Notes under the pieces: model-generated | Databases searched by the model: none | The model's input: only the letters and a program-made list of their open reading frames with translations | Told to the model about the DNA's origin: nothing | Origin: a virus | IMG/VR virus record: IMGVR_UViG_3300011113_000257 | Location: 1 to 64,000 of that record | Strand: one strand, 5' to 3' | DNA length: 64,000 bases | Position numbers and translations under genes: made by a program | Shown here: piece by piece, positions 1 to 64,000 of the stretch | How positions within the stretch are numbered: the stretch's first letter is position 1 | Layout of the letters: the number at the start of each line of letters is the position of its first letter

Positions 1-1904
1 ATTCCACCAGTCTCGGTGAAAGCCTTAAGAAGAAGTGCTATATTTACTAAAAATTCTCCGAAAACTGGACCAGTCGAGGTCATTTTATTGAAGATGTCTG
101 CAAAAATACCAGGGATAGGTTTGATTGCATCAAAGAAAGCCTTAACACCTTGATTACCACTAATTTGGTAGAACATCTTCATTACTTCACCAAGGAAACC
201 ACCAATAGCAATTACGTTATCTGCAATTGCATTAAACTTTTCTTGCAGTTCCCCTGTGCGTCTGCCTTCATCTGCAAACGCTTTTAACTTATCAAAAGCA
301 CCAGCAAAGGCATCAATAATCTTTTTACCAGAATCACTTGCCCCCGCGCCAAGAGATTTGAATGCACCAAAAGCACTACTTAATAGCCCGCCAATGCTTT
401 TAGCAAATTCTGCTGCTCTTTCAAAAGATGCAGTTAGTTCCCCTGTTGCATTCTTGAATCTAATTGTTCCGACTAAAGCATCTGCACTTTTCTTAATAAA
501 CTCAGAAAATTGTAGAGTTAAAGGTGCAACAGCATCAAGAAGATTAAGCGCTCCCTCGGCAATATCAACAAAAGCATCACCAAGATTTCTCATAATCTCA
601 ATATTTGCTCCACCAAATACTCGCTTAATAATGTCAAGATTATCTATACGGGTAAGCATTTCAGCAAATTTACGAGCAATATTGCCAATAACTCCGCCCA
701 TCTCGGTAAGCATTGGCTTTAAGACAGGGAAAAGTTTTGTTACAAGCATGTCTACAGCAACAGTGAGAGGACCAAATAATTTTTCACCAGCAGCAGCACG
801 TAGTTTTAAAAACTCTGGTTTTAGACTTGCAATGTAGATAGCAAATCTTCTTGCCTCGGCTGAGAGGTCCTTAAGAAGGTCAACTGAGGAAGCAGAGTTT
901 TGATTAGTTTTTTGTAGAGCCCTTTGTAGAGCAAGTTGCGCCTCAAGAATGTCTTGAGCATTATCACGCTGAGTCTTGAAGAGGTCTGCTTCTGCTTCTG
1001 CAAGATTTTCTTTTGCTGACTGAACTTCTTTAGTGCCTTCAATGCCAGTTTGAGCAGCGTACTCTTGAGCCTTAGCAAGGTCATTTGAACGGTCTGTTGC
1101 TTGGCGATAATCTAAGTCTGCTTGCTTAAAAGCAAGTTCAGCCTCTCGACGAGCACGAGAATCTGCAGGAAGGTCTTGACTACGAAGAAGGGTCTCGCGT
1201 GCGCGTTCTAGTTCAATTGCTGCTCTACTTTGCGCAATGGCAGCATCTTCAGCATCAAAACCAAGTTGCTGGAGCGACTCAGCGCCTTCTTCGTATGCTT
1301 GATTAAGAGCAACCTGAGCCTTACGAACTTTGTCATTGGCTGCAGCCATTTTTTCAGCAGCCTGTTGGTAAACTTGAGCAAGCCTTCTACGAGCATCTGC
1401 AATAGCAGCGTCGTTATTGGCTCCACCACCAGCAGCCGAGCCAGTTTTTTGTTTGAGAAGAGCGCCAATACCTTTTGCCACTCCGCCAAAGGCAAGTTTT
1501 GCCGTTAAAGCCCCCTGCGCAATCGCCGCCAAAAGTCCAGGCAGAACTGCAAGAGCAGGTGCTGCAGCGCCAACAGCAGAGCCAACGGCAAATAGTCCTA
1601 GAACTAAATCGCCAATAGCACTTACAGCACCTGAAATTGCTGGACCTAAAAAGTATCCAGTTTTAATTAATTTATTAAATGTTTTTCTGGCTGCATCTGC
1701 TTCTTTTTCAAGCCTAGCAAATGGGCTTCTACCGCCACTTCCCACGCCTCTAGAAACAGACTTACTAAACTCTTTACCGACATCTTCGCCCATTCTTTTT
1801 GTAACAGGTTTGATGTCTTTAAGAGCCTTTTCTACGTCCTCTTTAAAACCAGCAGTTACTGCCCTTATGACAATATTTGCTTCACCAATGTTTGTTACAG
1901 CCAT
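1..1904 (-). CDS. Tape measure protein, N-terminal part (runs off window start)
   Basis: ATG at 1904 (MAVTNIGEANIVIRAVTAGFKEDVEKAL...); Ala/Gly-rich helical sequence; directly downstream of tail chaperones; long antisense shadow ORFs suggest an open frame. Missing from the ORF track because it is truncated. Confidence 0.85.
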   Translation of the reverse strand, partial: MAVTNIGEANIVIRAVTAGFKEDVEKALKDIKPVTKRMGEDVGKEFSKSVSRGVGSGGRSPFARLEKEADAARKTFNKLIKTGYFLGPAISGAVSAIGDLVLGLFAVGSAVGAAAPALAVLPGLLAAIAQGALTAKLAFGGVAKGIGALLKQKTGSAAGGGANNDAAIADARRRLAQVYQQAAEKMAAANDKVRKAQVALNQAYEEGAESLQQLGFDAEDAAIAQSRAAIELERARETLLRSQDLPADSRARREAELAFKQADLDYRQATDRSNDLAKAQEYAAQTGIEGTKEVQSAKENLAEAEADLFKTQRDNAQDILEAQLALQRALQKTNQNSASSVDLLKDLSAEARRFAIYIASLKPEFLKLRAAAGEKLFGPLTVAVDMLVTKLFPVLKPMLTEMGGVIGNIARKFAEMLTRIDNLDIIKRVFGGANIEIMRNLGDAFVDIAEGALNLLDAVAPLTLQFSEFIKKSADALVGTIRFKNATGELTASFERAAEFAKSIGGLLSSAFGAFKSLGAGASDSGKKIIDAFAGAFDKLKAFADEGRRTGELQEKFNAIADNVIAIGGFLGEVMKMFYQISGNQGVKAFFDAIKPIPGIFADIFNKMTSTGPVFGEFLVNIALLLKAFTETGG

Positions 1905-1911
1905 TACTTAC

Positions 1912-2336
1912 CTAACCTAGAGGTGCTTCTCGGAGAACGCCACCAAATGGGTTCGCAGAATCAGGGTCAAAGTTAGTTGGGGGTACGTAAGGCTTTACGT
2001 TGTTTGTCTTGGAAGGAATGTAGTTTCCTTCTGCATCAAAAGGTTCAGAAGAGTATTGACCGTCAGCAGAGTCAAAATCTTTGCTCTTCTTTGTAGAGTA
2101 AGCAAATTTTCTGCCGTATACAGTTTCATATATAACATCTCTAGCAGAATTCTTTGTATCAAACTCTGCTTCGCTGGTAACAATAGCATCTTCTTCAAAG
2201 AGGTAGTGGATTACGTCTAACATGTCACTTACCTCCAGTTCCTTAAGATTTATTCCGTTTAGTAGACAACGACCATTAATGTAGTGCCAAAGTTCTAACG
2301 CCCACTCCGTTAGTCCGATGACACCTGCGTGGGGCG
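1912..2336 (-). CDS. Tail assembly chaperone, post-frameshift (gpGT-like) segment
   Basis: The frame of ORF 1912..2223 stays open upstream (PPHAGVIGLTEWALELWHYINGRCLL...) and overlaps the end of 2310..2645 in the -1 frame. Confidence 0.7.
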
Positions 2337-2645
2337 GTTTGAATAGGTCTCCAAAATCCAGCCAATAATTTCTCCTAGTGTTTCCACAGAGACAATCTTG
2401 TCTGGGTCTTCGATTAGTTTTTCAAAACGCTTGTGGCTTTCAGGAAGTAGGGCTACTTCGAAGAATCCAAGAATTGCATTTGTTGAGTCAGCAGCGTCTT
2501 CGGATGAACTACTTGCTGCAAACTTAAGAAGAACTTTGCCTTGAATTGCAGGACGGCAATTAAACTCTTCATCATATAACTTAAAAGATAGGCTTTCTTT
2601 GGCGTTATCCTCTAGAGGAGAACCAAAATCCTTAAATCGTGACAT
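2310..2645 (-). CDS. Tail assembly chaperone (gpG-like)
   Basis: Position before tape measure; ends ...YSNRPTQ, an ending I associate with actinophage chaperones. Confidence 0.75.
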   Translation of the reverse strand: MSRFKDFGSPLEDNAKESLSFKLYDEEFNCRPAIQGKVLLKFAASSSSEDAADSTNAILGFFEVALLPESHKRFEKLIEDPDKIVSVETLGEIIGWILETYSNRPTQVSSD

Positions 2646-2682
2646 AATTTTTTCCTTTGTCTTTGTATTATTTATTTATGCG

Positions 2683-3090
2683 TCAGTCCTTTAGTGCTAA
2701 GTATAGATTATCTGTGAGATACCTATTTGGCTTAGTACCAGGATGTCGAACACTTGTTGCGTAAATGACTCTGCTTCCCTTGTTAAAAACAAGATACTGA
2801 GAGCGGTTTGGGGTAATGATATGTGGCTTAGTTCCCTCGTGATGCATACGGGCATAATTAAGCGGAGAGCCTACTTTTACGAATTGACCACGAACGTCTC
2901 TTCGATGACTCATTGATATAGAGCGTTTTAAAGCCCCAGTATCAACTCCAACTTGCCTACGAGCAGCATTTGCCACTCTAAGTCCTCGTTTGCTAAGGCT
3001 TCTACCCACTGGACCAAGAGGGTTATTTAATAAATAATCTAGTCCTGCGTTATTAAACTTAATATCAGTTGCTGTAAAAGAGATTTTCAT
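2683..3090 (-). CDS. HK97 gp10-like tail completion/neck protein
   Basis: VDTGALKRSI, YARMHHEGT and HPGTKPNRYL motifs. Confidence 0.75.
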   Translation of the reverse strand: MKISFTATDIKFNNAGLDYLLNNPLGPVGRSLSKRGLRVANAARRQVGVDTGALKRSISMSHRRDVRGQFVKVGSPLNYARMHHEGTKPHIITPNRSQYLVFNKGSRVIYATSVRHPGTKPNRYLTDNLYLALKD

Positions 3091-3092
3091 GG

Positions 3093-3599
3093 TTACGGAA
3101 CCGCAATCGTAAAGGTCGCACTAACTGCTTGAAAACCACCCTCTGGAGAGGGGATATCTACAGTTCCAATGACCCCAAGACCAAAGGCTCCAGTAGTCTC
3201 CCACTGGTCTAAAAAGGCTACACAATCAAGCAATACCCATGCATCTACAGCAGAAATGTAAGAACCTTCTTCAATTTTAGTTGATGCAGGAACTAGACCT
3301 TTTCCGCTAGTCGTGGGAATCTCACGTACAACTGTTGCTTTAAGTACGGCACTGCGCGGAGAGTTACAACGCTGAGGCGCAGTTGCTTCGTCTCCTGGAG
3401 GACCAATATAGAGTTGCTGAAAAGACACGACCAACTGCTCGCAGTCGAATGCTTCTTGACCAGCCATCCAATACTGACGAGAAGGCAAGGTTACACCGTG
3501 GTGAGCATACCTATCTACAACAACCTGCAGAATGTCATCTAAAAGATTTTTAAGACTTAAAGAGTCAGCAGATGCACCAGCGATACTGGTAATCGGCAT
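3093..3599 (-). CDS. Putative tail terminator / head-tail protein
   Basis: Synteny; DCEQLVV and PEGG motifs resemble actinophage tail completion proteins. Confidence 0.55.
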   Translation of the reverse strand: MPITSIAGASADSLSLKNLLDDILQVVVDRYAHHGVTLPSRQYWMAGQEAFDCEQLVVSFQQLYIGPPGDEATAPQRCNSPRSAVLKATVVREIPTTSGKGLVPASTKIEEGSYISAVDAWVLLDCVAFLDQWETTGAFGLGVIGTVDIPSPEGGFQAVSATFTIAVP

Positions 3600-3601
3600 G
3601 G

Positions 3602-3760
3602 TTACTCAGTTTCTTCAGCAGGTGCTTCTTCTGCAACAACTTCAACTACAGGTGCTTCAACCTTTTTAGGCTTTGCAGGTGCAGTTTTCTTTGCAGGAGC
3701 AGGTGCAGATGTCTTAGCAGCGCCAATCATATCTTCAGCGCGAAAGTTTGTCTGTGCCAT
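3602..3760 (-). CDS. Small Ala/Lys/Glu-rich protein (52 aa), not in ORF track
   Basis: MAQTNFRAEDMIGAAKTSAPAPAKKTAPAKPKKVEAPVVEVVAEEAPAEETE*; AAGGA SD upstream; fills the gap. Confidence 0.7.
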   Translation of the reverse strand: MAQTNFRAEDMIGAAKTSAPAPAKKTAPAKPKKVEAPVVEVVAEEAPAEETE

Positions 3761-3826
3761 TATATATCCTTTGGTAGTAGGTGCTTCTATTTTATCGGAA
3801 TTACAGCATTCCTATTTCTTGCTTTG

Positions 3827-6800
3827 TTATCTAATGAACCATTCTTCTACCGTATCTGAAATATCTTGGAGTTTACGCCAACGCGGATTAACTGGCTTGC
3901 CCTTAATCATTCTGACTTTTCCAACTAAACCGATAGCATCCCATTCTTGTCTATCTTCTCTTGGAACATACTCGATTTCTGGGTCGTAGTTTGGATTAAC
4001 TTTATCTCTTTGCTGGATTACGGTTGTGTAGTTTTCTGGAAGTTCAATGTCTTGAAGGGCAAAATCATCAAAAGCATAAGCAACTTCTTTGGTTTCTCCC
4101 TTTTCATCAATTTCAGTCCATTGGTAGACTTCATAATCTTCTAGGATTCTACGACCAAAATCATCAATCAAATACTTTTCATTCCAATGGCTCCACGCAG
4201 AGTCGCCAATGAATCCTGGTCTACCAGAAACAATGCCAATAATTTCTTCTGAATCTTCAGTTGCTTCAACGATTTTATTTCCAACAAGAATTACTGGAAT
4301 GCCCACTCGGTCTTCCGCGTTAGGGTTGCCATCAAGCCATTCAAAGTATTCTGCGTAGTCAGCAGGAGATGTAATGGTTGCAACATCAGATGCAATTCTT
4401 CCGTCGCCTCTTACTTGGAAATCTAAATCAGCAGTTCCATTTGTATTTGAATAACAAAGAATAAAATCTGATGTTGTATCCGATGCACGACCTTTATTGT
4501 TGCGATGAAAAATTCCAGCGTATGAAGCGTTACTTAGTATTGAATATGTAGAATAATCTCCAGTTGTAGAGTCAATAAAGTAATAACCTACGTTAGTTGC
4601 TATTACCGCACCATCTCCAGCAGCGATGTTGTTTCCTAGTAGCCTTGATATGTCTAGTGTTCCCTTTAGAACGTGGCTTCCTGCTGAACTAATAAGTAGT
4701 TCATATGTAGCGTCATTAGCATTTGGTCTTATGTAGACCCCGCCACCAGTACCAGCGCCAATATATGTTGTGGTTCCATTGTTTAATAAAACATACTCTT
4801 GACCAGCCATGCCATTAGTAGCAAGACTTTCATAGGTACTACTACCAGTCCACTCGCGTAAAACAAGTCCACCGTCAACACCGTCAGAGTTAGAACGGAT
4901 TGAACCTGTTGCTGTTATATCAGCAGCAGACGCAGTCCCAGTAAAAGTTGGAGAACTTAGAGTTTTGTTAGTTAATGTTTGAGTAGTTGTGTCAGCAACT
5001 AAAACTTCATTTCCACTTGAAAGGTTGGCAGGTAACCTTAAATCAAGGTTTCCTCCAACATCTCCAAGAGGACCCTTTAGGGCTAGATTTCCACTAGTAG
5101 TACCAGTAAAATTAATGAAACTATTATTTATAGAGATAGGGGTTCCAGCAGTATAAGAACCTGTAGTTCCTTGGATGCCCTGTAAACCTTGTAAACCTTG
5201 AAGACCTTGAACTCCTTGAGAACCTGTGTTGCCAGTTATACCTTGTATGCCTTGTGCACCAGTGCTACCTGTTGAACCCGTTGTGCCTTGGAGACCTGTA
5301 AAGCCTTGTAAGCCTTGTAAGCCTTGCGTACCTGTAGAACCTATGGTTCCCTGAATACCTTGAGAACCTGTCGAGCCTGTATCACCTGTTGTTCCCTGAA
5401 AACCAATAAATCCTTGTAAACCAGTTATACCTTGAGCGCCAGTTGCGCCTGTATCACCTGTTACACCTTGAATTCCTTGTGTTCCAGTTGTACCTTGTGC
5501 ACCTATTGTGCCTTGTAAGCCAGTTGCACCAGTTGTTCCTTGAACTCCTTGTTCTCCAGTTGCTCCTGTAGTGCCTTGTATACCTTGTGTGCCACTAAGT
5601 CCTTGAATACCTTGCTCGCCTTGAGAACCAGTTGCGCCTAAGGTTCCTTGAACACCTTGAATTCCTTGCGAACCTGTAGAACCAGTTATACCTTGTATAC
5701 CTGACTCGCCTGTAGAACCTTGAGTACCTTGAATGCCTTGGAGACCTGTAAAGCCTTGTAAGCCAGTGGCTCCTTGTAAACCAATTGTTCCTTGAGAACC
5801 AGTTGCACCAGTTTCACCTGTTGTTCCTTGGCTCCCAGTAATACCTTGAACACCCGTGAGACCTTGGGAACCAGTAACTCCTTGAATGCCCTGAGCACCT
5901 ACGTCACCAGTTGTGCCTTGGGTTCCTTGGGTTCCTTGTAAGCCTTGTGTACCTTGGAATGAAAGACCTTGAATACCTTGGTTTCCAAGTAACCCTTGAA
6001 TGCCTTGTACGCCTTGTACGCCTTGAATACCATCCGAGCCATTTGTCCCATTAGCGCCAGTAGTTCCTTGAGCGCCTTGGATTCCTATAAATCCTTGGAT
6101 ACCATTATTTCCAGAAATTCCTTGACTGCCGACGGTTCCTTGTGCCCCCGTTTGTCCCGCTTCGCCTTGCGTGCCCTGAGTACCGCTCGCGCCCTGTATA
6201 CCTTGCGTTCCCTGAGCACCGCTAGACCCTGTGGAGCCTTGTATGCCAGTTGTTCCTTGGATGCCGTCTGACCCATTAAGACCAGCACTACCAGTAATAC
6301 CTTGAATACCTTGAATACCTTGCTCGCCTTGTATACCTTGTGCACCTGCTACACCTTGAGTTCCTGTTGCTCCTTGTACACCAGTTGAGCCTGTTGTACC
6401 TTGTAATCCAATCTCACCTTGAGCGCCAGTTACACCTTGTACTCCAATTGTTCCTTGGATACCTTGTATACCGCTACCAGTTGTTCCTTGAATACCTTGT
6501 ACACCGTCAGAACCAATGTAGCCAGAAGTTCCCTGTGCGCCTGTCTCTCCTTGTATGCCTTGAACACTTAAACCAGTTGTACCTTGAAAACCTAGTAGAC
6601 CCTGTGTGCCAGTCGCGCCCTGTGCACCTATAGTTCCTTGAGAACCAGCAACACCTTGTGTCCCAGTTAAACCTTGAAAACCTACAGTTCCTTGCGTTCC
6701 TATTGTTCCTTGCGCTCCTGTAGTTCCTTGTGCGCCTGTAGTTCCCTGAAAACCAATTAATCCTTGTGCACCTGCTGAGCCAGTTGCGCCTTGGGCACCT

Positions 6801-8062
6801 GTGGACCCTGTAGTTCCTTGTAAACCAGTTGAGCCAGTAGTTCCTTGGAAACCTAGTAAGCCCTGAGTACCAGTATTACCTGTCGTACCTTGAGAACCTA
6901 TTAACCCTTGTATACCTTGTGCGCCTGTTGAGCCTTGAGTTCCTGTAGCACCTTGAGTTCCCGTGGTGCCTTGAGCACCTAAAACTCCTTGAGAACCTGT
7001 AGCACCTTGTGTTCCTATAGAGCCTTGAGTACCAGTCGTTCCCTGTACGCCAATTAATCCTTGAACTCCCTGCGTGCCTTGAGCACCAAGCAGACCTTGA
7101 ATGCCAGTAGTGCCTTGAGTGCCTGCAGTTCCTTGTGCGCCTATAAAACCTTGTATACCTTGGGCACCAGTAGAGCCTTGCGTACCAGTGGCTCCTTGAA
7201 TACCTAGAGTTCCTTGGACACCCTGTGAACCTATAGTTCCTTGTGCGCCTGTAGTTCCCTGTGTACCCGTAGCGCCTTGAGTGCCTGTGTTTCCTTGAGT
7301 CCCCTGCGTACCCTGTGCTCCAGTTATTCCCTGAAAACCTAGCAAGCCTTGGGTGCCTGTTGCGCCTTGAGTACCTGTTGTACCTTGTGTTCCTTGTATT
7401 CCTTGTGCACCCGTGGAACCTTGAATACCTAATGTGCCCTGTGTTCCAGTTGTACCTTGGATACCTTGTGTTCCTTGGACACCCTGCGTACCTTGAGAGC
7501 CTGTAGTTCCTTGGGTACCCGTGGCACCTTGCGTACCCGTGGTGCCTTGCACGCCTTGTAGTCCTTGGACACCTTGAGTACCTTGCGTACCAGTGGCTCC
7601 TTGAGTTCCAGTTGTTCCTTGGGAGCCTGTTGTACCTTGAGAGCCTGTAGCACCTTGTGCACCTTGTAAGCCCTGTAAGCCTTGAATTCCCGTAGTACCC
7701 TGAGAGCCAGTTGCGCCTTGCAAACCCTGAATGCCTTGCGTACCTTGGAGTTGGGCAAAGCCAAAGCCTTGTAGACCTTGCGTGCCTTGCAACCCCTGAG
7801 TTCCTTGAGTACCTTGAACACCCATTTCGCCTTTGGCACCCTGAGGACCACTTTTACCAAGTTCTATAGTTGAGTTAACCTCAACAAGAGCAACTTCAGG
7901 CGAAGAACCTTCAATAGATATTTGTTGGTTTGTTTGGTTAATTTCAACCGTACCGCTAGGGGAAATACTTATAGTATCTTGACCGTCAGTAATGCTTACT
8001 ACATTGTTTCCGTTTTCTACAGATACTGAAACTACTTCGCCATTGATTTCTACTGAACTCAT
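3827..8062 (-). CDS. Collagen-like tail fibre with C-terminal peptidase G2 (intramolecular chaperone) domain
   Basis: About 900 aa of G-X-Q/T triplets; C-terminus ADYAEYFEWLDGN...NPNYDPEIEYVPREDRQEWDAIGLVGK is typical of the peptidase_G2 auto-cleaving chaperone. Confidence 0.85.
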   Translation of the reverse strand: MSSVEINGEVVSVSVENGNNVVSITDGQDTISISPSGTVEINQTNQQISIEGSSPEVALVEVNSTIELGKSGPQGAKGEMGVQGTQGTQGLQGTQGLQGFGFAQLQGTQGIQGLQGATGSQGTTGIQGLQGLQGAQGATGSQGTTGSQGTTGTQGATGTQGTQGVQGLQGVQGTTGTQGATGTQGTTGSQGTQGVQGTQGIQGTTGTQGTLGIQGSTGAQGIQGTQGTTGTQGATGTQGLLGFQGITGAQGTQGTQGNTGTQGATGTQGTTGAQGTIGSQGVQGTLGIQGATGTQGSTGAQGIQGFIGAQGTAGTQGTTGIQGLLGAQGTQGVQGLIGVQGTTGTQGSIGTQGATGSQGVLGAQGTTGTQGATGTQGSTGAQGIQGLIGSQGTTGNTGTQGLLGFQGTTGSTGLQGTTGSTGAQGATGSAGAQGLIGFQGTTGAQGTTGAQGTIGTQGTVGFQGLTGTQGVAGSQGTIGAQGATGTQGLLGFQGTTGLSVQGIQGETGAQGTSGYIGSDGVQGIQGTTGSGIQGIQGTIGVQGVTGAQGEIGLQGTTGSTGVQGATGTQGVAGAQGIQGEQGIQGIQGITGSAGLNGSDGIQGTTGIQGSTGSSGAQGTQGIQGASGTQGTQGEAGQTGAQGTVGSQGISGNNGIQGFIGIQGAQGTTGANGTNGSDGIQGVQGVQGIQGLLGNQGIQGLSFQGTQGLQGTQGTQGTTGDVGAQGIQGVTGSQGLTGVQGITGSQGTTGETGATGSQGTIGLQGATGLQGFTGLQGIQGTQGSTGESGIQGITGSTGSQGIQGVQGTLGATGSQGEQGIQGLSGTQGIQGTTGATGEQGVQGTTGATGLQGTIGAQGTTGTQGIQGVTGDTGATGAQGITGLQGFIGFQGTTGDTGSTGSQGIQGTIGSTGTQGLQGLQGFTGLQGTTGSTGSTGAQGIQGITGNTGSQGVQGLQGLQGLQGIQGTTGSYTAGTPISINNSFINFTGTTSGNLALKGPLGDVGGNLDLRLPANLSSGNEVLVADTTTQTLTNKTLSSPTFTGTASAADITATGSIRSNSDGVDGGLVLREWTGSSTYESLATNGMAGQEYVLLNNGTTTYIGAGTGGGVYIRPNANDATYELLISSAGSHVLKGTLDISRLLGNNIAAGDGAVIATNVGYYFIDSTTGDYSTYSILSNASYAGIFHRNNKGRASDTTSDFILCYSNTNGTADLDFQVRGDGRIASDVATITSPADYAEYFEWLDGNPNAEDRVGIPVILVGNKIVEATEDSEEIIGIVSGRPGFIGDSAWSHWNEKYLIDDFGRRILEDYEVYQWTEIDEKGETKEVAYAFDDFALQDIELPENYTTVIQQRDKVNPNYDPEIEYVPREDRQEWDAIGLVGKVRMIKGKPVNPRWRKLQDISDTVEEWFIR
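5160..7850 (-). repeat. Coding 9-nt-period collagen repeat (Gly-X-Gln/Thr)
   Basis: Recurrent ccttg on the + strand at 9/18-nt period; translates as GXQ triplets. Confidence 0.95.
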
Positions 8063-9789
8063 ATTGTGGTCACTTCGGGGGTCACAACGAACTGACCCTC
8101 AAGCAACCTAGTAACAGTCCCACTACTTGAAGTCAACTCTAAATCGTAAACATAACTTCCATCATCTAAATCTGAAGTGTAATCTGCATCAATAGTAATT
8201 ACAATAGTTCCAGCAGCGCCACCTAAAGTAATACCAGCATTAAGTGTGGAAGTAGGGCTTGCACCAAGTGCTAGAGCACCGTTTGTAGCCGTGTAAGCAA
8301 TGGTAAATGTTGTTGCAGTAGGTGCAGATAAAACAAGATACTTTACTGAACCTGAACTTGCAGTTAAATTAAACAGAGTTACAGTGCTTCCAGAGGTTAA
8401 ACCATGAGCAGTTGCTGTTGTTACGGTAGCAATATTACTAGAAACAGTAGCACTATTGATTACTTTTGCTGCTCCTGCTGTTGAAACTAAAGACAATGCT
8501 GAACTTGTACTAGAGTAAGATGCTCTAACCTGCATCGCAGCAGTGTAGTTAGTTATATTTACAGCAACTCCATCAATGCTCCAAGTCATAGTACGAGTGA
8601 ATGTCGCACCTTGCTGACAAGTTAGTCTTGTTGGGGTAGCAGAAGTTGTAGATATAGGATTAATTTGACTCTGTAGAACTTTCTTAATTTGAAGATTACC
8701 TTCAAGAAGTTCGGTTGTAGCGCCAGTGCCGTCTACAGCATAAAGAATCCATTTACCAGGGTCATTTGGACCTAAAGCATTGTAAGTGTTTTTGTAGTCA
8801 AAAGTTAAGTCTATATATGTAATTCCACCACTAGTCGAGAATGCAGCAGCAGTAGAGGCATAAGTTTTTGTGTAATGACCGTTCCAACTAACAGCATCAA
8901 GACGCAAGGTATAGGAAGCATTGTTGTATGCAGTCAACCCAGCATTAGCGCCAGTGCAAGCAATAGCCTTACTTCCTACAAAACTATTGGCACTTGATAG
9001 GACGACATCTTTTGTTGAATTAGCAGTCAAAACAATAGGACGTGGTGGAGCAGCGCGACGGGCACGAGGAGTATCTGGACTAAATACCTTTGATGGCGCA
9101 AGAGCCTTTGATGGGTTTGCAGTCTTGATAAATAGGTCAACGGCATAAATACCAATACGCATATTCTCAAGAAAATCTTGGTTGTCGAGGACGGTATAAG
9201 AAACGCCCTGACGAGAAATAGATGTAACACGGTCTGGAAGAGCGCAGTCATCCCCAGTCCAGAACTTAATAAGTTCAATTGCAAAAAGTTTTGCTGCCAT
9301 ACGACCTGAAACAGGTGGTCTGATGCCGTATGTATAAGTAACTTCTACGTTTCCTGGCGGCCAGGGAGTGCCACTGTAGGCGCGAATTTCGTTGTGCTCT
9401 GATACGTAGTAGTAGTCAGGGTCAACAATATGACCATCGTATAAAGAACGAACTAAGTGAACTTCTTGTACTGGCTTTCCGCGTAGGCGAATACGTGAGA
9501 TGGAAGAAGTTCCGTCTGATTGATATGCAGAATCGTTCCAGTCTTCTGAAGCCATATTATAGACAGACCCATTTACCAAATGCGCCTGAAAGTTTTTTGC
9601 AGAGATACCTTGATAACGGAAAGAATCAACAGATGTGATGTAACGCTCTGTTACAGTTGTAATTCCACTATATTTACGACCAGACATAGCCCAAAGAATG
9701 TTAGATGCCATTTGGCAAGCGTCATCGGCATACTCTGAATCAGAGTATGCTGTGCCTAAATCTGAAGGGACTACCCAAAGATTTGACAT
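8059..9789 (-). CDS. Head-to-tail adaptor fused to a C-terminal beta-sandwich domain with an inserted beta module
   Basis: N-terminal ASNILWAMSGRKY...CALPDRVTSISRQGVS adaptor motifs; C-terminal QGATFTRT...YVYDLEL...RLLEGQFVVTPEVT. Confidence 0.75.
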   Translation of the reverse strand: MSNLWVVPSDLGTAYSDSEYADDACQMASNILWAMSGRKYSGITTVTERYITSVDSFRYQGISAKNFQAHLVNGSVYNMASEDWNDSAYQSDGTSSISRIRLRGKPVQEVHLVRSLYDGHIVDPDYYYVSEHNEIRAYSGTPWPPGNVEVTYTYGIRPPVSGRMAAKLFAIELIKFWTGDDCALPDRVTSISRQGVSYTVLDNQDFLENMRIGIYAVDLFIKTANPSKALAPSKVFSPDTPRARRAAPPRPIVLTANSTKDVVLSSANSFVGSKAIACTGANAGLTAYNNASYTLRLDAVSWNGHYTKTYASTAAAFSTSGGITYIDLTFDYKNTYNALGPNDPGKWILYAVDGTGATTELLEGNLQIKKVLQSQINPISTTSATPTRLTCQQGATFTRTMTWSIDGVAVNITNYTAAMQVRASYSSTSSALSLVSTAGAAKVINSATVSSNIATVTTATAHGLTSGSTVTLFNLTASSGSVKYLVLSAPTATTFTIAYTATNGALALGASPTSTLNAGITLGGAAGTIVITIDADYTSDLDDGSYVYDLELTSSSGTVTRLLEGQFVVTPEVTTI

Positions 9790-9887
9790 AATCTACACAT
9801 CCTCGCTAAAGAAACGGCGGGCGCGGGAACCGTTTTACCAGTCTCCACGCCCGCCTCCGATTTTTCTAGTTAACTACCAACCTGAGA

Positions 9888-10919
9888 CTAAGCGTCGCTG
9901 TCGATGATATCTGTATCACCAGATAGGTAGGATTCCGAACCAGGTACGTTGAACGTGGTGTCAATGTCAGCAACTGGCAAGTTGTAAGTTGCAGTTGGAG
10001 CGCTTGTACCTGACCAAGTGTAGAAACCCCTGTATAGGTATGAAGATGGAGACCAATCCGAGCGAGCATATGCGTACGGACGGTCAGTAACTTCACTCCA
10101 AGACCAACGGGTGTCTGGACCAGTTCCGAAAGCGGTGTTACCAATGCCGTAACCTTCGAAAGTGTTAGCAAGCATACCGTTCTCAATTACGCGGTCACCT
10201 GATTGACGTAGACGAGCGTAAGGGAAAATCCAGTGGAAGTAAGGATTGGTTGCAGCGCGCTTTCCGTTAGCCACAGCATGTGACCAAACTTCAATTGCAA
10301 CACCGTTGCCTGAAGGGTCATCACCAATTGCAGGTGCAGCCCAACCAACCGAGGTGTCATCGCGGACAGTGACAAGACCTGTACCAGTAATATCTCCAGC
10401 AATCAGAGCAGTACCACTGTAAGCGTATGAAACAGATGTACTGCTTGTGGCAGTAATACGCTTAATACCGTTAAGTGCTGTTGGAATAAGACCTGAAACA
10501 GTTACGTTATCTCCCGCTACAATACCGTGACCTGCAGTCATTGTTAGAGTCACTGTACTTGTGCTGGCGGTACTAGAGGTTTCTGTAACAGGTTGTGCTG
10601 TTGCAGTTGAGTAATTCTTAGACAACAGAACGCCACCTGCAAGTAGTGCAGATAGTTCTGGGTCTGGCTCACAGATAGCAAGTTCCATAGTTGCGCGCTT
10701 TAGGCGGTCTGGAGCCTTGTACGAGACACATACTGTGCCATCGGCTGCCTTTTCTGTGATTTCTTCACCGTCTTCATATTCAGGGGTGAAGGACATACGA
10801 ATGAATGCGGACGTTGTGTAACTATCCAAGTCGCCATTAAGTAGCGAACCAGCCGCATTTAAGCGAGTGACGCGAATGGCAGCACCTTGGACAGAAGCCG
10901 CGTAATCTTGAGTTGCCAT
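9888..10919 (-). CDS. Major tail (tube) protein
   Basis: AIRVTRLN, EYEDGEEITEKAADGTVC and CEPDPEL motifs of actinophage major tail proteins; followed by a hairpin at ~9815-9855. Confidence 0.8.
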   Translation of the reverse strand: MATQDYAASVQGAAIRVTRLNAAGSLLNGDLDSYTTSAFIRMSFTPEYEDGEEITEKAADGTVCVSYKAPDRLKRATMELAICEPDPELSALLAGGVLLSKNYSTATAQPVTETSSTASTSTVTLTMTAGHGIVAGDNVTVSGLIPTALNGIKRITATSSTSVSYAYSGTALIAGDITGTGLVTVRDDTSVGWAAPAIGDDPSGNGVAIEVWSHAVANGKRAATNPYFHWIFPYARLRQSGDRVIENGMLANTFEGYGIGNTAFGTGPDTRWSWSEVTDRPYAYARSDWSPSSYLYRGFYTWSGTSAPTATYNLPVADIDTTFNVPGSESYLSGDTDIIDSDA

Positions 10920-10945
10920 GTTGGGCTATCTCCTATTGTTGTTAA

Positions 10946-12094
10946 CTAGACGGATGATGAAAAATCGACCCGGACTGCGTAATGACAGTCTGGTTCAAAG
11001 TGGACAGCCGCTGCGCGGACGGCTTTTATGCGCATGTCATTGGTGTTAGACGAGGCTGTGATGCCTTGCGCCAAACTCTCATTAACTACCTTTATTGCAC
11101 CAAGGTGTACATCTACATAACCAGTAGCAAACATCCACTCAGTTGTATTTGTTACTGCACGGTTCGCATGTCCAATTGGACCAATGCCTGTGTATCCAGT
11201 TCCAACAATGACTGGTGTTCCTACTTTAGTTACGAGAATTTGACCCTTTTTATTAACATCATCTTCGTCAAGTCTTCCTGAAAAATCTACGCGCTCTAGT
11301 TGGTCGTAGCAGATTGCTGCCATACGACGAGACATGTGGATTACACCTTTAAGACCTGCAGGGCTGTTAGACAAAGCGCCCTCAAGACGAGCCAAGGCTA
11401 CACGGGGAACATCTCCGCCAGCAGTAACTGTTACATCCGTGGAAGCCTTCTCTTTTACAAGATAGTTATTGCTTAGGGTAGCAATTGGGCTTGTTCCAAG
11501 AGTTAAAGCACCATTTGATGCGGTGTACGCAAAAGTAAATGTTGTTGCAGTACCAGCAGTAATTACGTAGTTATCATAACCACTAGCAGAAGTTAAGTTA
11601 TAAACCGTAACAATATCGCCAACCTTAAACTGGTGCGTAGTTGCTGTTGTTACAGTTGCAAAGTTTGAAGTTACGGTTGCACCAGAGATTACATGGGATG
11701 TATACCCAGTGTAGTGCTGAGCAGCAGAACCAAGCCATAGTTCGCTTTCAATAGCCTTCTGACTACCTGCTTCTATAATTTTTTCGACGCGCTTGAAACG
11801 GTCCTGAGCAGGGAGGCTAAAAGTAGAAGAGAAGTCTTCGGCTTCAATCCCAAAGGGAACATAGTTAGCAAAGCGTTGCTTTGTTGTTCCGTCGTATAAC
11901 TCGCCATTAGTAACATCATCATCGTTGATGGTTAGTAGACGCAAGGCGAAAGCGTCTGAATCAAATTCATGGGCTGCGAATCGAGCCCAATGGTCTTGCG
12001 CTTCAGTGTATTGCGAAACGCTTGCGACGCTCAGAACCCCAAAAGGGTAAGGAGTTAAGGGGTGAGGTGCCGTAATAGACAAATCCTGAGCCAT
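10946..12094 (-). CDS. Major capsid pentamer protein (cluster-B/Rosebush type)
   Basis: Directly after the MCP; PFGVLSVA, ALARLEGAL, GVIHMS, TKVGTPVIVGTGY and WMFATG motifs. Confidence 0.7.
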   Translation of the reverse strand: MAQDLSITAPHPLTPYPFGVLSVASVSQYTEAQDHWARFAAHEFDSDAFALRLLTINDDDVTNGELYDGTTKQRFANYVPFGIEAEDFSSTFSLPAQDRFKRVEKIIEAGSQKAIESELWLGSAAQHYTGYTSHVISGATVTSNFATVTTATTHQFKVGDIVTVYNLTSASGYDNYVITAGTATTFTFAYTASNGALTLGTSPIATLSNNYLVKEKASTDVTVTAGGDVPRVALARLEGALSNSPAGLKGVIHMSRRMAAICYDQLERVDFSGRLDEDDVNKKGQILVTKVGTPVIVGTGYTGIGPIGHANRAVTNTTEWMFATGYVDVHLGAIKVVNESLAQGITASSNTNDMRIKAVRAAAVHFEPDCHYAVRVDFSSSV

Positions 12095-12152
12095 TATCTT
12101 ATTTCTCCTATATTCTGAGCGTCGCGTTGCGTTTCTTTAGAGTCTAATTAGA

Positions 12153-14117
12153 TTAGAACTCTACGGTTGCTGATGCTGTACCAGCAAGGGTGTCGCGTAG
12201 TGCAGAGCGAGCACCGTTGATGCTGATTGTTGAAGTTACCTTGATGGATTCAACGCCAACCTTGGCAATACCTTCGAAGGTTTCAACGAACATCTTGTAG
12301 TCGTTGGTGCCAACAAGGGTTGAGTCACGGATAACTCCAAGGTCAAGCGTGCCACCATCTAGGAACAAGAATGTTCCTTCAGCGAAGATGTACCATACGA
12401 ATGAGTCATAGAACTCGTTCATAGCGCTTGCGCCCTGTGAAGCGTATGCGTTTGCATCATCCAAGTGCCATGTGACATTTACGCCACGAGCACGAAGAAG
12501 ACCGTCGATTTCGCTGTCAGAAACGTCCAACTTGCTGTCGCCTGGCATTTGTAGAGCGAAGTCAGCGCGAATGGCTGCCTTAACCCATGCTGGGCAAACA
12601 ACACGCAACTGTGCGTCGTCAGCCATACGGTGACGTGCACGGTACTGAGCACCAGCGCGACCAACCTGAAGCAGGAAGTCTACGCCAAGACCAAGTACGT
12701 TGGTGCTTGTTACAGCAGTGGAACCTGTGCTTAGTGCAGACAGAAGGTTCTCTTCTGCTTCACGAGCGTGCTGAATCAGACCTAGTTCGTTGTGACGAGC
12801 AATAAGTTCTGGGTAAGCACGTGTAGCAAGGTTACCGAACTGCATCTGCAGGGTTACTGCATCTGCAACTGCGGTTGTTTCGGTTGCAGCAGTTACAACA
12901 AGGTTTGCCTTGGTAGCACTTGAAGTAGCCGAGTTGGTTACGTAAGCGGTGTCAAGAGCAGTTGTCCAAACGCCAACAGCGTTGCCGTATGAAGACAATA
13001 CTGGTGGAACGATGTAACGGATACCGCCACGGTCAGCCTGGAATGATGGAAGAGCGTCGCGCACTGGGCGGACGTTTGTGCCAATTCCAAAGATGTCGTA
13101 ACGAGTAGCAAATGGAGACTGGTATGAACCAGAAGCAGTAAGAGCAGTTGGAGCACTCTTAATCTTTTCCATGTTTGCTTCTGCATCGCTACCAAGTTGC
13201 ATTGCTTCTGGGTATGCGGTGCTGAATGATGCAACGATGTGCTGTTCGCCGTCGCCACCGTTTACGCGGCGCAAGCCGTGTAGACGCTTGGCGAATGCAT
13301 CTGCTACATCGCTCATGTTGGATAGTTCTGTGCCTGCAGTCACACCTGGGATGTCAGCGCCAGCAGTAATTGCTACTGGAGTGGCGGTTGTCATCGAAGC
13401 GGGACGGCGGTCGGCTGGGACTTCAGGAGTTACATCCTGAGCGTCAAAAGCAGCGGCGGTCACTGTTGCCTCTTCCTGCACCTCTACTGGTGCATCAATT
13501 GGGGTTTCGGTTTCTTCGGTTGAAAGTTCAACAACTTCTTCTGTTGATAGTTCAACAGTTTCTTCAGTTGAAAGTTCGGTAATTTCTTCTGTTGAAAGTT
13601 CTGCTTCTGCAACTGGTGCTTCTTCAGTAACTTCTGGTTCTTCGGTAGAAAGTTCAATAACTTCTTCCGCAATAGTTGATGCTTCTTCAACTGCTGGTAC
13701 TTCATCGGCTTCTGCAGATGCCATCATTGGCTTCTCTTCATCCTTTTCCATACCTTCAGCGTCATCCTCTACTGGAGTCTCAGTCTCGACCTCTACTTCG
13801 GTCTCTTCTGGCATTTGTTCCATGTCAGTATCTTCCTCTGGTTGTTCGGTCGCGGCTTCCATCTCCTCGCCGTGCACACGAGCACTGGCTTCACTTGCTG
13901 TTGCAGCAAGTTCTTCAGCCTGTACTTCGCGACGCTGTACTTCAGAACGAACTGAATCGAGCATGTCGGCTAGTGAGGTCATCGCCTCAACTGTTTGGGG
14001 AGTTGGTTCTTCGCTTTCGACCGATTCGAACTGGTTGATGATTTCATTCTGAAGTTCGACGATTTGTTCGTCGGATAATTCAGTCATGGTTTCCATCATG
14101 TTGATAATGCGGTCCAC
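12153..14117 (-). CDS. Major capsid hexamer protein with N-terminal acidic scaffold region
   Basis: Probable GTG start at 14117 after a GGAGGAGG SD; RDALPSFQADRGGIRY and GGTLDLGVIRDSTL...NDYKMFVETFEG motifs; acidic N-terminus with ELSTEE repeats. Confidence 0.85.
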   Translation of the reverse strand: MDRIINMMETMTELSDEQIVELQNEIINQFESVESEEPTPQTVEAMTSLADMLDSVRSEVQRREVQAEELAATASEASARVHGEEMEAATEQPEEDTDMEQMPEETEVEVETETPVEDDAEGMEKDEEKPMMASAEADEVPAVEEASTIAEEVIELSTEEPEVTEEAPVAEAELSTEEITELSTEETVELSTEEVVELSTEETETPIDAPVEVQEEATVTAAAFDAQDVTPEVPADRRPASMTTATPVAITAGADIPGVTAGTELSNMSDVADAFAKRLHGLRRVNGGDGEQHIVASFSTAYPEAMQLGSDAEANMEKIKSAPTALTASGSYQSPFATRYDIFGIGTNVRPVRDALPSFQADRGGIRYIVPPVLSSYGNAVGVWTTALDTAYVTNSATSSATKANLVVTAATETTAVADAVTLQMQFGNLATRAYPELIARHNELGLIQHAREAEENLLSALSTGSTAVTSTNVLGLGVDFLLQVGRAGAQYRARHRMADDAQLRVVCPAWVKAAIRADFALQMPGDSKLDVSDSEIDGLLRARGVNVTWHLDDANAYASQGASAMNEFYDSFVWYIFAEGTFLFLDGGTLDLGVIRDSTLVGTNDYKMFVETFEGIAKVGVESIKVTSTISINGARSALRDTLAGTASATVEF

Positions 14118-14200
14118 TACTGTCCCTCCTCCGGGGCAGTCGGGGGAAATCACCTATGTCTGTGACTTCCCGGCTTATGTAGTCGAGATTGAGGGACTCC
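14118..14200 (-). promoter_or_regulatory. Structured 5' leader of the capsid gene that can sequester the SD
   Basis: On the minus strand GUCCCUC (14197-14191) pairs with GAGGGAC (14128-14122), which overlaps the SD; internal 10-bp hairpin at 14144-14171. Confidence 0.5.
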
Positions 14201-14265
14201 GAACAGAAACCTGTAGGAGGCACTCCACCCATATCTGATAATACAGTATTCTTAAATATGCTATT

Positions 14266-17200
14266 TTAAGTTAGCAATCTAAGAAGTTTATTCATTTTGC
14301 TAGAAATCTCTCCTTGGCTGTAAACGTCTCCGCCAGCCATGAAAGACTTTAACTCTGCGGTTGCTTCGGCAGCATCTTCAGCGCCAATTTTGTTCTCTAC
14401 TTTTTCAATCATATCTTCCATTAATTTAGCCAAAGCAGGTGGAACATCGCTAAAACGAAGTTTTACAGATTGATTTTGGAAAGGCAGAGGTAAGTTAGAG
14501 ATTGCTTCAGCCAAAGCAGTAGCACCAGTTCTTACATTAGTTAGTGCAGTGCTATCTAAAGCCCCTGTATCAATACGATTTACAGTGTCAATGACATCAC
14601 GAGCGCCCTGAGCAGCGCGGGAGTAGTCCCCAACATTGTCAAGGTTTTCGACCTCACCGATGCGTCGAGCAAGTGCATCAAGTGATGCAACTCCTGAGTC
14701 CCTCTTTAAACGGGCTAAAACTAGGCGAAACTTGCCTTGAGCATCTCTAGGCTGGGTTTTAGCAGTGTATTTACCTTCAGACCGAGAAGCCTCTTTAGAG
14801 GCTGGTGCTTTTGGGTCAACACCACCTGTGGCTTCCTTAGTTGCATCGGCTTCCATAATGTCAGCAGCAGCAGTCAAAGAAGTAGTAGAAATTTTGCTTC
14901 TCATGTCTGCTAAAGAGATTGAAAGTTCCATTCTGCTTGCAGAAAGGTTTTTCCACTCATCTGGTACAAGTTCTGGTTTGCCAAGAGCCTTAGCACGCTT
15001 AGTGATGTGACGGCGAACCTTAGCGCGGTCCGATGGCTTTGAGCGACCATAAGCACGAACAGCCTTGCGTAGGTCTGATACGTTTCGAATTGGGTAAGAA
15101 CCATTTGGTAAAGCCTCGCCAGTCTTGGCAAGTTTTTCACGAACGGCTTCAGACGGACCAGCAGCGACTAAACCTTGCTCTTCAAGTGCTGAAAAAACTG
15201 TTTCAAAATTTACTTCTACAGGCTCATTTTCAGTCACTAGTATTTCTACTTCACTAAGTGAAGAGGATAACTGCCATTGCCACTTCTGGTGCATATCAAT
15301 ACGACCAGCAATAAAATCAGCAACACCCTGCTCATTAGCAGCCTCAAGCATTTGGAACATAGTCTTAAGTTCATCAATTATTACTTCATTTGCAAGAAGC
15401 AAATCTGCAGCAAGAGCACGAGGACTTCCACTTGATAATTCGGAACCTGAAAGGCTAGACATGTGAGCGTAATCTGCTACGCCAACCTTAGGGAATCCTC
15501 CGAGTTTTCGGATGTTTTCTCCTAGAGGGTCAATTGAACTATAGACATCCTCATAGATTTCTTGAAATAGTTCGTGATACTGAGAAAAATCTGAGCCAAC
15601 TACGTTCCAGTGATAGCCATGAGCGCGGAAGTATAGGTTTATTACATCTGCCATAAGAGAATGTATAGCATTCATGTAAAGAGGCTCTATTGAGTCTCCG
15701 CCATGACCTAACGGATAGGTGCACTTAGGGCAACATTCGCCCCTACACATTGATGTGCAAGCAGGGCAACAGCCACATCCGCCACCTGCTGTAATACCAG
15801 ACTCGTTAGTAAATTCTTGTTTAAGCGATGCAAAACGACTCTTTGCAATTTCTGCATACTGGTTAAGTAGGTCTGGGTCATCCTTTAATCGCGCTAGGTA
15901 GTTTGCACCAGCAGCAACAAGAGCCATAACTTCGCCAGATGCGACACGGGCACGGGCAATTGGGAACCCTGGAACATTTACTTGGCATACAGCAACAAGT
16001 TCAAGTGCGCCTTGGATTGGTCGCCAGTCACCTGACGGAGCAGAAGCGCGAATAGCGCGAACTTGGTGAGCAGTAATCTCTGGACGAAGCGAGCCAGCAA
16101 CCCAGATTCCAAATGAATCTTCGCCAGCATGAACATCAGCAAATGCTGAAGCAGTGTCATCATAATGCTTTGCAGCAGACTTAGCAGATGCTTCTAGTGG
16201 AGCATGTCCACCAGCAAGAGTCAGTTGACCTACTGGAATATCGTCGCCTTCTTCAGTACGGCAAACACCTGTGTGGAAGTATGAGTAACCACTCTTCGAG
16301 CGAGGAGGCTTTGTTCCAAAAGAAAGACCAATATGGTCTACATGCCAAGCAGCAATGTGACCGAATACGCGACCATCGTCAGTAACTGTAAGAGGAGTAG
16401 GACCTTCTAATTTAGGGTTCTCAAACCATGACTTAGGTGGGGTCACTGGAATAGAAGCAACTACAGCAGCACAAGCCACTAAAGCGCTCTCATTAGAAAC
16501 AGGCTTCTTAACCTGCATACCGATTGAACTCACAGGTTCCTCCTGTACATCGACGATTTCGTCAGTTAATAGTATTCTACACTCTTGGAAGGCTGGCTTA
16601 GGAACTAAAGTAACGCCCATGATGCGTCCCTTAGTGATTTTTATTTTTCCTGTGCCAACCTTTTTATCTTCGTCAGAAGATGCTTCTTCTTCGGTTGCTT
16701 CAAATCTGTCTAAATCTGCAGAGACTCCGCGAATAAATCCACCACGAACTAAGCGCTCTGCTTCGCGACCATACTCACCTGAATCAAATATGCCATAAGC
16801 ATTTCCAATGCCGTCAGCAGTGCGTTCCATTTTGTCGATACGACCTACAACAACGGAGCCGTCATGCCCTTGAGCAGTCTTAATCTGCCACATTAAAGGA
16901 AGCGGAAGTTCGCGCATCGAAACAGCGCCTACTGAGAAACTTCTACCGTCACCTGATTCTGCTCCTTCAGGTAAAACAACAGGAATAAAGAATTCTGAAC
17001 CAGATGTCGCAGGGGCTTGGAATCCGCCAGAGGCAATAAGAACTCTATTTTTTAGTTCTTCTGCTTGAGCCGATAGTTCTGCATTTGAGATAATTTCTGC
17101 GCTAGAGCGAATGTAGTCATCGCTGTAAGTATTAAAAGCGCCCTTACGACCATACATTTGACGATGAGCCTTATCACCAGTCCACATTCCAGTCATTTCT

Positions 17201-19473
17201 TTATGACGCAAGGCGCAATAGCCCTTAGCACGAGGACCCATGTACTTGGATAGTTGACGAACGCAACGAGTCCAGTCTCCACCAGTTCCCCAGCGAATCT
17301 TGGCTCCACCCTTACCAACAGTCCAATAGCGACGAAGTGTTTCGGCATTTCCGCGATTGCGGTCCGCGCCACCTGCAGCAATGATTGCTAGAAGGTCACC
17401 AGTTGGTCCCCAAAGAACTGACAGTTGAGAGTTAATCTCTTCTTGTCTTTTCAATTCTTCTTCTTTTTCTATGCCACTTTTTTCCATCTGAACCATGACA
17501 TCGGAAAGAGTTTCATCATCTAGGACAACTACAGGAGGTGGTGTAGGAGAGTTAAGGTCAGTCAAAATTGCTTCGTCTTTAACCCATTTACCGTCTTGAC
17601 GCTTGAAAAGGGTAGGAGTTGTTGACTTGTTGTCGGCAGGAATAAGAGCAACCAAATTCATTACAGCCTGTGGGTCATCTTGAGCCACGATAGCCATGTA
17701 AATTGCTGGGACATCTGAATTTTCAGGGGTCAAAGCAGTTAAATCTGCAGATGCAGTAATGCTTTCGTACACCGAAGTGTAGTTTTTAGTTGTTGTGACA
17801 ACTCCGTCTTTCATAGAGACATTTTTATTCCACTTACCTGAGCCCTTGCCTGAGCCCTTGCCTTTAGAAGGACCTTTATAGCCCACAGATTTGGCACTTC
17901 TTTTTGCTTCAACATCATCAGTTCTTACCGGGTTGTACCAAGAACGATTAGGGTAAGTTTTCTTTGAGCCCTTGCCGTATACAGTGTCTAGCCAACGACG
18001 TAAGTACGGGTCGTTATAGGCATTTGGAGCCAATACATCATCAGCCTGAGTATTGACGCTAATTCTAGGAATTTCTTGCCTGTTTGCTTCGTAGTATGCG
18101 CGTTGGTCTGAAACCCACGAGCCCCAGTCGTTAAGCATTGTTTGCATACTGTCTACAGTTAAAGGTGGAAGACGGTTAGGTAGTCCAGCAAGTTTAGGAT
18201 TTGCTGACTGACGAGGTTCGCCAAGAATTCCTGAAACATCTAGCGGTTGACCAAAGCGAGGTGGCGGAACTGCTGCAGGTGTTTCTTCTGCTGGTTTAGT
18301 ATCGCTAATAGCAACGTCAGCAGTGTTTCCGTTGTCAAACTCAACGGTAGCCATTTTGCCTTTTACTGCTTTAATGGTTCCAGTTGCTTGCGGGTTGTTG
18401 GCAACAGTTACTTTTCCGCCCATTTTTGCAAACTTGCCAGAAGCGTCGCGTACTTGGCTTTCTACGTTTTCTGCACGCTCTTCGGGGGTGTAGTTACCGT
18501 CGGTGGCAGATGCTTCAGCAAATGTAAGAGAATCTATGTAACCCCAGTCAATATCTGCAGATGCTGCTAGTACCATTTCAGTTTCGGTAACATCAATGTT
18601 TTGGATGCTAGTAGCCAAAAATGGACTGGAATCTAAAAGAGCAGAGGCAACAAGAGCAGCCTCTGGGTCTACAGGGAAGTGATAGAAAAACTTGCCGTCT
18701 ATGTCAAAATCTAAAGCAGAATCTATGTCTTGGAAAGATTTGCAGGATTCTCCTAAATTAAACCAAGAACCGTTATCCCAAACTTCAACAGAGTTGTCTT
18801 GGTGAATTGCGTATAGACGGTCAATTCCAGCACCATCACCTTGAACTCTAATAGCAAAATCTACATTAGTAGAACTTGAAAAATATGAAACATCAATGTT
18901 GTCTACTTTTTTGTATATTGATGCAGTTACAGTTTTTTTGTTCTCACGCTCTACGATTGCTGAAGCCCAACGCTGAGCAGAGTCGCCACCCCAGAGAGCC
19001 CAAGCGATACGACCATTAGACGGGTAGCCATCTTGTCCTGGTTTGTATCCTTTAGCCTTTTTATCTACTTCATGGCGCGGAAAATATTTTGCAATGTGAC
19101 GCACTTTACGAATACCAATTTGTCCGCCTTTTGCAAGGGTGCGAGCAGTGTTTAATCCAACAGGAGTTCCACCGCGTCCTTCTTCCTTGCGCCACTCAAG
19201 AGCACGCTTGGCTTCAGCCTGAACAGCCTTTGGAATGGTATACATGCGGTCGCTGTCTGCAAAAACTTTAATATCTAAATCAACTTCATATCCTGTAGCA
19301 AGTTCGTATGAAGTGGTTAGAGGTTCTTCTCCATGCTCATTCCAAGAGACTGAAGCAAGCACTGAAGCAATGTTGTCTACGGAGATGACTTCGTTAGTGT
19401 CCTCGTTCACAATGAGAGATACATTGTCGGATGTTAGGAGAACATCACTACCGTTGCGACCGACAAATTGCAT
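14266..19473 (-). CDS. Capsid maturation protease polyprotein (two protease-like domains, Cys-rich motif, Dps/ferritin-like domain, other head modules)
   Basis: Protease at ~16570-16995 (SGDGR, GHDGSVVVGRID, GVSADLD, TLVPKPAF); second domain at ~15950-16445 (GRVFGHIAAW, SGDWR, VNVPGFP); Dps at ~15255-15685 (HGYHWNVVGSDFSQYHELFQEIYE...DPLGENIRKLG). Confidence 0.85.
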   Translation of the reverse strand: MQFVGRNGSDVLLTSDNVSLIVNEDTNEVISVDNIASVLASVSWNEHGEEPLTTSYELATGYEVDLDIKVFADSDRMYTIPKAVQAEAKRALEWRKEEGRGGTPVGLNTARTLAKGGQIGIRKVRHIAKYFPRHEVDKKAKGYKPGQDGYPSNGRIAWALWGGDSAQRWASAIVERENKKTVTASIYKKVDNIDVSYFSSSTNVDFAIRVQGDGAGIDRLYAIHQDNSVEVWDNGSWFNLGESCKSFQDIDSALDFDIDGKFFYHFPVDPEAALVASALLDSSPFLATSIQNIDVTETEMVLAASADIDWGYIDSLTFAEASATDGNYTPEERAENVESQVRDASGKFAKMGGKVTVANNPQATGTIKAVKGKMATVEFDNGNTADVAISDTKPAEETPAAVPPPRFGQPLDVSGILGEPRQSANPKLAGLPNRLPPLTVDSMQTMLNDWGSWVSDQRAYYEANRQEIPRISVNTQADDVLAPNAYNDPYLRRWLDTVYGKGSKKTYPNRSWYNPVRTDDVEAKRSAKSVGYKGPSKGKGSGKGSGKWNKNVSMKDGVVTTTKNYTSVYESITASADLTALTPENSDVPAIYMAIVAQDDPQAVMNLVALIPADNKSTTPTLFKRQDGKWVKDEAILTDLNSPTPPPVVVLDDETLSDVMVQMEKSGIEKEEELKRQEEINSQLSVLWGPTGDLLAIIAAGGADRNRGNAETLRRYWTVGKGGAKIRWGTGGDWTRCVRQLSKYMGPRAKGYCALRHKEMTGMWTGDKAHRQMYGRKGAFNTYSDDYIRSSAEIISNAELSAQAEELKNRVLIASGGFQAPATSGSEFFIPVVLPEGAESGDGRSFSVGAVSMRELPLPLMWQIKTAQGHDGSVVVGRIDKMERTADGIGNAYGIFDSGEYGREAERLVRGGFIRGVSADLDRFEATEEEASSDEDKKVGTGKIKITKGRIMGVTLVPKPAFQECRILLTDEIVDVQEEPVSSIGMQVKKPVSNESALVACAAVVASIPVTPPKSWFENPKLEGPTPLTVTDDGRVFGHIAAWHVDHIGLSFGTKPPRSKSGYSYFHTGVCRTEEGDDIPVGQLTLAGGHAPLEASAKSAAKHYDDTASAFADVHAGEDSFGIWVAGSLRPEITAHQVRAIRASAPSGDWRPIQGALELVAVCQVNVPGFPIARARVASGEVMALVAAGANYLARLKDDPDLLNQYAEIAKSRFASLKQEFTNESGITAGGGCGCCPACTSMCRGECCPKCTYPLGHGGDSIEPLYMNAIHSLMADVINLYFRAHGYHWNVVGSDFSQYHELFQEIYEDVYSSIDPLGENIRKLGGFPKVGVADYAHMSSLSGSELSSGSPRALAADLLLANEVIIDELKTMFQMLEAANEQGVADFIAGRIDMHQKWQWQLSSSLSEVEILVTENEPVEVNFETVFSALEEQGLVAAGPSEAVREKLAKTGEALPNGSYPIRNVSDLRKAVRAYGRSKPSDRAKVRRHITKRAKALGKPELVPDEWKNLSASRMELSISLADMRSKISTTSLTAAADIMEADATKEATGGVDPKAPASKEASRSEGKYTAKTQPRDAQGKFRLVLARLKRDSGVASLDALARRIGEVENLDNVGDYSRAAQGARDVIDTVNRIDTGALDSTALTNVRTGATALAEAISNLPLPFQNQSVKLRFSDVPPALAKLMEDMIEKVENKIGAEDAAEATAELKSFMAGGDVYSQGEISSKMNKLLRLLT

Positions 19474-19554
19474 GTTTTCGTCTCCAGATTCTAGACAGAT
19501 ACACTAATAATAACAAAAGAACAGAAAGGTTATTTTGTTAAATTACTTAAATTA

Positions 19555-20256
19555 CTACTTTTCTTCAGTTACTGGTCCACCAGCAACCCAAGCATCGCAT
19601 GTTCTACCAGCAGCGCATTTGAAGTCAAAAGCCTCGCAGTATCCAAGGTCTCCAGCGTCAATAGCGCCCCAAGCATCATTTCCTTGCTCGTTGCCTAAAC
19701 CAGACTCAATGCAATCAAGCATTCTAGGTGTCTTGATAAACACTGCGCAGTTTCCGCAACGTGAGGATTTTGCCTCTTCAATATCAGTAGACCAACGGTC
19801 AGCCTTTTTCTGCCAAAAATCTTTATTTGGACGAGCAGGATTTAGAGGACCGTATCCAGCAAATGTAATAGCGTGTTGGCGGTTCTCAAGATTGACCATT
19901 ATGTCTTGGGTGGCAGGAGGACAAACACCACTAGCAGCAGTTATTGATGCAGGAGTTTGAGGCTTAATATCAAACATAGGGTCAATTCCAAACTTGGAAT
20001 TAATTTCTTCGTAAGTAGGGTATTCGCGGTAAACCATATGAGCATCAAAGTCTGGGATAAACTCTGGTTTAACGAATGACAACATAGCGCCAGAACCAAC
20101 AGGATTTGTTTGGTCTGTTGTAGGAAGCCACTCTCCGTTTACGCGGGAAAAAGAGCCTTCTGAGGAGTTATAAATAAGACCTGTTAGTTTTCCTTCTAGA
20201 CCGAAGGTAGCCATCAAATCTGACGGTTTTTCAGGTGCTTCTGGGGTAAATGCCAT
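19555..20256 (-). CDS. Head-region protein with C-terminal Cys-rich (HiPIP-like) module
   Basis: CPPATQD...CGNCAVF...C...GYCEAFDFKCAAGRTCDAW, following an ITAAS motif. Confidence 0.6.
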   Translation of the reverse strand: MAFTPEAPEKPSDLMATFGLEGKLTGLIYNSSEGSFSRVNGEWLPTTDQTNPVGSGAMLSFVKPEFIPDFDAHMVYREYPTYEEINSKFGIDPMFDIKPQTPASITAASGVCPPATQDIMVNLENRQHAITFAGYGPLNPARPNKDFWQKKADRWSTDIEEAKSSRCGNCAVFIKTPRMLDCIESGLGNEQGNDAWGAIDAGDLGYCEAFDFKCAAGRTCDAWVAGGPVTEEK

Positions 20257-20870
20257 TAGTCTTCTTCCTCTGTCTCTGGTTCTTGGTATTTATACTTTAA
20301 ACTATGCCTATTAAGAACTAAACCTTTAGAGAAGTCTAGTCCTTCTGTCTGACCAGCAAGCCAAGGCTCTAGCCAAGGATTTAAGTCACGGGTCCCAGCA
20401 GCATCAATCATAGAAAGAATCCACGCTTTTTCTGCGTCTTCCGAGATAGAGTCGGTTTCTCCATAAGCAAATGCTTCGAATTCTGGGTCCTCAAGAAGTG
20501 TATCAGCAGCAATATTCATTTTTTGCTCTGAAGGCTTTAGACCACTCTGCTGAGAAAAATCGGTTTTTAGTTCTTTTAATTCTTGATTTATTGCTTCTTT
20601 TACTGATTTAAAAGGTTTTTCAGGAGTAAATTCTTTTGCTATATAAGAATTTAAGTTAAATAAAGCAATGTCCAACCAACCAACTACAGTTTTTGGCGTT
20701 ATACCACCTCGAACCTCAATAATTTTATTTGTTCGCTGGGTTCCATCAAAAGGTTCTCGACCTTCAGGAAAGACATACCGAACAGAAGAATCCGAAGCAA
20801 CAATAGAAAACTTATGACCGCCATTTCCATAAATGGAGTCGTAGAGCCTTACTACTTTAATTTCAGCCAT
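20256..20870 (-). CDS. Hypothetical protein (head module)
   Basis: 204-aa ORF, translationally coupled to the downstream gene. Confidence 0.6.
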   Translation of the reverse strand: MAEIKVVRLYDSIYGNGGHKFSIVASDSSVRYVFPEGREPFDGTQRTNKIIEVRGGITPKTVVGWLDIALFNLNSYIAKEFTPEKPFKSVKEAINQELKELKTDFSQQSGLKPSEQKMNIAADTLLEDPEFEAFAYGETDSISEDAEKAWILSMIDAAGTRDLNPWLEPWLAGQTEGLDFSKGLVLNRHSLKYKYQEPETEEED

Positions 20871-20884
20871 GCTTTACTCTAGTC

Positions 20885-23800
20885 CTATCCGTAAATTTCT
20901 GTCCAAGTGTCAGGACTATAATTTCTTATTTCGCCCATTCTGTCCACAAACATATTTAAAATTTCTTGCGGTATGTGAGGACCATATTCTGCTCTAAGCC
21001 TGTCAAAAGCATCATCTATAATCTTGTCGATTAACGCCTTTAGTGTTACAGGACCAAACCTATCATAAAATTGCTTACCAAGTTCATTGCTTTGGGCAAA
21101 ACTTCTTGATAAGTAATCGTATGGACTTTGATATCCTACGCTAGTCTGCTCTAGTGCTGTCTGAACTGCTACGGATGCAGCGTTATCAAACGGAATCGGA
21201 ATGTATGATTCAGATTCATTTTGATGAGATGAACTGTTAGGGACATCATTTCCTCTGACCATTATAACATTCTGAGGATTTCTGTCTTCGTTTTGAATTA
21301 CTGCATCAAGAATTAGCATTCCTAAAGAGTTATTCACGCTTACTCGGCTTGAGACATCAGTTTCATCGATATCAAACAACCTAGACTCACTCATTTTAAC
21401 TAAGTATGCGGTGTCTAGTTCAGGACTATCGTTTGGAGCAACAACAAGTTCCTGAGTTCTAAGTGCAGGGATGCTTAAGTTAGTTCCAAGTTCACTAGTG
21501 ATAATCAAATTTCTGTCATCACTGCTGTGCTTTTCTATAACTGGTAGACCTATAATTCCAAGAGCACGTCCAAGTGCATTAGATGATGTCTCAGCCAAGG
21601 CAGCAGTGTTAGTCGAGGCATCTTTAACATAAAATACTTCTCCAGTTATGTTACTTTCTACTTTCCAACTATTACTTGCTCCAGAGTAAGGACCAGATAT
21701 TGAAGGTCCTGTAGTAGGTGATACGGAAGACTGTCTAACAAGTTTTGTAATTGTTAGAGGAAGGATTTCTCCTGTGTCTGGATTCATAACTTCTTGAGCC
21801 ACGCCCTCAGGCATTAAAGGATTAAAAATGCTTGACGGCAAGGTCAACACGGACTCACCTTGGGAACTAAAACTTTCTCTGTTAGGTTCTAGGGCTAGTC
21901 TATCTTTTTGTAGTGCGCTTAAAATATTGACTAAATCAGAAATAATTCCAGCATCTACAGCCCTTCCAGAAGGCGTGTCTTCATTTGTTAGTGAAAGATT
22001 TTCTTGGTTTGCAAGAGTAGTAGCGATATATTTACCAAGAGCAGCCTTAGCAGGTGGAGATAGTAACGAAACAGAACGACTTCCGTCATAGCCTACAAGT
22101 AGCGTTAACTCGTCTGCATATGGTGCGATAATTTCTCCATCACCTTGATATGTTTCTCTATTAGTGAAGTGTCTTTTTATGTTTTCGTTATTCTCGAAGG
22201 AAGTTTCTCCTGTAGAAGACAAGACATCTACAGCATCTTTCATTGCATCGTAGGCGTGGTTTTGTTTTCTTTCAGTAGCGTTAGGGTCTAGAACTTTTTT
22301 GCCATTCCATTGATTAGCAATCATGTAAGACTTACCGAACCACTTAAGTTGAGTCTTTCTTGCGTTAGGGTCCCAGCCAACCATTGCTAATTCGCGAGGG
22401 GTAGGGAAAGACGGATGTACATCCATAACTGCTGCTTGACGTAGTTCTTCCCAAGAAGAAACGCCATAGGCATCGAAGGCTTGCTGAACGTAAGCCTCCA
22501 TGTCAGCACGAGACCTAGCCTTGTCAGCAGAACCAGAGACATAGCGACTGCCATCTCTTTGGATTTCATCATACATTTTTTTAAGTCTGTCATACCCAAC
22601 AGAAGCACTTGCCCAGTTGAAGCCAGTAATAGCCCAGACATAAGCACCTGTCGCATCGCCACCACCCGCAGCGGTAACTGTAATGAATTTTGCTCCGTTT
22701 GCTATGTAGTAATTTTCAGCAAATTGATTGAATAGAGAGGAGAAACCTGAAGGTGTTGCTCCTTCAATAAACATGCTTGCATTGTAGACATTATCAAGTT
22801 TTCCATCTACAAAGTTAAAAGTTCTACGAGCATTGTATGTTTTTCCTGTAGTAGTGTCTTTTATTGTTACAAAAGCATATATACTACTAGCACCTGTTTC
22901 TCTCACTCTTCCGTCAGCAGTCACTGACTGAACTTTTAGTGCTGGACCAAACATATTTCCAGCGCCTAGTATGAGTTTGAAGGCTTCGTTTAACTCTCTT
23001 TCAGTTCCTTCCCTACTAATTCTAGCAACCTCTGCTATTGAGGGACGAGATGTTCCAGCGCGAGCAATTTGAGCAGCCTTTTGCGCTTCCCAGCCTTTGT
23101 CTTGGAAGTATTGCTGGTCGACAAAATCTCCGTTAGGAGTCAATACTGGGTTGTCATCTATTCTGTCAAAATTAATATCTGACACGCCTTCCATAGAACC
23201 ATCAAACTCTAACTGCTGTACAGGAAGGATTTCTCCCATTAGACGGTTAAGGAATCTCCTAGCAAGAGGTACTCGGTTAGGTGTCAACTCAAGATTTTCA
23301 AAACTTTCTTGAATTTCTCCAGCCTTAGCCGTTGCTCGTGCCTGCTTTGCGGCAAGGGTCTCTTCATTATTCTGAGACACTAATTCGGAGACCTTATCTC
23401 TTATTGAGTCAACTAATTGGTCATAATTACTTGAAGGTGTTAATTCATAAACATCAGACTCGCCATTAGGTTTTACTACGGAAACACTTGCAGAACTTTC
23501 TCCATCAAGGCTTATAGATACGTCTACTTTGTACCCATTTACATAACCCTTTGGCTTGTGCTGGAAAGATGCCTCCCATGTATCGTTGGGACCCGCAGAG
23601 TCTTTTGTAAAACTTCTATATTCAGAAGAATTATAGTCTGGAAGACTTCTAATTAAATCTCCTAATTGTCTTCTAGAAGAACCAAATCTTGTAATTTGAT
23701 ATTGATTCACGCTATCGCTTGCTTTAGTTACAAGTTGGTCGATAGCATCATTAGTTTTAGGCTTTGATGCACCATTTATCAATCGACCATCGTCCGAAAC

Positions 23801-26800
23801 TCTATTTATGGTCCAACCACCTCTACCAAGGCTATGAGTCATAACTCCTTCGTAGCCAGTTAGAGGAATTTTTATAGAAATAGAATTGTTATCTTCTCTG
23901 ATAGACACTTCAAAAGGAGTAGCAGATATTAAATTACCTGCTCTAGTGGCAAACTCGGCTCTAATGTTTTCTAACTCTTCTGGAGTTATTTCTCGGTCTG
24001 CTCTTGGTTGTAGAGGATAAGGGTTTCTAGCAGTAGCCCTACGAACAGTTGGAGTGGTAGCAGTAGTTTGAGCAGGTTCGCTTGTTGTTTGTCTAAAAGG
24101 TCTAGCACCTTCAAGGCGAGATACTGCTTCTAGACCTGCTGCATCAAGGTCGGCAAAATACCCAACTTCATCAAGACCGCCTCTTGCAACAGAGTATCCC
24201 TGAGCATCCTCATCCCACTTAATTCTAACGGCAAGACTACCATTCCTGTCGTCAATAATAAGTAGAGTATCATTTCCTGCTAATCTACTTATTTCTGCCA
24301 TTTTTGCTCTTATGCCGTTTTCTGAATTTCCTGAAGTTAGGCTATTAAAGTTATCTACAAAGTCTGCTAACTCAGTGGCTCTTTCTTGCTCTGGGTTAGT
24401 AGGCGCAAGAGTTGGCGTAGGTTGCTCAGCGCTCTCTTCTTGAATCGGACCTGAAGTTGGTGGAGGAGGTGGAGGAATTGAACCAGCAGGAACTGCATCT
24501 ACACTACGAAGTGCATCTAAGAAATCCCGACCATGACGCGCTCTAGCGGTGTTACTAAACCAATCAACAGAACCATCAGGCTTAAATTCTCCAACATTAC
24601 GCTGTCCTACGGTATCAAAGATATAAACTAAATCTCCAACATCTGTTAAAGCAGTATTTCCTGCTCTTAGGTCTCTACCACCTTTGTCGTAGTAGCCCAT
24701 GAGGTTTTGATAAACCTCTGGAGATAACTGAGACTCGTTGTATAGCGCATCAGTAGGAGTAAGAGTTGATTCAGGTGTTGGAGTGCTAGGAGGTGTCACA
24801 GGCGGGGTTCCGCCACCGTCATTATTGTCTCCGCTAGGACCTGCTGGAGGTGTTGGAGGTGTAGGAGGTGTTCCACCCATCATACGAATCCAAGTACGAC
24901 CACGTCCATCTCGAGAATCTACATCAGGAATCACAAGAGGCAAATCGCTTTGTGCAAGTACAGGCAAACCATTTTGACGACGGTATTCGTTAATTTGGTC
25001 TAGAATTTCGCCCCACATGCGATACGCACGACGAGTTTCACCAACTTGAGCACCTTGACGCTTAGATATATACGGGTAAATCTTTACTTGGTATGTTCCG
25101 TCTTGATTTCGGTAACTTCTCTTGACGATGTATTTATTCGTCAGAGCATATTGCTCTCTACGCATAGGGTCAAGATTTGGACGTGTTTCAAGTTCCTTTG
25201 GTGGTTCGTAATCAGTACGGTTTTCCATACCTGCAGTACGACCATTTAGGAACAACATACGGGTAGCCCATAGAGCATAGGAGCCATCGCGGAACGCAAC
25301 AATTGCATAGCCTTCGCGTGGGATATCTCCATCATTTTCTACAACATGCCAGCCAACTACTGTTCCTTCGCCTCGGCTATTCCAGCCGTCATATGAATGA
25401 ACTACTCTATCGCCAACACGGGCTTGGTTTACTCCGTCAGCGTATATATTGTTTCTTGCTTGCCACTTACGGAAAATTTTGTTTCCAATGATTCTCCTGC
25501 GCATTGCAGGAGTTCCTGACATCATTGACTCATCTGTTGTGTAAGGGGATGAGTCTCCTGGAGTAACTGCACGGACATCAGTATTTGCGTCAAAGTTGTA
25601 GTCAGCCTGTATAGAGCCATCTGCAAGACCATTAATCATGTCCGCATGAAGAGCCTTTGCTTCTCCAAGTGTTGCAGCACTTGATGCCTTTGCTCGTCGG
25701 TTAGGGTTATTAGGGTCAACAGCAACCACTTCGTAGCGCTCTGGAGCGCCGTCAATACGAGGAAGTAGAATTGTTGCTACGTCATACTCTCTACCGTCTG
25801 GACCAACTACACGCTGAGGCGCAATAATAGTTCCACCTTCAAGAATGACGTTACCATCAACAGGAGTTCCCGGTTCGAACACAACTGGTTCTTCGGTACC
25901 TTCTTGGTCGTCATCATTAAGGTCGCTTAGGTCCTTGTTAAGAAGTTCTGTAGTTACATCTTCTGGACTTTCTACAACGCGCTCGCCTTGAGCACCAAAG
26001 ACGCGACCAATACTCAAATCTCCTGCTTGTTCAGGGTCACTCATATCTAGTGGAACAGTAGACTCGTCTGGATTTCTCCATACATAAGAACCTTCACCGT
26101 CTACGCTTTGGTAGATTAAGTAGGCACCGTTTTGAATTCGTGCACGCTTTGCTTCTAAGTTCTGTTGCTTTGAACGGGCTGGCTTCTTAGGAGTTTTTAC
26201 TGCTGGCTGTAGGAATTTGTTAATCTCTTCAGTAGCAGATTTTGCATCTTCTAAAGTTTCAAATCTTTGGAAGTTAGCAATGTTTACTCCCTCGCCAAGG
26301 AAGCGCTCCTGTGCTTCTTCCCAGTTGCTTAAGCCCTTGTCCTTAAAGACACCAACTTCATAACCGCCACCAAAACGCTTAGGCATTTGCATAACTGTAA
26401 TTTTGTAAGCAACGCCATCCTTGTCATAGACAATCGCTTCAGACCTCTGTGTTGGATAAGTAACATCTAGAATCTGTGAAGGCTTTTCTTCTTCAGTAGG
26501 CTTTGTGTCTTTCTCAGCGTTAAACATTTCTAGAGAAAGAGCAATAATGTCTTCATGCAATGCGCGTAGTACGCTATCTCCAATTGTCTGGGCTTCATCA
26601 ACAGAGTCAACAATGTTTTCTTGCTCGCCAACTAAGTCGCCGTTTTCATCAAATACCTTGGTAGTAGCAGTAAGTGTTCCATCTCCGTTATCTTCGACAG
26701 TTGTTTCAGCGTTAAAATCGTCGATATTGTCAGCAGTGTGCTCTAACCTTGGAGCAGGCTTCTCACTAGGTTCTACAACATCAGTTAATGTTGGGTCGCC

Positions 26801-29800
26801 CTCTTCGCCAGTGCTTAGAGAGTTGGCGCTGATTGGACGACGAACATTATCAAGACGTGTACCGCCCCAATAAGGACCACTAACAAATTCTTCGCCACTT
26901 TCAAGGTCAATACGATGGATGCTAAATCGGTTGTCTTCAACCTCTTCAACACCAACAACCTGAGACCAACGGTCACCCTTACGGGTACGCATAAAGTCTC
27001 CAACTTCAAGAGAGTTAGCGCGAACATCTTCACGGTCAATTGGGCGAGTGTTAGCGTCATTTAGTACCCACTCAGTTTTACCTAAGCGAGTTGGCTTTGA
27101 TGCTAAATCTTTAGATGCCTTTACACCAGCAACATCTTCAGCAGATTCTGGAGTGATATTTTCAGTAGTGTTTTTAGCATCACTAACTAACTGGTCAACA
27201 TCAACATCGTTACCAGCAAGAGCATTTGCTACAGCCTGAGACATATTCCATGCTTCAAGGTCGCGTAGGTAGTTAGGGTAAGTTACTGAGTCATAGAAGG
27301 CTGAATCTTCTGCGTGCTTAGCAGCGATTGCATCAACATCAAACTGACCATTAGCAAGGTTCTCTGCTTGAGCGCGGTCAAGAAGTTTTCCAAAGATTAA
27401 CGCTGCTGCTTCTGCATCAGCATCGGCACTATGCCAGTTCTCTAGTGATACTCCGTACTCTTCTGCAAGTTTACCTAAGGCAACTCCCTTGCGAGGGTTA
27501 CCAGCATCAGCATTAATTGCTCTAGCAAGAGACTGAGGGTCAATGTAGCCTGTAGGAGTGAAATCTACACCTGTGTTAGATAAAACATTTTCCAAGAATT
27601 TACGGTCAAACCTAGAGTTCTGAGCGCCAAGAATCGTATCGGCTCCGACCCAATCAGCAAATGCTTGATGAGCCTCTTCCATACTTGCTTGTTGTTGTAG
27701 GAACTCGTCGGACAGAGGATTTCCATCGCCGTCCTTTAGGTTGTCTTTTGACCAACCTTCAAGCGGTCTACCTGGATTCATGTACATATTGAATCGGTCT
27801 ACTACAACGCCATCTTTAATCTTTACAGCGCCAAGTTGAACAGGGTTTTCTGTATTAGGGTCAAGACCAGTTGTTTCGTAGTCAAAGAATGTGAAGGTCA
27901 TGCCCTTCATAGCCTCGCGAAGATTTTCCCAACTTCCAGCCTCGCGTAGCATTTCAGCAAATGCACCCTGTGCAAATGGGTCGCTTACCTCGAAAGGAGA
28001 GCGTGGCTCGCGTTCAGGAACTGGGCGAGGTGCTTCTCGGAGCGCAGGGTTGACTTCCTGAGGGTAGTCAACTTCTGGAGCATCGCTTGGGAAGTTATAA
28101 AGTGATGCAGCAGTAGCGAGGTTCTGATTGTATTGCTTAAGAAACTCTGGGTCAGTGTTGCGAACATAACGTCCGTCAATAACTTCACCTTGGTTGATTG
28201 CAGGCAATGGACCTGATTCAGGAAGTTCACTGTTACGAATAACTTCCATCTTGTATTCGCGACCGTTGCGACCTTCTTGACGAGGCTTCCACTGCTTTTC
28301 TTGGAGTTCGTGTCCTGGGTAGTAGCCCTTGACTATAAGAAGACCTTGATTGATTGCATCTGCATGGTCTGGATTGTCTGGGTTAGGGTCAGAAACGCTA
28401 ACAATAACAAAGTTACCTTTGGTCGCGTCAGCCATAACATCGCCTGGCTTAAGTTCGTTTGTGTGAACTTTTACGCGGTGGATGTCTGTGGTTGGATTAA
28501 ATTCGTAAGAGGCTACGTCGTAGCGATTAGTCCAACGCCCACGCGCTGCATTAATCATTCCGCGCCATTTAGCGTAAGCAAGTTTAAATTCTTGGCTATT
28601 GCTTCCGCCTTGGAAGTCTGCGTATCTAGGCTTATGAATTTCTGGAAGATTACCTGACATAGGCATATCTTCTGCTGGGATGCCTCTTACAAAGTTAATA
28701 GGAGTTGTGTTTTTCCATAACTTTTCTTGTACTGGGTGCCCTGGGAAGTAACCCTTAACAGAAATTTTACCGCGAGAATCTGGTTCGGTTCCAACTTCAG
28801 TAATAGTAAAGTTATCGCCAATTGTTACATCGCCAGGTTGCATATCAGTTACAGGAGCACTGAACTTTACAATGCTTGCCTTGCTAGGAAGATTGCTTTC
28901 TGTATTGAGACCCCAGATATCTTCAGGAGAGTCTGTAACTTTTGTTTCGGCATTAGGATTTTTGTATGAAGAAGGGTTAAAAGTCGTAAACTTTTGCGCA
29001 TCAGAACTTACATCTACAACTACTGTTCGGTCAATCTCGTTACCATAAGCATCAAAGCCAGTGATATATCCAGTGATAGATGAGGTGGTTACACCGTTTT
29101 CATCAGTATCCTCAATAATTTCCTCATCACGAGGAGTGAACCCCATATACCAAGAGTGAGAGCCATTAGGTACGTCTACATCAAATTGACTTGGGTCAAT
29201 GTAGTCGCCAAACTCAAGTTCGTTGAGTGGTAGATTTGATTGCTTTACTGATAGAGGAGTACCAGCAGGACTTACTGGTCCTGTTGCTTCTTCTTCAGCG
29301 CTTGTCCCAGACCCCTCGCGTATTCCCTCAGTTCCTCTTCCGTCATCTGGTTGAGTTTCTTCGGTGCCTTCACTAGGCTGACTTTCTGTGGCTTCTTCTC
29401 GGTCACCAGTTCCTCCTGTATTAACTACTTCGTTACTACCAATATCATAGATTGCTTGCTGATTTCTGTCAATTCCAGCCTGAATACCTGCTTCTCTGTC
29501 ACTGAAAACCTCAGAAACATCAAGCACCATCTCGTTATTTTCTTCATCGTGCCAGAAACCTAAGTACATATTGTCTTCAGAAAGTGCGTCCTTGTTTTCA
29601 GCAAGGTAGTCGTAAATGTACTTTTCTGGGTCAGACATAAACTCGTCGAAGTTAATTTCTTTATTGAATCCCTGACGGGCTACAACAAAGCCTTCTGTCG
29701 GCTCCGAGCCGTCAAGCGTGTCAATCGTTAGACCTCCGCCAGGCTGGATTCCACGAGCGCGTTCAGCAATAACTTCTGTAACGGAAGGCTCTTCTGCGAT

Positions 29801-32368
29801 GCCTTCGCCATCCATCATTGCTTGCATTTCTTCGTCAGTTAGGTCACCAGATGAGCGACCTTCTTCTACGTCAGAAGCAACTGGCTTATTATCAGCCTGC
29901 GCAGCCCAAGCGCGGTCGGCAATTTCTTGAAGGATTTCGTTGGTATCTTCGCCTTGAAGTTGAAGCGCATCGCGAATGTATTCTGGAGCAATTTCCATAA
30001 CAAACTCGTCGCCATTTTCATCAGTGTAGGAGAATGGTGCTTTGCCTGCGGAATATTTGCTGCCTTCATCACGAGGCTCTAGAGCAAACTCGAGGCTGTC
30101 AATAAGGTCCTCAGAAGGAAAATCTTGTGCAAGAACATATGGGTCATCAGTCCAACCAACAGGAATGCCTTCTTGGTTTAGAGCATCCCCTTCTTCAACT
30201 GTGAGGATATCTTCAAGAGCGACTGGGTTAGGGTCAATCTGAGTGTAACTCTCTGGAAATTTGATGTCTTCATTGCTTGGTAAAAATGGAACGTGGTCAA
30301 AACCGCTATCAACCCATGACTGCAACTCATCTTCAGTCAGACCTTCAATAAGAGCAGGGTGGTTAGGGTCTTCTTCTTCGCTCTCTTCTTCAGCAGTATT
30401 TACATCTTCAATTGGCTGTTTGCCCTTCGCAGGAGTTATTTCGCTAACTTCTGGGATATCTTTAATGCGGTCGAGAGCGTCTGCAACGTCCTCGCCTCTA
30501 ATTTCTGCAATAGGCTTTGCTTCTGGAGTTTCTACTACAGAAGGTTCTTCTATTTCCGCTTCTGGTTCTTGTGCGCGGTCTAGGCGAGCCTTGCCCTTTT
30601 CATAAGTGTCAGCAACAAACTTATCTGCATTCTTACCTTGCTTCTTAAGAGCAAAGTAAAGTGCTTCTGCTGGAACTTCTTCTACTCCCTCGTTGAACTC
30701 TAAACCGCCGTAGCCTAAGCCATTAATACGGTCTAGACTGTCTCCAATAAGAGCCTCTTGTAGAGCGTTAGCAATTTCCCGTGGCTTAAATTTAGTAGCA
30801 AGTGTTTCAGGGTCATCGGTGAAGTCAGTGCTGTCTTCAGTTACGCGACCGCTTGGAGTGTAGTCTCCTTGCTCGAGTTCGTAAGCACCCTGCGGAACTT
30901 CAAGAGCAGGAGCAGTTTCCTTAGGAAGTTTTGCAATAGGTTGTTGTTTTTCTTCTTTTTTGTCTTGCTGTATTTCCTGTCCACCAAGTTTTTTAGTGAT
31001 AGCCTCTGCGCCCTTGCGGAAGTCATCTTCAAAGCCTTGGAATTTTTTACCAAAAGTTACTTGATTTGGTCTAGCATCTGCATCATTAGCAAGTACGTTA
31101 GCAATATTTTCTGCTTGCTCGGCAAGTTGTTCTGGGGTACGGTCTGAAGGGGCAGTGCCGTCACGTAGGAATGCAGCAATGTTTTGTGCAACATTGCGCA
31201 TTGCTCCTGCAGTTTCGTTGTTTGCAATTTCGTCAAGACCTTCAAGAAGCATGTCTTCAGTAATCTCTTGTGACGGCTCAGCCCCGCCAATAGCATCTTT
31301 TGCGGACTCGTCAAGCATTGAAGCCCAACTATCGCCCTTAGCAACTTCGTCTCCATTTTCGTCAATCAAACGGTAAGACTTTGAGCCGTCCTCATTGTCA
31401 GTCTGAGCAACAGTGTAAACACCATCTGAGAAAGCCTTTTCGCCTGGGTTGCCTTGAAAATTATCTACTGGCACCCAGCCTGCAGGAGAATCTACAAACT
31501 CTAAATCTGCTTCGTCAATAATGTCTGACTCATCTGCTGCTGAAAGACGAGCAGGAACAGGACTATAGCCATCTTTAGTTTTTCCTGGAAGATATGCTTC
31601 AACATTTTCTACAGAACTTGCAGGAACGCGAACAATGCCTTTAGGAGTTTGAATATCATAAGTATTTGAACTGGCAGTAGCACCGACCACGGTGCCAGTC
31701 AGCCAGCGCTTAGAGCCATCTTTAGTGCGTACAGGAACACGGGCTCCACCACCTTGGTAAGCAAATTGACCTAAGCGGTTACGAAGTTGGCGCATAGCAC
31801 GCATACGACGATTAATATAAGAGTTACCATCGCCAGAGAATGCTGCAGTAATTGCTTCAAGGGCTTGCGCACCATCTCGAGTGGAACTCAAGCGAGTTGT
31901 AGCGTACTTACGCTGTTCTTCAGTTGACTCAACTGAGAAAGCAGAAGCAAGAAGAGGAGCATGTTCTTCAGAAATACGAGGGTCAGCCAAGTACCACTGC
32001 ATCTGAGCATCTGCAAGAGCAGAAGCAGTCATTGCATGAGGTGCTGCTGAGAATGGGTGAGCAGTTGTAAGAAGGTCAGAGTACTTAGAAACTGAAGAGT
32101 AAGAAACATGACCTTGCGCAAGATTAATGAATGACTTAAGTTCATTAAATGCGTAACTACGACGACTAGAGAAAAGACTAAAGTGGCGACTTTCGTTTAG
32201 AGCACGCCAAACTACTTCGATAGCAGATGCATCAGTTACTTGACGTAGTGGAGCAACTCTGGAGTTAGCAGAGGCAACAACAGCCAAAACGTCTTGACGA
32301 ATTAAAAGAGCCTGTTCAACTGCTGAACGACGCTTCACGCCTTTAGTTACTTTAGTTCTGTTATTCAC
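20885..32368 (-). CDS. Giant (3827 aa) multidomain putative virion protein with DEDDh exonuclease, GNAT-like and HipA/PI4K-like kinase domains
   Basis: FFDYETTG...AQNSRFD...HSADAD (~27390-27901); NYYIANGAKFITVTAAGGGDATGAYVWAITGF (~22600-22800); YVKD...AE...DAVIQNEDRNPQN...PFDN (~20900-21700). Confidence 0.8.
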   Translation of the reverse strand: MNNRTKVTKGVKRRSAVEQALLIRQDVLAVVASANSRVAPLRQVTDASAIEVVWRALNESRHFSLFSSRRSYAFNELKSFINLAQGHVSYSSVSKYSDLLTTAHPFSAAPHAMTASALADAQMQWYLADPRISEEHAPLLASAFSVESTEEQRKYATTRLSSTRDGAQALEAITAAFSGDGNSYINRRMRAMRQLRNRLGQFAYQGGGARVPVRTKDGSKRWLTGTVVGATASSNTYDIQTPKGIVRVPASSVENVEAYLPGKTKDGYSPVPARLSAADESDIIDEADLEFVDSPAGWVPVDNFQGNPGEKAFSDGVYTVAQTDNEDGSKSYRLIDENGDEVAKGDSWASMLDESAKDAIGGAEPSQEITEDMLLEGLDEIANNETAGAMRNVAQNIAAFLRDGTAPSDRTPEQLAEQAENIANVLANDADARPNQVTFGKKFQGFEDDFRKGAEAITKKLGGQEIQQDKKEEKQQPIAKLPKETAPALEVPQGAYELEQGDYTPSGRVTEDSTDFTDDPETLATKFKPREIANALQEALIGDSLDRINGLGYGGLEFNEGVEEVPAEALYFALKKQGKNADKFVADTYEKGKARLDRAQEPEAEIEEPSVVETPEAKPIAEIRGEDVADALDRIKDIPEVSEITPAKGKQPIEDVNTAEEESEEEDPNHPALIEGLTEDELQSWVDSGFDHVPFLPSNEDIKFPESYTQIDPNPVALEDILTVEEGDALNQEGIPVGWTDDPYVLAQDFPSEDLIDSLEFALEPRDEGSKYSAGKAPFSYTDENGDEFVMEIAPEYIRDALQLQGEDTNEILQEIADRAWAAQADNKPVASDVEEGRSSGDLTDEEMQAMMDGEGIAEEPSVTEVIAERARGIQPGGGLTIDTLDGSEPTEGFVVARQGFNKEINFDEFMSDPEKYIYDYLAENKDALSEDNMYLGFWHDEENNEMVLDVSEVFSDREAGIQAGIDRNQQAIYDIGSNEVVNTGGTGDREEATESQPSEGTEETQPDDGRGTEGIREGSGTSAEEEATGPVSPAGTPLSVKQSNLPLNELEFGDYIDPSQFDVDVPNGSHSWYMGFTPRDEEIIEDTDENGVTTSSITGYITGFDAYGNEIDRTVVVDVSSDAQKFTTFNPSSYKNPNAETKVTDSPEDIWGLNTESNLPSKASIVKFSAPVTDMQPGDVTIGDNFTITEVGTEPDSRGKISVKGYFPGHPVQEKLWKNTTPINFVRGIPAEDMPMSGNLPEIHKPRYADFQGGSNSQEFKLAYAKWRGMINAARGRWTNRYDVASYEFNPTTDIHRVKVHTNELKPGDVMADATKGNFVIVSVSDPNPDNPDHADAINQGLLIVKGYYPGHELQEKQWKPRQEGRNGREYKMEVIRNSELPESGPLPAINQGEVIDGRYVRNTDPEFLKQYNQNLATAASLYNFPSDAPEVDYPQEVNPALREAPRPVPEREPRSPFEVSDPFAQGAFAEMLREAGSWENLREAMKGMTFTFFDYETTGLDPNTENPVQLGAVKIKDGVVVDRFNMYMNPGRPLEGWSKDNLKDGDGNPLSDEFLQQQASMEEAHQAFADWVGADTILGAQNSRFDRKFLENVLSNTGVDFTPTGYIDPQSLARAINADAGNPRKGVALGKLAEEYGVSLENWHSADADAEAAALIFGKLLDRAQAENLANGQFDVDAIAAKHAEDSAFYDSVTYPNYLRDLEAWNMSQAVANALAGNDVDVDQLVSDAKNTTENITPESAEDVAGVKASKDLASKPTRLGKTEWVLNDANTRPIDREDVRANSLEVGDFMRTRKGDRWSQVVGVEEVEDNRFSIHRIDLESGEEFVSGPYWGGTRLDNVRRPISANSLSTGEEGDPTLTDVVEPSEKPAPRLEHTADNIDDFNAETTVEDNGDGTLTATTKVFDENGDLVGEQENIVDSVDEAQTIGDSVLRALHEDIIALSLEMFNAEKDTKPTEEEKPSQILDVTYPTQRSEAIVYDKDGVAYKITVMQMPKRFGGGYEVGVFKDKGLSNWEEAQERFLGEGVNIANFQRFETLEDAKSATEEINKFLQPAVKTPKKPARSKQQNLEAKRARIQNGAYLIYQSVDGEGSYVWRNPDESTVPLDMSDPEQAGDLSIGRVFGAQGERVVESPEDVTTELLNKDLSDLNDDDQEGTEEPVVFEPGTPVDGNVILEGGTIIAPQRVVGPDGREYDVATILLPRIDGAPERYEVVAVDPNNPNRRAKASSAATLGEAKALHADMINGLADGSIQADYNFDANTDVRAVTPGDSSPYTTDESMMSGTPAMRRRIIGNKIFRKWQARNNIYADGVNQARVGDRVVHSYDGWNSRGEGTVVGWHVVENDGDIPREGYAIVAFRDGSYALWATRMLFLNGRTAGMENRTDYEPPKELETRPNLDPMRREQYALTNKYIVKRSYRNQDGTYQVKIYPYISKRQGAQVGETRRAYRMWGEILDQINEYRRQNGLPVLAQSDLPLVIPDVDSRDGRGRTWIRMMGGTPPTPPTPPAGPSGDNNDGGGTPPVTPPSTPTPESTLTPTDALYNESQLSPEVYQNLMGYYDKGGRDLRAGNTALTDVGDLVYIFDTVGQRNVGEFKPDGSVDWFSNTARARHGRDFLDALRSVDAVPAGSIPPPPPPTSGPIQEESAEQPTPTLAPTNPEQERATELADFVDNFNSLTSGNSENGIRAKMAEISRLAGNDTLLIIDDRNGSLAVRIKWDEDAQGYSVARGGLDEVGYFADLDAAGLEAVSRLEGARPFRQTTSEPAQTTATTPTVRRATARNPYPLQPRADREITPEELENIRAEFATRAGNLISATPFEVSIREDNNSISIKIPLTGYEGVMTHSLGRGGWTINRVSDDGRLINGASKPKTNDAIDQLVTKASDSVNQYQITRFGSSRRQLGDLIRSLPDYNSSEYRSFTKDSAGPNDTWEASFQHKPKGYVNGYKVDVSISLDGESSASVSVVKPNGESDVYELTPSSNYDQLVDSIRDKVSELVSQNNEETLAAKQARATAKAGEIQESFENLELTPNRVPLARRFLNRLMGEILPVQQLEFDGSMEGVSDINFDRIDDNPVLTPNGDFVDQQYFQDKGWEAQKAAQIARAGTSRPSIAEVARISREGTERELNEAFKLILGAGNMFGPALKVQSVTADGRVRETGASSIYAFVTIKDTTTGKTYNARRTFNFVDGKLDNVYNASMFIEGATPSGFSSLFNQFAENYYIANGAKFITVTAAGGGDATGAYVWAITGFNWASASVGYDRLKKMYDEIQRDGSRYVSGSADKARSRADMEAYVQQAFDAYGVSSWEELRQAAVMDVHPSFPTPRELAMVGWDPNARKTQLKWFGKSYMIANQWNGKKVLDPNATERKQNHAYDAMKDAVDVLSSTGETSFENNENIKRHFTNRETYQGDGEIIAPYADELTLLVGYDGSRSVSLLSPPAKAALGKYIATTLANQENLSLTNEDTPSGRAVDAGIISDLVNILSALQKDRLALEPNRESFSSQGESVLTLPSSIFNPLMPEGVAQEVMNPDTGEILPLTITKLVRQSSVSPTTGPSISGPYSGASNSWKVESNITGEVFYVKDASTNTAALAETSSNALGRALGIIGLPVIEKHSSDDRNLIITSELGTNLSIPALRTQELVVAPNDSPELDTAYLVKMSESRLFDIDETDVSSRVSVNNSLGMLILDAVIQNEDRNPQNVIMVRGNDVPNSSSHQNESESYIPIPFDNAASVAVQTALEQTSVGYQSPYDYLSRSFAQSNELGKQFYDRFGPVTLKALIDKIIDDAFDRLRAEYGPHIPQEILNMFVDRMGEIRNYSPDTWTEIYG

Positions 32369-33480
32369 GAAGAAGAACCCTTCTCGAAGCGAGGCAATAA
32401 GTCAGCGTCTTTACTGTCGTATGTATATTCTGCCACATTTTTTACACGACTATATGGGTCTTCGTTATCTTTAACTGCTCGCAACCACGTTGCGCGAAGT
32501 GCTGGGATAACTTCATAACCTAAACCAGAAAATTCTGCTAAGGCAGTAATAGCATCTTCTGTTGATTCGTATTCTTCTAAATCTTTAAGGGTTGTAGAAA
32601 GTTCTTGCTCGTAGTACATGTCATCTACATCTTGCTTAAGTTTTGCTCTGTCGTATTCAATAACAGCATCATCGTTGACAGCACCTTCAGGAAGAACTGC
32701 AAAACGGCATTTGCCCATAGGCTCTACTGGTAGAGCAATAATTTGGCACTGGTCTCCGCCTTGATAGAAAACGCAGTTAGCACAGATGACACCAATCGAA
32801 GCAACTTCATTTTCTGCAGCAGGAGTATAGCCAGCCCAAACGCCAATCTGGTCTTCGTTGAACTTTCCGTGCTTAGCAACAACTTCAAGCAGAGCATCTG
32901 CTAGGTCTCGCTCTTCTGGAACCAATCGAGCAGAGGCTGTAAGCGCTGAAGCAGAACTTTTTGTACTACGAGGATGTGACGCAGGAAGTAAGTCGTTATC
33001 TTGCTTGTAGGCAGCGTTAGAAGGCTTTCCAGACTTAAGAAGTTTTAGGAAAGCGTTAACGCGAGCCATAGCCCACTGGTCGCGAGTCATACCTGGTCGA
33101 TGTGAGACTGAGAAAGCACCTGCTCCACGGCGGTAAACAGCCTTAAGCATTCCTAAAGTAGCCTTGCGACCTTCTTTAGCCTTTTCGTTATGGTCAGAGA
33201 CTTTATTTTTTAGAGACTCTTCTACTTTTGCAGAAAACTTAATAGCCTTAGATTTTCCAGTTGAGGCAGAGCCTTTAGGGTTTGTGCTGGAACCTTTAAT
33301 TCTGTCTTTCTTTGGAGCAGGAGTCTGAGAAATAGTTCTTTTCTTTTTCGCTGCAAATTCTGCATCGCTTGAATCGTCAGAAGCATCTATTGGCACACAG
33401 TTAGGAACCATTTGTCCATCTTTGCCTTTCTTCATACCAACTTGCTTATAGCCATCCCAGCAAGGATTATTATCAGGCAT
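32365..33480 (-). CDS. Modular head-associated protein (CWxGY..VPNCVP, YRRGAGAF and 4-Cys HiPIP-like modules)
   Basis: Motifs read from the translation; CANCVFYQ...C...C follows ALTASA. Confidence 0.6.
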   Translation of the reverse strand: MPDNNPCWDGYKQVGMKKGKDGQMVPNCVPIDASDDSSDAEFAAKKKRTISQTPAPKKDRIKGSSTNPKGSASTGKSKAIKFSAKVEESLKNKVSDHNEKAKEGRKATLGMLKAVYRRGAGAFSVSHRPGMTRDQWAMARVNAFLKLLKSGKPSNAAYKQDNDLLPASHPRSTKSSASALTASARLVPEERDLADALLEVVAKHGKFNEDQIGVWAGYTPAAENEVASIGVICANCVFYQGGDQCQIIALPVEPMGKCRFAVLPEGAVNDDAVIEYDRAKLKQDVDDMYYEQELSTTLKDLEEYESTEDAITALAEFSGLGYEVIPALRATWLRAVKDNEDPYSRVKNVAEYTYDSKDADLLPRFEKGSSS

Positions 33481-35218
33481 TTTCTACACCTTCTGTAGGC
33501 GGACCAAACAATTCAGGGAAGTTTTCTACTGTTGGTTCTAGAGTCATACCAGTTTCAACTGGTTCTTCTGTAGGGGCTTCAGGGGCTTGAGGCTCCTCTG
33601 GTGTTGGCTCTATTGGTGCTTCTCCTGAAAGGGCTTGAGTAACCTCAGGTGGAAGTGGACCAACAGAATTAGCCTGTTGCGCACCCTTAATCTTTGTCAT
33701 CATGTCAGGAGCAAGGGCAGCGAGTGCTGCTTCTGTAAGTTCAGGTGTGAGCATTCCTTTTTCGAAGAACATACGAATTGCAAGTTCTTCAGGAGTAGGT
33801 GCATCTGCATCCGAGAAACCGTGAGCATGTCGCCAAGTAGAAAGCGAGATTGCCATCTTGTCAAAACCTGCATCAGCATCAGCAGCGCGGTCATTGCGAG
33901 TTGAAATTGCTGATGGGTCATACCAAACAACAATGCGGTCTACGTCTGATTCTGCGAAACCATTTGCCAAAAGGTAAGGGCGTAAGTAAACAACTGTAAT
34001 TGCATCTGCAATAAGAAGCATGAGTGGCTCAATATGGGTCTTGTAGAGCGTCTCATCAATCTGCAGGGCGTTTGAGTACTTGACGTTGGCTAAGCCAGTG
34101 ATTACGTCTTTAGGCACGTCTACGCCCTGCAGAATGCGTTCCAGTACGCGGTCAGCACGTTGGGCTAGGGCAGGGTCAAAGGAGCGCTCAAACTTAAATT
34201 GCTTAATAGCATCGCCAAGTTCTGCAGGACCACGAATGATAAGTGGAACAACTGCGCTGGCAGAGTCCTCATCCTTAATAGGAGTGGTCATTGCATCGAT
34301 AAGTTGCTCTTCAAAGTCGTCTTGCTGTTCTTCAATAAGAATGTCTGGGTCTACGTCTACGTCATCAGAGTATGGGTAGTCAGGTTGTGCATTTGCTGCA
34401 ACGCTTAGACCATCTGGTAAGTAAAGTGCGCCAGCGTTGAGGCGTGAACGCGCTGTTGCACGGAAAGTACGATTAAGAAGTAGAAGTTCTGCGCAAAGGT
34501 CTAACAAACCGCGTAATGATGAGTCTGCCTCGTCTGAGTAGCGTGGGTGTGAGCGCCAGATGCGTCCTACAAATGCTTGACTACCTAGTTGATGGCTAGA
34601 TTTGTTGTTTGAGCCACCCATACCGTTGCCCATAGCCTGTTCACGGCGACCAATTACGCTGTAACCACCCTTAGGGTCTGCAAGAACTTCGTCAACGGAC
34701 TTAATATCCCACGACTCAGAAGTTCCACGCATAGGCTGTGAAGGCATTTGCACTAAGTAGCATTCGCCAGCAACAGAAAGGTTAAGAGCAGCGTCGCGCA
34801 AGAGTCCAGCCTGACCACCGTAAGCGGAATCAAGACGACCTAAGGCGCGTTCTGCGCCATCCTTCATGCGTTGGTCAATAATTGAAGAGTCTCTTACATT
34901 TACAGGAGTTTCAGAAGGATTTTCTACAACTGCTGCGTAAATGCGAATGCGTGAAATTACAGAGGCTACAAGATTGAATGCATATTTTAATTCGCCGATT
35001 GCATCGTAGTATTCCCAAGCCTCGGCTTGCCAAGAAGATGAATTAGAAGAGCGACGTGCGCGAAATTGTTCGTATTCCCCTTTGTCCCCAATTTTCATTT
35101 GTTGCGCTGCAGCAGTTAAAGGACGAATTGCTGAATATGGCAGTGGTTCTAGTGGAGTACCACCAGAATTTAAAGCGCGTACTGGACGGTCGGCATCATC
35201 GCGACTAAATACACCCAT
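33473..35218 (-). CDS. Portal protein
   Basis: LTAAA...WQAEAWEYYDAIGELKYAFNLVASVISRIR N-terminus and SAVVPLIIRGP motif of cluster-B-like actinophage portals; first large gene of the head module. Confidence 0.85.
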   Translation of the reverse strand: MGVFSRDDADRPVRALNSGGTPLEPLPYSAIRPLTAAAQQMKIGDKGEYEQFRARRSSNSSSWQAEAWEYYDAIGELKYAFNLVASVISRIRIYAAVVENPSETPVNVRDSSIIDQRMKDGAERALGRLDSAYGGQAGLLRDAALNLSVAGECYLVQMPSQPMRGTSESWDIKSVDEVLADPKGGYSVIGRREQAMGNGMGGSNNKSSHQLGSQAFVGRIWRSHPRYSDEADSSLRGLLDLCAELLLLNRTFRATARSRLNAGALYLPDGLSVAANAQPDYPYSDDVDVDPDILIEEQQDDFEEQLIDAMTTPIKDEDSASAVVPLIIRGPAELGDAIKQFKFERSFDPALAQRADRVLERILQGVDVPKDVITGLANVKYSNALQIDETLYKTHIEPLMLLIADAITVVYLRPYLLANGFAESDVDRIVVWYDPSAISTRNDRAADADAGFDKMAISLSTWRHAHGFSDADAPTPEELAIRMFFEKGMLTPELTEAALAALAPDMMTKIKGAQQANSVGPLPPEVTQALSGEAPIEPTPEEPQAPEAPTEEPVETGMTLEPTVENFPELFGPPTEGVENA

Positions 35219-35257
35219 TTATTACTCCTTTGTCGTTTTTATTACGGAGCATGAGGG

Positions 35258-35557
35258 TTATTCCTTGTTCTCATACGCGGTAAGCAATCCCGCCATCGCA
35301 GAAAGTGCTAATGCAACTGCAAAAAAGCGGAATGTTGTTGCATCGATTGTATACCAAGTTGCAAAGCCTAATCCTAGCCACACACTAGAGCACCACTCGC
35401 AAGTAAATAGGTATCCTATGCGTGTAGTTTCTGGTGGATAGCGGTTCCATATCTTATTTCTGACGTTAGAAAAAATTTCATCTTGCGTAACTAGCCTTGT
35501 AGCGCGATAAATTGCTAGTGAAAACACAATAAAATCAACAATATTTAGAGTTTGCAT
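35258..35557 (-). CDS. DUF1360-like membrane protein
   Basis: YRATRLVTQDEIF..R and LFTCEWCSSVW motifs with TM segments. Confidence 0.7.
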   Translation of the reverse strand: MQTLNIVDFIVFSLAIYRATRLVTQDEIFSNVRNKIWNRYPPETTRIGYLFTCEWCSSVWLGLGFATWYTIDATTFRFFAVALALSAMAGLLTAYENKE

Positions 35558-35565
35558 ATAAATCC

Positions 35566-35991
35566 TTAGTTAGCGCTCAAAATTGAGCCAACTGGTGACC
35601 AGTTTTTTAGTCGTGAACCGCAACCACAAGACTTATCTTTTTTAACTGCGATAATTTTATTCGTAACTGTAATAAAACGTGTTATTTTTTGTTGGTCAAC
35701 GTCTTTTTGCGTGTATTGCTCCCTAAAAAACATCACAGGACCAGTACTAGAATCAACGCCAATGTAAACAGTTGTCTCATCTGCAATAACACGGGCAACA
35801 GGGAGCAGTTTTGAGCCTCTCACTGCAGAGTTTTGTTGGTGATTGATTTGGTACATATCTATGTTTGGATATGTTTCGCTTGGAGTAATGTGAACATTGG
35901 CTGGAAAAGTGTCTAAAAGTCTCAAGAGGGGTTTCCTATCGGATGTAGTGCGTGAATTGGAAGTCTTCCCAACCAAGCATTTCGGTAGCAA
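35566..35991 (-). CDS. Hypothetical protein (C-terminal CGCGS motif); start uncertain
   Basis: ORF track; co-oriented with neighbours. Confidence 0.55.
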   Translation of the reverse strand: MLPKCLVGKTSNSRTTSDRKPLLRLLDTFPANVHITPSETYPNIDMYQINHQQNSAVRGSKLLPVARVIADETTVYIGVDSSTGPVMFFREQYTQKDVDQQKITRFITVTNKIIAVKKDKSCGCGSRLKNWSPVGSILSAN

Positions 35992-36223
35992 GTTCGGTGG
36001 AAATGATAATAGGTGATTCGGGACTTGAACTGTTCAGTCTTTTCTGAAAATCGTCTTCTGAATAAATGTAAGTAGCGTTTTTGAAGGCTTGTAGTTCCTC
36101 GCGAGGGATTGAAAGTGGTTTTGGTGGCGTTCCGTGACTAGTTAGGGCTTGAAGAAGCCTTGATTGGGGGTGGTCTGAGCGTGATGGGTTTAACCACACA
36201 ACACAGCAAAGGTCAGTTGTCAT
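35936..36223 (-). CDS. Hypothetical protein
   Basis: ATGA overlap with the upstream gene. Confidence 0.55.
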   Translation of the reverse strand: MTTDLCCVVWLNPSRSDHPQSRLLQALTSHGTPPKPLSIPREELQAFKNATYIYSEDDFQKRLNSSSPESPIIISTELATEMLGWEDFQFTHYIR

Positions 36224-36687
36224 AGGTTTGATAGTCCTTTACTTACTCGGCGAAACATTGCACGAGGGGAGACCTCGCAGGCTTTAGCGATTCTTTGGAC
36301 GGGAACGCCTTTTAGGTATAAATCGGTGGCAAGTTTGGTTAGGTCTTCATTTGCTAGGCGAAATGGCGAGGACGGGGGCGTTTTTGCTCGACAGCGTTGC
36401 GCTAGATGAGAAAGACGCTTAAGTTCTGGAACAAGTTTAGGTGGGACTTTAGGGGAGATTGGGCGTACAGGAAGATTAGGAGTTGGTAGAGGGGCTGGGT
36501 TTTTCTCGTCTGTGTAGCCAGTGTCTTCCTGTTTAATCCAGTTATAAACCGTAGATTTTGGGCGCGGAGGTATTAGGGAGTCGCCTAGTTCTTTGAGAGA
36601 CCAACCAGCCTCGTGGAGCGCCAAAAGACGGTTTGGAATTAGTGGTCCAAGTGAGTTCAGAAACTCTTTTTCAGATTCTGGGAGCAT
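36220..36687 (-). CDS. Double helix-turn-helix DNA-binding protein
   Basis: GWSLKELGDSL..PKSTVYNWIK and GVPVQRIAKACEVSPRAMFRRV HTH-like segments. Confidence 0.65.
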   Translation of the reverse strand: MLPESEKEFLNSLGPLIPNRLLALHEAGWSLKELGDSLIPPRPKSTVYNWIKQEDTGYTDEKNPAPLPTPNLPVRPISPKVPPKLVPELKRLSHLAQRCRAKTPPSSPFRLANEDLTKLATDLYLKGVPVQRIAKACEVSPRAMFRRVSKGLSNL

Positions 36688-36691
36688 GGCT

Positions 36692-36823
36692 CTATTGTAC
36701 AGAGTTTTCTCTTAAGTGTTTCTCCTCGCAGTCACGGGCGAGTTGGGGGACAACGTATTGTTTGCCGCACCAGTCGCAGAACCAAAGATGGTCGTAATTA
36801 GACTTCGAGTTCGAGTCTGACAA
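36692..36823 (-). CDS. Zinc-finger miniprotein (43 aa), not in ORF track
   Basis: TTG start after GAAAGGA; ...WFCDWCGKQYVVPQLARDCEEKH... Confidence 0.6.
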   Translation of the reverse strand: MSDSNSKSNYDHLWFCDWCGKQYVVPQLARDCEEKHLRENSVQ

Positions 36824-36999
36824 AGAGTTCCTTTCGACACTTACATTCTAAGCCGGGATAAGTTGAACGGAAAGACGAAAAAGGTGAACAGTAACTTTAT
36901 TTGGATTTGGGCGCTGAGGCGGCTGTCGTTGTTTCGTACACTTGTTCTAATCGTTTCGGCATTTTTATTTGAATTTTCAACTAACAAACTTTTAGAAAT

Positions 37000-37115
37000 T
37001 TTTTATTTCTTTGTGCCTTTGTCTTTAAGTTTGCCTTTGCTTTTTGTCTTTATCCTTTTACCTTTTTGTGTGCCTGCCTTTATGACTTGCCTTGCCTTAT
37101 GAGTGTTGCCTACTC
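37000..37115. repeat. Degenerate pyrimidine-rich TGCCTT/TGTCTT repeats at the strand-switch point
   Basis: tttgtgcctttgtctttaagtttgcctttgctttttgtcttt...ttgccttgcctt. Confidence 0.6.
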
Positions 37116-37198
37116 ATTAAACACGCTCAACACGCTGAAGGAATACAATTATTTTTCCTAGTGTCATAAGGCTTTTCAAAGTATTTACTAAATTCAAC

Positions 37199-37227
37199 TT
37201 GCACTAACCTGACTTTTCTGAGACAAT
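37199..37227 (+). promoter_or_regulatory. Early promoter TTGCAC-N17-GACAAT
   Basis: Near-identical partner at 37579-37607; followed by AAGGG hairpin and SD. Confidence 0.65.
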
Positions 37228-37271
37228 TGTTTTATCAAGTTGCAAGGGGCAACTGATAGAAGGAGACCAAG

Positions 37272-37478
37272 ATGTCTAACTACCTAACCAAGTCGTATGA
37301 GATTCGCGCCTACACTTTAATGGGCGAGTTCATCTGCGTAGAGTGTGGAGAAAGTCTTTTCAGAAACTCTGACGATGACCCTCAGCCAGTGTTCAGTGAC
37401 CAGTGGAACACTCAGGAGATGCTTGAGACTTATGGGCTAGAAATACCTTGCTTCGCCTGTTACGAAGAAATACGATAG
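37272..37478 (+). CDS. Small Zn-ribbon protein
   Basis: CxxC...CxxC; own promoter, SD (AGGAG) and terminator. Confidence 0.75.
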   Translation: MSNYLTKSYEIRAYTLMGEFICVECGESLFRNSDDDPQPVFSDQWNTQEMLETYGLEIPCFACYEEIR

Positions 37479-37490
37479 CCAAAGGCATAA

Positions 37491-37523
37491 GCCCCTACAC
37501 CGCAAGGTGTGGGGGTTTATCTT
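37491..37523 (+). terminator. Intrinsic terminator with GCAA tetraloop
   Basis: cccctacacc-gcaa-ggtgtgggg followed by a T-rich run. Confidence 0.75.
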
Positions 37524-37647
37524 TGCTTACCGCAGATAGGCATAACCGCAACACGCCAAAAACTTTTTACCGTATGACTTGCATTAACCTGACTTTTCTG
37601 GAATAATCATCTTATGAGGTTGCAAGGGGCAACCGCGAGAGGAAGCA

Positions 37648-37959
37648 ATGACCGTAGAAAAACTAATCGAAGAATACCTAGAGGTTCTAAACGATAAGGC
37701 ACTAACTATCTGCACTACCGCATACGGAGTAAGCAAGGGACGTAAGTTTGCAAAGGTACTGGCACACGGTACTCAGACATCAGTACACGCTTTCGTAAAC
37801 CTAGAGAACGGTGACGTAATCAAGCCAGCAACATTCAATGCACCGCAGAAAAATTCTGACGGTACTTTTTCAGTCCGCTACAACTTAGTGGATGACGAAT
37901 CACGCAAGGCACTATTCGCAGAGTTAGACCCGTATGGTCACTACCTTTACGCAAGGTAG
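37648..37959 (+). CDS. Conserved phage hypothetical protein
   Basis: SVHAFVNLENGDVIKPATFNAP..VRYNL motif; own promoter, hairpin, SD and terminator. Confidence 0.75.
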   Translation: MTVEKLIEEYLEVLNDKALTICTTAYGVSKGRKFAKVLAHGTQTSVHAFVNLENGDVIKPATFNAPQKNSDGTFSVRYNLVDDESRKALFAELDPYGHYLYAR

Positions 37960-37967
37960 CCAACTAG

Positions 37968-38003
37968 AAAAACCCCCCCACCGCAAGGTGAGGGGGCTTT
38001 CTT
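37968..38003. terminator. Bidirectional terminator with GCAA tetraloop
   Basis: A-run, C-run, accgcaaggt, G-run, T-run, between convergent genes. Confidence 0.75.
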
Positions 38004-38015
38004 ATTTACGAAAGA

Positions 38016-38285
38016 TTAAACGCTTTCGCTTTTCTTGCCTTTTGACTTTGTATCAACCGAGTTAAACACTTCATCAATTTCTGCATCAGACAAGTCACCG
38101 TCATTAATGTAGGCGCGTGATAAGCCCTCGACTACGGTAGCGACTCCACCGACTCCAGCCATAAGAATTGCTTGCCAGAGTTCGACTCCAGCAATAGTTC
38201 CAGCACCGATAACCGATAGACCTGAAGCAGAGAATACGGCAAGAATACGCAAGGTAATCTTTCGTATCTTATTAGTTACTGTCAT
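38016..38285 (-). CDS. Small membrane protein (holin-like)
   Basis: Probable start MTVTNK; two hydrophobic segments; charged C-terminus. Confidence 0.55.
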   Translation of the reverse strand: MTVTNKIRKITLRILAVFSASGLSVIGAGTIAGVELWQAILMAGVGGVATVVEGLSRAYINDGDLSDAEIDEVFNSVDTKSKGKKSESV

Positions 38286-38387
38286 AGTGTGTCGTCCTTC
38301 CAAAATTTCACACGGTGCTAAAACAATTTCAGCACCCAGCCTTACGAGTTTATCGCAGGTATTGGGTGCTGAAATTATTTGTGGCAA

Positions 38388-38663
38388 CTACTTAACAATA
38401 ATTCTCATTGCTGTCGGTGCAGTTACTTCAACAACTGGTGCAGGTGCAGGTTCGACAACTGGTTCAATAATTGGTTCTGGTTCTGGCTCAACCGTAGGTT
38501 CAACTACGACTGGTTCAGGTGCAGACTTCCTACCTTTGTATGTCTTTGCAACTGGTTCTTCTACCGTAACTTCCGCTACTGGTTCGACAACTAATTCAGT
38601 CACGGACTCTTCGAGTTCCGCAACTTCATCAACTGTCACTTCAAGTTCTGGATTCAGTTCCAT
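38388..38663 (-). CDS. Acidic Glu/Pro/Val-rich disordered protein
   Basis: Probable start MELNPELE after AAGGA. Confidence 0.6.
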   Translation of the reverse strand: MELNPELEVTVDEVAELEESVTELVVEPVAEVTVEEPVAKTYKGRKSAPEPVVVEPTVEPEPEPIIEPVVEPAPAPVVEVTAPTAMRIIVK

Positions 38664-38719
38664 AGTATTCCTTTGTTGAGGTTGTGCCTTGTATCTATTG
38701 TAAGACACAACTCAACTTC

Positions 38720-38872
38720 CTAGTTCTCTCTAATAGAGAGTAACGCAAGGCTAACCGCGTTAAGACCGAAAGCAAGTGTTAGCAAGTCTTTGCCTAACAT
38801 TGCCGAAACTACTGCCAATACCCCCGCGCCGAGCGAGGCTACTGCCACCCAAATAATTTCAGTTCTATTCAC
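38720..38872 (-). CDS. Two-TM miniprotein (50 aa), not in ORF track
   Basis: GTG start; MNRTEIIWVAVASLGAGVLAVVSAMLGKDLLTLAFGLNAVSLALLSIREN*. Confidence 0.55.
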   Translation of the reverse strand: MNRTEIIWVAVASLGAGVLAVVSAMLGKDLLTLAFGLNAVSLALLSIREN

Positions 38873-39059
38873 TAGAAACCTTTTTCGGGCGAGTTCGACC
38901 CTTTAACCGAGTAGACGAGTCACGCAACTCAACGCCTTCAGCCCAAACTGCCTTCCGCGCTGTACGGTAGCAAACATCTAGTTCACTAGCAATAGTTTCA
39001 ATAGACTTACCTTCTAGGTACATTTCGCTTGCTTGCTTACTAATTTTCTTGACAATCAT
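38865..39059 (-). CDS. Small HTH DNA-binding protein
   Basis: YLEGKSIETIASELDVCYRTARKAV..GVELR. Confidence 0.75.
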   Translation of the reverse strand: MIVKKISKQASEMYLEGKSIETIASELDVCYRTARKAVWAEGVELRDSSTRLKGRTRPKKVSSE

Positions 39060-39107
39060 TATTTACTTTTCCTTTTCTTTTTCTATGTAGGGGCTTGCCC
39101 TACCCCC

Positions 39108-39266
39108 TTAGGGGTAGAGCAAGTCTTTACAACTTTGAGATAACTCAACGGTATCCACCTTGCATCTATCTGGCGTAGCCAAGTTCTCTGCTACTACAAA
39201 CATCGCAATCAGTATTACCGCAATGAATACGTTCCGAACACGTTCTCCGCGCTTAGTAAGTTTCAT
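39108..39266 (-). CDS. Small single-TM protein
   Basis: MKLTKRGERVR followed by a TM segment; AAGGAG SD; promoter TTGACA-N17-TAAGAT at 39305-39333. Confidence 0.65.
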   Translation of the reverse strand: MKLTKRGERVRNVFIAVILIAMFVVAENLATPDRCKVDTVELSQSCKDLLYP

Positions 39267-39307
39267 CTTGCTCTCCTTTTCGTTGAACCATTCAACTAAG
39301 GACAATC

Positions 39308-40252
39308 TTACGCACTAACCTGCACTTTGTCAAGTCCAGACACGCGAGTCTTTTCATAGACGTTAGCCACTACTTCAGCCCAGATAGACGGCGTATGCGT
39401 ATGAGGTTGATAACCACCCGCACCGCCTATCAACACGCGCCCTTGAGCGTAAGTGTTAGCAATGTCCGCAACTATGTCTGAGGCGTATGCATAGCCGTCA
39501 TAGTCAAATTGCAAACTAGCAAGCGGGTCAGTCTTGTGACCATCCGCGCCAGTAGCCAGTAGCACAACATCAGGTTGATACTTATCCGCAAGTTCACGGA
39601 TGTCATCCATAGCCTGAGCAAACTCCAAGTTCCCAGCACCACGAGGCAACGCCCAGTTGTAAACTGAATTTTTTTCGTCGTGACCACTACGCCCAGTTCC
39701 AGGGAATACAGTCCCGTCGTGAATACTCATAGTTGGAATGTCCGTATGGTAAAGCAATGCCTCAACTCCGTCACCGTGATGAGCATCCCAGTCAATGTAC
39801 ATAGTCTTTAGACCTGCTTCACCGAACTTCTTTCCAGCCCAAGCAATGTCATTAAACACGCAAAAACCACTTGAGTAGTCATAGTGAGCGTGATGCTTTG
39901 CACCTTGAGGATTAAAGCCAACTTGCACTTCTCCAGCAATCATCTTCTCAACTAGCCGAGCCGTACCTGCAAACATCTTGAGCGCAGTAAGACCAAGTTC
40001 TGGTTTTGTTCCTGCCCACTCATTCGATAAGCCAAGTAGCACTTCTTGAATGTAGGCAGGGTGATGCACTTTATGTAGTTCTTTAATGTCCGCATCCGTG
40101 CTTTTAGGCGCAACAATCTTTACGCTATTTTTGCCTAACTTGTCAATAAGCAAGTCGGTAGCAAGCAATGCGCGTTCTGGATTAGTAGGGTGACCTTCAC
40201 CTAACTGCCAATCCAAATAATCATTTCCGTATGCAATGTGTAATTTTGTCAT
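39308..40252 (-). CDS. Zn-dependent histone-deacetylase-family (AcuC-like) deacylase
   Basis: HPTNPER, GAKHHAH, SGFCVFND, YIDWDAHHGDGVE, GADGHKTDPL, GGAGGY. Confidence 0.92.
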   Translation of the reverse strand: MTKLHIAYGNDYLDWQLGEGHPTNPERALLATDLLIDKLGKNSVKIVAPKSTDADIKELHKVHHPAYIQEVLLGLSNEWAGTKPELGLTALKMFAGTARLVEKMIAGEVQVGFNPQGAKHHAHYDYSSGFCVFNDIAWAGKKFGEAGLKTMYIDWDAHHGDGVEALLYHTDIPTMSIHDGTVFPGTGRSGHDEKNSVYNWALPRGAGNLEFAQAMDDIRELADKYQPDVVLLATGADGHKTDPLASLQFDYDGYAYASDIVADIANTYAQGRVLIGGAGGYQPHTHTPSIWAEVVANVYEKTRVSGLDKVQVSA

Positions 40253-40759
40253 TTAGTCATTTCCTTTCTTCTCTAAATCTAGTAACCACTTTTCGTAGTC
40301 TTTGTTGCAAAGTACAAGAACACTTCTTGACTGTCGCAAGTATGTGATACTTTCCTCAGCCGAGTAGCCTCTACTCATTAGCACTAATGCGCTAACAAGT
40401 CCAGACCTATTCAGCCCAGACAAGCAACGAATCAGAACACTCTTTCCCGCGTCAAGTTCGTAGTTCACAAAGTCCACTAAAAATTTCAGTTCTTCTTCGT
40501 TAAACTCCGCAACACTTCCATCTTCAAAGTGTTGCCGAAACTCTCTAACGTGCCAGTCCACGGGATTACTCCAAGCGTGTAGTGTCACCACCGTATCAAA
40601 GTCCTGCTTTGTAATCCGTGGTTCTATCTCTGGCTTTCCAACAATGTCATCTTCATCAGTTCCGCCCATAAATAAATTGGGATAAACTTCTGTCCATAAC
40701 TCTTTTGGCATCAGTTCCGCATAAGTTCCGAGTCCTTCTTCCTTTTCGTATTTTGTCAT
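40253..40759 (-). CDS. Dual-specificity / PTP-like protein phosphatase
   Basis: CX5R active site VLIRCLSGLNRSG; EVYPNLFMGG N-terminus. Confidence 0.88.
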   Translation of the reverse strand: MTKYEKEEGLGTYAELMPKELWTEVYPNLFMGGTDEDDIVGKPEIEPRITKQDFDTVVTLHAWSNPVDWHVREFRQHFEDGSVAEFNEEELKFLVDFVNYELDAGKSVLIRCLSGLNRSGLVSALVLMSRGYSAEESITYLRQSRSVLVLCNKDYEKWLLDLEKKGND

Positions 40760-40829
40760 TTTTTCCTTTCCCTTGAAGAATAACAGGTTAATAACATTTT
40801 GTCAAATTGACGGGAAAAGATAAAACCCT

Positions 40830-40883
40830 GTTATCAAATCGTTATCAAATGGATTAGGAAATGTCAGGGTAATGCGCTATGCT
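40830..40883 (+). promoter_or_regulatory. Promoter with upstream GTTATCAAATC direct repeat
   Basis: GTTATCAAATCGTTATCAAAT, then TAGGAA-ATGTCAGGGTAATGCGC-TATGCT; the same 21-mer occurs inverted at 57976-57996. Confidence 0.65.
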
Positions 40884-40924
40884 TAGTACATAAGCCAACA
40901 AGGGGTTGGTGAAAAGGGGTAACA

Positions 40925-41167
40925 ATGAATTGCACTCAATGTGAGAGAAAGGCTTACTCCGTAGGTCTTTGTACTGCGCACTATATGGCTAACTATCGGG
41001 CAAAGAAAAAATACGGCATACCTACCAAAGTCTCTAAGCGACACGGTGGCTGTGTAGAGGCTGGTTGTGAGCGAGAGATTTACTCAAACTCCATTTGCAG
41101 GACACACTATATGAGGGTCTATCGCCGTAGGGTAAAGATACGAAATAAAGAAGGTCTAAAGATTTAG
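40925..41167 (+). CDS. Small protein with two Cys/His (C..C...C..HY) Zn-binding repeats
   Basis: CTQCERKAYSVGLCTAHY and CVEAGCEREIYSNSICRTHY. Confidence 0.75.
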   Translation: MNCTQCERKAYSVGLCTAHYMANYRAKKKYGIPTKVSKRHGGCVEAGCEREIYSNSICRTHYMRVYRRRVKIRNKEGLKI

Positions 41168-41347
41168 AATCCTATACACGGGCTCACAAGGGTCGCCACC
41201 TTCGTCAGCGTATTCCTGTTCTTCAGGGGTTAAGTAATCCCAACCACTATCGTGTACCGCGCAATACTGCTCGCTAATCCACCCTTTTGTTCTGCCAAAC
41301 AGTATCCACTCCGCGCGTTCATCCCATTCTTCGTCTTGCATCTGCAC
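41156..41347 (-). CDS. Hypothetical protein
   Basis: GWIS..YCAVHD...GGDPC motif. Confidence 0.6.
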   Translation of the reverse strand: MQMQDEEWDERAEWILFGRTKGWISEQYCAVHDSGWDYLTPEEQEYADEGGDPCEPVYRILNL

Positions 41348-41358
41348 CCCTAAAAATT

Positions 41359-41919
41359 TCAGTTATCTTTGTACTGTACCGCAATGTGGATAGTTCCGCC
41401 AGTACCTGAATCCAAGTAAGACGAAATAGTTATGGCTTCTTTTAGATAAGTCTTTGCTTCCTCGACCGTAACTTTAGTCCTGACCATAGAATGCAATGCG
41501 CCAAGCGCGAATGATGAGCCACTACCAATACCGTAGATACCTGCAACATCTCTTGCCCAGCAGTAGTCATCATCAATCTCGTAGACAACACCATTAACGC
41601 AAAGGATAATGTTAAACTCTTGGTTTCCGTCTTTTGCGTAACCATTTGTTTCAAAGTAGCCCCTGATTACTGGAATTACTTTAGTAGAAACAAACCTGTC
41701 AAGTTTAACTCCACTTAAGTTTTCCGCATCAGGTAAAGGAATGTCCGCAAGTAAGTTCACAGCCCTCAAGTCTCCTGCAGCACCTATGAGATAGTTCCCG
41801 TTCTTAGATACTTTCTTTATCCCACTTGGTAAAAGATAAACTCTGTTGTCTGATGAAATTTGAGAGTCAAACCCAACAACCGTAAATCCGTCTCCCTGAA
41901 TTGCTGCAATAGTTGTCAT
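41359..41919 (-). CDS. Proteasome beta/HslV-like Ntn-hydrolase protease
   Basis: N-terminal MTTIAAI (Thr nucleophile), GFDSQ, K, GAAGD, GIGSGSSFALGAL, DSGTGG. Confidence 0.85.
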   Translation of the reverse strand: MTTIAAIQGDGFTVVGFDSQISSDNRVYLLPSGIKKVSKNGNYLIGAAGDLRAVNLLADIPLPDAENLSGVKLDRFVSTKVIPVIRGYFETNGYAKDGNQEFNIILCVNGVVYEIDDDYCWARDVAGIYGIGSGSSFALGALHSMVRTKVTVEEAKTYLKEAITISSYLDSGTGGTIHIAVQYKDN

Positions 41920-41936
41920 TAGAAAAGATTTCAGTT

Positions 41937-42203
41937 CTAGACTTCGTAGTCAATCGCGTCATCCCAGAGCAGGTCTTTAAGTTCATTTTCATACTTTGCT
42001 GAGTTCCAACCATTAGTTTTTTCCGAGATGTCTTCCTCATCAACAATCGAATCTAAAGACAAAACTGCCGTGTAGCCGTCATCCTCAAACATAATAATTA
42101 ACTTAGTGTCATCTCTTTCCGCGTCATCAACGATAGCAACAACAAAGGACTCGCCCGTACGATTAGTGTGGTACGCGCTCTGGAGAATTTCTAGTCTGCT
42201 CAT
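41937..42203 (-). CDS. Hypothetical acidic protein
   Basis: ORF track; co-oriented. Confidence 0.6.
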   Translation of the reverse strand: MSRLEILQSAYHTNRTGESFVVAIVDDAERDDTKLIIMFEDDGYTAVLSLDSIVDEEDISEKTNGWNSAKYENELKDLLWDDAIDYEV

Positions 42204-42252
42204 AGCAAAAACATTACCGCATCCTTAGAAAGGCTATTTTTGCTTAAAAAAC

Positions 42253-42483
42253 CTACTTAAAAACAGTAGTGAGCCTGTCGCTTAGGTTTACTATCTTGAC
42301 TATCTTGCTAGTGTTGTCTGGATTAAGTTCCCTAATCAACGCACTAGCCTTTGGATTATTGACCGCACTAAGTTGCTTATGGGCGTAGGCAATAGCCAGC
42401 CCCAAAGAGGTTTGAGTTCTACTCTCGAACGGAGGCTTTATTTCTTTGCCCTTCGAGGTCATTAGTGATACTGAATACTTCAT
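42253..42483 (-). CDS. Hypothetical protein, likely leaderless
   Basis: TTGACA-N16-TAGACT ends 6 nt before the ATG; no SD. Confidence 0.6.
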   Translation of the reverse strand: MKYSVSLMTSKGKEIKPPFESRTQTSLGLAIAYAHKQLSAVNNPKASALIRELNPDNTSKIVKIVNLSDRLTTVFK

Positions 42484-42518
42484 ACCTTTAGTCTACCTAA
42501 AAGATTTCATTTGTCAAG

Positions 42519-42713
42519 TTAATCAAAATACTCAATAACTACCGCGCCCACGAAAGAAACCGCGCCAACTATAAGGGTTGCTACCAAGTAAGTAGGCGTT
42601 ATCACTACTGGCTTTAGCAGACCGATAAACATAAGTTGTAGTTCTAGTAGTGCTAAAGGCAATGAGCCAATAGCAACAAAAGTTAAAACATCCCGTAAGT
42701 GGAATAGAAACAT
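42519..42713 (-). CDS. Small membrane protein
   Basis: Two hydrophobic segments; GGAGG SD. Confidence 0.6.
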   Translation of the reverse strand: MFLFHLRDVLTFVAIGSLPLALLELQLMFIGLLKPVVITPTYLVATLIVGAVSFVGAVVIEYFD

Positions 42714-42716
42714 CTC

Positions 42717-42857
42717 TTAGACCTCCCACTCTCTGTAGCAATCTTGGCAAACCCAATCGAGGGTTATCCAATCGGTGCTTGACGGTGAAACATTAAAACC
42801 ACCGCGAACTGAATCTCCGCACTGTGGACACTGATGTGATTCCTTAAACTTTAACAT
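42717..42857 (-). CDS. Zn-ribbon miniprotein
   Basis: MLKFKESHQCPQCG...CQDC; AAGGAG SD after AAGGG hairpin. Confidence 0.65.
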   Translation of the reverse strand: MLKFKESHQCPQCGDSVRGGFNVSPSSTDWITLDWVCQDCYREWEV

Positions 42858-43204
42858 CTTGCTCTCCTTTTTATCGCCCCTTGCGATAGTTCTATCATAA
42901 CACAAGTCTCTGACCTTTGTCAAGTTAAACGCTAGACGCGCCACCGAAAGGGGATAAGGTGACGCGCCTAACATTTATGAGTGGGGAGAAAGGGGGGGCA
43001 ACCCCACTCGTATTCGGAGCATAGGGAGAAGGGAGAAAACCCTCGCTCTACGAACTCCTCTACTTTAGCATAAAAAAATTTCAGTTATGCCTCCGTGTCG
43101 GAAAATTTAACAATCCCCACAAACTGACTTACTCGAAACCTTTTTCGAGTCAAGCCCAAACCTTTTACCGCATCTCCAACAATTAGTAAAGATAGTCACT
43201 ACCC

Positions 43205-43429
43205 TCACTCCCCAATCTCTGGAATGTCGTAGTCGTTCTGCCAACCGCACTTAGGGCAAGTCCAAACACCGCGCCCCCAGTCGTCAAAAGATACTTCCTC
43301 TGTACCCTCAAACTTGCAGTCAATCTCCGCGCCTGACTGAAACTCAATAATGCCTTTGCACTCTAGGTCATCAATCTCTGCTGAATCCGCGTAGAATCCT
43401 GAACCTCTTAGTGAACCTTCGTAACTCAT
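43205..43429 (-). CDS. Small Zn-binding protein
   Basis: C...C...CPKC; AAGGGA SD. Confidence 0.7.
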   Translation of the reverse strand: MSYEGSLRGSGFYADSAEIDDLECKGIIEFQSGAEIDCKFEGTEEVSFDDWGRGVWTCPKCGWQNDYDIPEIGE

Positions 43430-43497
43430 TTTGTTTCCCTTCTTCTATCGCCCCTTGCGATAAATCTATTTAACCACATAATCTGACTAATGTCAAG

Positions 43498-43671
43498 TTA
43501 CTTGATAACTGTGCCTGTCCAACCCTCTGGAATTGAGTATTTAGTTTTTAGTGCCGTGTGAAAAGTGTCCACAACTATCTGACAAACACCGTCTAGTATC
43601 TCGTCACTCATTCCGTCAAGGTATGTCCGCAAGTTTTCCTGCAACTGTTCTTGCAATTCAAAAGTATTCAT
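43498..43671 (-). CDS. Hypothetical protein (57 aa), not in ORF track
   Basis: MNTFELQEQLQENLRTYLDG...; AAGGAG SD. Confidence 0.6.
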   Translation of the reverse strand: MNTFELQEQLQENLRTYLDGMSDEILDGVCQIVVDTFHTALKTKYSIPEGWTGTVIK

Positions 43672-43740
43672 CTTGTTCTCCTTTCAAGAGTAAAGTTCCC
43701 CAACCCTAAATTTCCAAAACATCTAGGGGTGGGGAATCCT

Positions 43741-43935
43741 TTATTTGTCGTTGATACCTAACAAAGCGAAAATTTCATCTTCGTTCAAGACAGTAACCTT
43801 GTCGCCACTATCATCAACAATTTTTACGCTAGTTACACGGTAAGAGTTAGCAACCAAGTCACGAACTTCTTGCGCCGTGTTAGCGGTAAAACTGTACTCG
43901 TTATCTTTCGACTTCATTGTTACGTTGTAAGCCAT
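43741..43935 (-). CDS. Hypothetical protein (64 aa)
   Basis: Start MAYNVT after AAGGGAG; the track's longer start runs through the ncRNA candidate. Confidence 0.65.
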   Translation of the reverse strand: MAYNVTMKSKDNEYSFTANTAQEVRDLVANSYRVTSVKIVDDSGDKVTVLNEDEIFALLGINDK

Positions 43936-43993
43936 TTCGTTCTCCCTTCTTGGCTCTACCCTTCCCGCACTTTGCGGAAAAGTTTTCAGTTTA

Positions 43994-44135
43994 TGAAGTA
44001 GGTAGGTGGCTCTCTCAACCACCTGTATGCGCTTCCCCACGCTTCCTATTCGGCTACCTACTTCAGTATTGACTGGCGAACTACGCACCGCACTCCAGTT
44101 GTAGTTTTCTTACCTAGTGCAAGACCAGTCAAGTC
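43994..44135 (-). ncRNA. Candidate structured ncRNA (pseudoknot domain plus tRNA-like cloverleaf)
   Basis: Stems 44132-44125/44076-44069 and 44065-44055/44004-43994; own promoter at 44159-44187. Confidence 0.5.
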
Positions 44136-44188
44136 TTTCTCTATTTAGTTATGACCCTAGTCTATCATACTAGGTTTGCTTTCGCAAG

Positions 44189-44267
44189 TCCCAAGAGTAG
44201 GAATCGAACCTACCGTGCCAAAGCGAGTGATTTACAGTCACCTTCCCCACCTTGAGGAATCCTTGGG
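44189..44267 (-). tRNA. trnY: tRNA-Tyr(GTA), atypical D arm, no encoded CCA
   Basis: Acceptor CCCAAGG/TCTTGGG; anticodon arm GGTGA-CTGTAAA-TCACT; long variable region; T arm GTAGG-TTCGATT-CCTAC; promoter at 44287-44315. Confidence 0.75.
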
Positions 44268-44301
44268 GTTATTTAGTTATGGAACTAGTTTATCATACTA
44301 G

Positions 44302-44469
44302 TTATCTTTTTGCAAGTTCTTCGATTAATCTTGTTCGGCGTACAACATCTTTCGTACTCCAACCTTGACCAATCTCCGCGCAAGACTCCAAGTAGTAATC
44401 TAAGTCCTGAATTTCATCGTGAAGTTCGTTCACGGTGAGTTCCTCTACTGGTTTGTTTCTTGTAAGCAT
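44302..44469 (-). CDS. Hypothetical protein (55 aa), not in ORF track
   Basis: MLTRNKPVEELTVNELHDEIQ...; SD; promoter at 44491-44519. Confidence 0.6.
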   Translation of the reverse strand: MLTRNKPVEELTVNELHDEIQDLDYYLESCAEIGQGWSTKDVVRRTRLIEELAKR

Positions 44470-44624
44470 CTTTGCCCCTTTCGTTCCTCAAGTGTACAAC
44501 ACTTTCCTGACAAATGCAAGTCACGGGAAAAGATAATTTAGCGAAGGCGGGACTCAGAATAAAAAATTTCAGTTTTACCAAAAAAGAAAACCCCCGCAAT
44601 GCGCGAGGGCTTTCCATTTTTAGA

Positions 44625-44798
44625 TTAGTAGTTTTCGTTCACCCAATCCACAACGTCTTGCATTTTATCCGCGCTACGCGCTACCGCTAGAAAGTTTTCA
44701 TCTTCTAGTAATAGGCTTTCGTGAACAGTGGTCTCACCTGCTACGAAACCCAGTACGACTCTTAGATTAAGAGTTGATAGTAGTTGTCCTGTTGCCAT
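44625..44798 (-). CDS. Hypothetical protein
   Basis: Start MATGQLL after AAGGGG. Confidence 0.65.
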   Translation of the reverse strand: MATGQLLSTLNLRVVLGFVAGETTVHESLLLEDENFLAVARSADKMQDVVDWVNENY

Positions 44799-44880
44799 TT
44801 TTTCACCCCTTTCCGTGTGATAACACGAGTCTATCATACCTACCTGACATTTGCAACCCTAACGCCCGAGCGTGGTGGGG

Positions 44881-45030
44881 CTAGTTGCCCCCACCACCGC
44901 ATTCGCCATCGGCGAATTCGAGACAACCGCCACAGCAGTCGTCACAAGTACGCACCCAGATAACATCTAGGGCAGGAATGTGTAGAGTTGAGTGAGTTGA
45001 GGTTGTGTTGCAGAATTGGCATTTGGACAT
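44881..45030 (-). CDS. Cys-rich miniprotein
   Basis: MSKCQFC...CDDCCGGC...C. Confidence 0.55.
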   Translation of the reverse strand: MSKCQFCNTTSTHSTLHIPALDVIWVRTCDDCCGGCLEFADGECGGGGN

Positions 45031-45157
45031 TTGAAACCCCTTTAGGTTTAGTATCAAGACCCCTTGCCTTGATGAATCAAGTCTATCATACCTACCTGAC
45101 ATTTGCAAGCACATAAGAAAACCCCCTCCGTAGAGGGGGCTTTCCAAAGGGGTCGCG

Positions 45158-45467
45158 CTAGACGTTAAATAGTTTTTGCACGGCGGTTAGTGCCTTTATG
45201 TCTTTACCACCAATGTGCCAATCGTATTGACCGTAGTTAATTCCGCTTTCGTAGTTCTTCCAGTCGTAGATACTCGCGACAAATACTTCGCCAGTTGTTT
45301 CATCTTCAAACTTTAGCAACCATTCTGCCTGTACTTTATCTTCGGTATAGCCCAAGTAGTGTGGCTCTCCCAACTTTTCTACGATAGTCGCGTAGGTTGT
45401 TCTTACATAACCAAGTAGGAAAGTTCCGCTTGTGTCTACAGAATTACTTTTTTCTATGAGTTTCATT
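45158..45467 (-). CDS. Conserved phage hypothetical protein
   Basis: KLGEP...DKVQAEW...ASIYDWK...WHIGG motif. Confidence 0.7.
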
Positions 45468-45582
45468 TTTTCTCCCTTTCGTGGTATTTCCACTACCTAA
45501 AGTAAACCACTTTATCTGACAAAAGTCAAATCAAATTAAATCCCGCGTGTCCCTAAAAAATTTCAGTTTTACGTTCCCGCAC

Positions 45583-45619
45583 AAAAAAAATAACCCACCC
45601 CGTAGGGTGGGCTACTTTT
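45583..45619 (-). terminator. Intrinsic terminator (representative; similar ones at ~44581, 45117, 46206, 46941, 47400, 49105, 49541)
   Basis: GC hairpin with an A-run on + (U-tract on -). Confidence 0.75.
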
Positions 45620-45624
45620 GTAGA

Positions 45625-46098
45625 TTAGAATCTGCGAGCGCAGACCGGGCCGATACCGCGAGCAACTGATACCTCATCAGTTAATTCACGACCGCAAGCG
45701 CAACATACGCCAAACTGGATACCGTAATCGCAAGCCTGTTCAAGAGTCATCTTGTCATCAGCCGAGATAGCACGGATGTAACTAGGGTCGTACTGGAATG
45801 ACCCACCAACCAACTTGGTTGCGTATGGGCGACCTGACGACTGCGAAATCTTAACGCGGTAGACAGAACCCTCCTTAAAGTAAACGCCGACCTCAAGGGC
45901 GACAACTGGCGCGGTGGTGCGTGGCTCACGCGGTGCGTATGGAAACGACCGCAAAGCGTCAATGACGGAACTAATTTCGCGCTTGGATAGCGCGGTGATG
46001 TCGCCTAAAGAAGCGCGGAACGTGTCCGAAACTGCGCGTGAAGCGAGCAGGGACTGGGCATACGAGATTTGGCTCTCGGTGGCTTGTGTTGTGTTCAT
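45625..46098 (-). CDS. DUF6011-like Zn-finger protein, leaderless
   Basis: CCACGRELTDEVSVARGIGPVCA; -10 TAAGGT ends 6 nt before the ATG. Confidence 0.8.
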   Translation of the reverse strand: MNTTQATESQISYAQSLLASRAVSDTFRASLGDITALSKREISSVIDALRSFPYAPREPRTTAPVVALEVGVYFKEGSVYRVKISQSSGRPYATKLVGGSFQYDPSYIRAISADDKMTLEQACDYGIQFGVCCACGRELTDEVSVARGIGPVCARRF

Positions 46099-46246
46099 AG
46101 AACAACCTTATCAAACAACCTGATAAAAGTCAAGCCAACAACTCATAACTATTTTTTCCGGGCAGCGGCGGCGGCAGAACTGAAATTTTTTATTTCTCCC
46201 GCGCAAGAAAAAAATCCCCACCTTTCGGCGGGGTTCTTTCTTTGGT

Positions 46247-46366
46247 TTAGGCTCTGGTTAGAAAGCGTTTTCCCTCGTGGCGGTGGAACAATGCGATTCC
46301 GTAGCGGTGGGCTACTTCTTTTCCGCATAAGTAGCAATTTGCTTTCCCGTAAAGTTTTCCAAACAT
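46247..46366 (-). CDS. Miniprotein with CxxC (39 aa), not in ORF track
   Basis: Promoter at 46411-46439, hairpin, AGGGAG SD; MFGKLYGKANCYLCGKE... Confidence 0.55.
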   Translation of the reverse strand: MFGKLYGKANCYLCGKEVAHRYGIALFHRHEGKRFLTRA

Positions 46367-46476
46367 TTTGTTCTCCCTCTATCGGTTACTTCCTGCAACC
46401 TGATAAATCAAGTATAACACACTAACCTGACAAATGCAAGTTAGGTGCGCCAGCCGTAGCCAGCGCACCCGTAACC

Positions 46477-46821
46477 TTAAACGGCTAACCCAAATTCCTT
46501 TAGGAACTCTAATTGCTTTTCGGTAAGTCCAGTAGTTTCGCCCTGTCCGTCATTAGATGTAAGAAATACATCTCCAACGATTATGTCTGTACCAATTCCG
46601 TACTTGTCCCAGAATAACTGAGTTGCAATTCTATTTGGCTCTAGTCCAATTAGTTTGCCCTCTTCGTTTAGCCATAGGTCAATCTCTTCACCTACGACCG
46701 CGCACTCAATCCAACCGTCTACCGCGTTACGAATTACTTCGTAAGACTGTCCAACTGTGAACTCGCGAGTTTCAACTGTGCCGTCTACTCCAATGAATAG
46801 ACCCTTTGCTTTGTCGCTCAT
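46477..46821 (-). CDS. DUF3846-like protein
   Basis: AVDGWIE, LWLNEEGKL, N..AT and IVGDVFL motifs. Confidence 0.8.
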   Translation of the reverse strand: MSDKAKGLFIGVDGTVETREFTVGQSYEVIRNAVDGWIECAVVGEEIDLWLNEEGKLIGLEPNRIATQLFWDKYGIGTDIIVGDVFLTSNDGQGETTGLTEKQLEFLKEFGLAV

Positions 46822-47144
46822 TTGCTTCCCTTTCTCTGTGGTACTTCCACTAAAAAATAATAACACATCTCCCTGACATTTGCAAATTATCTTTTCCGCG
46901 TGTCCCCTGACCTAAAAAATTTCAGTTATCTAACTCAGCGCAAAAAGAACCCCGCACTTTCGCACGGGGAACTTTTTGTTTGGTTAAAGTATTTCTCCTA
47001 CTGTTGCTTCCTCGCAAGGGTCGCAAATCCAACCCTCTACTCCGTGCTGGTCAAAAGGAATCATAGTGTCCTTGCATTCAACGCATACAACGTATTTTGT
47101 CCCGTCTGTAGACGTAGCAACTAAACTATCTAATGCGTTCATCT

Positions 47145-47372
47145 TTACACCTCCCCTGCTTCTAAAGTTTCAAAGTAGTTGTTCACATCAACAATCGAGC
47201 AAGGCTCGCATTGTTCATAACCTCCGTCAAGACTGAACTTGTCTAGCGCGTTACCGCACTCTACGCACTTCTCATCTTCGCCTAGTGCTTCTTCCGCACC
47301 GCGTAGTAGCCATTCATCAAATCCTTGTAGCACTTTGCTACCTCCCTTTCTTGTATTCCCATTGTAGCGCAT
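47145..47372 (-). CDS. Small Zn-binding protein (true start likely downstream of the track start)
   Basis: CVECG...CEPC. Confidence 0.55.
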   Translation of the reverse strand: MRYNGNTRKGGSKVLQGFDEWLLRGAEEALGEDEKCVECGNALDKFSLDGGYEQCEPCSIVDVNNYFETLEAGEV

Positions 47373-47440
47373 TAGCCTGACATTCGCAAGTTACCGCGCA
47401 AAAAGAAAGAGCGAGCCTTTCGGCTCGCCCCTCCTAGAGT

Positions 47441-47851
47441 TTAGTAAGTAGCAAAGGTTCGATTAGAGCCTAAGTCCTTAGCAAATTCGTAGATGTGTTC
47501 AAGGTTGATTGTTTTGCTTTCGCCCTTGTTGTTGAAAGCAACCGTGTCGCCTTGAAAGTAACGATACTTTTCCCAACCAACCGAGATAATTACCGCAACC
47601 CAGTCGTCTTGTAGGTGTCGCTTGAATACTTCTGCCCAGTCTACCTCGACAGTTTCATCTTCTTCTTCACTCCACACACTCCATAGGTTTGCTTCACCGT
47701 CTGGGTCAGCGTCAATAAATCCGTAAAGTGTTACGCCGTCTTTCTCTTGCGTAATTACTTCAACAGGATAGTTTGCAAGTTCTGTCTTAAACGCTTCCGC
47801 GTCTTTAACTGCAAAGTAGTTGCTTCGTGCCTGACCAAAAAATTGAGCCAT
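47441..47851 (-). CDS. Conserved phage hypothetical protein
   Basis: ARSNYFAVKD...GWEKYRY; full cassette signals. Confidence 0.75.
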   Translation of the reverse strand: MAQFFGQARSNYFAVKDAEAFKTELANYPVEVITQEKDGVTLYGFIDADPDGEANLWSVWSEEEDETVEVDWAEVFKRHLQDDWVAVIISVGWEKYRYFQGDTVAFNNKGESKTINLEHIYEFAKDLGSNRTFATY

Positions 47852-47901
47852 TTCTTATCCCTTCCGCAAGTAAGCCCTTCTTACTCGCTGTATCTATAAT
47901 A

Positions 47902-48165
47902 CTAAATTACTTGACTATTGTCAAACTCTCCTTGTAAGAGTCCGCAACTTTTGCACACGAAATCATCTATCTCAAGTTCGTAAAAGTATCTGTGCTCGCA
48001 GTCTACGCGCCAAATTGAATAACACTCGCAAGCAAAACAACGGTGCTTATCTTCGCCGAGTTCGATTACCTCATCTTTTTGGATAATCCAATTACAAGTA
48101 TCACACCGAAAAGATTTCACTTTTTCATTCGAGTTGTTGCTGACGTAAATCCATTCCTCTGACAT
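47902..48165 (-). CDS. Cys-rich protein
   Basis: Three CxxC pairs. Confidence 0.6.
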   Translation of the reverse strand: MSEEWIYVSNNSNEKVKSFRCDTCNWIIQKDEVIELGEDKHRCFACECYSIWRVDCEHRYFYELEIDDFVCKSCGLLQGEFDNSQVI

Positions 48166-48265
48166 TAATCGTTCCCTTGTTCATAGCAGTTGTAGCAAGT
48201 CCAACCGCTTTCGATTAGGTCATCATCTAGCAAGTCGCATTGGCAGTTTATGGTGTCCGCGTTCA

Positions 48266-48490
48266 TTAGAACACTCTCCCATACTCGTTTTCAACTACTG
48301 ATAAATCAACAGGTGATGTAACTTCCCATTGTTCGTATGGTGTTGGGTCGTAACTATCTCGGCATTCGTTACACCATAGTTCGGGAAACCAACGGTGCTT
48401 TTTAGACATTTCGGCGATTGGAAAGTCTTGTTCGCAATCCACGCAAAAATCGTTTTCTTCTGGTATTTCAACTCCAAGCCATTGTGTCAT
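48266..48490 (-). CDS. Small Zn-binding protein
   Basis: CVDC...CNEC; AAGGAG SD. Confidence 0.65.
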   Translation of the reverse strand: MTQWLGVEIPEENDFCVDCEQDFPIAEMSKKHRWFPELWCNECRDSYDPTPYEQWEVTSPVDLSVVENEYGRVF

Positions 48491-48594
48491 TTTGTTCTCC
48501 TTTTTGTTTTCGCGGGCTATCCGCTTAGTAATACTTTATCATACTATTTTGTTTGGTGCAAGTAGTAGGGGGCTTGCGCCCCCCACCGCATTTG

Positions 48595-48765
48595 CTAAAC
48601 GTATTCACATACTAGTTCTAGTAAATCCGCGTAAGTTTCTACCCCATTTAATAAGCCGTAGATAGCGTCTGTTAGTTCTGTAGAGTTCCTGATAGTTTCA
48701 ACTAGCAAACTTTCCTCAACTAGCAAGTCACCTGCAAGACAACGAATTGTCATTTCTGCACTCAT
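48595..48765 (-). CDS. Hypothetical protein (56 aa), not in ORF track
   Basis: Promoter at 48807-48835, hairpin, SD; MSAEMTIRCLAGDLLVEESLLVE... Confidence 0.6.
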   Translation of the reverse strand: MSAEMTIRCLAGDLLVEESLLVETIRNSTELTDAIYGLLNGVETYADLLELVCEYV

Positions 48766-48839
48766 TTTGGTTTCCCTTTCTTGTAAGGAGTTTCCTTACA
48801 TTTCTAATAGTACGGACTTTCTTGACATTTGTCAAGTGA

Positions 48840-48992
48840 TTACGCAAACTCGTTTATTGCGTGTCGGCGTTGGGCAGACCTGTCACGATTACGGCGTGTA
48901 CGCCTATCCGCAAACTTTGCAGACTTTTGGTTTAGGACATAGTTCCCTCGACCTGTCACTAGATTGTCTAGTGGACTCTTGCGCTTAGCCAT
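48840..48992 (-). CDS. Arginine-rich miniprotein (50 aa), not in ORF track
   Basis: Promoter at 49016-49044; AAGGAG SD; ...KFADRRTRRNRDRSAQRRHAINEFA*. Confidence 0.65.
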   Translation of the reverse strand: MAKRKSPLDNLVTGRGNYVLNQKSAKFADRRTRRNRDRSAQRRHAINEFA

Positions 48993-49143
48993 CTCTGACT
49001 CCTTTCGATAAATCTATTGTAGCACACTTCCCTGACATTATCAAATCGAACCGCGCTCGGCGTGTCGCAATTTAATAATCTCCGTAAAAAATTTCAGTTA
49101 TGAAAATAAGAAAACCCCCACTTTTGGTGGGGGCTTCCTTGCC

Positions 49144-49452
49144 TTACATAAATCGGTGGTAGAACTCTACTACCTTTTCCCGTGCCTCTTTCCAGTCTGC
49201 CGTAGCGCAGATAGTGACTGTCTGCTCGATACCATTCACATCATCTACCCAACCTATGGCTTCATAGATAGTCACGCCGTCATCATAGTCATAGACCCTG
49301 ACTTCGGCATCTACCGTTTCGTTCATCTCGATAGTGATTGCGTTGTCTGTTACTGGGTTAAGTAGCACCCGTGTAATTCGACTTGCTGGGTGGCGTAGCG
49401 TGGCTAGAAATAATCTAGTGGTTTCGCTGTATGTTGGAATTGTAGTTTCCAC
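49144..49452 (-). CDS. Hypothetical protein
   Basis: Hairpin, SD and terminator cassette. Confidence 0.65.
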   Translation of the reverse strand: METTIPTYSETTRLFLATLRHPASRITRVLLNPVTDNAITIEMNETVDAEVRVYDYDDGVTIYEAIGWVDDVNGIEQTVTICATADWKEAREKVVEFYHRFM

Positions 49453-49585
49453 TTTTGTTTTACCCCTTTTGAGTTATCTACCGCGCCTTGCGGTATGTAG
49501 TAATCGTATCATACCTTTATGACATTTTCTGTATTTCGAGAAAATAAACCCCGCCCGTAGGCGGGGCTTATCTCGAGTATCCGCA

Positions 49586-50101
49586 TTAGCAGATAGAGAA
49601 CCCACCGCTTTCGGCTAAGAACTCCGCGAACTCGCGTACGTTCTGAACATCAAACGGGTAACTTGCTGCCCAATTCTCTTTTGAGCCAACACCGTCACAA
49701 CCATTACACCAGCCGAACTCGCGCCCGACAAGGATAGCCACTTCTGGTGATAAGGCTCGGTCAGGCTGACCCGCACTCACGCCAACTTCATCTGTACGAA
49801 TACCTGTTGAATTGCAGTGCTTACAATCCTCGCGTGGTAAATCCGCAATCTCTGCGTAGTAGTCTTTTTGGTACTGGGCGGTATGTCCTCGACCAATCTT
49901 TTCAAACAAGATGTTTGATAAAGCAATCGCGCCTTCGGCGTTTAGCCCATCTCCATCATTGTATTCACCACTTACTTCTGAAGTAAGTTCAGGTGCAACT
50001 TCAATGCAGTAATTCCAAAGTGGTCGCCACCACCATACATTGTTGCGGAAGTATTCACCGCGCTCTGTTGTCGGTGCAGTTCCAAAAACGTCCATTCCCA
50101 T
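49586..50101 (-). CDS. MGxD-start phage protein with CxxC pairs
   Basis: MGMDV...FRNNVWWWRPLW...CKHC...CNGC...SGGFSIC. Confidence 0.75.
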   Translation of the reverse strand: MGMDVFGTAPTTERGEYFRNNVWWWRPLWNYCIEVAPELTSEVSGEYNDGDGLNAEGAIALSNILFEKIGRGHTAQYQKDYYAEIADLPREDCKHCNSTGIRTDEVGVSAGQPDRALSPEVAILVGREFGWCNGCDGVGSKENWAASYPFDVQNVREFAEFLAESGGFSIC

Positions 50102-50269
50102 TTGGGTTTCCCTTCTGTAAGCAAGTCCCTCTTGCTCACTCTGTGAGTTTATCATACTAGCCTGACATTCGCAACTCAAACGAAAAACTTTTTTCGTGTC
50201 GCCATAACTGAAATTTTTTAAGTAGGCAACAAAAAATCCGCGCAATCTTCCGCGCGGACTTTCTTTTGT

Positions 50270-50536
50270 TTAGAACTTGTAGGTGATGTTAAAGTCTTTC
50301 CGCGTGAACGGGATAAAGGTTTCCCCGTACTCCACATCTCCAGCGTAATTTGTACCGATTTCGTAGCGAACTACAATCTCATCATTCTCTACGAACACGC
50401 TAACTAATTCTGAAAGATAACTTGTAGTCGCGTAATCTCTCCAGTTAGTTGTGATGTCCTCGATAGCGGTGTCTATTGTGTCATACAAAACTTCGCCGTC
50501 TACTTCGATAATGTCTATTGTTCTCACGTCTGACAT
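50270..50536 (-). CDS. Hypothetical acidic protein
   Basis: Start MSDVRT after hairpin and SD. Confidence 0.65.
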   Translation of the reverse strand: MSDVRTIDIIEVDGEVLYDTIDTAIEDITTNWRDYATTSYLSELVSVFVENDEIVVRYEIGTNYAGDVEYGETFIPFTRKDFNITYKF

Positions 50537-50655
50537 TTTGTTTCCTCTCTTTCGCAACCCCTTGTTGCTAGTACCTAGCGTACCCTACTTCCCTGACATT
50601 TGCAAGTTGAAAAAGGGGCGAGTTTCCCCGCCCCCTTTTCGTGCGCCCTCCGCGC

Positions 50656-51129
50656 TTACCAAGAACTCTTGTAAGCAAAACTCCAGCCCTCTGGAACTTT
50701 AGAGAGTATGCGCCCAAGTTGAACAAGGGTATCTTCAACCTGTTCCCAATACCACTCGTCAATCTCATACGAGCCGAAGAAGAAACCTGCTTGAGTTGGT
50801 AGCAATTCTTCCGCCAACTCTTTGTTCTTGCTTTTCCAAACTTTCATACAGACATCATTTAATTCCTGCAACTGCTCTCGGCTAACGTAATACTCCGCGC
50901 AATTATCTTCACCCTCTTGCACGTTGTCCACGAACCATTGGTGTATCTGGTTAGCCTTGCGCCAGTAGCCAACTTTTACCTTGACCGTAATTGACGGGTA
51001 CTCCTCGTTCTCGAAATCTCCTGCGCCAATCGCATCAGAAACTTTTGCGTATGCATCTCTGGTTGCTTGTTCTTGCCATTCGCCACCTGATAGGTAGTTA
51101 CTTGCATAAAGGTACTGGTCTAGTCCCAT
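50656..51129 (-). CDS. Conserved MGLD-start phage protein
   Basis: MGLDQYL, YWRKANQIHQWF, LLPTQAGFFFGS, YKSSW. Confidence 0.8.
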   Translation of the reverse strand: MGLDQYLYASNYLSGGEWQEQATRDAYAKVSDAIGAGDFENEEYPSITVKVKVGYWRKANQIHQWFVDNVQEGEDNCAEYYVSREQLQELNDVCMKVWKSKNKELAEELLPTQAGFFFGSYEIDEWYWEQVEDTLVQLGRILSKVPEGWSFAYKSSW

Positions 51130-51297
51130 TTTGTTTTCCCTTCCGTAAGCAAGTCCGTCTTGCTCACTCTGTAAGTTTATCATACTAGCCTGACATTTGC
51201 AACCTGAACGCGAAACTATTTTTTCCGCGCCCGCGCCAGAAAAAATTTCAGTTTTCAATTTGAGATAAACGCGGATTTCTCCGCGCTCTCTCGTTTG

Positions 51298-51690
51298 TTA
51301 TTCGACTTCGTTATCCGCAAGGATTTGCTTGACGGCTTCAATCGCTTCCTCTAGAGTTTCGCAAACTTCCCACCACTCATCGTCAGCCTTTGGCTCATAG
51401 AACTCAAACCAATTATTATTCACCCAGACATCTTGCTCTGCGTGTGCCGTGTTGAACTCTGCCAACTTCGTGTCCGTGTCAATCCCTGCGGAGATTAGGT
51501 CGCTTGTGTAACGCCAGACATCTCCGTTAGGTAGGTTGATACGCATCTCGCCGTTAGACCCAATGTGAAACTCTCGGTCGCCCGACTTAACTACGGCTAG
51601 AACTTCCCAGCCGTTAGTCCAGCAATAGAACGCCGAGTCTGTCTGCTCTGGGTTCTGCTCTACTAAATACTCAACCGTGTAATCCATCAC
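51298..51690 (-). CDS. Hypothetical protein
   Basis: In an operon with 51696..51965 and 51962..52279. Confidence 0.65.
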   Translation of the reverse strand: MMDYTVEYLVEQNPEQTDSAFYCWTNGWEVLAVVKSGDREFHIGSNGEMRINLPNGDVWRYTSDLISAGIDTDTKLAEFNTAHAEQDVWVNNNWFEFYEPKADDEWWEVCETLEEAIEAVKQILADNEVE

Positions 51691-51695
51691 GCCAC

Positions 51696-51965
51696 CTAGT
51701 CCTCGTCTGACTCAACTCGGACACCGCAAGTAAAACACTTTAAGTTTTCCCAGTCAGGGTACTCGTAGCAAGTATCGTGGATACAGTCGTTAGTATCGAA
51801 CACCGCGCCAAGTAGTTCCAACAAACCGTCAAGGTACTCTACGGGGAACGCTTTCATCTCGCCGTACTTTGACGGTAAGGAAACAACTCCCGACATAATG
51901 TCCTCTGAAAGTTCCGCAAGAAAGTCAAACTGCTCTTGCAACATTTCATAGTCAATGTTTTTCAT
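51696..51965 (-). CDS. Hypothetical protein
   Basis: ATGA coupling. Confidence 0.65.
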   Translation of the reverse strand: MKNIDYEMLQEQFDFLAELSEDIMSGVVSLPSKYGEMKAFPVEYLDGLLELLGAVFDTNDCIHDTCYEYPDWENLKCFTCGVRVESDED

Positions 51966-52279
51966 TTTGTTTTCTCCCCATTGAGTTCTAGCAACACCGC
52001 ATTTAGAGTGTCGTAAAGTTCTTCGTCTTTTGCGTAGTTCGCATCATTGTCAATCGCGTGAGTCCACTCATTTGTTGCCGTGTCGTAAACAGTTCCGTCA
52101 AAGTAACGAGTTTCATTTTCAATGTTCCACTTGCCTGTTTCGGTATCGAAACACACTACATAGTGATGCTGTGTAGTTGAGGGGTAGTAACCCTGCTCGC
52201 CTTCACAAGTTTTGCAGAACGGTGTGCAGTCGAAACCGCCCCCGTGTTCTGGACACTCAACCATTTCTAGTTTGCTCAT
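51962..52279 (-). CDS. Hypothetical protein with N-terminal Cys/His cluster
   Basis: CPEH...DCTPFCKTC. Confidence 0.7.
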   Translation of the reverse strand: MSKLEMVECPEHGGGFDCTPFCKTCEGEQGYYPSTTQHHYVVCFDTETGKWNIENETRYFDGTVYDTATNEWTHAIDNDANYAKDEELYDTLNAVLLELNGEKTK

Positions 52280-52373
52280 TTTGTTTCCCTTTCTTAGAGT
52301 GAGTCCCTCTCGCTCTATGATAAGTATACGCCCCTAGCCTGACATTTGTCAAATCAGGGGCGCACACCGCGTG

Positions 52374-52610
52374 TTACCAATTCAGTTCTTCGCCATTCTC
52401 GTCTTGGAAGATTAAGTCACTCGTATCTGCCGTGTGACCCCAACCGCAACTAAAGTCATTCTCAATCCACACTTCAACTCTCTGCATAATGTCCCACAGG
52501 GTTATTTCACTATGTGGAGTTTCAGTTTCCGCGTGTATGTCGTTAGCAATCTGGTTTACGTCATACGAGACAACTTTCATCACGTTAATGCGTTCTGGTA
52601 ATTCTCTCAT
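52374..52610 (-). CDS. Hypothetical protein
   Basis: Coupled to the upstream ORF. Confidence 0.65.
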   Translation of the reverse strand: MRELPERINVMKVVSYDVNQIANDIHAETETPHSEITLWDIMQRVEVWIENDFSCGWGHTADTSDLIFQDENGEELNW

Positions 52611-52777
52611 TATTTCTCCATTCCGTGTCCAACGTGGACTAATCTAATTTCTGGCTCGCCGACTTCGATTCCCCAGCCATTCTTTAGTAGTTCTAATGCT
52701 TCTTCTTCGCTAGTGCAAAGTTTAAGATTCTTAGAGTCAATCTCTAATGTCTTGATTACTTGAAACTCGTAACGCAT
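52610..52777 (-). CDS. Hypothetical protein
   Basis: Start MRYEFQ after AAGGG hairpin and SD. Confidence 0.6.
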   Translation of the reverse strand: MRYEFQVIKTLEIDSKNLKLCTSEEEALELLKNGWGIEVGEPEIRLVHVGHGMEK

Positions 52778-52958
52778 TTGGTTTCCCTTCCTTAGCAAGC
52801 CCTTCTTGCTAATAACTCTATGATACATCAATACCCTGACATTTGCAACTTGAACACGAAATTATCTTTTCCCGTGCCTTCGCTGAGTTCCGCATAAAAA
52901 ATTTCAGTTTTGTGAAACCAAGAAACCCCTAGCCTTTCGGCTAAGGGCATCTTTTGGA

Positions 52959-53135
52959 TTAGGCGGTGATTAGTCCCTCGTCTATCAAGGTGCTGGCAAT
53001 TCTGCCGTAAGAACCTTGCAGTTGCCACGCTAGTCGCGTATCAACTAGTTGCTGAAACAAGTTAATTGTTTCTTCTCTGTCAAGATTACCTTCTTCGAAC
53101 TCGATGATTAAGTTCGTGATGTCGTGTAGTGACAT
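52959..53135 (-). CDS. Conserved small phage protein
   Basis: FQQLVDT.LAWQLQGSYGR motif. Confidence 0.7.
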   Translation of the reverse strand: MSLHDITNLIIEFEEGNLDREETINLFQQLVDTRLAWQLQGSYGRIASTLIDEGLITA

Positions 53136-53227
53136 TTGCTTCCCTTTCGTATTCGCCGTACTTCGGCTTATGTAGTAAGGATACACTAAACCCCTGACAT
53201 TTGTCAAGGGCTTAGTGTCCCGTGTCT

Positions 53228-53656
53228 TTAGTCTTCTTCTTCGTACTCATCTTCGTCTTCGTCTTCGTCTTCGTCTTCGTCTTCACGGCATCTGTCGCAG
53301 ATTGAGTCATAGTCCGCGCCAGACTCGCCACATAGTTGGCAAAACTCGTCTTCGTATCCCTGTGGGATTATGCTTTCGTATCCCTCGTTAGGGTCGTCCT
53401 CGTTAGTTGCTACTGATTGCACAAACTTTAGCCCGCAAGAGCCTTCGTACCAACGCTTGACTAGGGTAAGCATTTCGTCAGGGGTTGAGTCGGTAACAAG
53501 GAAACTTCCGTCCTCGCCATAGCCCCACTCTGCACTCTGCTTGACTTGCTGGTCGTCTTTCAAGATGTAAATCTTGTGACAACCATCAAACGAGATGCCT
53601 TTGGCTTCGTCAAGTTCTGCCTTAACTTCGTCCCAGATGTCTTGGAAAGTAGTCAT
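53228..53656 (-). CDS. Hypothetical protein with CxxC pair and acidic (ED)n tail
   Basis: FDGCHKIY, WYEGSCGLKF; GTCTTC tandem repeat. Confidence 0.7.
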   Translation of the reverse strand: MTTFQDIWDEVKAELDEAKGISFDGCHKIYILKDDQQVKQSAEWGYGEDGSFLVTDSTPDEMLTLVKRWYEGSCGLKFVQSVATNEDDPNEGYESIIPQGYEDEFCQLCGESGADYDSICDRCREDEDEDEDEDEDEYEEED

Positions 53657-53889
53657 TTTGATTTCCCTTTCTATCAGTAAGCCTTTCTTGCTGATAAAAC
53701 TATCATACCACACTATCCTGACATTACCTAATCGGGGCTTTAGCGCGTGTCGCAGAAAAAATTTCAGTTATCTAAAATTACGAAACCCGTACCAAAAAAA
53801 TTTCAGTACGGGCTTCGCTTAGAAACTGTCGGAAGGCTGACACACGCTGGAAGGACGATACCCCCCGACAGGGCTTATGGGTTATTCAA

Positions 53890-55698
53890 TTATCCGTTAC
53901 GGTTTCCCATAGCGGTTAGTGCTTTCGCACACGCTTGTCCGATAGCGTTGGACGCTTCCGTTGGAGAAGCCACACCGCTTAACGGCTCTACCGTTGTCCC
54001 CCTTAGGAGACTTCTGGCACTTGAACCGTTGTCGAACGGTATCCATACTACCGCCACGCCGTTGCTCTCACACTGCGACACCCAACTCCGAGCCTTTTGG
54101 GTCTCGTCGTAAGTGTACACGCCGTCGGATACCACGACTAAAAGCCTAGCACCGTCACCGTTGAGCAGGTTCAACTCGCCGTCTATTGCCTTGAACGCCT
54201 TGTCAAACTTTTCCGTACCGTCTGGTGCTGTGTACACCGTTACGTCCGTTAAGTGCTGACCAGACTTGAGCGTAGGGAACACGTCGTCGCCGTAGTACAC
54301 CATCGCGCACTTGCCTTGGACTCGCCGAGTTGCTTCCGACATTACCCACGCCGTTGTCGCCATCGGTTGCATCGCCGAATTCATCGAACCGCTAATGTCT
54401 ACCATCACGCCGACCTTTAGTGTTGGCTCGTCCGTTGTCTTACGGACTCGCTTACGCCAAGGTTGCGCCGTTGGTTGCATACCTATCGCCTTGTGTGCTT
54501 CGTTCTGCATAGCCGAGCGAGTTCGTAGCCGTCCACCGGGAACAATGCTACGCACTTCAACAACATCGCGCTCGCGATACTTTGCACGCTCTAATGCGCT
54601 CGCCACTTTCACCGCGCTGATACGCTCGTCTGCCGTAGGCTTACGAACCTCTGTTGCATAACTACGAGTACGAGTAGATGCTGATGGACCAGTACCTCGC
54701 CCGAAAACTTCTTGAGCAACTTTAACATTCTCACGACTTTGCTTTGCACTGTCCGCGCGATTCTTAACTTCCTCTTTCCATTCCTCTGACTCCTCTTGGT
54801 CTGCAAGTTCGGAGTAGTTAGACACCGCAACATTTTCAGATGCTTCTTTCAACTTCTCAAGTAACTCTTTTAATGCTTCGCCAACTTCAGATGTAGACTC
54901 ACCACTTCCACCAGAAGTACTTTCACTACCAGAATTATCCTCGCCACGTTCGTTTGCAAGGTCGCGAACAATCTGTGCCCACTCACGCGCTAATGGATAA
55001 ACAGGTTCCATGTTTCGATGGTCTGTGTGTGTAATGAAACGCTCGATAACACTGCATAACTTTTCAACAGTTTCGTTGCCTAAGTATTCCTCTATAAATT
55101 CTGTAACCTCTAGAACATCATCACGCTCTAAAATTCCACCAATGATTCGACCATGCACTAGTCCAACTAAAGTTGCAATGTTTGAAACACTACCCTGTGT
55201 CAAATCCTCTGACTCAAAATCTGCAATAACAATTTCCATTGCACTTGAGCATAGAAATGCGCGATACCGAGCATCAAGCAAAATACCTTGTGCTTCGATT
55301 CGTGATTCCTCAAGAAGCATTAGTGCTTCGTACTCGTCTGACTTTAATGCTTCGTAAGCAGACTCTAAACTCCACTTCGAGAAACGAGCGTGAAATGCTT
55401 CGTGCATTATCGCGCCAGTTGCCTTTGGAAATTCGTACTGCGTTGAGCGTTGATTAATGTCGCTAATGTGTTCTGGCTTAATGCCAAACCCGAAAGCAAT
55501 TTCTGTGTTCACTTCAATTTCTGCAATCGCTGGCTTGTAGCACGCTGGCGCATTGCTACCTGCAACAGGAGATGCAAGTCCAACTAAATCACCGCGACCT
55601 GCGATTGAGTTTGCTAGTTGCGCAATCTGCGAACCAACTGCATACCATTCTGGATGTCTTTCACCAGAAGTCTTACTGTGTGTGTCAATGTGTGCCAT
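53890..55698 (-). CDS. HEXXH metallopeptidase-like plus VWA domain protein (CobT/MoxR-partner type)
   Basis: HEAFH...LEESRIE; MIDAS motif DISGS; VVSDG. Confidence 0.85.
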   Translation of the reverse strand: MAHIDTHSKTSGERHPEWYAVGSQIAQLANSIAGRGDLVGLASPVAGSNAPACYKPAIAEIEVNTEIAFGFGIKPEHISDINQRSTQYEFPKATGAIMHEAFHARFSKWSLESAYEALKSDEYEALMLLEESRIEAQGILLDARYRAFLCSSAMEIVIADFESEDLTQGSVSNIATLVGLVHGRIIGGILERDDVLEVTEFIEEYLGNETVEKLCSVIERFITHTDHRNMEPVYPLAREWAQIVRDLANERGEDNSGSESTSGGSGESTSEVGEALKELLEKLKEASENVAVSNYSELADQEESEEWKEEVKNRADSAKQSRENVKVAQEVFGRGTGPSASTRTRSYATEVRKPTADERISAVKVASALERAKYRERDVVEVRSIVPGGRLRTRSAMQNEAHKAIGMQPTAQPWRKRVRKTTDEPTLKVGVMVDISGSMNSAMQPMATTAWVMSEATRRVQGKCAMVYYGDDVFPTLKSGQHLTDVTVYTAPDGTEKFDKAFKAIDGELNLLNGDGARLLVVVSDGVYTYDETQKARSWVSQCESNGVAVVWIPFDNGSSARSLLRGTTVEPLSGVASPTEASNAIGQACAKALTAMGNRNG

Positions 55699-55835
55699 CT
55701 CTGGCTCCTTCCTTTTGTACGCCCCTTTGACGTACTCTGTGAGTTTATCATACCTTCTTGATATTTCCAAATTGAAGGGTGGGGAGTCGGGAAACACTCA
55801 CGAAAACCGACTCCCCTTAGCAAGGATGAAAGGGA

Positions 55836-56867
55836 CTAAATCCTTGCTGGCTTGTATTCCGCACCAAACACGCGAGACAGAACATCTGCCACGATTGGTC
55901 TGTCCATCTCTGGTGCAGAAGCAAGTAAGTTCGAGATACCAAACGGAACCCCGAATGTTGTAACGATGTCGCGGAACGCTAAAAGTTCGCGCATCTGTGG
56001 AGCCCACGAGACTTCACCAGACTCTTGTTTCTTAGCAAGATTCTGCGCAACAGTAACGAGGTTGCTAGGTACACCTAAGGTGCGAGCAAGTGACCAGTCA
56101 GTTGCCATCTCTGCTTGAACAGTAAAGCGAGATAGTAAGGCTTCTGAAAGTCGTACTCCCGGAGCATTAGGGTTAGTTGCACCCACAACATAAAAGTCAG
56201 GGTGAACCTTAACAGTACCTCTGTCAGGATTAGCAGTGACAGTAATTTCGCCACGTCCATCCATCACGCCATACAAACCTGAAAGTTGCTTAGGGTCAAT
56301 CAGACCAATCTCGTCAATGAACAAGACTGCACCTTCCTCTACTGCTCGCACAAGTGGACCATCTACCCACTCGAAACCACCAGCAGGATTCTGTACGAAC
56401 CCACCAAGGAAGTCTGACATTTCGATGTCAGCAGTTCCAAGTACTGTGTACATATTTCCACCAAACGCTGCTTCGACTAATGCAGTCTTACCAGTTCCCG
56501 GTGCGCCATAAAGCAACGCGAACATTGGCGAGCCAACTTTGTCTGTGACAGACAAGGTAGTTGCTTCACGAGCCTTGCGTAATGTTGCAACATCTTGATG
56601 TTCACCCCAAGTACGAGCGTGGTACACACTTCCATTTGGACGAATGTATTGACTACTACTTGATTCAAGTGTGACACCTGATGTTGTAATTGGTGTCGCT
56701 ACGCGAGCAACGCGAGGTGCGCGTTCTACGAAACGACCTTGTGGTAAAACCTGCGAGATTACTCTCATAGATGCTTCTGTTGATACTGACTGCGCAACCA
56801 TGTCGTCTAACATGGAAGTGAATTCAGTTCCCCACTTTGAATAAATTTCATTTTCTTTGATGCTCAT
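55836..56867 (-). CDS. MoxR/CbbQ-type AAA+ ATPase
   Basis: GAPGTGKT, WVDGPLVRA, LFIDE, ATNP, LSEALLSRF. Confidence 0.92.
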   Translation of the reverse strand: MSIKENEIYSKWGTEFTSMLDDMVAQSVSTEASMRVISQVLPQGRFVERAPRVARVATPITTSGVTLESSSSQYIRPNGSVYHARTWGEHQDVATLRKAREATTLSVTDKVGSPMFALLYGAPGTGKTALVEAAFGGNMYTVLGTADIEMSDFLGGFVQNPAGGFEWVDGPLVRAVEEGAVLFIDEIGLIDPKQLSGLYGVMDGRGEITVTANPDRGTVKVHPDFYVVGATNPNAPGVRLSEALLSRFTVQAEMATDWSLARTLGVPSNLVTVAQNLAKKQESGEVSWAPQMRELLAFRDIVTTFGVPFGISNLLASAPEMDRPIVADVLSRVFGAEYKPARI

Positions 56868-56883
56868 AATTTTCAGTCCCTTT

Positions 56884-57351
56884 CTACGCTGTGAACATTT
56901 CTGGATAAGATAATGCAGTTCGAGTCTGGTTGATTCGATGCACGACCTTAGTTGGAGTCTTACCTTCTGTTACATCTGTCAAGTCTTTCTGTGAAACTTC
57001 CACAAAAAATGGCTTGCCAATAAGTACGCTACTAATTGAAACGCGCTTCATAAACCACGCTAGTGTTTGAAGTCGCTCCTCGCGATGGTTCTCTGATGTA
57101 ACCCCTGTTGCTGGGTCTACGAGACTACGCTGAAGTGCTTGCACCTTCCATTGTTTCTTTGGCTGTGATGCCGAAAGACGACGATAGTAGACACGCGCTG
57201 TCGAAAAATTTCCAAGTTCATTCCAACCATCTGGAGTAATGAACATCTGAAAAATCTGTTGGTATTCATTCTTGAATTCCGCGTACAAGGCTGTGCCCTG
57301 TACTTTCTTTTCTGGGTCTGTAAGCAGACCAAGAGGTGTTTCTGTTGACAT
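56884..57351 (-). CDS. Hypothetical protein (first gene of the AAA operon)
   Basis: Promoter at 57398-57426; AAGGA SD. Confidence 0.7.
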   Translation of the reverse strand: MSTETPLGLLTDPEKKVQGTALYAEFKNEYQQIFQMFITPDGWNELGNFSTARVYYRRLSASQPKKQWKVQALQRSLVDPATGVTSENHREERLQTLAWFMKRVSISSVLIGKPFFVEVSQKDLTDVTEGKTPTKVVHRINQTRTALSYPEMFTA

Positions 57352-57475
57352 AGTGAGTATTTCCTTTCTTTATGTCTTTTGTCCCTGTGACATTTCTAGT
57401 TTAGCATAACGCTATGATGGAGTCAAATCGGGGTAGGAGTATGTCTAAGGAGACCTACCCCGACCTGACTTCTAA

Positions 57476-57808
57476 CTACTTAGCGACAATGATGTCGTAA
57501 GTAGAAACCTTTGAACAGGTTTCGTATGCTTCTGGATAAACTTCTTTCAGAAGCGTTGAGTCCACATTGGTGCGTGAACGTGGTGCAAGTTCCACTACTG
57601 GAAGCCCTGCGACAGTACCAACCTTGGCAGAACCAATTAGGTCACGAATTGCGCTGTCAAGTTCTGACTTTGCTTTTTCGAGTTCCTTGATTGCAAGTTT
57701 TGCGTTAGCAAAATCTGCAAGCAGGTTCGCGATGTTGGTGTTGTCCAATTCAACGGTGGACGTTTCCGTGACAACCTGTGTTGTCGTTACCTGTGTGCGT
57801 ATGCTCAC
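57476..57808 (-). CDS. Coiled-coil protein resembling YqaJ-type C-terminal region
   Basis: GTG after AAGGGG; VDSTLLKEVYPEAYE motif. Confidence 0.55.
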   Translation of the reverse strand: MSIRTQVTTTQVVTETSTVELDNTNIANLLADFANAKLAIKELEKAKSELDSAIRDLIGSAKVGTVAGLPVVELAPRSRTNVDSTLLKEVYPEAYETCSKVSTYDIIVAK

Positions 57809-58122
57809 TTTGGCGATTCCCCTTTCAAGGAAAGTTCGATAGACCATCTAACGAACAGTTCTAACTTTACGCCCTACACCTGACATTTGTCAAATCGAGC
57901 GTTTCCACCCCGATTTCTCGGGCTGTTTTCGTTCATAGAACCAATGTAACACATTACCCTGACATCCGCAAGTTTATTTGATAACGATTTGATAACGGAC
58001 CGGGAACTGAAATTTTTTAGTTCCGGGTTGTTGAAGGCGGGCTCCAATAAAAAATTTCACTTTTGGGCAAAAAGAAACCCCCGTTCGAAACTCACTGGTT
58101 TCGATTTAACGGGGGTTGGTCT

Positions 58123-58311
58123 TTAGAGTTCTTGCTCCCACTTTTCGATGTCAAACATTTCCCAGATTTCATCATCTGTGAAATTTTCCTTCAACCAAAT
58201 AGCGGTGCGCTTTTGGACTACTGGGTTTTCGTCTACTGGCTTAGCAGTTCCGAAGATGCTACCCATAAGGGCTTGGTATGCGTGTGCGTTTGCTTCATGC
58301 GGTTTGTTCAT
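58123..58311 (-). CDS. Hypothetical protein
   Basis: ATGA coupling. Confidence 0.6.
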   Translation of the reverse strand: MNKPHEANAHAYQALMGSIFGTAKPVDENPVVQKRTAIWLKENFTDDEIWEMFDIEKWEQEL

Positions 58312-58772
58312 ACTCCTACGGTAACACGAGGCACTGACATTTCTTCAGGTGTCCAAATGTAGGGGAGGTCACTTGGCGTATCGGGAAAAAATTCAGAGTA
58401 GTACTCAGGGGCTTTGCGCAAGAGATTCGAGCGGTGCGATTCGTGGAACCGTGAGTTCCCGATGAACCAAGGCAAGCCTTCGTACCGCTTACCTTGCACC
58501 GTTAGGTCTCGCATCTTCTCGATGAAGTACGGTAGCAGGTTGTCGACATACCCTCTCCGTTTCCACTCCAGCGACATTATTGAACCGTAGTACGCGAGTG
58601 CGAACTCGTGCCCACGCCACATCTTGGTCGCAGGGTGGTTGACCCAACCCGTTGTCTCGCCGTTGAGCGCCATCAGTATTTGCTTGGTCTCAACCCGTTG
58701 CTTCCCGAGCCGTCGGTAGTCCAATACCCTCGCCGTCTTTTCAAAATCGGCGTATGGCAGGAACGTCTGCAT
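58308..58772 (-). CDS. MSMEG_6728-family pyrimidine-dimer DNA glycosylase / endonuclease V-like protein
   Basis: MQTFLPY, LD.RRLGKQRVE, HPATKMW, HESHRSNLLRK, DLPYIW. Confidence 0.85.
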   Translation of the reverse strand: MQTFLPYADFEKTARVLDYRRLGKQRVETKQILMALNGETTGWVNHPATKMWRGHEFALAYYGSIMSLEWKRRGYVDNLLPYFIEKMRDLTVQGKRYEGLPWFIGNSRFHESHRSNLLRKAPEYYSEFFPDTPSDLPYIWTPEEMSVPRVTVGV

Positions 58773-58957
58773 TAGCCCTCGCCGTTCTCTCGAACTAGCG
58801 CGATGGCTCTCGCCATGCCTGCAGACCAACCGTCGTTAAACGCGACATCCGTCTCGTCCATTTCCTCAGCGTCCGTCATGTCTTCTTCGGTTACCCGTTC
58901 CCACTCCTCCATTAAAATTTCTAATAGTGTCATGTGGTCACGCCCGCTAACGCCCAC
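58772..58957 (-). CDS. Hypothetical acidic protein
   Basis: TAATG coupling to the next gene. Confidence 0.55.
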   Translation of the reverse strand: MGVSGRDHMTLLEILMEEWERVTEEDMTDAEEMDETDVAFNDGWSAGMARAIALVRENGEG

Positions 58958-59169
58958 GCCTTCTTGAGGTCGCGGTCGAAGTCGCGTTGCAACTTATCCC
59001 ACGCCGTTTCGTCAAAAAGGATTGGGTGCGCCTCTTGCTTATTTCTGCTAAGCACTCGCCGTATAAAAGATTTCAGTTCCGTGTAGTTCATGTTCTTGCT
59101 CCTCCTTTGTTTTGCGGGGCACGCCGTGTGCCTCGCCGTCGTGATGTATTAACTTTATGATAAAAGTTT

Positions 59170-59454
59170 CTAGATGTCAAGCGCGTACTCTGGGAGTTCC
59201 ATCCCTGCCCCAACTAACGCGCGCCGTATTAAACCTTGCTGACGCGAAGTTGTCTGCGAGTATTTATCTACGTTCAGATAAGTAACCTGACGTTTTTCTG
59301 TGTTTATACTAGCCATCCGTGTTGAGTAAGAGTAGATGTCGTAGATGATGTCGCCACCAGCGTCGCACCATTTCGAGGCTCTCATGCTGTGACCGTGCTT
59401 GAATGGTTTGAATGCTGGAATAAATTCTTCTGCAATTTCTTTGTAACTAGGCAT
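59170..59454 (-). CDS. Conserved phage hypothetical protein
   Basis: IYSYST...KYSQTTSRQQ; full cassette. Confidence 0.7.
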   Translation of the reverse strand: MPSYKEIAEEFIPAFKPFKHGHSMRASKWCDAGGDIIYDIYSYSTRMASINTEKRQVTYLNVDKYSQTTSRQQGLIRRALVGAGMELPEYALDI

Positions 59455-59539
59455 TTTTATTTCCCTTCCCGTTGATGTGTCTCACCAACAAGAACCATTC
59501 TATCATACCAACCTGACATTCGCAACTTAAGGCACGCCA

Positions 59540-59893
59540 TTAGATTTCTTCAGTGTCTTCCATTAGTTCAGGAAGATTTTCCTCAACCATCTCCCAGAAG
59601 GTATCAAAAATTTCGATATTCTCTCGAACCTCTTCAACGGGTGCATCGTATTCAATGGTAACGATTTCGTGGACGTGCTCTTCGTCTTCCTCAACGTGGT
59701 GAGTTCGAAACACATAGTCACCGTCTTCGGTGATTAGGTAATTAATAAACATCACGGAGCACTCAGATGTGAGCGCGACTTGGTATGTCTCGGTTAGGGG
59801 GTCGTAGATAGGACAGCAAGCAGAAATGATGTCGTGCATGTAGTGCCCTTTTTTGATGACACGGCTTGGGTGAATGTTGTTCGGTTTGTTCAT
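59540..59893 (-). CDS. Hypothetical acidic protein (possibly leaderless)
   Basis: Promoter at 59900-59928 ends 6 nt before the ATG. Confidence 0.55.
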   Translation of the reverse strand: MNKPNNIHPSRVIKKGHYMHDIISACCPIYDPLTETYQVALTSECSVMFINYLITEDGDYVFRTHHVEEDEEHVHEIVTIEYDAPVEEVRENIEIFDTFWEMVEENLPELMEDTEEI

Positions 59894-60127
59894 ACTAGCA
59901 GTATTGCACATCCGTCTGACATTTCCAAATCGGGCTCAGGGCACACCGTTTAAAAAATTTCAGTTTTGAGTTTGCACGGATGGATTTTGCGGTCCTAGCC
60001 CGGAAAATATAAAAAGGAGGCGGGTGGCCTGGGCGGCTCTTCCAGGCTAAGCGGTTTAACCGTTTAAAAGATTGCGTCAACAATCAGGGCGGCTAGAATA
60101 AGCGCCCCGAGAAATGCAAAAGGAAAT

Positions 60128-60295
60128 TTAAACTCGCTCATCGGTCATCTCGGCGGTCAGCATCTTAACCAGTTCCGTTGCGCGGTTGGCTCTTGCGGTT
60201 ACGCGGATGTGCTCTTCGCGGGTCTTCGCAAGCGGGATGTCTGCGGTTAGGTCACGGGCTAATTCTTCGGCGACTGCTAATAAGTTATTTGTCAT
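60128..60295 (-). CDS. Hypothetical protein
   Basis: MTNNLLAVAEELARDL... Confidence 0.5.
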   Translation of the reverse strand: MTNNLLAVAEELARDLTADIPLAKTREEHIRVTARANRATELVKMLTAEMTDERV

Positions 60296-61268
60296 CAGGG
60301 CTCGCCGCCTGGTCTTCTGAGGCTGCATCCGTTATTATATTTTCCGGGCGGTCATCAGGATTGGATACAATCACGGCATCCGTTATCTCGTAGGTGGCTA
60401 CATCCGTTGGTGTTTCTTCCGGGGACAGGACGCTATAAACGCTCGCCGCTCCTGCAGCAAGCCGTTGCAATCTTTCAGCAACAATGACATGTGGCGGTCG
60501 CGCATCGTTGACTTCGACATCAACGCTAAGTTCCATTCCTCCGCGCACGCCCGCACGGTCGAGAATCTCCGTCGCCGCTTTTAACTTAACGGGTTCAGAC
60601 TCAGCGTTCTCCATCATATCTTCTAGAACGTCGACTGCATACGGTGCGGCTTGGATGAGTTTGCGTCTCGCCCGTTCTACATCTTCGCCCGGTTTGCGGA
60701 CGGACTTTAAGTGGGCTCGGCACAAGCCGTCATCTTTGAGGCGACCAGATGCCCACAACATACAGCGCAAGCCGTCATCCTTGATAGTTCGGCATCGCGT
60801 CGGGAGAACTGCGGGTTGCTTTCTTTCGCTCGCCGTTGGTTCGTTTTGTTCCGCTACCCACTTACGGGTCGCGCCGATAACCCAAGGCGGAGAAATCTTC
60901 ATGGCGTTGTCATCAAGCAGGAGGTCAACACCCGTTAGGTAATCTGAATTATTATTTGAACCGTCAACTAAAAGCGGTCGCTTCTCAACGAGTGAGAGGA
61001 CACGCCGTTCGCGCATTGCCTCTGGAGACCGTGCGGCTATCATACCCGTTGGGTTACCCGTTGCGTCGTAAACGGAATCCCAGTTGTAATGGGCTCGCCG
61101 TAATAGGGAGCGGTTGTCGTAGGTGTCGTCGCACACGCCCCGTTCGTGCTCTATGATACCGAGTTCGGAAAGGTCGGGGCGTAGGTCTAGCGGTGTATCA
61201 AGGCGTGGCGCTCTATCCGTTGGGTCATCTTTGGGACCCTCGGAATCAAACTTTATAACTTCTGTCAT
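60285..61268 (-). CDS. Putative terminase small-subunit-like protein (Cys/His finger plus VKLKAATEILDRAG helix)
   Basis: RC...G.RC...LC..H followed by VKLKAATEILDRAG; the function is inferred. Confidence 0.4.
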   Translation of the reverse strand: MTEVIKFDSEGPKDDPTDRAPRLDTPLDLRPDLSELGIIEHERGVCDDTYDNRSLLRRAHYNWDSVYDATGNPTGMIAARSPEAMRERRVLSLVEKRPLLVDGSNNNSDYLTGVDLLLDDNAMKISPPWVIGATRKWVAEQNEPTASERKQPAVLPTRCRTIKDDGLRCMLWASGRLKDDGLCRAHLKSVRKPGEDVERARRKLIQAAPYAVDVLEDMMENAESEPVKLKAATEILDRAGVRGGMELSVDVEVNDARPPHVIVAERLQRLAAGAASVYSVLSPEETPTDVATYEITDAVIVSNPDDRPENIITDAASEDQAASPDDK

Positions 61269-61383
61269 GCCTCGCCGTTCAATAAAAAATTTCAGTTATC
61301 GTCTCACAATGTGGAACGATTGCTCGCCGTTAAAAAATTTCAGTTTTGCGGGCGGGGAAGCCGCCGCTGCCTGGAAGTTGTAA

Positions 61384-61599
61384 CTATTTTTTCTTGGGGG
61401 CGGGAGTCGCCGTCTTCTTTTTGGCAGGTGCCTTTTTAGCCGGGGCTTTCTTGGCTGGTGCCTTTGTTGCGGATGGTGCAACAACTGGGGCTGGGGCTGG
61501 GGTGGTGTCTAGGAAACGACCCTTTTTGTCGCGTGGCATTTTCTCGGCGGCTTTGCGTCGTGCGCGGGAGCCAAGAAGTTCTTTTAATTTTTTAAGCAT
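61384..61599 (-). CDS. Small basic histone-like protein (KKAPA repeats)
   Basis: KAPAKKAPAKKAPAKKK; contains PRDKKGRF. Confidence 0.6.
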   Translation of the reverse strand: MLKKLKELLGSRARRKAAEKMPRDKKGRFLDTTPAPAPVVAPSATKAPAKKAPAKKAPAKKKTATPAPKKK

Positions 61600-61612
61600 T
61601 GGGAGTTCCGTT

Positions 61613-61834
61613 CTAGTTCTTTGTGATGGAGGCGGAGTTTGAGTCGCCGACCTGTGTGGATGCGATACTGGACAAAACGGACAAAAGGGCAGCGCCGAGG
61701 GAAACCTTTAGGGTGTCTACGGTTGCGATGGTAAAGATGCCAGCCATGTCTGAACCGACAAGGGCAATGAAGGTTTGGGCAAAGGTTTTAATCGCTCTTT
61801 CGGCGAGGTCGTTCAAGAACTTTTTATTATACAT
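61613..61834 (-). CDS. Holin (r1t-like)
   Basis: ERAIKTFAQT...AALLSVLSSIAS...SAS. Confidence 0.85.
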   Translation of the reverse strand: MYNKKFLNDLAERAIKTFAQTFIALVGSDMAGIFTIATVDTLKVSLGAALLSVLSSIASTQVGDSNSASITKN

Positions 61835-62150
61835 AAAATGTCTCCGTTGTCAAATCCAGCGTGTGTATCTTTTATAACGATTAGATAACAAGATGATAAC
61901 GGTTTAAATCTCGGACGATTTTTTTGGCGCGTGGAGAGAGTGGCGAGCCGTTTTGCCCCTTCTATAAAGAGAACCCCATAAAATAAGGGTTTTCTAGTAA
62001 CTAAGTATTATACACTTTTAGCCCTAAAAAAGTGTTTATATTTGGGCGTGTCGCATCACTTTTCTGGGTTCAGAACTGCCCAGACTGCCCAAGCACAGAC
62101 TCCAACACCGATAGCCAATCCGACAACTAATCCAACTAGAAACTCAAACA

Positions 62151-62624
62151 TTAGACTTCCTCTCTACATTCCTGACATAATAAAGCATCATACCCTGTTG
62201 CGTATGACGTGGCGTGTCCGCTCTTAGTTACAGGAACGGGAGTCACAATCTCGTCAACTTTTCCGCATCTGTCGCACTTCAAATCAACAATCCATTCTGC
62301 TGATTTACCTGACATTATCAAGGCACTCAATCCGCGACTCAAGGCGTGCATAGCCCCACCACCCACAGTCCTGCGTAGGAATGCGCGAGTATCGTCAACT
62401 TCTAGAACTGCTCTAGGAGATTTGCAAGGGCAGTCCAACCGAGAAGGCTTACACATAATTTCCCCAGCAATTTCCTTATGTCGTGACATTCCGTGCCCAC
62501 AGATACAGATTCGGCTATCCCTGACTTTTCCCCTCTGCTTGTGAGCATTGTCGGTTATTACTGCCATATCAGGGTCAACCCCAATGGCTATCAAAGCATT
62601 TCTTGCACTGTCGTCAGTCGTCAT
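62151..62624 (-). CDS. Cys-rich Zn-binding protein
   Basis: CICGH..H, C..CPC, CDRC, CQEC. Confidence 0.65.
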   Translation of the reverse strand: MTTDDSARNALIAIGVDPDMAVITDNAHKQRGKVRDSRICICGHGMSRHKEIAGEIMCKPSRLDCPCKSPRAVLEVDDTRAFLRRTVGGGAMHALSRGLSALIMSGKSAEWIVDLKCDRCGKVDEIVTPVPVTKSGHATSYATGYDALLCQECREEV

Positions 62625-62817
62625 AATTTTCCATTTCTTTGGATAGGTTTTCCGCAATCTCGATAAAAGTCATTTCATCCTCGATGCTCTTTTTTAACTC
62701 GGAGTAGAGCCCTAGCATGGCTTGCGTTTTCTTAAAATTAAGGTATGATGTATAGCCCACCACAGCCAGTCCTGCACCCAAAAAGGCACTCAGTCCTACG
62801 AGCAAATATTCCATCAA
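62614..62817 (-). CDS. Single-TM protein
   Basis: N-terminal hydrophobic helix. Confidence 0.6.
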   Translation of the reverse strand: MMEYLLVGLSAFLGAGLAVVGYTSYLNFKKTQAMLGLYSELKKSIEDEMTFIEIAENLSKEMENYDD

Positions 62818-63009
62818 CTAATCCCCATCTCTAGTCTCCAACAATACTTCCTTAACCCCGTGACTGTCAAGCAGTGACTTCACAACTTCCTTAGCCTTGA
62901 CTTCCCATCTGTCTTTTTCTTCCTGACTTAAATCATTCATACCATTTGGGAACCAATATCTCAGGGTATCGTCCACGAAATTCTCGTAGGCTCGCTTCAT
63001 CCGACTCAC
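62818..63009 (-). CDS. Hypothetical protein
   Basis: AAGGAG SD. Confidence 0.6.
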   Translation of the reverse strand: MSRMKRAYENFVDDTLRYWFPNGMNDLSQEEKDRWEVKAKEVVKSLLDSHGVKEVLLETRDGD

Positions 63010-63019
63010 ACTAACTCCT

Positions 63020-63420
63020 TAAAGTTATCCACAGGCGCACCCTGATTCCAACTATAGTACCGACTATAACATAAAAAAACTAAACATTAAACATAAAACA
63101 TAAAAGTCAACTATATTTTACCAACCCCCCTAAGCGCACGCATACGCGCGTATGGAAAATATAGTTAACTTTTATGTATGGTGTATAGTTATTTTAGTGT
63201 TACTAGTCAGATTATTTTATCCGAAAATATTTTTTTCTGCTAGTAACTTACCACTTCGACTCATTTCGACCCGAAACTAAACATTAAAAAACCATACACT
63301 ATAAACCATACACTAAACATAAAAGTCGACTATATTTCCCAGACCAAAATCACAAATCCAACACAAAGTTATCCACAGCCCTTACCTCAAAAATTGCCAC
63401 ATCACCCCCCTTGACAGACC
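63020..63420. other. Putative replication origin: two perfect DnaA boxes, 23-bp repeats, 14-bp palindrome
   Basis: TTATCCACA at 63025-63033 and 63369-63377; ACATAAAAGTYRACTATATTT at ~63098, 63157 (inverted) and 63317; CATACGCGCGTATG at 63141-63154. Confidence 0.6.
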
Positions 63421-63445
63421 CAAATCCAAGGAGTAACCTACCGAT

Positions 63446-63754
63446 ATGAATTCTGAAATATACCTGACTCTTGAAGAGTACAACGATTTTGTGTCACAGG
63501 CACATGCTCAATATATGATAAACCGTCTGCAACATACTCCGTCAGACACCTACAAAAAGTATCATCCGTCTGACCTTGCAATCGAAACCGCATCATTCTT
63601 TGAAGCGTCCTATTTAGTGCTTGACTCCTATCTAGATATAATCACAGCACGACTACGCGCAGAGAGAGAAGCAAAACAAGAACCCGTAGAACCATTCTTT
63701 GACCACAAACCAACCAAGCCAAAGAAGGAAAGAAAGCAAGTAAAAGAGAAATGA
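63446..63754 (+). CDS. Hypothetical protein
   Basis: AAGGAG SD; first gene after the strand switch. Confidence 0.6.
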   Translation: MNSEIYLTLEEYNDFVSQAHAQYMINRLQHTPSDTYKKYHPSDLAIETASFFEASYLVLDSYLDIITARLRAEREAKQEPVEPFFDHKPTKPKKERKQVKEK

Positions 63755-64000
63755 GATATTTAATGAAAAAAATTAAACTAATAAAAACCAACCGACTCCT
63801 AAAAAAGCACGTTGGTAAATCAACTTACTGGGATTAAGTAGGAGAACTAATGACACATATGATTTCGGTAGGGACACACGAATTATTACTAAACCTGTTT
63901 GAGGAAAAGATAGACCTAGAAACATTTAAGAATCTTTCTAATCTACCTGAAGAAGAACTCAACGCAATTTTAGAACTCTTATTAGAAACAGGTTGCTAAA

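Follow-up and report, generated by a model that had tools for sequence, protein, structure and literature searches.

A Dps mini-ferritin domain set between candidate cleavage motifs in the capsid-maturation protease polyprotein of a lake phage

The internal head proteins IPI-III of phage T4 carry a cleavable capsid-targeting sequence, and are processed and injected, and the inner-body proteins of phage phiKZ are cut by gp175. A different kind of loading is seen in the encapsulins, which are HK97-fold shells that take up ferritin-like cargo (Flp, IMEF, EncB/C) (PMC6668986, PMC8346489), and a 2026 paper has speculated that the scaffold or cargo proteins of procapsids could be enzymes (PMC13669383). 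Phages are also known to encode Dps or ferritin proteins as stand-alone genes, for example in freshwater phages (PMC6802176), the gut Gratiaviridae (PMC8008677), Clostridium phage phiCT9441A and Cronobacter phage GAP52. Such genes have been interpreted as a host-directed defence against reactive oxygen species (PMC6802176, PMC8008677).

We have studied a Dps domain that is fused in frame to a phage head protease. It is encoded in the window, a stretch of 64,000 nucleotides from IMG/VR record IMGVR_UViG_3300011113_000257, within a polyprotein of 1735 aa that we term P0001. The source is an uncultured lake phage. Our literature search found no paper describing a Dps built into a phage head protease. 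The proposed Dps cargo would resemble the internal proteins of T4 and phiKZ in being procapsid-loaded and trimmed by a protease at a short consensus motif, but those proteins include no enzyme of the ferritin family, and in P0001 cargo and protease form one polypeptide. The proposed arrangement would also be like that of the encapsulins, with an HK97-fold shell around a ferritin-superfamily ferroxidase and a dedicated means of interior attachment. However, encapsulin cargo is non-Dps and is held by a short C-terminal targeting peptide or by fusion to the shell protein, whereas in the present case the cargo belongs covalently to the protease polyprotein and the shell goes on to package DNA. We rejected membership of the encapsulins because the Dps sits inside a protease polyprotein, as one of its modules, and the gene belongs to the head operon of a tailed phage, alongside portal and tail genes; the analogy is one of mechanism only. 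The phages Cece, Pumpernickel and Big4 of Microbacterium, together with Actinomycetia phage DSL-LC01, have polyproteins with the same module order and LVAAG-type motifs, and share the gene order portal, giant ORF, small ORFs, protease, capsid, tail.

P0001 matches PHROG families of head maturation proteases and virion proteins with E values of 4e-57 to 1e-91, and over 79-87% of its length shares 40-51% identity with Cece gp70 and the DSL-LC01 protein, both annotated as 'capsid maturation protease'. A megablast search of GenBank phages with the gene gave no match. The gene lies between those for the portal and the major capsid protein, and all three are on the minus strand (Table 1). An earlier note on this DNA had placed a Dps domain in the prohead protease, at 15150-15800. 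All of the peptide strings that it quoted are present, the domain does lie within the protease ORF, and the interval agrees with the module between the flanking motifs, at 15157-15795. Could a Dps gene have been joined to a protease gene by an artefact of assembly or gene calling? There is no stop, and the same unbroken frame is found at ~90% identity in independent assemblies from JGI, ENA, NCBI and Logan, including a homologue (L005) with an open frame of 1719 aa. Purifying selection spans the junction module, and no point in support of an artefact was found, so that we regard this explanation as having almost no chance of being correct.

Table 1. Features of P0001 and its head-gene neighbours, in window coordinates
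Feature	Coordinates	Strand	Basis or remark
Major capsid protein, 666 aa	12153..14153	-	phrog_777, E 3.4e-81
P0001, 1735-aa capsid-maturation protease polyprotein (putative)	14266..19473	-	single continuous ORF, no internal stop
Conserved C-terminal domain, aa 1538-1735	14269..14862	-	conservation in Cece gp70 and every metagenomic homologue reaches the final residue
Candidate motif 5, LTAAA, aa 1533-1537	14863..14877	-	motif search
Basic 'GEALPNGSYPIRN' module, aa 1440-1532, pI 10.6	14878..15156	-	found in every relative, whether Dps is present or not
Candidate motif 4, LVAAG, aa 1435-1439, C-terminal border of Dps module	15157..15171	-	motif search
Acidic C-terminal tail of Dps module, aa 1410-1434	15172..15246	-	two short helices in AF2 model
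Dps (mini-ferritin) core, aa 1262-1409; H1288, W1289, H1300, D1315, E1319	15247..15690	-	Pfam, PHROG, PDB, AF2/Foldseek
8-Cys cluster, aa 1233-1251, C-x-CC-x2-C-x3-C-x3-CC-x2-C	15721..15777	-	translation
Candidate motif 3, ITAGG, aa 1227-1231, N-terminal border of Dps module	15781..15795	-	motif search
Candidate motif 2, LVAAG, aa 1185-1189, end of protease module	15907..15921	-	near-invariant in alignments
Putative protease module, aa 832-1188; S78-like part aa 867-968, near-invariant H870, S918	15910..16980	-	PHROG, Pfam, conservation
Candidate motif 1, IIAAG, aa 697-701, ahead of GADRNRG module	17371..17385	-	position conserved in Cece and metagenomic homologues
N-terminal conserved domain, aa 68-182	18928..19272	-	phrog_2859
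Portal protein	33473..35218	-	phrog_776, E 1e-105

The identification of P0001 as a probable protease is based on the PHROG matches, the curated annotation of its relatives and a borderline match to Pfam Peptidase_S78. The last was not reported in a scan of the whole protein; it emerges only from a scan of the isolated region, giving 21.7-21.8 bits against a cut-off of 21 and E 2e-4 for the S78-like part. The same family matches 3 of 31 diverse homologues, with a best E of 7e-07, and the evidence for the protease module includes 4299 representative clusters. Two residues, H870 and S918, lie 48 residues apart. Neither varies among 33 close homologues, and across the 31 diverse ones each is at least 90% conserved. 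They may form a catalytic dyad; the conserved His and Ser of HK97 gp4 are H65 and S114, ~49 residues apart. Alignment by hhalign with canonical S78 domains, taken from small Dps-protease fusions, gave probabilities of 0.2-0.9%, with a short, sensible-looking PAF/PAY alignment that is statistically weightless. A PDB sequence search with the protease region gave no match, and the AF2 model of aa 832-1200 calculated with 33 homologues was unusable (pLDDT 38.6). We also considered the 4-Cys domains of the neighbouring 233-aa and 371-aa proteins, since the DSL-LC01 homologue is annotated as HiPIP. This identity found no support; Pfam HIPIP gave E 1.5, the PDB no match, and the ESM Atlas unnamed viral clusters only.

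The Dps domain is genuine, and its ferroxidase centre is intact. The search for a ferritin or Dps match suggested by the earlier note gave Pfam PF00210 (Ferritin) at aa 1268-1409, covering profile positions 2-139 of 142, with E 1.3e-14 and 54.8 bits (cut-off 24.5), and PHROG phrog_3636 with E 1.4e-22. A PDB sequence search gave 53 Dps matches, the best being 8ff9 (E 1.9e-20). The AF2 model of the module has a pLDDT of 85 overall and >90 across the core, with helices at module residues 36-61, 67-94, 103-109, 122-149 and 153-175. These make a four-helix bundle, with the short third helix in the long BC loop. The top Foldseek matches to the model are all subunits of Dps dodecamers, superimposing with TM scores to the target of 0.83-0.93 and rmsd of 1.2-1.5 A, and the Dps piece would be expected to form the usual dodecamer. 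The ferroxidase-type residues seen by the earlier note comprise all four ligands, H1288, H1300, D1315 and E1319, at the canonical spacing of 12/15/4, and W1289 follows the first His. This we take to be the Dps ferroxidase pattern, as in the Listeria and E. coli proteins. The fusion is carried by 83 protein clusters that diverge down to ~40% identity, yet the individual residues are retained in 82 (H1288), 81 (W1289), 82 (H1300), 82 (D1315) and 83 (E1319) of them. The dN/dS relative to L005 is 0.10. The retention of the ligands in 82-83 of the 83 clusters, with this low ratio, argues for a working enzyme rather than a mere spacer.

What might such an enzyme do? Cellular Dps proteins (Pseudomonas aeruginosa PA0962, 8ff9; B. 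subtilis MrgA, 2chp; H. pylori NAP) have the same four-helix bundle, the same spacing of ligands and Trp and a core of ~145 aa. In contrast to these, the phage domain is embedded in a 1735-aa polyprotein, with an N-terminal tail that is Cys-rich rather than Lys-rich and an acidic C-terminal tail. The module has a pI of 4.47 and a net charge of -19; the Cys-rich N-tail is neutral, and aa 1408-1438 carry a net charge of -8. The Lys-rich tail of DNA-binding Dps of the E. coli type is absent, and neither a Lys/Arg tail nor a positive surface was found. Since the module is acidic and lacks a Lys tail, a role in the detoxification of iron and H2O2 is favoured over DNA binding.

Separate expression of the Dps from a nested start was rejected. 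The ATG of M1267 has merely GGAG ~20 nt upstream and that of the Cys cluster has none, so there is no convincing ribosome-binding site. The earlier note had instead bracketed the Dps by candidate cut sites ITA/GG and LVA/AG. Both are present, and the motif [ILVM][TVAI]A[DGA][GA] is over-represented in P0001, with 7 copies where 0.48 are expected; none of 500 shuffled sequences reached 7, and all of the copies lie at module borders. Within the window the motif is restricted to ORFs of the head module, with one exception. Of 82 fusion proteins, 75 have a copy no more than 70 aa ahead of the Dps core, and just one has a copy inside it. Downstream of the Dps the strict motif is found in 31 of the 82; most of the others, among those listed, have a variant GL[IV]A[AST]x there. 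The major capsid protein has an acidic, delta-like N-terminal region of ~265 aa, which ends with VTAAA (aa 231) and ITAGA (aa 262), conserved in an alignment with six relatives. The flanking motif is thus enriched, limited to the head module and found at the maturation boundary of the capsid protein, making release of the Dps module inside the procapsid plausible. We infer that the module is freed by cleavage at these motifs, although the exact scissile bonds are guessed.

The reading that we prefer, at slightly better than even odds, is that the capsid-maturation protease polyprotein carries the Dps with its Cys-rich N-tail as a cleavable cargo module, detoxifying iron and H2O2 in the head. 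The polyprotein would co-assemble into the procapsid, where we suspect that the C-terminal domain is the anchor to the capsid interior. To judge from motif statistics and positions, the protease would then cut both the polyprotein and the N-terminal domain of the capsid protein at hydrophobic-T/V-A-[A/G/D]-[A/G], freeing a piece of ~23 kDa (aa ~1231-1438) that comprises Cys tail, Dps and acidic tail. From its fold this piece would form a dodecamer too big to leave through the capsid pores. In the head it would oxidise and store Fe(II), consuming H2O2, and so hold off Fenton chemistry from the packaged DNA. The virion has to survive in lake water, which is sunlit and contains peroxide. Since the Dps is built between apparent cutting sites inside a head-maturation protease, it is probably loaded into each new capsid; its retention and protective role there would follow as above. 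The strong acidity of the module means that packaged DNA might expel it, and it might be degraded.

The earlier note had seen a releasable Dps that either protects packaged DNA or is delivered on infection. The real Dps, its intact centre, its place in the protease polyprotein and the enriched flanking motifs uphold the first part, with direct DNA binding made less likely by the pI of 4.5, the charge and the missing Lys tail. Delivery fares worse, because a dodecamer of ~9 nm would presumably have to unfold in order to pass the tail channel. That the head-stored Dps or Cys tail enters the next host with the DNA, there to shield the genome or alter host iron and redox state, draws on the same loading evidence as the cargo reading and has a precedent in T4 IPI-III. 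Yet the folded dodecamer is probably much wider than the channel, no translocation signal is evident, and the protein is acidic without a DNA-binding tail; we give this proposal rather little credence.

Alternatively, the polyprotein could supply Dps late and at a fixed ratio for defence of the host, cleaving itself in the cytoplasm so that free Dps protects the infected cell from reactive oxygen species. Prohead proteases are normally active inside assembled procapsids, which stands against cytoplasmic cleavage. The gene position is late and structural, the fusion partners are head-assembly proteins (protease, portal-adjacent) or a P-loop protein in a head module, and the flanking motif is the maturation motif of the capsid protein. 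Against this, host defence is the published reading of phage Dps and ferritin genes (PMC6802176, PMC8008677), and stand-alone genes of the phage type adjoin replication or baseplate genes. For P0001 we consider it unlikely.

The Cys cluster is the sole one within a real ORF of the window. The earlier note had called it metallothionein-like, and it does precede the Dps. It contains 8 Cys residues and not 9, in 19 residues, which is 8 of the 15 in P0001, and has no aromatic residues. The resemblance is one of composition (C-x-C, CC, C-x-x-C); a 52-aa stretch matched nothing in Pfam even at E<=5, and with no family homology we have not assigned it as a metallothionein. The identical Cys spacing, with variable filler residues, occurs in 22 of the 83 fusion clusters, and the cluster is absent from the seven closest relatives. 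Most likely it is an optional accessory that binds metal at the outer surface of the dodecamer.

The slot downstream of the protease was compared in ~150 related polyproteins. The earlier note had envisaged a position for cargo; Dps does recur there, but the alternative is a linker of ~80 aa, and no other cargo was found in this set. Among the relatives listed, all whose protease reaches 75% identity or more have Dps. It is absent from all of the cultured relatives (Microbacterium phage Cece, phage DSL-LC01); in the Cece group and DSL-LC01 the slot has only a helical linker of ~76-80 aa, and lacks both Dps and Cys cluster. The Dps might instead serve mainly in assembly, its 12-fold oligomerisation gathering the protease polyproteins and assisting in nucleating the procapsid core or setting its size; afterwards it would be inert, degraded or expelled. 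Dps folds make very stable dodecamers and the fold match is of that type; flexible linkers lie at both ends of the module (pLDDT 50-60), and scaffold-like proteins typically carry an acidic charge, as the module does. However, close relatives assemble with the 80-aa linker alone, the capsid protein has a delta-like domain of its own, and a purely structural role needs no near-total conservation of four metal ligands and W1289. We therefore think an assembly role improbable.

Fusions of Dps to head proteins take several forms. In the giant polyproteins the Dps is C-terminal to the protease, and the tree of this type needs at least three origins. In a second type, proteins of 465-740 aa, it is ahead of an HK97-type S78 protease, and in these small fusions of other phages (L010, L018 and others) the phrog_2859 domain is directly upstream of the Dps. 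The third type lies directly after the portal gene, joined to modules like the 233-aa ORF of the window and DUF5824. Elsewhere the partner is a P-loop protein inside a head module. Stand-alone phage Dps proteins of 143-144 aa are 50-59% identical to the polyprotein module; they are separate genes, some of them outside the head module (L036 and L045, next to replication or baseplate genes), whereas here the Dps is in frame within the head protease, between cleavage-type motifs. The subfamily is found on at least 577 viral contigs, compared with 16 loci in 185,579 species genomes scanned in the same kind of motif-based way, and the three of these loci that are closest lie on lake MAG contigs.

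If the Dps rides in capsids, phage "ferritin" genes, now regarded as auxiliary genes that help the host, would encode virion components in this lineage. Lake virus particles would carry protein-bound iron, which touches on the Ferrojan Horse hypothesis, and there would be a bearing on virion survival under sunlight-driven peroxide. A natural enzyme cargo in a DNA-packaging HK97-fold shell would be the missing functional link that has been discussed between procapsids and encapsulins (PMC13669383). The Dps slot would be a natural cleavable loading cassette, which could be tried as a means of bringing other proteins into phage heads. More tentatively, and with doubt outweighing belief, the DNA-filled capsid in this large, mostly freshwater group of tailed phages may be an encapsulin-like compartment for detoxifying iron and peroxide, with Dps dodecamers in each head and a metal-thiolate tail in some lineages, delivered by the maturation protease. 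Were this so, these phages would be living examples of the proposed scaffold and cargo connection between phage procapsids and encapsulins, and their virions would be iron-bearing particles with a built-in guard against oxidative decay.

The proposal that a Dps domain lies within the prohead protease was borne out by a profile search, in which the 1735-aa polyprotein matched Pfam Ferritin-like over aa 1268-1409 (E 1.3e-14). It also matched a phage Dps family in PHROGs and, below threshold, DpsA/Dps in NCBIfam. Matches were obtained to 53 solved Dps sequences, the best being Pseudomonas aeruginosa Dps (8ff9, E 1.9e-20). For aa 1230-1440, AlphaFold with an alignment of 56 stand-alone relatives gave pLDDT >90 throughout the bundle, and the model agrees with Dps dodecamer subunits with rmsd 1.2-1.5 Å and TM 0.83-0.93 (target-normalised). 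The ferroxidase-type residues of the earlier note are H1288 (directly followed by W1289), H1300, D1315 and E1319; their spacing of 12, 15 and 4 is that of Listeria and E. coli Dps.

The source record is linear, with 110,857 bases and an estimated completeness of 83% in IMG/VR, and the window is its initial 64 kb. The minus-strand genes surrounding the polyprotein constitute a head-tail module.

Features of the head-tail module, and other Dps architectures on IMG/VR contigs carrying the same Dps type
Feature	Position	Strand	Remarks
Portal	33473-35218	-	phrog_776, E 1e-105
DUF5824 protein, 371 aa	32365-33480	-
3827-aa ORF	20885-32368	-	Between portal and protease genes
Small ORF, 204 aa		-
Small ORF, 233 aa	19555-20256	-
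1735-aa polyprotein ORF	14266-19473	-	Holds Dps region
Candidate cleavage motif sites in polyprotein	aa 697, 1185, 1227, 1435, 1533	-	All at module borders
Major capsid protein	12153-14153	-	phrog_777, E 3e-81
382-aa ORF		-	Listed after capsid protein
Major tail protein, adaptor, collagen-repeat fibre		-	Listed after 382-aa ORF
Dps straight after homologue of polyprotein aa 68-182, before clear HK97-type protease			465-740-aa proteins; L008, L010, L018, L025
Dps fused to Cys-rich stretches, 233-aa-ORF-like module and DUF5824			Immediately after portal gene; L007, L077, L078
Dps behind N-terminal protease-like region and DnaJ-like CxxCxGxG zinc-finger Cys repeat	L075:5356-8568		Acidic tail
Dps, then P-loop (GxxGxGKT) zeta-toxin-like region	L016:8569-10965		Within head module
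Stand-alone Dps genes			144-170 aa

The closest GenBank relatives at the protein level are Actinomycetia phage DSL-LC01, from a lake metagenome, and the 186-195-kb Microbacterium phages Cece, Pumpernickel, Big4, A3Wally and Zooman; the polyprotein gene has no nucleotide-level match in GenBank phages. Their homologues are annotated as capsid maturation protease or hypothetical. In DSL-LC01 (record 63803-68722) the homologue is divided into three successive 'capsid maturation protease' CDSs, which may reflect frameshifts or sequencing errors, not separate genes. The protease has strong PHROG matches (phrog_18402, E 4e-57, among others), and H870 and S918, 48 residues apart, are conserved. Membership of Peptidase_S78, the HK97-type prohead protease family, is probable and not proven, because the Pfam match is borderline (21.7-21.8 bits against a cut-off of 21), fold prediction gave an unusable model, and profile-profile comparison with S78 was not significant.

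Elsewhere in the module, the sole Pfam match of the 3827-aa ORF is an RNase_T/DEDD exonuclease domain (aa 1494-1659, E 3e-18); as it has the cleavage-type motif twice, around aa 3149 and aa 3231, it may be a giant virion-internal protein that undergoes processing. The 233-aa and 371-aa proteins each contain a 4-Cys domain (CxNC...C...C). The DSL-LC01 homologue of the former is annotated 'high potential iron-sulfur protein', but Pfam HIPIP gave E 1.5 and there was no PDB match. In L077 and L078, 4-Cys-type modules, DUF5824 and Dps form one protein. Collagen triple-helix repeats (Pfam Collagen, E 1e-132) make up most of a 1411-aa tail fibre (3827-8062, minus strand), and its C-terminal domain is of the Peptidase_G2/intramolecular-chaperone autocleavage type.

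This way of fusing Dps is conserved. Limited to long proteins, a search gave 83 Dps-carrying clusters at 90% identity (950-2360 aa), from JGI, ENA, NCBI and Logan assemblies. The ferroxidase ligands are retained in 82-83 of these, at overall identities down to ~40%, and dN/dS across the module is 0.10 against a 90%-identical copy (in L005). In a tree of 299 Dps cores the window's well-supported clade has 81 rows, 79 from giant polyproteins, and the giant architecture requires at least three origins overall. The phage-type subfamily occurs on at least 577 IMG/VR contigs; a motif-based scan of the same kind found only 16 loci among 185,579 species genomes, the closest three on contigs of lake MAGs and the rest mostly Nitrososphaerota Dps, ~30% identical.

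The protease module family has 4299 clusters at 50% identity and more than 1800 long proteins. We examined the slot between protease end and basic 'YPIRN' module in 150 polyproteins having both. In 81 it holds Dps, with or without a Cys cluster (about 256 aa), and in most of the other 69, Cece among them, just a helical linker of ~80 aa; no other content was seen in the 150. YPIRN is duplicated in a few linker-only polyproteins. Among those listed, all relatives with proteases at least 75% identical to that of the window carry Dps. The protease tree requires at least 6-10 switches between presence and absence of Dps, and the Dps cores form one clade, which suggests that a single cassette has been exchanged or lost. 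Two of the stand-alone genes lie outside any obvious head module: that of L036 has replication genes to one side and baseplate genes to the other, and that of L045 precedes terminase by ~3 kb. A metagenomic homologue (P0024) has two tandem Dps domains behind an N-terminal S78 protease. Repeated recruitment of a phage Dps gene into head-assembly proteins is likeliest.

The motif [ILVM][TVAI]A[DGA][GA] occurs seven times in the polyprotein, at five distinct sites (0.48 expected; none of 500 shuffles had seven or more), and the same pattern is found in Cece gp70 and metagenomic homologues. In the window it is present in the polyprotein, capsid protein, portal, giant ORF and 382-aa ORF and, with one exception, absent from tail and early ORFs. 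VTAAA and ITAGA of the capsid protein, kept in seven relatives, mark the exact boundary between its ~265-aa acidic N-terminal region and the conserved body, the position to be expected for a maturation cleavage site. That region has a helical start and a very acidic low-complexity spacer of repeated ELSTEE-like units, closing with the conserved VTAAA and PVAITAGADIPG motifs. In 75 of 82 fusion proteins the motif precedes the Dps core by no more than 70 aa, and in only one does it fall inside the core; the strict form follows Dps in 31, and most others listed have GL[IV]A[AST]x at the equivalent position. From these statistics, border positions and flanks we conclude that candidate cut sites bracket the Dps module (aa ~1231-1438, 22.8 kDa), as had been proposed; the exact scissile bonds are a guess. 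After the first motif, a 'GADRNRG...RRYWT' module (aa 702-772, 17158-17370; phrog_6439) is duplicated in some homologues (P0012, P0066), each copy following a separate LVAAG/LAAGG motif, which would fit a shuffling of modules as cleavable cassettes.

The metallothionein-like Cys cluster reported earlier is real (aa 1233-1251), but has eight cysteines, not nine. Among the 83 fusion clusters, 22 share its exact spacing, C-x-CC-x2-C-x3-C-x3-CC-x2-C, with differing filler residues, and it always ends 33-41 residues ahead of the first ferroxidase histidine. The window's seven closest relatives have ITAGGAGDIEPLY in its place, and at least 8-15 switches on the protease tree are needed to explain where it occurs. 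Other lineages have different Cys-rich stretches before Dps, of CGCGC type in S78-first proteins; in P0055 the cluster is tandem, with one Cys to Ser change per copy, and the Dps Trp is Leu. No family match was found for the cluster, which is modelled at low confidence; on our reading it would be an optional metal-binding tail on the dodecamer exterior.

With a pI of 4.47 and a net charge of -19, the Dps module is acidic; it has no Lys-rich tail and is therefore unlikely to bind DNA directly as E. coli Dps does. It might serve as an oligomerisation hub; the retained ligands and the purifying selection speak for a catalytic role. In the literature searched, phage Dps and ferritins are treated solely as stand-alone genes serving defence against ROS (PMC6802176, PMC8008677), and nothing relevant was found on Dps combined with a prohead or capsid maturation protease. 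Other readings are a host-directed defence enzyme released into the cytoplasm and an ejected effector. Ferritin cargo of encapsulins is well described (PMC6668986, PMC8346489), and a paper of 2026 raises, as speculation, biochemical functions for the scaffold or cargo proteins of procapsids (PMC13669383). With a delta-like domain in the capsid protein itself, the polyprotein does not have to act as the scaffold, and its modules look like a protease with internal head proteins. On the best reading, Dps would be a ferroxidase and iron sink inside the capsid, reducing Fenton damage to the packed DNA.

Follow-up and report, generated by a model that had tools for sequence, protein, structure and literature searches.

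The window analysed here comprises bases 1-64,000 of a 110,857-bp IMG/VR phage contig. Its source is an uncultivated siphovirus with a genome of ~110-130 kb. The capsid and terminase are closest to those of actinophages, and among described phages a predicted freshwater actinophage is the nearest relative. Gene calls and the intergenic map delimit an array of ~55 small ORFs (37190-61350, minus strand), nearly all on the minus strand and mostly orphans without a family match in Pfam and PHROG scans. At least 24 self-contained units make up this part of the window (37.2-61.4 kb, ~24 kb), in agreement with an earlier note that had counted more than 20. Each unit is composed, in order, of an intrinsic terminator, the 14-bp box AACTGAAATTTTTT, an A-rich stretch, a sigma-70-type promoter with AATGTCAGG inside its spacer, a 5' leader hairpin, usually with a pentaloop, an SD (GAAAGGGAAAnAAAATG in the standard unit) and one or more ORFs. 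Three units, each with promoter, hairpin, SD and ORF, lie on the plus strand as the earlier note had described, and the remainder of the array is on the minus strand. These observations confirm that the repeated-cassette layout is real.

The promoters, their strength and timing, and the function of the terminators are predictions from sequence. A 45-nt matrix derived from the repeats gave 18 matches genome-wide, 17 of them at 40.8-59.9 kb, and a looser pattern (TTGNNN, 17-18 nt, TANNNT) identified 21 intergenic minus-strand promoters whose spacer begins with T(G/A)TCA(G/A). GACAC, listed earlier between box and promoter, is found upstream of only ~8 of 23 promoters, whereas box, promoter, hairpin, SD and terminator all hold as parts of the layout. 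A hairpin is predicted at the leader 5' end of ~16 of the 21 listed promoters (5-nt loop in 12), and the gene strand carries ~15 strong terminators consisting of a hairpin and a T-run. The exact box occurs 14 times, always at 43,073-61,345 (11 minus, 3 plus), with nine further one-mismatch copies, eight of which lie at 38.8-59.1 kb; the reversed pattern, searched as a control, gave 0 matches. The box is linked in position to the preceding terminator, at 44-60 nt from the stop codon in either orientation, and not to the promoter, with 23-47 nt separating it from the -35 element.

Table 1 Features of the array and their positions in the window.
Feature	Position	Strand	Remark
Upstream backbone, conserved	53706-61350	-	families g8-g17; one 10.2-kb alignment to G001, 87.5%
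MoxR-type AAA ATPase	55836-56867		within upstream backbone
602-aa partner	53890-55698		within upstream backbone
Hypervariable middle	42715-53706	-	21/23 replacement/indel events vs G001 begin or end there (events 1-21)
Downstream backbone, conserved	37579-42715	-	families g48-g59
HslV-like peptidase	41359-41919		downstream backbone
Phosphatase	40253-40759		downstream backbone
Deacetylase-family gene	39308-40252		downstream backbone
Promoter TTGGAA / ATGTCAGA... / AATACT	59900-59928	-	matrix, intergenic map
Promoter TTGCGA-17-TAGAAT, ATGTCAGG spacer motif	59497-59525	-	
Promoter TTGCGG-17-TACATT, ATGTCAGG	57943-57971	-	
Promoter TTGACA-18-TAAAGT, AATGTCAGG	57864-57893	-	
Promoter TTGGAA-17-TAAACT, degenerate ATATCAAG	55742-55770	-	
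Promoter TAGGTA-17-TATGAT, ATGTCAGG	53702-53730	-	event 1 left junction
Promoter TTGACA-18-TATCCT, AATGTCAGG	53178-53207	-	
Promoter TTGCAA-17-TATCAT, ATGTCAGG	52820-52848	-	
Promoter TTGACA-18-TATACT, AATGTCAGG	52323-52352	-	
Promoter TTGCAA-17-TAAACT	51174-51202	-	inside 105-nt block repeated at 50090-50194
Promoter TTGCAA-17-TACGCT	50577-50605	-	
Promoter TTGCGA-17-TAAACT	50146-50174	-	event 8 left junction
Promoter TTGATA-17-TACAAT	49016-49044	-	extra G001 cassette (g83) inserted at core (event 10)
Promoter TTGACA-17-TACTAT	48807-48835	-	split by g48 copy in G001
Promoter TTGCGA-17-TACAAT	47361-47389	-	
Promoter TTGCAA-17-TATTAT	46857-46885	-	
Promoter TTGCAT-17-TATACT	46411-46439	-	
Promoter TTGACT-17-TAAGGT, TATCAGG variant	46105-46133	-	
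Promoter core, 29 nt	45080-45108	-	identical to 44828-44856
Promoter core, second identical copy	44828-44856	-	
Promoter TTGCAT-17-TACACT	44491-44519	-	
Promoter TTGACA-18-TATGAT, AAGGTCAG variant	42894-42923	-	junction of events 20, 21
Leader hairpin, 9-bp stem, pentaloop	51145-51167	-	example; dG -12.2
Leader hairpin ATCGC-AAGGG-GCGAT	42873-42887	-	example
Intrinsic terminator	58069-58116	-	dG -21.7
Intrinsic terminator	52914-52951	-	dG -19.6
Intrinsic terminator	50607-50634	-	dG -20.0
Intrinsic terminator	50226-50261	-	dG -16.5
Intrinsic terminator	49099-49140	-	dG -22.9
Intrinsic terminator	47397-47434	-	dG -23.0
Intrinsic terminator	46941-46969	-	
Intrinsic terminator	46203-46238	-	
Intrinsic terminator	45579-45618	-	dG -20.9
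Intrinsic terminator	45111-45142	-	
Intrinsic terminator	44576-44615	-	
Two-way terminator	37962-37999	.	meeting point of minus-strand array and inverted cassette 2
Inverted cassette 1 promoter TTGCAC-17-GACAAT	37199-37227	+	spacer CCTGAC = motif inverted; ORF 37272-37478
Inverted cassette 1 leader hairpin GTTGC-AAGGG-GCAAC	37239-37253	+	
Inverted cassette 2 promoter TTGCAT-17-AATAAT	37579-37607	+	spacer CCTGAC; ORF 37648-37959
Inverted cassette 3 promoter TAGGAA / ATGTCAGG / TATGCT	40855-40883	+	ORF 40925-41167
Box AACTGAAATTTTTT, exact	61332-61345	-	
Box, exact	61284-61297	-	15 nt before g8 start; no sigma-70-type promoter between
Box, exact	59952-59965	-	
Box, exact, inverted	58005-58018	+	
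Box, exact	53756-53769	-	
Box, exact	52896-52909	-	
Box, exact	51240-51253	-	
Box, exact, inverted	50206-50219	+	
Box, exact	49086-49099	-	
Box, exact	46914-46927	-	
Box, exact, inverted	46178-46191	+	
Box, exact	45555-45568	-	
Box, exact	44561-44574	-	
Box, exact	43073-43086	-	
Box, 1 mismatch	41923-41936	-	fills g50 stop-g51 start gap; box here in all four genomes
Box, 1 mismatch	41351-41364	-	9 nt before g52 start; box here in all four genomes
Regulatory island (terminator + promoter), 86 nt	49486-49571	-	94% identical to G001

Near-identical regulatory blocks precede different ORFs, and every pair named in the earlier note was verified (80-100% identity). Apart from the identical 29-mers at 44828-44856 and 45080-45108, these are 50090-50194 and 51118-51222 (105 nt, 87%), 37197-37265 and 37577-37645 (69 nt, 80%), and the 36-nt copies at 42869 and 43443 (81%). 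The two identical 29-nt promoter cores flank g41 (~44881-45033), an ORF present only in this genome (events 17, 18).

The genome was compared with G001 (120 kb, 80-92% nucleotide identity), the more distant R3 and R4 and ten strain-level metagenome fragments, all of which are metagenome assemblies, in which mis-joins can arise at repeats of 30-105 nt. Box and promoter are also present in G001 (26 boxes), R3, R4 and the ten fragments. Gene-family maps revealed conserved ends, with g8 and g14-g17 present in 57-78 of 79 distant loci, and a shuffled middle (53.7-42.7 kb), where genes have been replaced, inserted, duplicated and moved in a combinatorial mosaic. Families g18, g28, g34, g48, g61, g75, g78, g81 and g84 occur in differing contexts. 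Among strains, the middle resolves into combinatorial slots, namely between families 17 and 19 ({18}, {74,75,76}, {74,76} or {74,18}), 26 and 29 ({27,28}, {81,82,83}, {28} or {147,81,28}), 37 and 39 ({38} or {85}) and 40 and 42 ({41} or {86}); for two of these slots taken together, all four combinations of their contents were found. On both sides of the 86-nt regulatory island, the flanking ORFs are swapped for unrelated ones in G001 (events 8, 9), and inverted cassette 3 is missing from G001 (event 22).

The junctions of these exchanges cluster at three kinds of site, namely SD/start, stop codon and promoter core. Against G001 there are 23 events with 46 junctions, of which 9 fall in coding interiors (29 expected, p=2e-9), 11 in the SD/start zone (3 expected) and 7 in the promoter core (1.7 expected); because all cassettes share motifs, alignments run through a shared motif even with non-orthologous flanks, and alignment ends are biased such that a junction inside a motif is not fully separable from one next to it. 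Between R3 and R4 (21 events), 3 of 42 junctions are in coding interiors compared with 25 expected (p=1e-12). Moved genes are homologous over a limited stretch, which starts at about -12 (SD) or -50 (promoter -10) and ends with the stop codon, as for g18 in R3/R4 (-12 to +0, 90%) and g34 (+0 to +0). The one event with a donor-recipient pair is a fresh duplication of g48 in G001, whose copies are 99% identical from a promoter -10 through the -35 of the following promoter; CTTGACAA(A) is repeated at either end, and the insert splits the recipient promoter. The earlier expectation that breakpoints would fall in the repeated elements thus holds for promoter core and SD/start, together with the stop codon, and fails for the box and GACAC.

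Gene order in relatives is not stable and breakpoints are strongly non-random with respect to the regulatory blocks, which together support the proposed gene gain, loss and shuffling at repeated flanks; we infer that the exchanges result from the repeats themselves and not from filtering by selection. The earlier interpretation is therefore partly supported. We consider it probable that this is a hyperplastic accessory-gene array shuffled at a lineage-specific standard regulatory block, by the mechanism of the promoter-early stem-loops (PeSLs) of T4-like myoviruses, which mediate modular shuffling (Arbiol et al. 2010, PMC2839356; Comeau et al. 2014, PMC4122927). With this block, which has a host-type (sigma-70/sigma-A) promoter and a leader hairpin that may stabilise the 5' end, the expression of each small gene would be strong, insulated and probably co-regulated. 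Its sequences of 10-100 nt return at intervals of a few hundred bases and for this reason could also act as crossover sites in homologous or short-homology recombination, within one genome and between co-infecting relatives, and ORFs would consequently be inserted, deleted, duplicated, replaced or moved as intact units. The exchanges may be catalysed by host RecA or by two of the phage's own proteins, a Sak4-like annealing protein and an exonuclease, whose genes lie at 94.4-96.1 kb of the genome. Inspection of the genome's large proteins revealed no phage RNA polymerase. The array is presumably early and GTCAGG a putative operator, and the promoter and spacer motif that the units share make coordinated control plausible.

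Alternatively, the repeats could serve only to transcribe and translate the accessory genes strongly, uniformly and in a co-regulated way, with ordinary illegitimate recombination occurring anywhere and gene-damaging or signal-separating events being lost to selection. Selection alone would predict the depletion of junctions inside genes. Also in favour of this reading, some junctions against G001 do fall in coding sequence (events 3, 5, 6, 14), and the box, the most exact repeat, is not a junction site. The distant relative DSL-LC01, moreover, retains the layout although its motif sequences are entirely different, indicating strong functional selection on the block itself. We nevertheless regard this explanation as rather unlikely, because junctions remain ~twofold enriched in promoter core and SD zone when only non-coding positions are considered, a -35 element bounds both ends of the g48 duplication, an ORF is inserted between identical 29-nt cores, and blocks of 70-105 nt before unrelated ORFs, with 80-90% identity, are more alike than their function requires. 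It is very unlikely that the mosaicism is largely an artefact of collapse, rearrangement or short-read mis-joining of co-occurring strains at the repeated blocks: every compared sequence is a metagenome contig, the repeats (up to 29 nt exact, 105 nt at 87%) are near assembler k-mer sizes and mis-joins would fall exactly there, but at least 14 independent assemblies agree in their slots, which are filled from a small pool of recurring alternatives, R3 and R4 have many derived arrangements in common, and many replacements are single-haplotype ORFs with junctions at SD or stop, where exact repeats are <20 nt. Least probable of all is a dedicated integron-like or homing-like system whose nuclease or recombinase recognises the box, since this asymmetric, exact and array-confined element, although situated at cassette boundaries beside terminators and shifting in concert between lineages (R4, AACTGAACTTTTTT; L027, TTGTAAATTTTTTAGG; L030, TATTTTTTAGGGGAA) as would fit a co-evolving protein partner, shows no enrichment of junctions within 15 nt (0/35, 0/40, 4/38 and 3/39; ~2.3 expected), also lies between the never-shuffled, conserved g50/g51/g52 in all four genomes, and has no integrase or recombinase to match it among the proteins scanned.

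Several known systems resemble the array in part. Integron arrays likewise line up small genes that are unrelated to one another and can be exchanged. Their cassettes, however, are promoterless, carry attC sites and are moved by a tyrosine integrase from one attI and one Pc promoter, and none of these features was seen here. The integron-like identity suggested earlier was rejected, as each cassette has its own promoter and neither an attC-type site nor, as the earlier note had also remarked, an integrase was seen. The stoperators of cluster A mycobacteriophages, short asymmetric motifs located inside transcribed regions as binding sites of the immunity repressor, are similarly present in many copies through a gene block with one likely regulator, whereas here GTCAGG is in promoter spacers, the box is beside terminators and the regulator is only putative. 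The host-takeover module of Bacillus phage SPO1, reportedly described by Stewart et al. in 1998, is said to be a dense block of small early genes, organised as numerous short operons whose host-type promoters are very strong and which also have strong SDs and terminators, and to lie in a terminal redundancy. The array shares this density, operon organisation and set of host-type signals; comparative evidence for shuffling is not known to have been part of that description. The morons of lambdoid phages (reportedly Juhala, Hendrix and co-workers, 2000) are said to be genes with their own promoter and terminator that one phage carries and a relative lacks between the same neighbours. Both the promoter-gene-terminator unit and its presence or absence between the same neighbours recur here, but morons are inserted singly and at scattered places and have unrelated signals, in contrast to an array of dozens of units with one signal set.

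The closest likeness is to PeSLs, and the shuffling idea is not new because of this precedent in T4-like phages: PeSLs share the composite terminator, the strong sigma-70-like promoter and the AT-rich upstream region (PMC2839356, PMC4122927). They too occur in tens of copies, concentrated in hyperplastic regions before orphan ORFs, and bound indels and replacements between close relatives, including an ORF inserted between two copies; homologous recombination without a dedicated recombinase has been proposed for them. PeSLs are distributed over several regions, whereas the array here is one continuous stretch of ~24 kb, and its block has additional fixed parts, namely the 14-bp box by the terminator, the AATGTCAGG spacer motif, the 5' pentaloop hairpin and a standard SD/start, which is often a junction in its own right. 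The array points to PeSL-type shuffling in a siphovirus lineage unrelated to the T4-like myoviruses, with a more elaborate standard block.

The contig (110,857 bp; CheckV completeness 83%), of which the window is the first 64 kb, carries on the minus strand at 1–36.7 kb the genes for a tape measure, a collagen-like fibre, the major capsid protein, a portal and a 1735-aa head protein, and on the plus strand from 63.4 kb rightward those for ribonucleotide reductase, primase, helicase and a family-A DNA polymerase, with a Sak4-like annealing protein adjoining an exonuclease gene in the replication region. Between them, at 37.2–61.4 kb, lie ~55 small ORFs, nearly all on the minus strand and the majority without a family match; genes were called with a simple codon model, and the scan of proteins for families and integrases covered part of the small ORFs. 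No phage RNA polymerase was found in the proteins scanned, and the host enzyme should therefore carry out transcription. The capsid most closely resembles that of 'Actinomycetia phage DSL-LC01', a freshwater phage known from metagenomic data (66% identity; PMC10611076), and those of Microbacterium and Gordonia phages, so that the host is probably an actinobacterium. The DSL-LC01 annotation suggested that the array protein g52 is WhiB-like; Pfam gave no confirmation, and the host assignment thus continues to rest on the capsid and terminase relatives. An origin may lie in the gap that separates the leftward array from the rightward replication genes, or the gap may serve as a divergent control region.

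The intergenic regions of the array share the common layout that the earlier note had described, and the counts of boxes, promoters, hairpins and terminators are far above chance. Read on the minus strand, the block begins with a GC-rich hairpin and T-run, followed by the box AACTGAAATTTTTT, often GGGACACGCG, and an A-rich stretch, continues with a −35 element (TTGCAA or TTGACA), AATGTCAGG opening a 17–18-nt spacer, often TG, and a TANNNT −10 element, and ends with a short hairpin heading the leader, in most cases bearing a 5-nt loop rich in purines, and then GAAAGGGAAAnAAAATG. At least 24 σ70-like promoters (TTGNNN-17/18-TANNNT) are present, many with TG preceding the −10 element, together with GGAAAAGATAA-type AT-rich stretches upstream. 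The spacer motif is carried by 21 intergenic promoters, a 5′ hairpin is predicted in ~16 of 21 leaders (with the pentaloop in 12), and ~15 strong predicted terminators, each a GC-rich hairpin with a T-run, lie 60–120 nt upstream of promoters. A generic scan barely exceeded shuffled sequences (promoters, 27 versus 22; terminators, 31 versus 20), and lineage-specific matrices and folding were therefore used; 17 of the 18 genome-wide matches to the promoter matrix fall inside the array. An Rfam search matched a tRNA alone. All four pairs of near-identical regulatory blocks and the three inverted cassettes reported previously are real, and GACAC, which had been assigned to the units in general, occurs at about a third of the promoters and is missing elsewhere. 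In the plus strand promoters at 37.2 and 37.6 kb, the spacer motif GTCAGG is inverted (CCTGAC) at a similar position, which weakly favours an operator bound on double-stranded DNA over a polymerase contact. The tandem word that closely precedes two of the promoters may represent another type of operator.

Coordinates of features in the array and its surroundings
Feature	Position	Strand	Observation
3827-aa ORF	20885–32368		Amid the minus-strand virion genes; sole recognised domain an RNase T-type exonuclease (residues 1494–1659)
Non-coding stretch, virion genes to array	36688–37140		~450 nt; purine-rich, AAGGCA/AAAGACA repeats; counterpart in the relative G001 1.4 kb, with at least ten CATAGGCATAGGC-type words in the G001 stretch examined beside the junction
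Inverted cassettes	37199; 37579; 40855	+	
Conserved array genes	39308–42203		Histone-deacetylase-family protein, dual-specificity-phosphatase-like protein, HslV-like peptidase
Tandem word TTATCAAATCGTTATCAAAT	40830–40849; 57976–57995	opposite	Just upstream of two promoters
Surroundings of tRNA-Tyr	43990–44320		Beyond the repeats, ~150 nt ORF-free with a degenerate box
48-nt direct repeats	44142–44189; 44270–44317		On both sides of tRNA-Tyr; resemble promoters without GTCAGG; in G001, 111-bp insertion exactly behind the second (event 19)
tRNA-Tyr	44188–44267	−	
ORF in no relative	~44881–45033		Flanked by two identical 29-nt promoter cores
Terminator–promoter island	49571–49486		86 nt, 94% identical to G001
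Box variant TACTGAAATTTTTT	53773–53817		Makes up the loop, with some of the stem, of a terminator hairpin of 18 bp; a normal box follows immediately downstream
Conserved array genes	53890–56867		MoxR-type AAA ATPase beside a 602-aa partner; DSL-LC01 counterpart of the partner annotated as cobalamin biosynthesis protein
Gap, array to replication genes	63007–63448		436 nt
40-nt repeats	63079–63118; 63298–63337		80% alike; rich in ACATAAAA/AAACAT words
110-aa ORF	72525–72857 of the contig		Called start overlapped by the promoter-matrix match below
Promoter-matrix match	72851–72895 of the contig	−	Sole full match beyond the array; replication region, outside the window; immediately upstream of the 110-aa ORF

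When 8 kb of the array were compared with GenBank phages by megablast, no match emerged. Scanning for box-N(25–55)-ATGTCAGG recovered G001, a 119.7-kb viral contig whose 26 boxes occupy the corresponding relative position, two array proteins used as queries led to two remoter relatives (R3 and R4) and to ~80 loci of a wide family (GC 39–61%), and a metagenome scan yielded ten further strain-level fragments (82–92% nucleotide identity); more than 90 related contigs were found. The box is kept in R3, R4 has AACTGAACTTTTTT in the same places, and two further loci have TTGTAAATTTTTTAGG (L027) and TATTTTTTAGGGGAA (L030), both behind terminators and ahead of promoters, while AATGTCAG is retained in several of these lineages. 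The published genome of DSL-LC01 (OQ999401, 10225–45196) exhibits the same long row of small genes and the same cassette layout, with at least 16 copies each of its own promoter word GATTCTAAAGATGTTATAAT and leader word AACGACGAAAGGACAA, both different. The layout is a family trait, whereas the sequences of the motifs are specific to the lineage. For a few small proteins, similarity reaches 84–88%, compared with ~60–80% for core proteins, a contrast that is not decisive for lateral transfer of cassettes between distant lineages.

To compare gene order, genes of the four arrays (this genome, G001, R3 and R4, all of them, like the other sequences compared, metagenome assemblies) were called with one model and their proteins clustered into families. 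The array ends are colinear (g2–g17, 63.8–53.7 kb; g48–g59, 42.7–37.6 kb), and all four genomes share the g50–g58 core; colinearity is lost in the middle, and many ORFs are confined to one genome. Families g18, g28, g34, g48, g61, g75, g78, g81 and g84 have neighbours that vary from genome to genome. Between this genome and G001 there are 23 replacements or indels on a background identity of ~87%, and between R3 and R4 there are 21. In the manner of morons, units of promoter, gene and terminator occur in one phage and are missing from a relative in which the neighbours are unchanged (for example g83, g84 and g41/g86). Among the strain-level fragments, the slot g17–g19 holds {18}, {74,75,76}, {74,76} or {74,18}; alternatives are {27,28}, {81,82,83}, {28} or {147,81,28} for g26–g29, {38} or {85} for g37–g39, and {41} or {86} for g40–g42. 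All four combinations of the g26–g29 and g37–g39 states are present, indicating reassortment between slots. Gene order in the array is therefore not stable, in keeping with the gain, loss and shuffling of genes that had been proposed.

The junctions are unevenly placed. Alignment of this genome with G001 leaves 46 ends, which, like alignment ends generally, are pulled towards shared motifs; 9 lie in coding interiors against 29 expected (p = 2e-9), 11 in the start codon zone from −20 to +5 (expected 3), 7 in the promoter core (expected 1.7) and 7 at the stop codon (expected 4), and the other three comparison directions concur (p 1e-12 to 1e-13). In moved genes, similarity runs from about −12 (the SD) or about −50 (−10 element and leader) up to the stop codon only: that of g18 between R3 and R4 extends from −12 to +0 (90% over 507 nt), and that of g34 from +0 to +0. 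At base level, similarity stops right past ...AATGTCAGG in events 1, 8, 11, 17 and 20 and at ...GAAGGGAAA|ATG in events 2, 7 and 21, and restarts at the terminator in events 8, 9 and 16. The ORFs on either side of the conserved terminator–promoter island have been replaced by unrelated ones of other lengths. The clearest example, a recent duplication of g48 in G001 with copies 99% identical over 255 nt, shows identity from the −10 element of one promoter into the −35 element of the next, with CTTGACAA(A) at both ends and the recipient promoter split around the insert. At the site of the ORF that no relative shares, G001 has one promoter core and a different ORF. Both cases carry the signature predicted for promoter-early stem-loops (PeSLs), a motif of T4-like myoviruses.

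We consider shuffling of promoter blocks by PeSL-type recombination to be the best explanation and a rather probable one. The block would first be an expression device, predicted to provide insulated, strong and uniform transcription and translation, with the 5′ hairpin probably stabilising the mRNA. Recurring every few hundred bases, it would form a substrate for short-homology recombination, leading to deletion and duplication within a genome and to replacement and reassortment between co-infecting relatives. The Sak4-like annealing protein and exonuclease of the phage would be the available recombination proteins, of a class known to recombine short, diverged homologies, and an integrase would not be required; none was visible among the proteins scanned, as the earlier note had stated. 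According to the main rival, the repeats have a role in expression alone, and junctions arise at random and are filtered by selection; when non-coding positions alone are counted, junctions remain ~twofold enriched at the SD zone and the promoter core, and we judge this explanation rather unlikely. That the mosaicism between these metagenome assemblies is an assembly artefact seems very improbable.

The third rival, a site-specific system directed by the box, is barely credible, since no excess of junctions was seen at 15 nt or less from a box (0 of 35, 0 of 40, 4 of 38 and 3 of 39, versus ~2.3 expected). The proposal that breakpoints fall in the repeated elements thus stands for the SD and start, the promoter core and the stop, with coding sequence depleted, and fails for the box, which is the most exact repeat and yet not a recombination handle. 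The box has 14 exact copies, all at 43.1–61.3 kb, and nine more with one mismatch (none for the reversed control). It does lie between terminator and promoter, but rather than heading the promoter unit it goes with the terminator, 44–60 nt past the stop codon in either orientation. Three conserved genes, g8, g51 and g52, also have a box immediately ahead of the start codon and lack an intervening promoter. A promoter UP element was rejected because the distance to the −35 element varies from 23 to 47 nt and the box tracks the terminator instead, and a class-II-type terminator or phage RNA polymerase promoter because no such polymerase was found and boxes also occur inverted (3 of 14 in this genome, about a third in R3). 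The linkage to terminators, the tolerance of orientation, the presence between never-shuffled genes and the concerted change between lineages point to a candidate binding site for a protein, with regulation or insulation as its role. More speculatively, since the box changes in concert across lineages, keeps its position and is no recombination junction, it could be bound by a phage protein that co-evolves with it and serves to insulate or switch the individual cassettes, a cis/trans control layer not described for PeSLs; we regard this as doubtful.

The shuffling idea and its signatures have already been published for PeSLs of T4-like myoviruses (PMC2839356, PMC4122927), and in a full-text literature search practically all documented PeSLs came from T4-like phages. 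The array shares with them a repeated σ70-like promoter with an AT-rich upstream region, a stem-loop terminator (of predicted function) within the same intergenic motif, a hyperplastic region of orphan ORFs that holds 17 of 18 matrix matches and 14 of 14 exact boxes, and indels and replacements between close relatives that are bounded by the motifs. It shows every PeSL feature tested save the phage group: this phage is not a T4-like myovirus, to judge from its tape measure, its collagen-like fibre and its capsid, which is closest to those of Microbacterium and Gordonia phages and of DSL-LC01. Unlike PeSLs, the array is also a single long one, and its block has additional fixed components: the box, the spacer motif, the hairpin with its pentaloop, and a standard SD at which junctions often fall. 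The comparison with integrons does not hold. Integrons are defined by a tyrosine integrase, an adjacent attI and a single Pc promoter, whereas the array cassettes each own a promoter; the integron junction is attC, an imperfect inverted repeat at the cassette 3′ end, whereas array junctions fall at the stop, SD and promoter, the 3′ ends bear ordinary terminators or none, and no attC-type junction site was seen.

These findings extend promoter- and terminator-mediated shuffling from T4-like myoviruses to an unrelated, abundant family of environmental phages and suggest that 'plug-and-play' arrays of accessory genes arise convergently. Shuffling accounts for the strain-specific orphan genes that crowd the region, and the variable slots are places to seek host-takeover and anti-defence genes. 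The array also offers a natural set of standard promoter, 5′-leader and SD parts, and the box and the GTCAGG spacer motif are two cis-elements whose binding partners could be sought. If the box is indeed the site of a co-evolving protein, the standard block would be a portable 'expression adaptor' with which the phage family could domesticate any incoming ORF.

Follow-up and report, generated by a model that had tools for sequence, protein, structure and literature searches.

The 64-kb window analyzed here is the first part of a 110.9-kb record (estimated completeness 83%) of an uncultured freshwater actinobacterial phage, which carries WhiB genes and in which no phage RNA polymerase gene was found. 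The early region comprises ~58 genes, and 25 hairpins of one leader type were counted, all of them confined to the interval between 37 and 60 kb (Table 1). Encoded near the hairpin region is a virion-type giant protein of 3827 aa, whose sole match is a PolC-type exonuclease domain and which showed no polymerase similarity. A scan for arginine-rich windows, the motif expected of an N-like antitermination protein, returned a 71-aa arginine/lysine-rich protein with PAKKA repeats, a histone-like DNA binder in appearance, and no other small protein of this kind.

Table 1. Leader hairpins of the early region, with the promoter and unpaired leader of one representative transcription unit (positions are those of the window).
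Feature	Positions	Strand	Stem arms	Loop	Remarks
Hairpin	37238..37254	+	AGTTGC/GCAACT	AAGGG	R1 model, 49.1 bits
Hairpin	37618..37634	+	GGTTGC/GCAACC	AAGGG	
Hairpin	39282..39296	-		ATGGT	alternatively triloop TGG
Hairpin	40894..40910	+	GCCAAC/GTTGGT	AAGGG	one G.U
Hairpin	42872..42888	-	TATCGC/GCGATA	AAGGG	
Hairpin	43444..43464	-	TTTATCGC/GCGATAGA	AAGGG	
Hairpin	43960..43982	-		AAAGT	
Hairpin	45053..45073	-	ATCAAGGC/GTCTTGAT	AAGGG	one G.U
Hairpin	45481..45493	-	GTGG/CCAC	AAATA	
Hairpin	46384..46400	-		AGGAA	
Hairpin	46838..46850	-	GTGG/CCAC	AAGTA	
Hairpin	47866..47888	-	GCGAGTAAG/CTTACTTGC	AAGGG	
Hairpin	48512..48524	-		ATAGC	
Hairpin	48782..48800	-		AAACT	alternatively triloop AAC
Hairpin	49479..49495	-		AAGGC	
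Hairpin	50117..50139	-		AGGGA	
Hairpin	50554..50568	-	GCAAC/GTTGC	AAGGG	
Hairpin	51145..51167	-		ACGGA	
Hairpin	52296..52316	-		AGGGA	conserved internal C.A mismatch
Purine-only single-stranded leader	52775..52791	-			representative; SD GGAAGGGAAA and start codon
Hairpin	52792..52812	-	TTAGCAAG/CTTGCTAA	AAGGG	
Early promoter	52813..52848	-			representative; TTGCAA, ATGTCAGG in 17-nt spacer, TATCAT, 7 nt to stem
Hairpin	53155..53167	-	GCCG/CGGC	AAGTA	
Hairpin	53673..53695	-		AAAGG	internal C.A mismatch
Hairpin	55717..55735	-		AAAGG	ahead of 635-aa vWA-like gene
Hairpin	57834..57856	-		ATGGT	one mismatch; alternatively TGG
Hairpin	59466..59494	-		AGACA	

The nine AAGGG hairpins of a preliminary description of this DNA were all recovered in place and with the same stems, as were the further pentaloops it listed (AGGGA, ACGGA, AAAGG, AAGGC, AGGAA, and AAGTA at 53155 and 46838). 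Genome-wide, AAGGG loops closed by a stem of at least 5 bp number nine, whereas 200 dinucleotide shuffles averaged 1.6 and never exceeded 6, and AAGGG, taken together with its complement, is the top pentaloop of the genome. Each of the nine reads on the coding strand, in the sense of the downstream gene, with both genome strands represented, and each sits between a promoter and an SD with its start codon.

Upstream of every hairpin lies a host-type promoter, TTGACA-17-TAnnnT, the spacer of which usually contains the element seen in the representative unit of Table 1. Among the 39 A-first pentaloop hairpins of the clade, 4–12 nt (mode 5–8) separate the -10 box from the first paired base, and the stem starts 4–8 nt past the box in 30 of them. 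On the other side, the hairpin ends 0–11 nt before the SD of the first gene of the transcription unit, and the loop lies 10–25 nt upstream of the real SD, over 15 nt away from the start codon. The unpaired part of the leader is 85% purine (C.09), and the hairpins are devoid of a terminator U-run. The earlier statement that the element precedes most early SDs is borne out for most early transcription units if only their first SD is considered, but not for the SDs of the ~58 early genes as a whole. An A-loop hairpin follows 17 of the 24 ATGTCAG-type promoters, and 8 more hairpins lie behind other promoters. The seven exceptional ATGTCAG-type promoters comprise three with an unstructured leader downstream (44519, 47389 and 49044), a single case with a leaderless ORF (59928), another (57971) behind which a short stretch opening with ATG ends in a hairpin, and two with hairpins of another kind.

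Sister promoters of the hairpin class provide an estimate of the transcript start; among RNA runs, none containing the phage was found. At these promoters an ATG follows after exactly 6 nt and opens conserved ORFs of 110–157 aa, i.e. the corresponding messages are predicted from the sequence to be leaderless mRNAs. This spacing would put +1 seven nt past the -10 box, and most stems would then start at -1 to +3. We infer from this geometry that the hairpin is 5'-terminal in the predicted transcripts, beginning within ~0–4 nt of the 5' end.

A covariance model (R1) was built from 21 leaders. Within the window it matched only at 37–60 kb, the sole exception being a marginal hit at 14381 (13.1 bits, E 0.19), and its search of the 64–110 kb part of the record returned nothing meaningful. 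Strong R1 matches were obtained in the relatives L002, L003, L005 and L062. The Rfam search returned no family in the window and, at E<=1, no match overlapping any hairpin. The inner six base pairs are nearly always paired and show 2–5 pair types each, in an input set that was preselected for sense-strand pairing and is biased accordingly. In orthologous leaders of related contigs the entire stem is exchanged and the A(A/G)GG(G/A) loop is kept. The orthologues of the 50554 hairpin are GCAAC-AGGGA-GTTGC in L002 and GAGGTT-AGGGA-AACCTC in L003 and L005. In the L002 orthologues, the 53673 hairpin carries the loop AAGGA, the 45481 hairpin carries AGATG, the 48512 hairpin appears as TATCGC-AAAGG-GCGATA, and the pairing of the 59466 hairpin is kept via two wobble changes. 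At the 55717 site, distant relatives retain a hairpin with different stems and loops. Across 72 related contigs, pentaloops form the commonest class of promoter-proximal hairpins (109 of 246), and 81% of the pentaloops in this wider set are A-first.

The loops themselves are 93% purine (A.51, G.42, C.03, T.03) and begin with A in 39 of the 40 clade pentaloops; A at position 1 and G at position 4 are frequent, as in ANTAR targets. The commonest loops, AAGGG, AGGGA and AAAGG, coincide with the 5-mers that rank highest in the SD window of the early genes (AAAGG, AAGGG, AGGGA); in the rest of the genome, this window prefers AAGGA and AGGAG. Roughly one loop in four does not resemble an SD (AAGTA, AAATA, AGACA, ATAGC, AAACT) and more distant relatives carry AAAAN loops, indicating that the SD mimic is not universal. 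Moreover, the SD-like motif is confined to 5 nt within a hairpin, and a loop of this length is ill suited to pair with 16S rRNA.

Taken together, we favor a model, to which we assign a probability of roughly 0.55, in which early messages carry a 5'-terminal cis hairpin that protects and insulates the mRNA and displays an SD-mimic loop. Host RNA polymerase would start these messages at SigA-type promoters, and the first 15–29 transcribed bases would fold into a 4–12 bp stem of free sequence capped by a purine pentaloop, directly followed by a purine-only single-stranded leader with the SD. In a first layer, the paired 5' end would shield the message from 5'-end-dependent decay, as proposed from the presence of RNase E as well as RNase J in actinobacteria, and locking up the variable 5' bases would keep the SD open whichever gene follows, a property suited to cassettes that are shuffled between strains. 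In a second layer, the separately selected loop, which copies the early SD core (AAGGG/AGGGA/AAAGG), may serve as a second, non-initiating ribosome-site mimic that the 30S subunit or its platform contacts in a STAB-SD-like or standby manner; alternatively, it may be a handle for an unknown regulator of early mRNAs. Among the functions suggested earlier, a 5' nuclease shield and a standby SD fit this anatomy best because the hairpin starts at about +1 and the loop copies the early SD core, whereas the boxB-like and CsrA-like suggestions fail on defining features.

The E. coli ompA leader is reportedly a stabilizer of this 5'-terminal kind, and the B. subtilis aprE and ermC leaders and the T7 phi10 leader are further examples. 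Similar to these, the phage element is a short, cis-acting hairpin without a U-run, predicted to lie a few bases from the 5' end, with an open SD downstream. In contrast, the known stabilizers are single cases that act independently of loop sequence, while the phage hairpin occurs in ~25 copies with a fixed, A-first, SD-like loop of 5 nt behind one promoter class. The cry3A STAB-SD of Bacillus thuringiensis, a sequence that pairs with the 3' end of 16S rRNA, and the polypurine element of phage SP82 are likewise said to stabilize from the 5' end. Here the likeness is an SD-like polypurine motif near the 5' end, in addition to the true SD and at a distance from the start codon that precludes initiation; however, STAB-SD is unpaired in its message and remote from the true SD, whereas the phage mimic consists of 5 nt in a loop, 10–25 nt from it.

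In published work, 5'-terminal stem-loops are established mRNA stabilizers, and both RNase E and RNase J are present in M. tuberculosis (review PMC7509114). In mycobacteria, RNase E cleaves single-stranded 5' UTRs on the 5' side of cytidines (PMC10641625), and the purine-rich, C-poor phage leader fits avoidance of such an enzyme. A stem-loop placed too near the SD lowered stability in B. subtilis (Sharp and Bechhofer 2005, cited in PMC7509114). The phage hairpin likewise abuts the SD, which counts against the stabilizer reading.

Two repeated phage elements were compared and rejected. As with the PeSL of T4-type phages, early promoter and stem-loop cassettes flank small genes and other strains appear rearranged at or near them; however, PeSL is a G/C-rich terminator of upstream transcription (PMC2839356, PMC4122927), while the hairpin described here lies downstream of the promoter, inside the leader, and has no U-run. 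The ESAS of Cluster K mycobacteriophages is, similarly, an actinophage inverted repeat (of unknown function) directly upstream of the SD and start of many genes, but it has conserved 17-bp arms around a variable spacer of 4–13 bp (PMC3203893), the opposite of the variable arms and conserved loop found here.

An alternative that we regard as unlikely is a bipartite translational operator, on which a dimeric RNA-binding repressor with CsrA-like logic and a T4 RegA-like role would occupy the GG loop together with the SD downstream and shut off the translation of early genes later in infection. Each leader indeed offers two copies of a purine motif, one in the loop and one at the SD, with CsrA-like spacing; selection acts on the loop and leaves the stems free, the element is limited to one temporal class, and the loops AGGGA, ACGGA and AAGGA match A-N-G-G-A. 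CsrA/RsmE sites, which place GGA in the loop of a hairpin and have another site at the SD, share the GG-containing purine loop on a short covarying stem, but they are hexaloops, and the commonest phage loop shows GGG. A CsrA site was rejected: AAGGG (9/25) and AAAGG are without GGA, which occurs only in AGGGA, ACGGA and AGGAA (four hairpins in the genome), and no match to CsrA (PF02599) was obtained at E<=10 in a six-frame search of this record, estimated as 83% complete. To our knowledge, actinobacteria lack CsrA. Against an operator more generally, no CsrA, Hfq, ANTAR, CSD, KH or S1 domain was found among 59 early ORFs, and the only arginine/lysine-rich small protein is the apparent DNA binder with PAKKA repeats. 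The boxB of lambda and P22, a nut-site hairpin bound by protein N, also combines a purine-rich pentaloop with a stem of ~5 bp in early leaders, but it is G-first and GNRA-like, occurs once or twice per genome and lies away from the SD; it was rejected, as 39 of 40 phage loops are A-first and ~25 copies each lie against an SD. ANTAR targets, which consist of two tandem hexaloop hairpins with A at 1 and G at 4, were rejected on account of the single pentaloop hairpins and the lack of an ANTAR domain match among the early ORFs.

It is distinctly improbable, in our estimation, that the loop has no specific reader at all and that only the stem matters, with pyrimidines, especially C, kept out of the unpaired leader by nuclease avoidance, together with shared descent of duplicated cassettes. 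Several promoter-leader cassettes are obvious duplicates, the remaining unpaired leader is likewise purine-rich (85%), loops drift within the purine set between close relatives (AAGGG to AGGGA, AAATA to AGATG), and the AAAAN loops of relatives point the same way. However, AAGGG accounts for 9 of 25 loops, compared to less than 1 in 100 expected at leader composition; G reaches.42 in loops versus.29 in the leader; loop length is fixed at 5, with A in first place in all but one of the clade pentaloops; and neutral drift predicts loops that change faster than stems, the reverse of what is seen.

There is little to favor docking of a phage small RNA that would kiss the AAGGG loops and/or cover early SDs, although a candidate exists. 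A three-hairpin sRNA-like element at 42926-43075 (-) carries CCCUU(U)C in each loop, with CCCUU exactly complementary to AAGGG. Its other features are a -10 box of the extended type and a final hairpin resembling a terminator; L003, L005 and L006-L008 share the element, with invariant C/U-rich loops and covarying stems. The predicted duplex with the pentaloop alone is nevertheless weak (-5.4 kcal/mol for AAGGG), and for the SD region, at a mean of -13.4 kcal/mol, the margin over coding controls amounts to no more than about one standard deviation. The SD, and not the loop, would be the better target of such an RNA.

Overall, the element is very probably RNA. The preliminary description had argued this from G-U pairs that fit the mRNA strand, a point to which a symmetric count of 8 G.U versus 6 A.C lends little; one C.A mismatch is conserved in three lineages. 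A DNA-level element, be it an N4-like hairpin promoter for a virion RNA polymerase, an operator or a hot spot of cassette-shuffling recombination, is highly improbable: the virion-type giant protein encoded nearby, the joining of other strains' contigs at or near promoter cassettes and better template-strand pairing of two hairpins (in a comparison set biased by preselection for sense-strand pairing) speak for it, but complete -35/-10 promoters precede each hairpin at fixed spacing, the giant protein matches an exonuclease only, on either genome strand the loop always reads AAGGG in the direction of the gene downstream, and the varying stems exclude a sequence-specific operator. An N4-type promoter, in which a virion RNA polymerase uses a hairpin ahead of the start and -35/-10 boxes are lacking, was rejected on the first two of these grounds.

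We tentatively raise the possibility, itself rather doubtful, that the SD-mimic pentaloop serves as a dedicated label by which a specific reader recognizes the messages of one temporal class. Such a reader could be the 30S platform, an uncharacterized early or middle phage protein, or a phage anti-SD small RNA. If true, this would constitute a system without a described counterpart in actinobacteria or their phages, namely a genome-wide post-transcriptional regulon of promoter-hairpin-SD cassettes in freshwater actinophages.

A direct scan identified nine hairpins with an AAGGG loop and stems of 5–9 bp, three on the plus strand and six on the minus strand, all at the exact coordinates reported in the preliminary description, and the other loops listed there (AGGGA, ACGGA, AAAGG, AAGGC, AGGAA and AAGTA) were likewise present. 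These nine hairpins carry seven different stems, and dinucleotide-shuffled versions of the genome contained a mean of 1.6 such structures (maximum 6 in 200 shuffles). In each case the polarity of the hairpin corresponded to the sense of the downstream gene, and a ribosome-binding site (SD) and start codon followed within 22 nt. When all loop types were considered, 25 leader hairpins were found, all within 37.2–59.5 kb and restricted to the first gene of a transcription unit. The initial view that they precede most early SDs therefore holds for first genes and is overstated for the region as a whole, where about 25 of some 58 genes are concerned. A host-type promoter (TTGACA or TTGCAA, a spacer of 17–18 nt, and TAnnnT, often with TG before it) is located upstream of every hairpin; the first paired base lies 4–12 nt (mostly 5–8 nt) past the -10 box, and the SD 0–11 nt past the end of the stem. 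Since the SD is never inside the hairpin and no U-run follows it, both an SD-masking structure and a terminator were ruled out.

No RNA polymerase gene was found in this phage, whose genome record is a single virus sequence of 110,857 bp (G+C ~45%). Proteins encoded in the window include a portal, the major capsid protein, collagen-like fibres and a giant protein, which matches PolC-type 3'-5' exonucleases only, its sole recognisable domain; elsewhere there are genes for two WhiB proteins, DNA polymerase A, ThyX and a primase. The nearest named capsid protein (66% identical) belongs to Actinomycetia phage DSL-LC01 from lake water, whose paper is a genome description (PMC10611076), and more distant matches belong to Microbacterium, Gordonia and Mycobacterium phages. 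Near-identical DNA to the region occurs in river, lake, drinking-water and estuary metagenomes (eight studies). From these capsid relatives and this occurrence, we conclude that the phage is an uncultured freshwater actinophage. A megablast search with 8 kb as query found no match in the phage collection. Among the public runs listed as containing the phage DNA, none was an RNA run, and a 90–95% relative was present, as contigs only, in one run that is possibly RNA (a guess). Among the products of the early region are an enzyme of the histone-deacetylase family, a dual-specificity phosphatase and a proteasome-beta-like protein. Another gene specifies a very basic protein of 71 aa that has PAKKA-type repeats and is similar to the tails of histone-like proteins from actinobacteria.

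In 24 early promoters the motif (A)ATGTCAGG is found at the start of the spacer, directly 3' of the -35 box, and may represent a regulator site or a mark of the promoter class. Some promoters of the hairpin class have no leader; instead, an ATG lies exactly 6 nt past the -10 box and opens ORFs of 110–157 aa; for one of them, conservation with the relative L002 begins at the first residues. These sites probably give rise to leaderless mRNAs. Leaderless mRNAs are common and typical in actinobacteria, and the predicted +1 would thus be the seventh base after the -10 box, so that most stems would begin at positions -1 to +3 and the hairpin would be 5'-terminal. At a further ATGTCAGG promoter, a short stretch begins with an ATG at the predicted +1, has the hairpin CCCGA-GAAA-TCGGG at its end and is followed immediately by the next promoter, an arrangement kept in L002; the stretch might represent either a very short ORF without a leader or a small RNA.

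The element is very probably RNA, the main argument being positional: it lies within the predicted transcribed leader, and its polarity relative to the gene is constant on both genome strands. The earlier argument that G-U pairs fit the mRNA strand turned out to be weak, as a symmetric count gave 8 G•U against 6 A•C pairs. In one leader a C•A mismatch is conserved across three lineages. Folding energy favoured the sense strand in 30 of 40 cases (p=7e-5), a set picked on sense-strand pairing and hence biased, which we did not count.

In the clade formed by the phage and its close relatives, 39 of 40 promoter-proximal pentaloops begin with A, followed by A/G, G/A, mostly G, and A/G at positions 2–5. 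Purines make up 93% of loops and 85% of the single-stranded leader past the stem (C 9%), and stems are unbiased; the loop bias is therefore partly an expression of a general rule by which unpaired leader bases are purines. Such a rule would be compatible with an actinobacterial RNase E whose cuts fall directly 5' of cytidines and cluster in 5' UTRs (PMC10641625). Base composition cannot by itself account for the loops, as AAGGG represents 9 of 25 loops against less than 1% expected at leader composition. The top 5-mers in the SD window of early genes (AAAGG, AAGGG and AGGGA) are also the top loop words, so that the loop repeats the early SD core; in the rest of the genome, AAGGA and AGGAG rank highest. 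Loop changes between close relatives stay within the set (AAGGG to AGGGA, AAAGG to AAGGA), suggesting selection on a GG-containing purine loop and not on one exact word.

Using the 635-aa vWA-like protein as query, we fetched 72 related viral contigs. The promoter type and leader hairpins of the window recur in L002 (94% identical) and in the L003/L005/L062 group (~57%), with orthologous leaders listed in the table. Upstream of the vWA-like gene, the promoter-proximal hairpin is kept even at ~50% identity, its stems being unrelated and its loops different. An alignment of 21 rows registered on the loop, replacing a 40-leader MAFFT alignment in which a third of the loops were out of register, showed the inner six pairs nearly always paired with 2–5 pair types each, an illustrative count as rows were picked because they fold. 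The derived covariance model matched the window only at 37–60 kb, apart from one marginal hit at 14381, and produced no meaningful match in the other 47 kb of the genome; among the relatives, matches were strong in L002, L003, L005 and L062 and marginal elsewhere. Across the relatives, 246 hairpins start 3–12 nt past a promoter-like -10 box and before an SD, with pentaloops as the top loop class (109 of 246; A-first in 81%) and AAAAN loops in the lineage L050–L053. A crude hairpin count over all leaders of the 72 loci gave no overall excess (40% versus 41% in coding controls), with pentaloops and certain lineages alone standing out. A hairpin common to DSL-LC01 was rejected, its early promoter being different and its leaders mostly unstructured and A/C-rich. 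Overall, the leader hairpin is real, selected and family-wide in one clade of abundant phages.

In contigs of other strains, obtained from other water samples, stretches that lie far apart in the early region are joined together. Several of the junctions coincide with promoter cassettes or lie close to them, a pattern suggestive of modular gene shuffling between strains. The PeSL cassettes of T4-type phages show the same rearrangement behaviour (PMC2839356), but the PeSL stem-loop is a terminator, whereas the leader hairpin has no U-run.

Coordinates of promoters, leaders and neighbouring features in the window and in related viral contigs
Feature	Sequence	Position	Strand	Detail
(A)ATGTCAGG promoters	window	42.9-59.9 kb	-	
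(A)ATGTCAGG promoter	window	40854	+	
Inverted ATGTCAGG copies	window	~37196-37215; ~37577-37596	+	CCTGAC; same spacer, two divergent + strand promoters
Leaderless-type promoter	window	59893	-	
Leaderless-type promoter	G000	72857 (= L074:8857)	-	
Leaderless-type promoters	L002	5891; 20341		
Promoter, ATG and hairpin	window	57900-57971	-	
Same arrangement	L002	7817-7895		
Orthologous leader 1	window			GCAAC-AAGGG-GTTGC
	L002			GCAAC-AGGGA-GTTGC
	L003/L005			GAGGTT-AGGGA-AACCTC
Orthologous leader 2	window			GTTGGTG-AGACA-CATCAAC
	L002			GTTGATG-AGACA-CGTCAAC
Orthologous leader 3	window			GCGG-ATAGC-CCGC
	L002			TATCGC-AAAGG-GCGATA
Contig joins	window	43479/48837; 49578/50592-50622; 46944/47274		
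Small-RNA-like element	window	42926-43075	-	
Copies of this element	L003	11316-11456		
	L005	17087-17227		
	L007	20893-21034		
Hairpins after MoxR-like gene	window	55781-55848	-	
Giant protein	window	20885-32368	-	3827 aa
Early enzyme genes	window	39308-41919	-	
Basic protein	window	61384-61599	-	

We favour, at a probability of roughly 55%, a 5'-terminal hairpin that is both protective and insulating. The base-paired 5' end would shield the early mRNA, and the module would hold the SD open regardless of the downstream gene; the SD-like loop would add a second layer, in that it could contact the 30S subunit in the manner of a STAB-SD or a standby site, or offer a regulator a point of attachment. 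Stem-loops at the 5' terminus are stabilisers of bacterial mRNAs, and among actinobacteria M. tuberculosis has RNase E as well as RNase J (PMC7509114). Among known systems, the leader hairpin resembles a 5' stabiliser stem-loop and a STAB-SD combined, its loop being a mimic of the STAB-SD type.

With respect to a regulator, CsrA was absent from the 59 early ORFs and from a six-frame search of the genome, no ANTAR, Hfq, CSD, KH or S1 domain was found in the same 59 ORFs, and an arginine-rich-motif scan yielded no convincing N-like protein. A small-RNA-like element on the minus strand combines three hairpins with an extended -10 box, and its end is terminator-like (fold z-score -5.5). All three of its loops are C/U-rich and contain CCCUU(U)C, which is complementary to the early SD core, and in five relatives the loops are invariant and the stems covary. 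Its predicted pairing is far better with SD regions than with the pentaloops, and docking on the pentaloop was rejected given the weak predicted duplex. Two strong hairpins also follow the MoxR-like gene, the first with a loop (UUAGUCCCUUUC) complementary to SD-type sequences.

The proposal that no described family covers the element was borne out for Rfam, which returned nothing on the hairpins, whether with the gathering score or with E≤1 as cut-off. Literature searches found no paper describing the hairpin element and nothing relevant on freshwater actinophage promoters and hairpins. boxB, a CsrA site, an ANTAR target, the N4 hairpin promoter, PeSL and the Cluster K ESAS were each rejected on their defining features.

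If our reading is correct, one small module would give about 25 unrelated, often shuffled early genes a uniform mRNA whose start is always the same, whose 5' end is protected and whose ribosome site is open, without a phage-own RNA polymerase, and would be a natural counterpart to the hairpin insulators of synthetic biology. The selected loop raises the question whether mimicry of a ribosome site within a hairpin loop serves to recruit ribosomes or a regulator. Low-GC freshwater actinobacteria are abundant and hard to culture, and the element would offer a handle on their mRNA decay and translation initiation.
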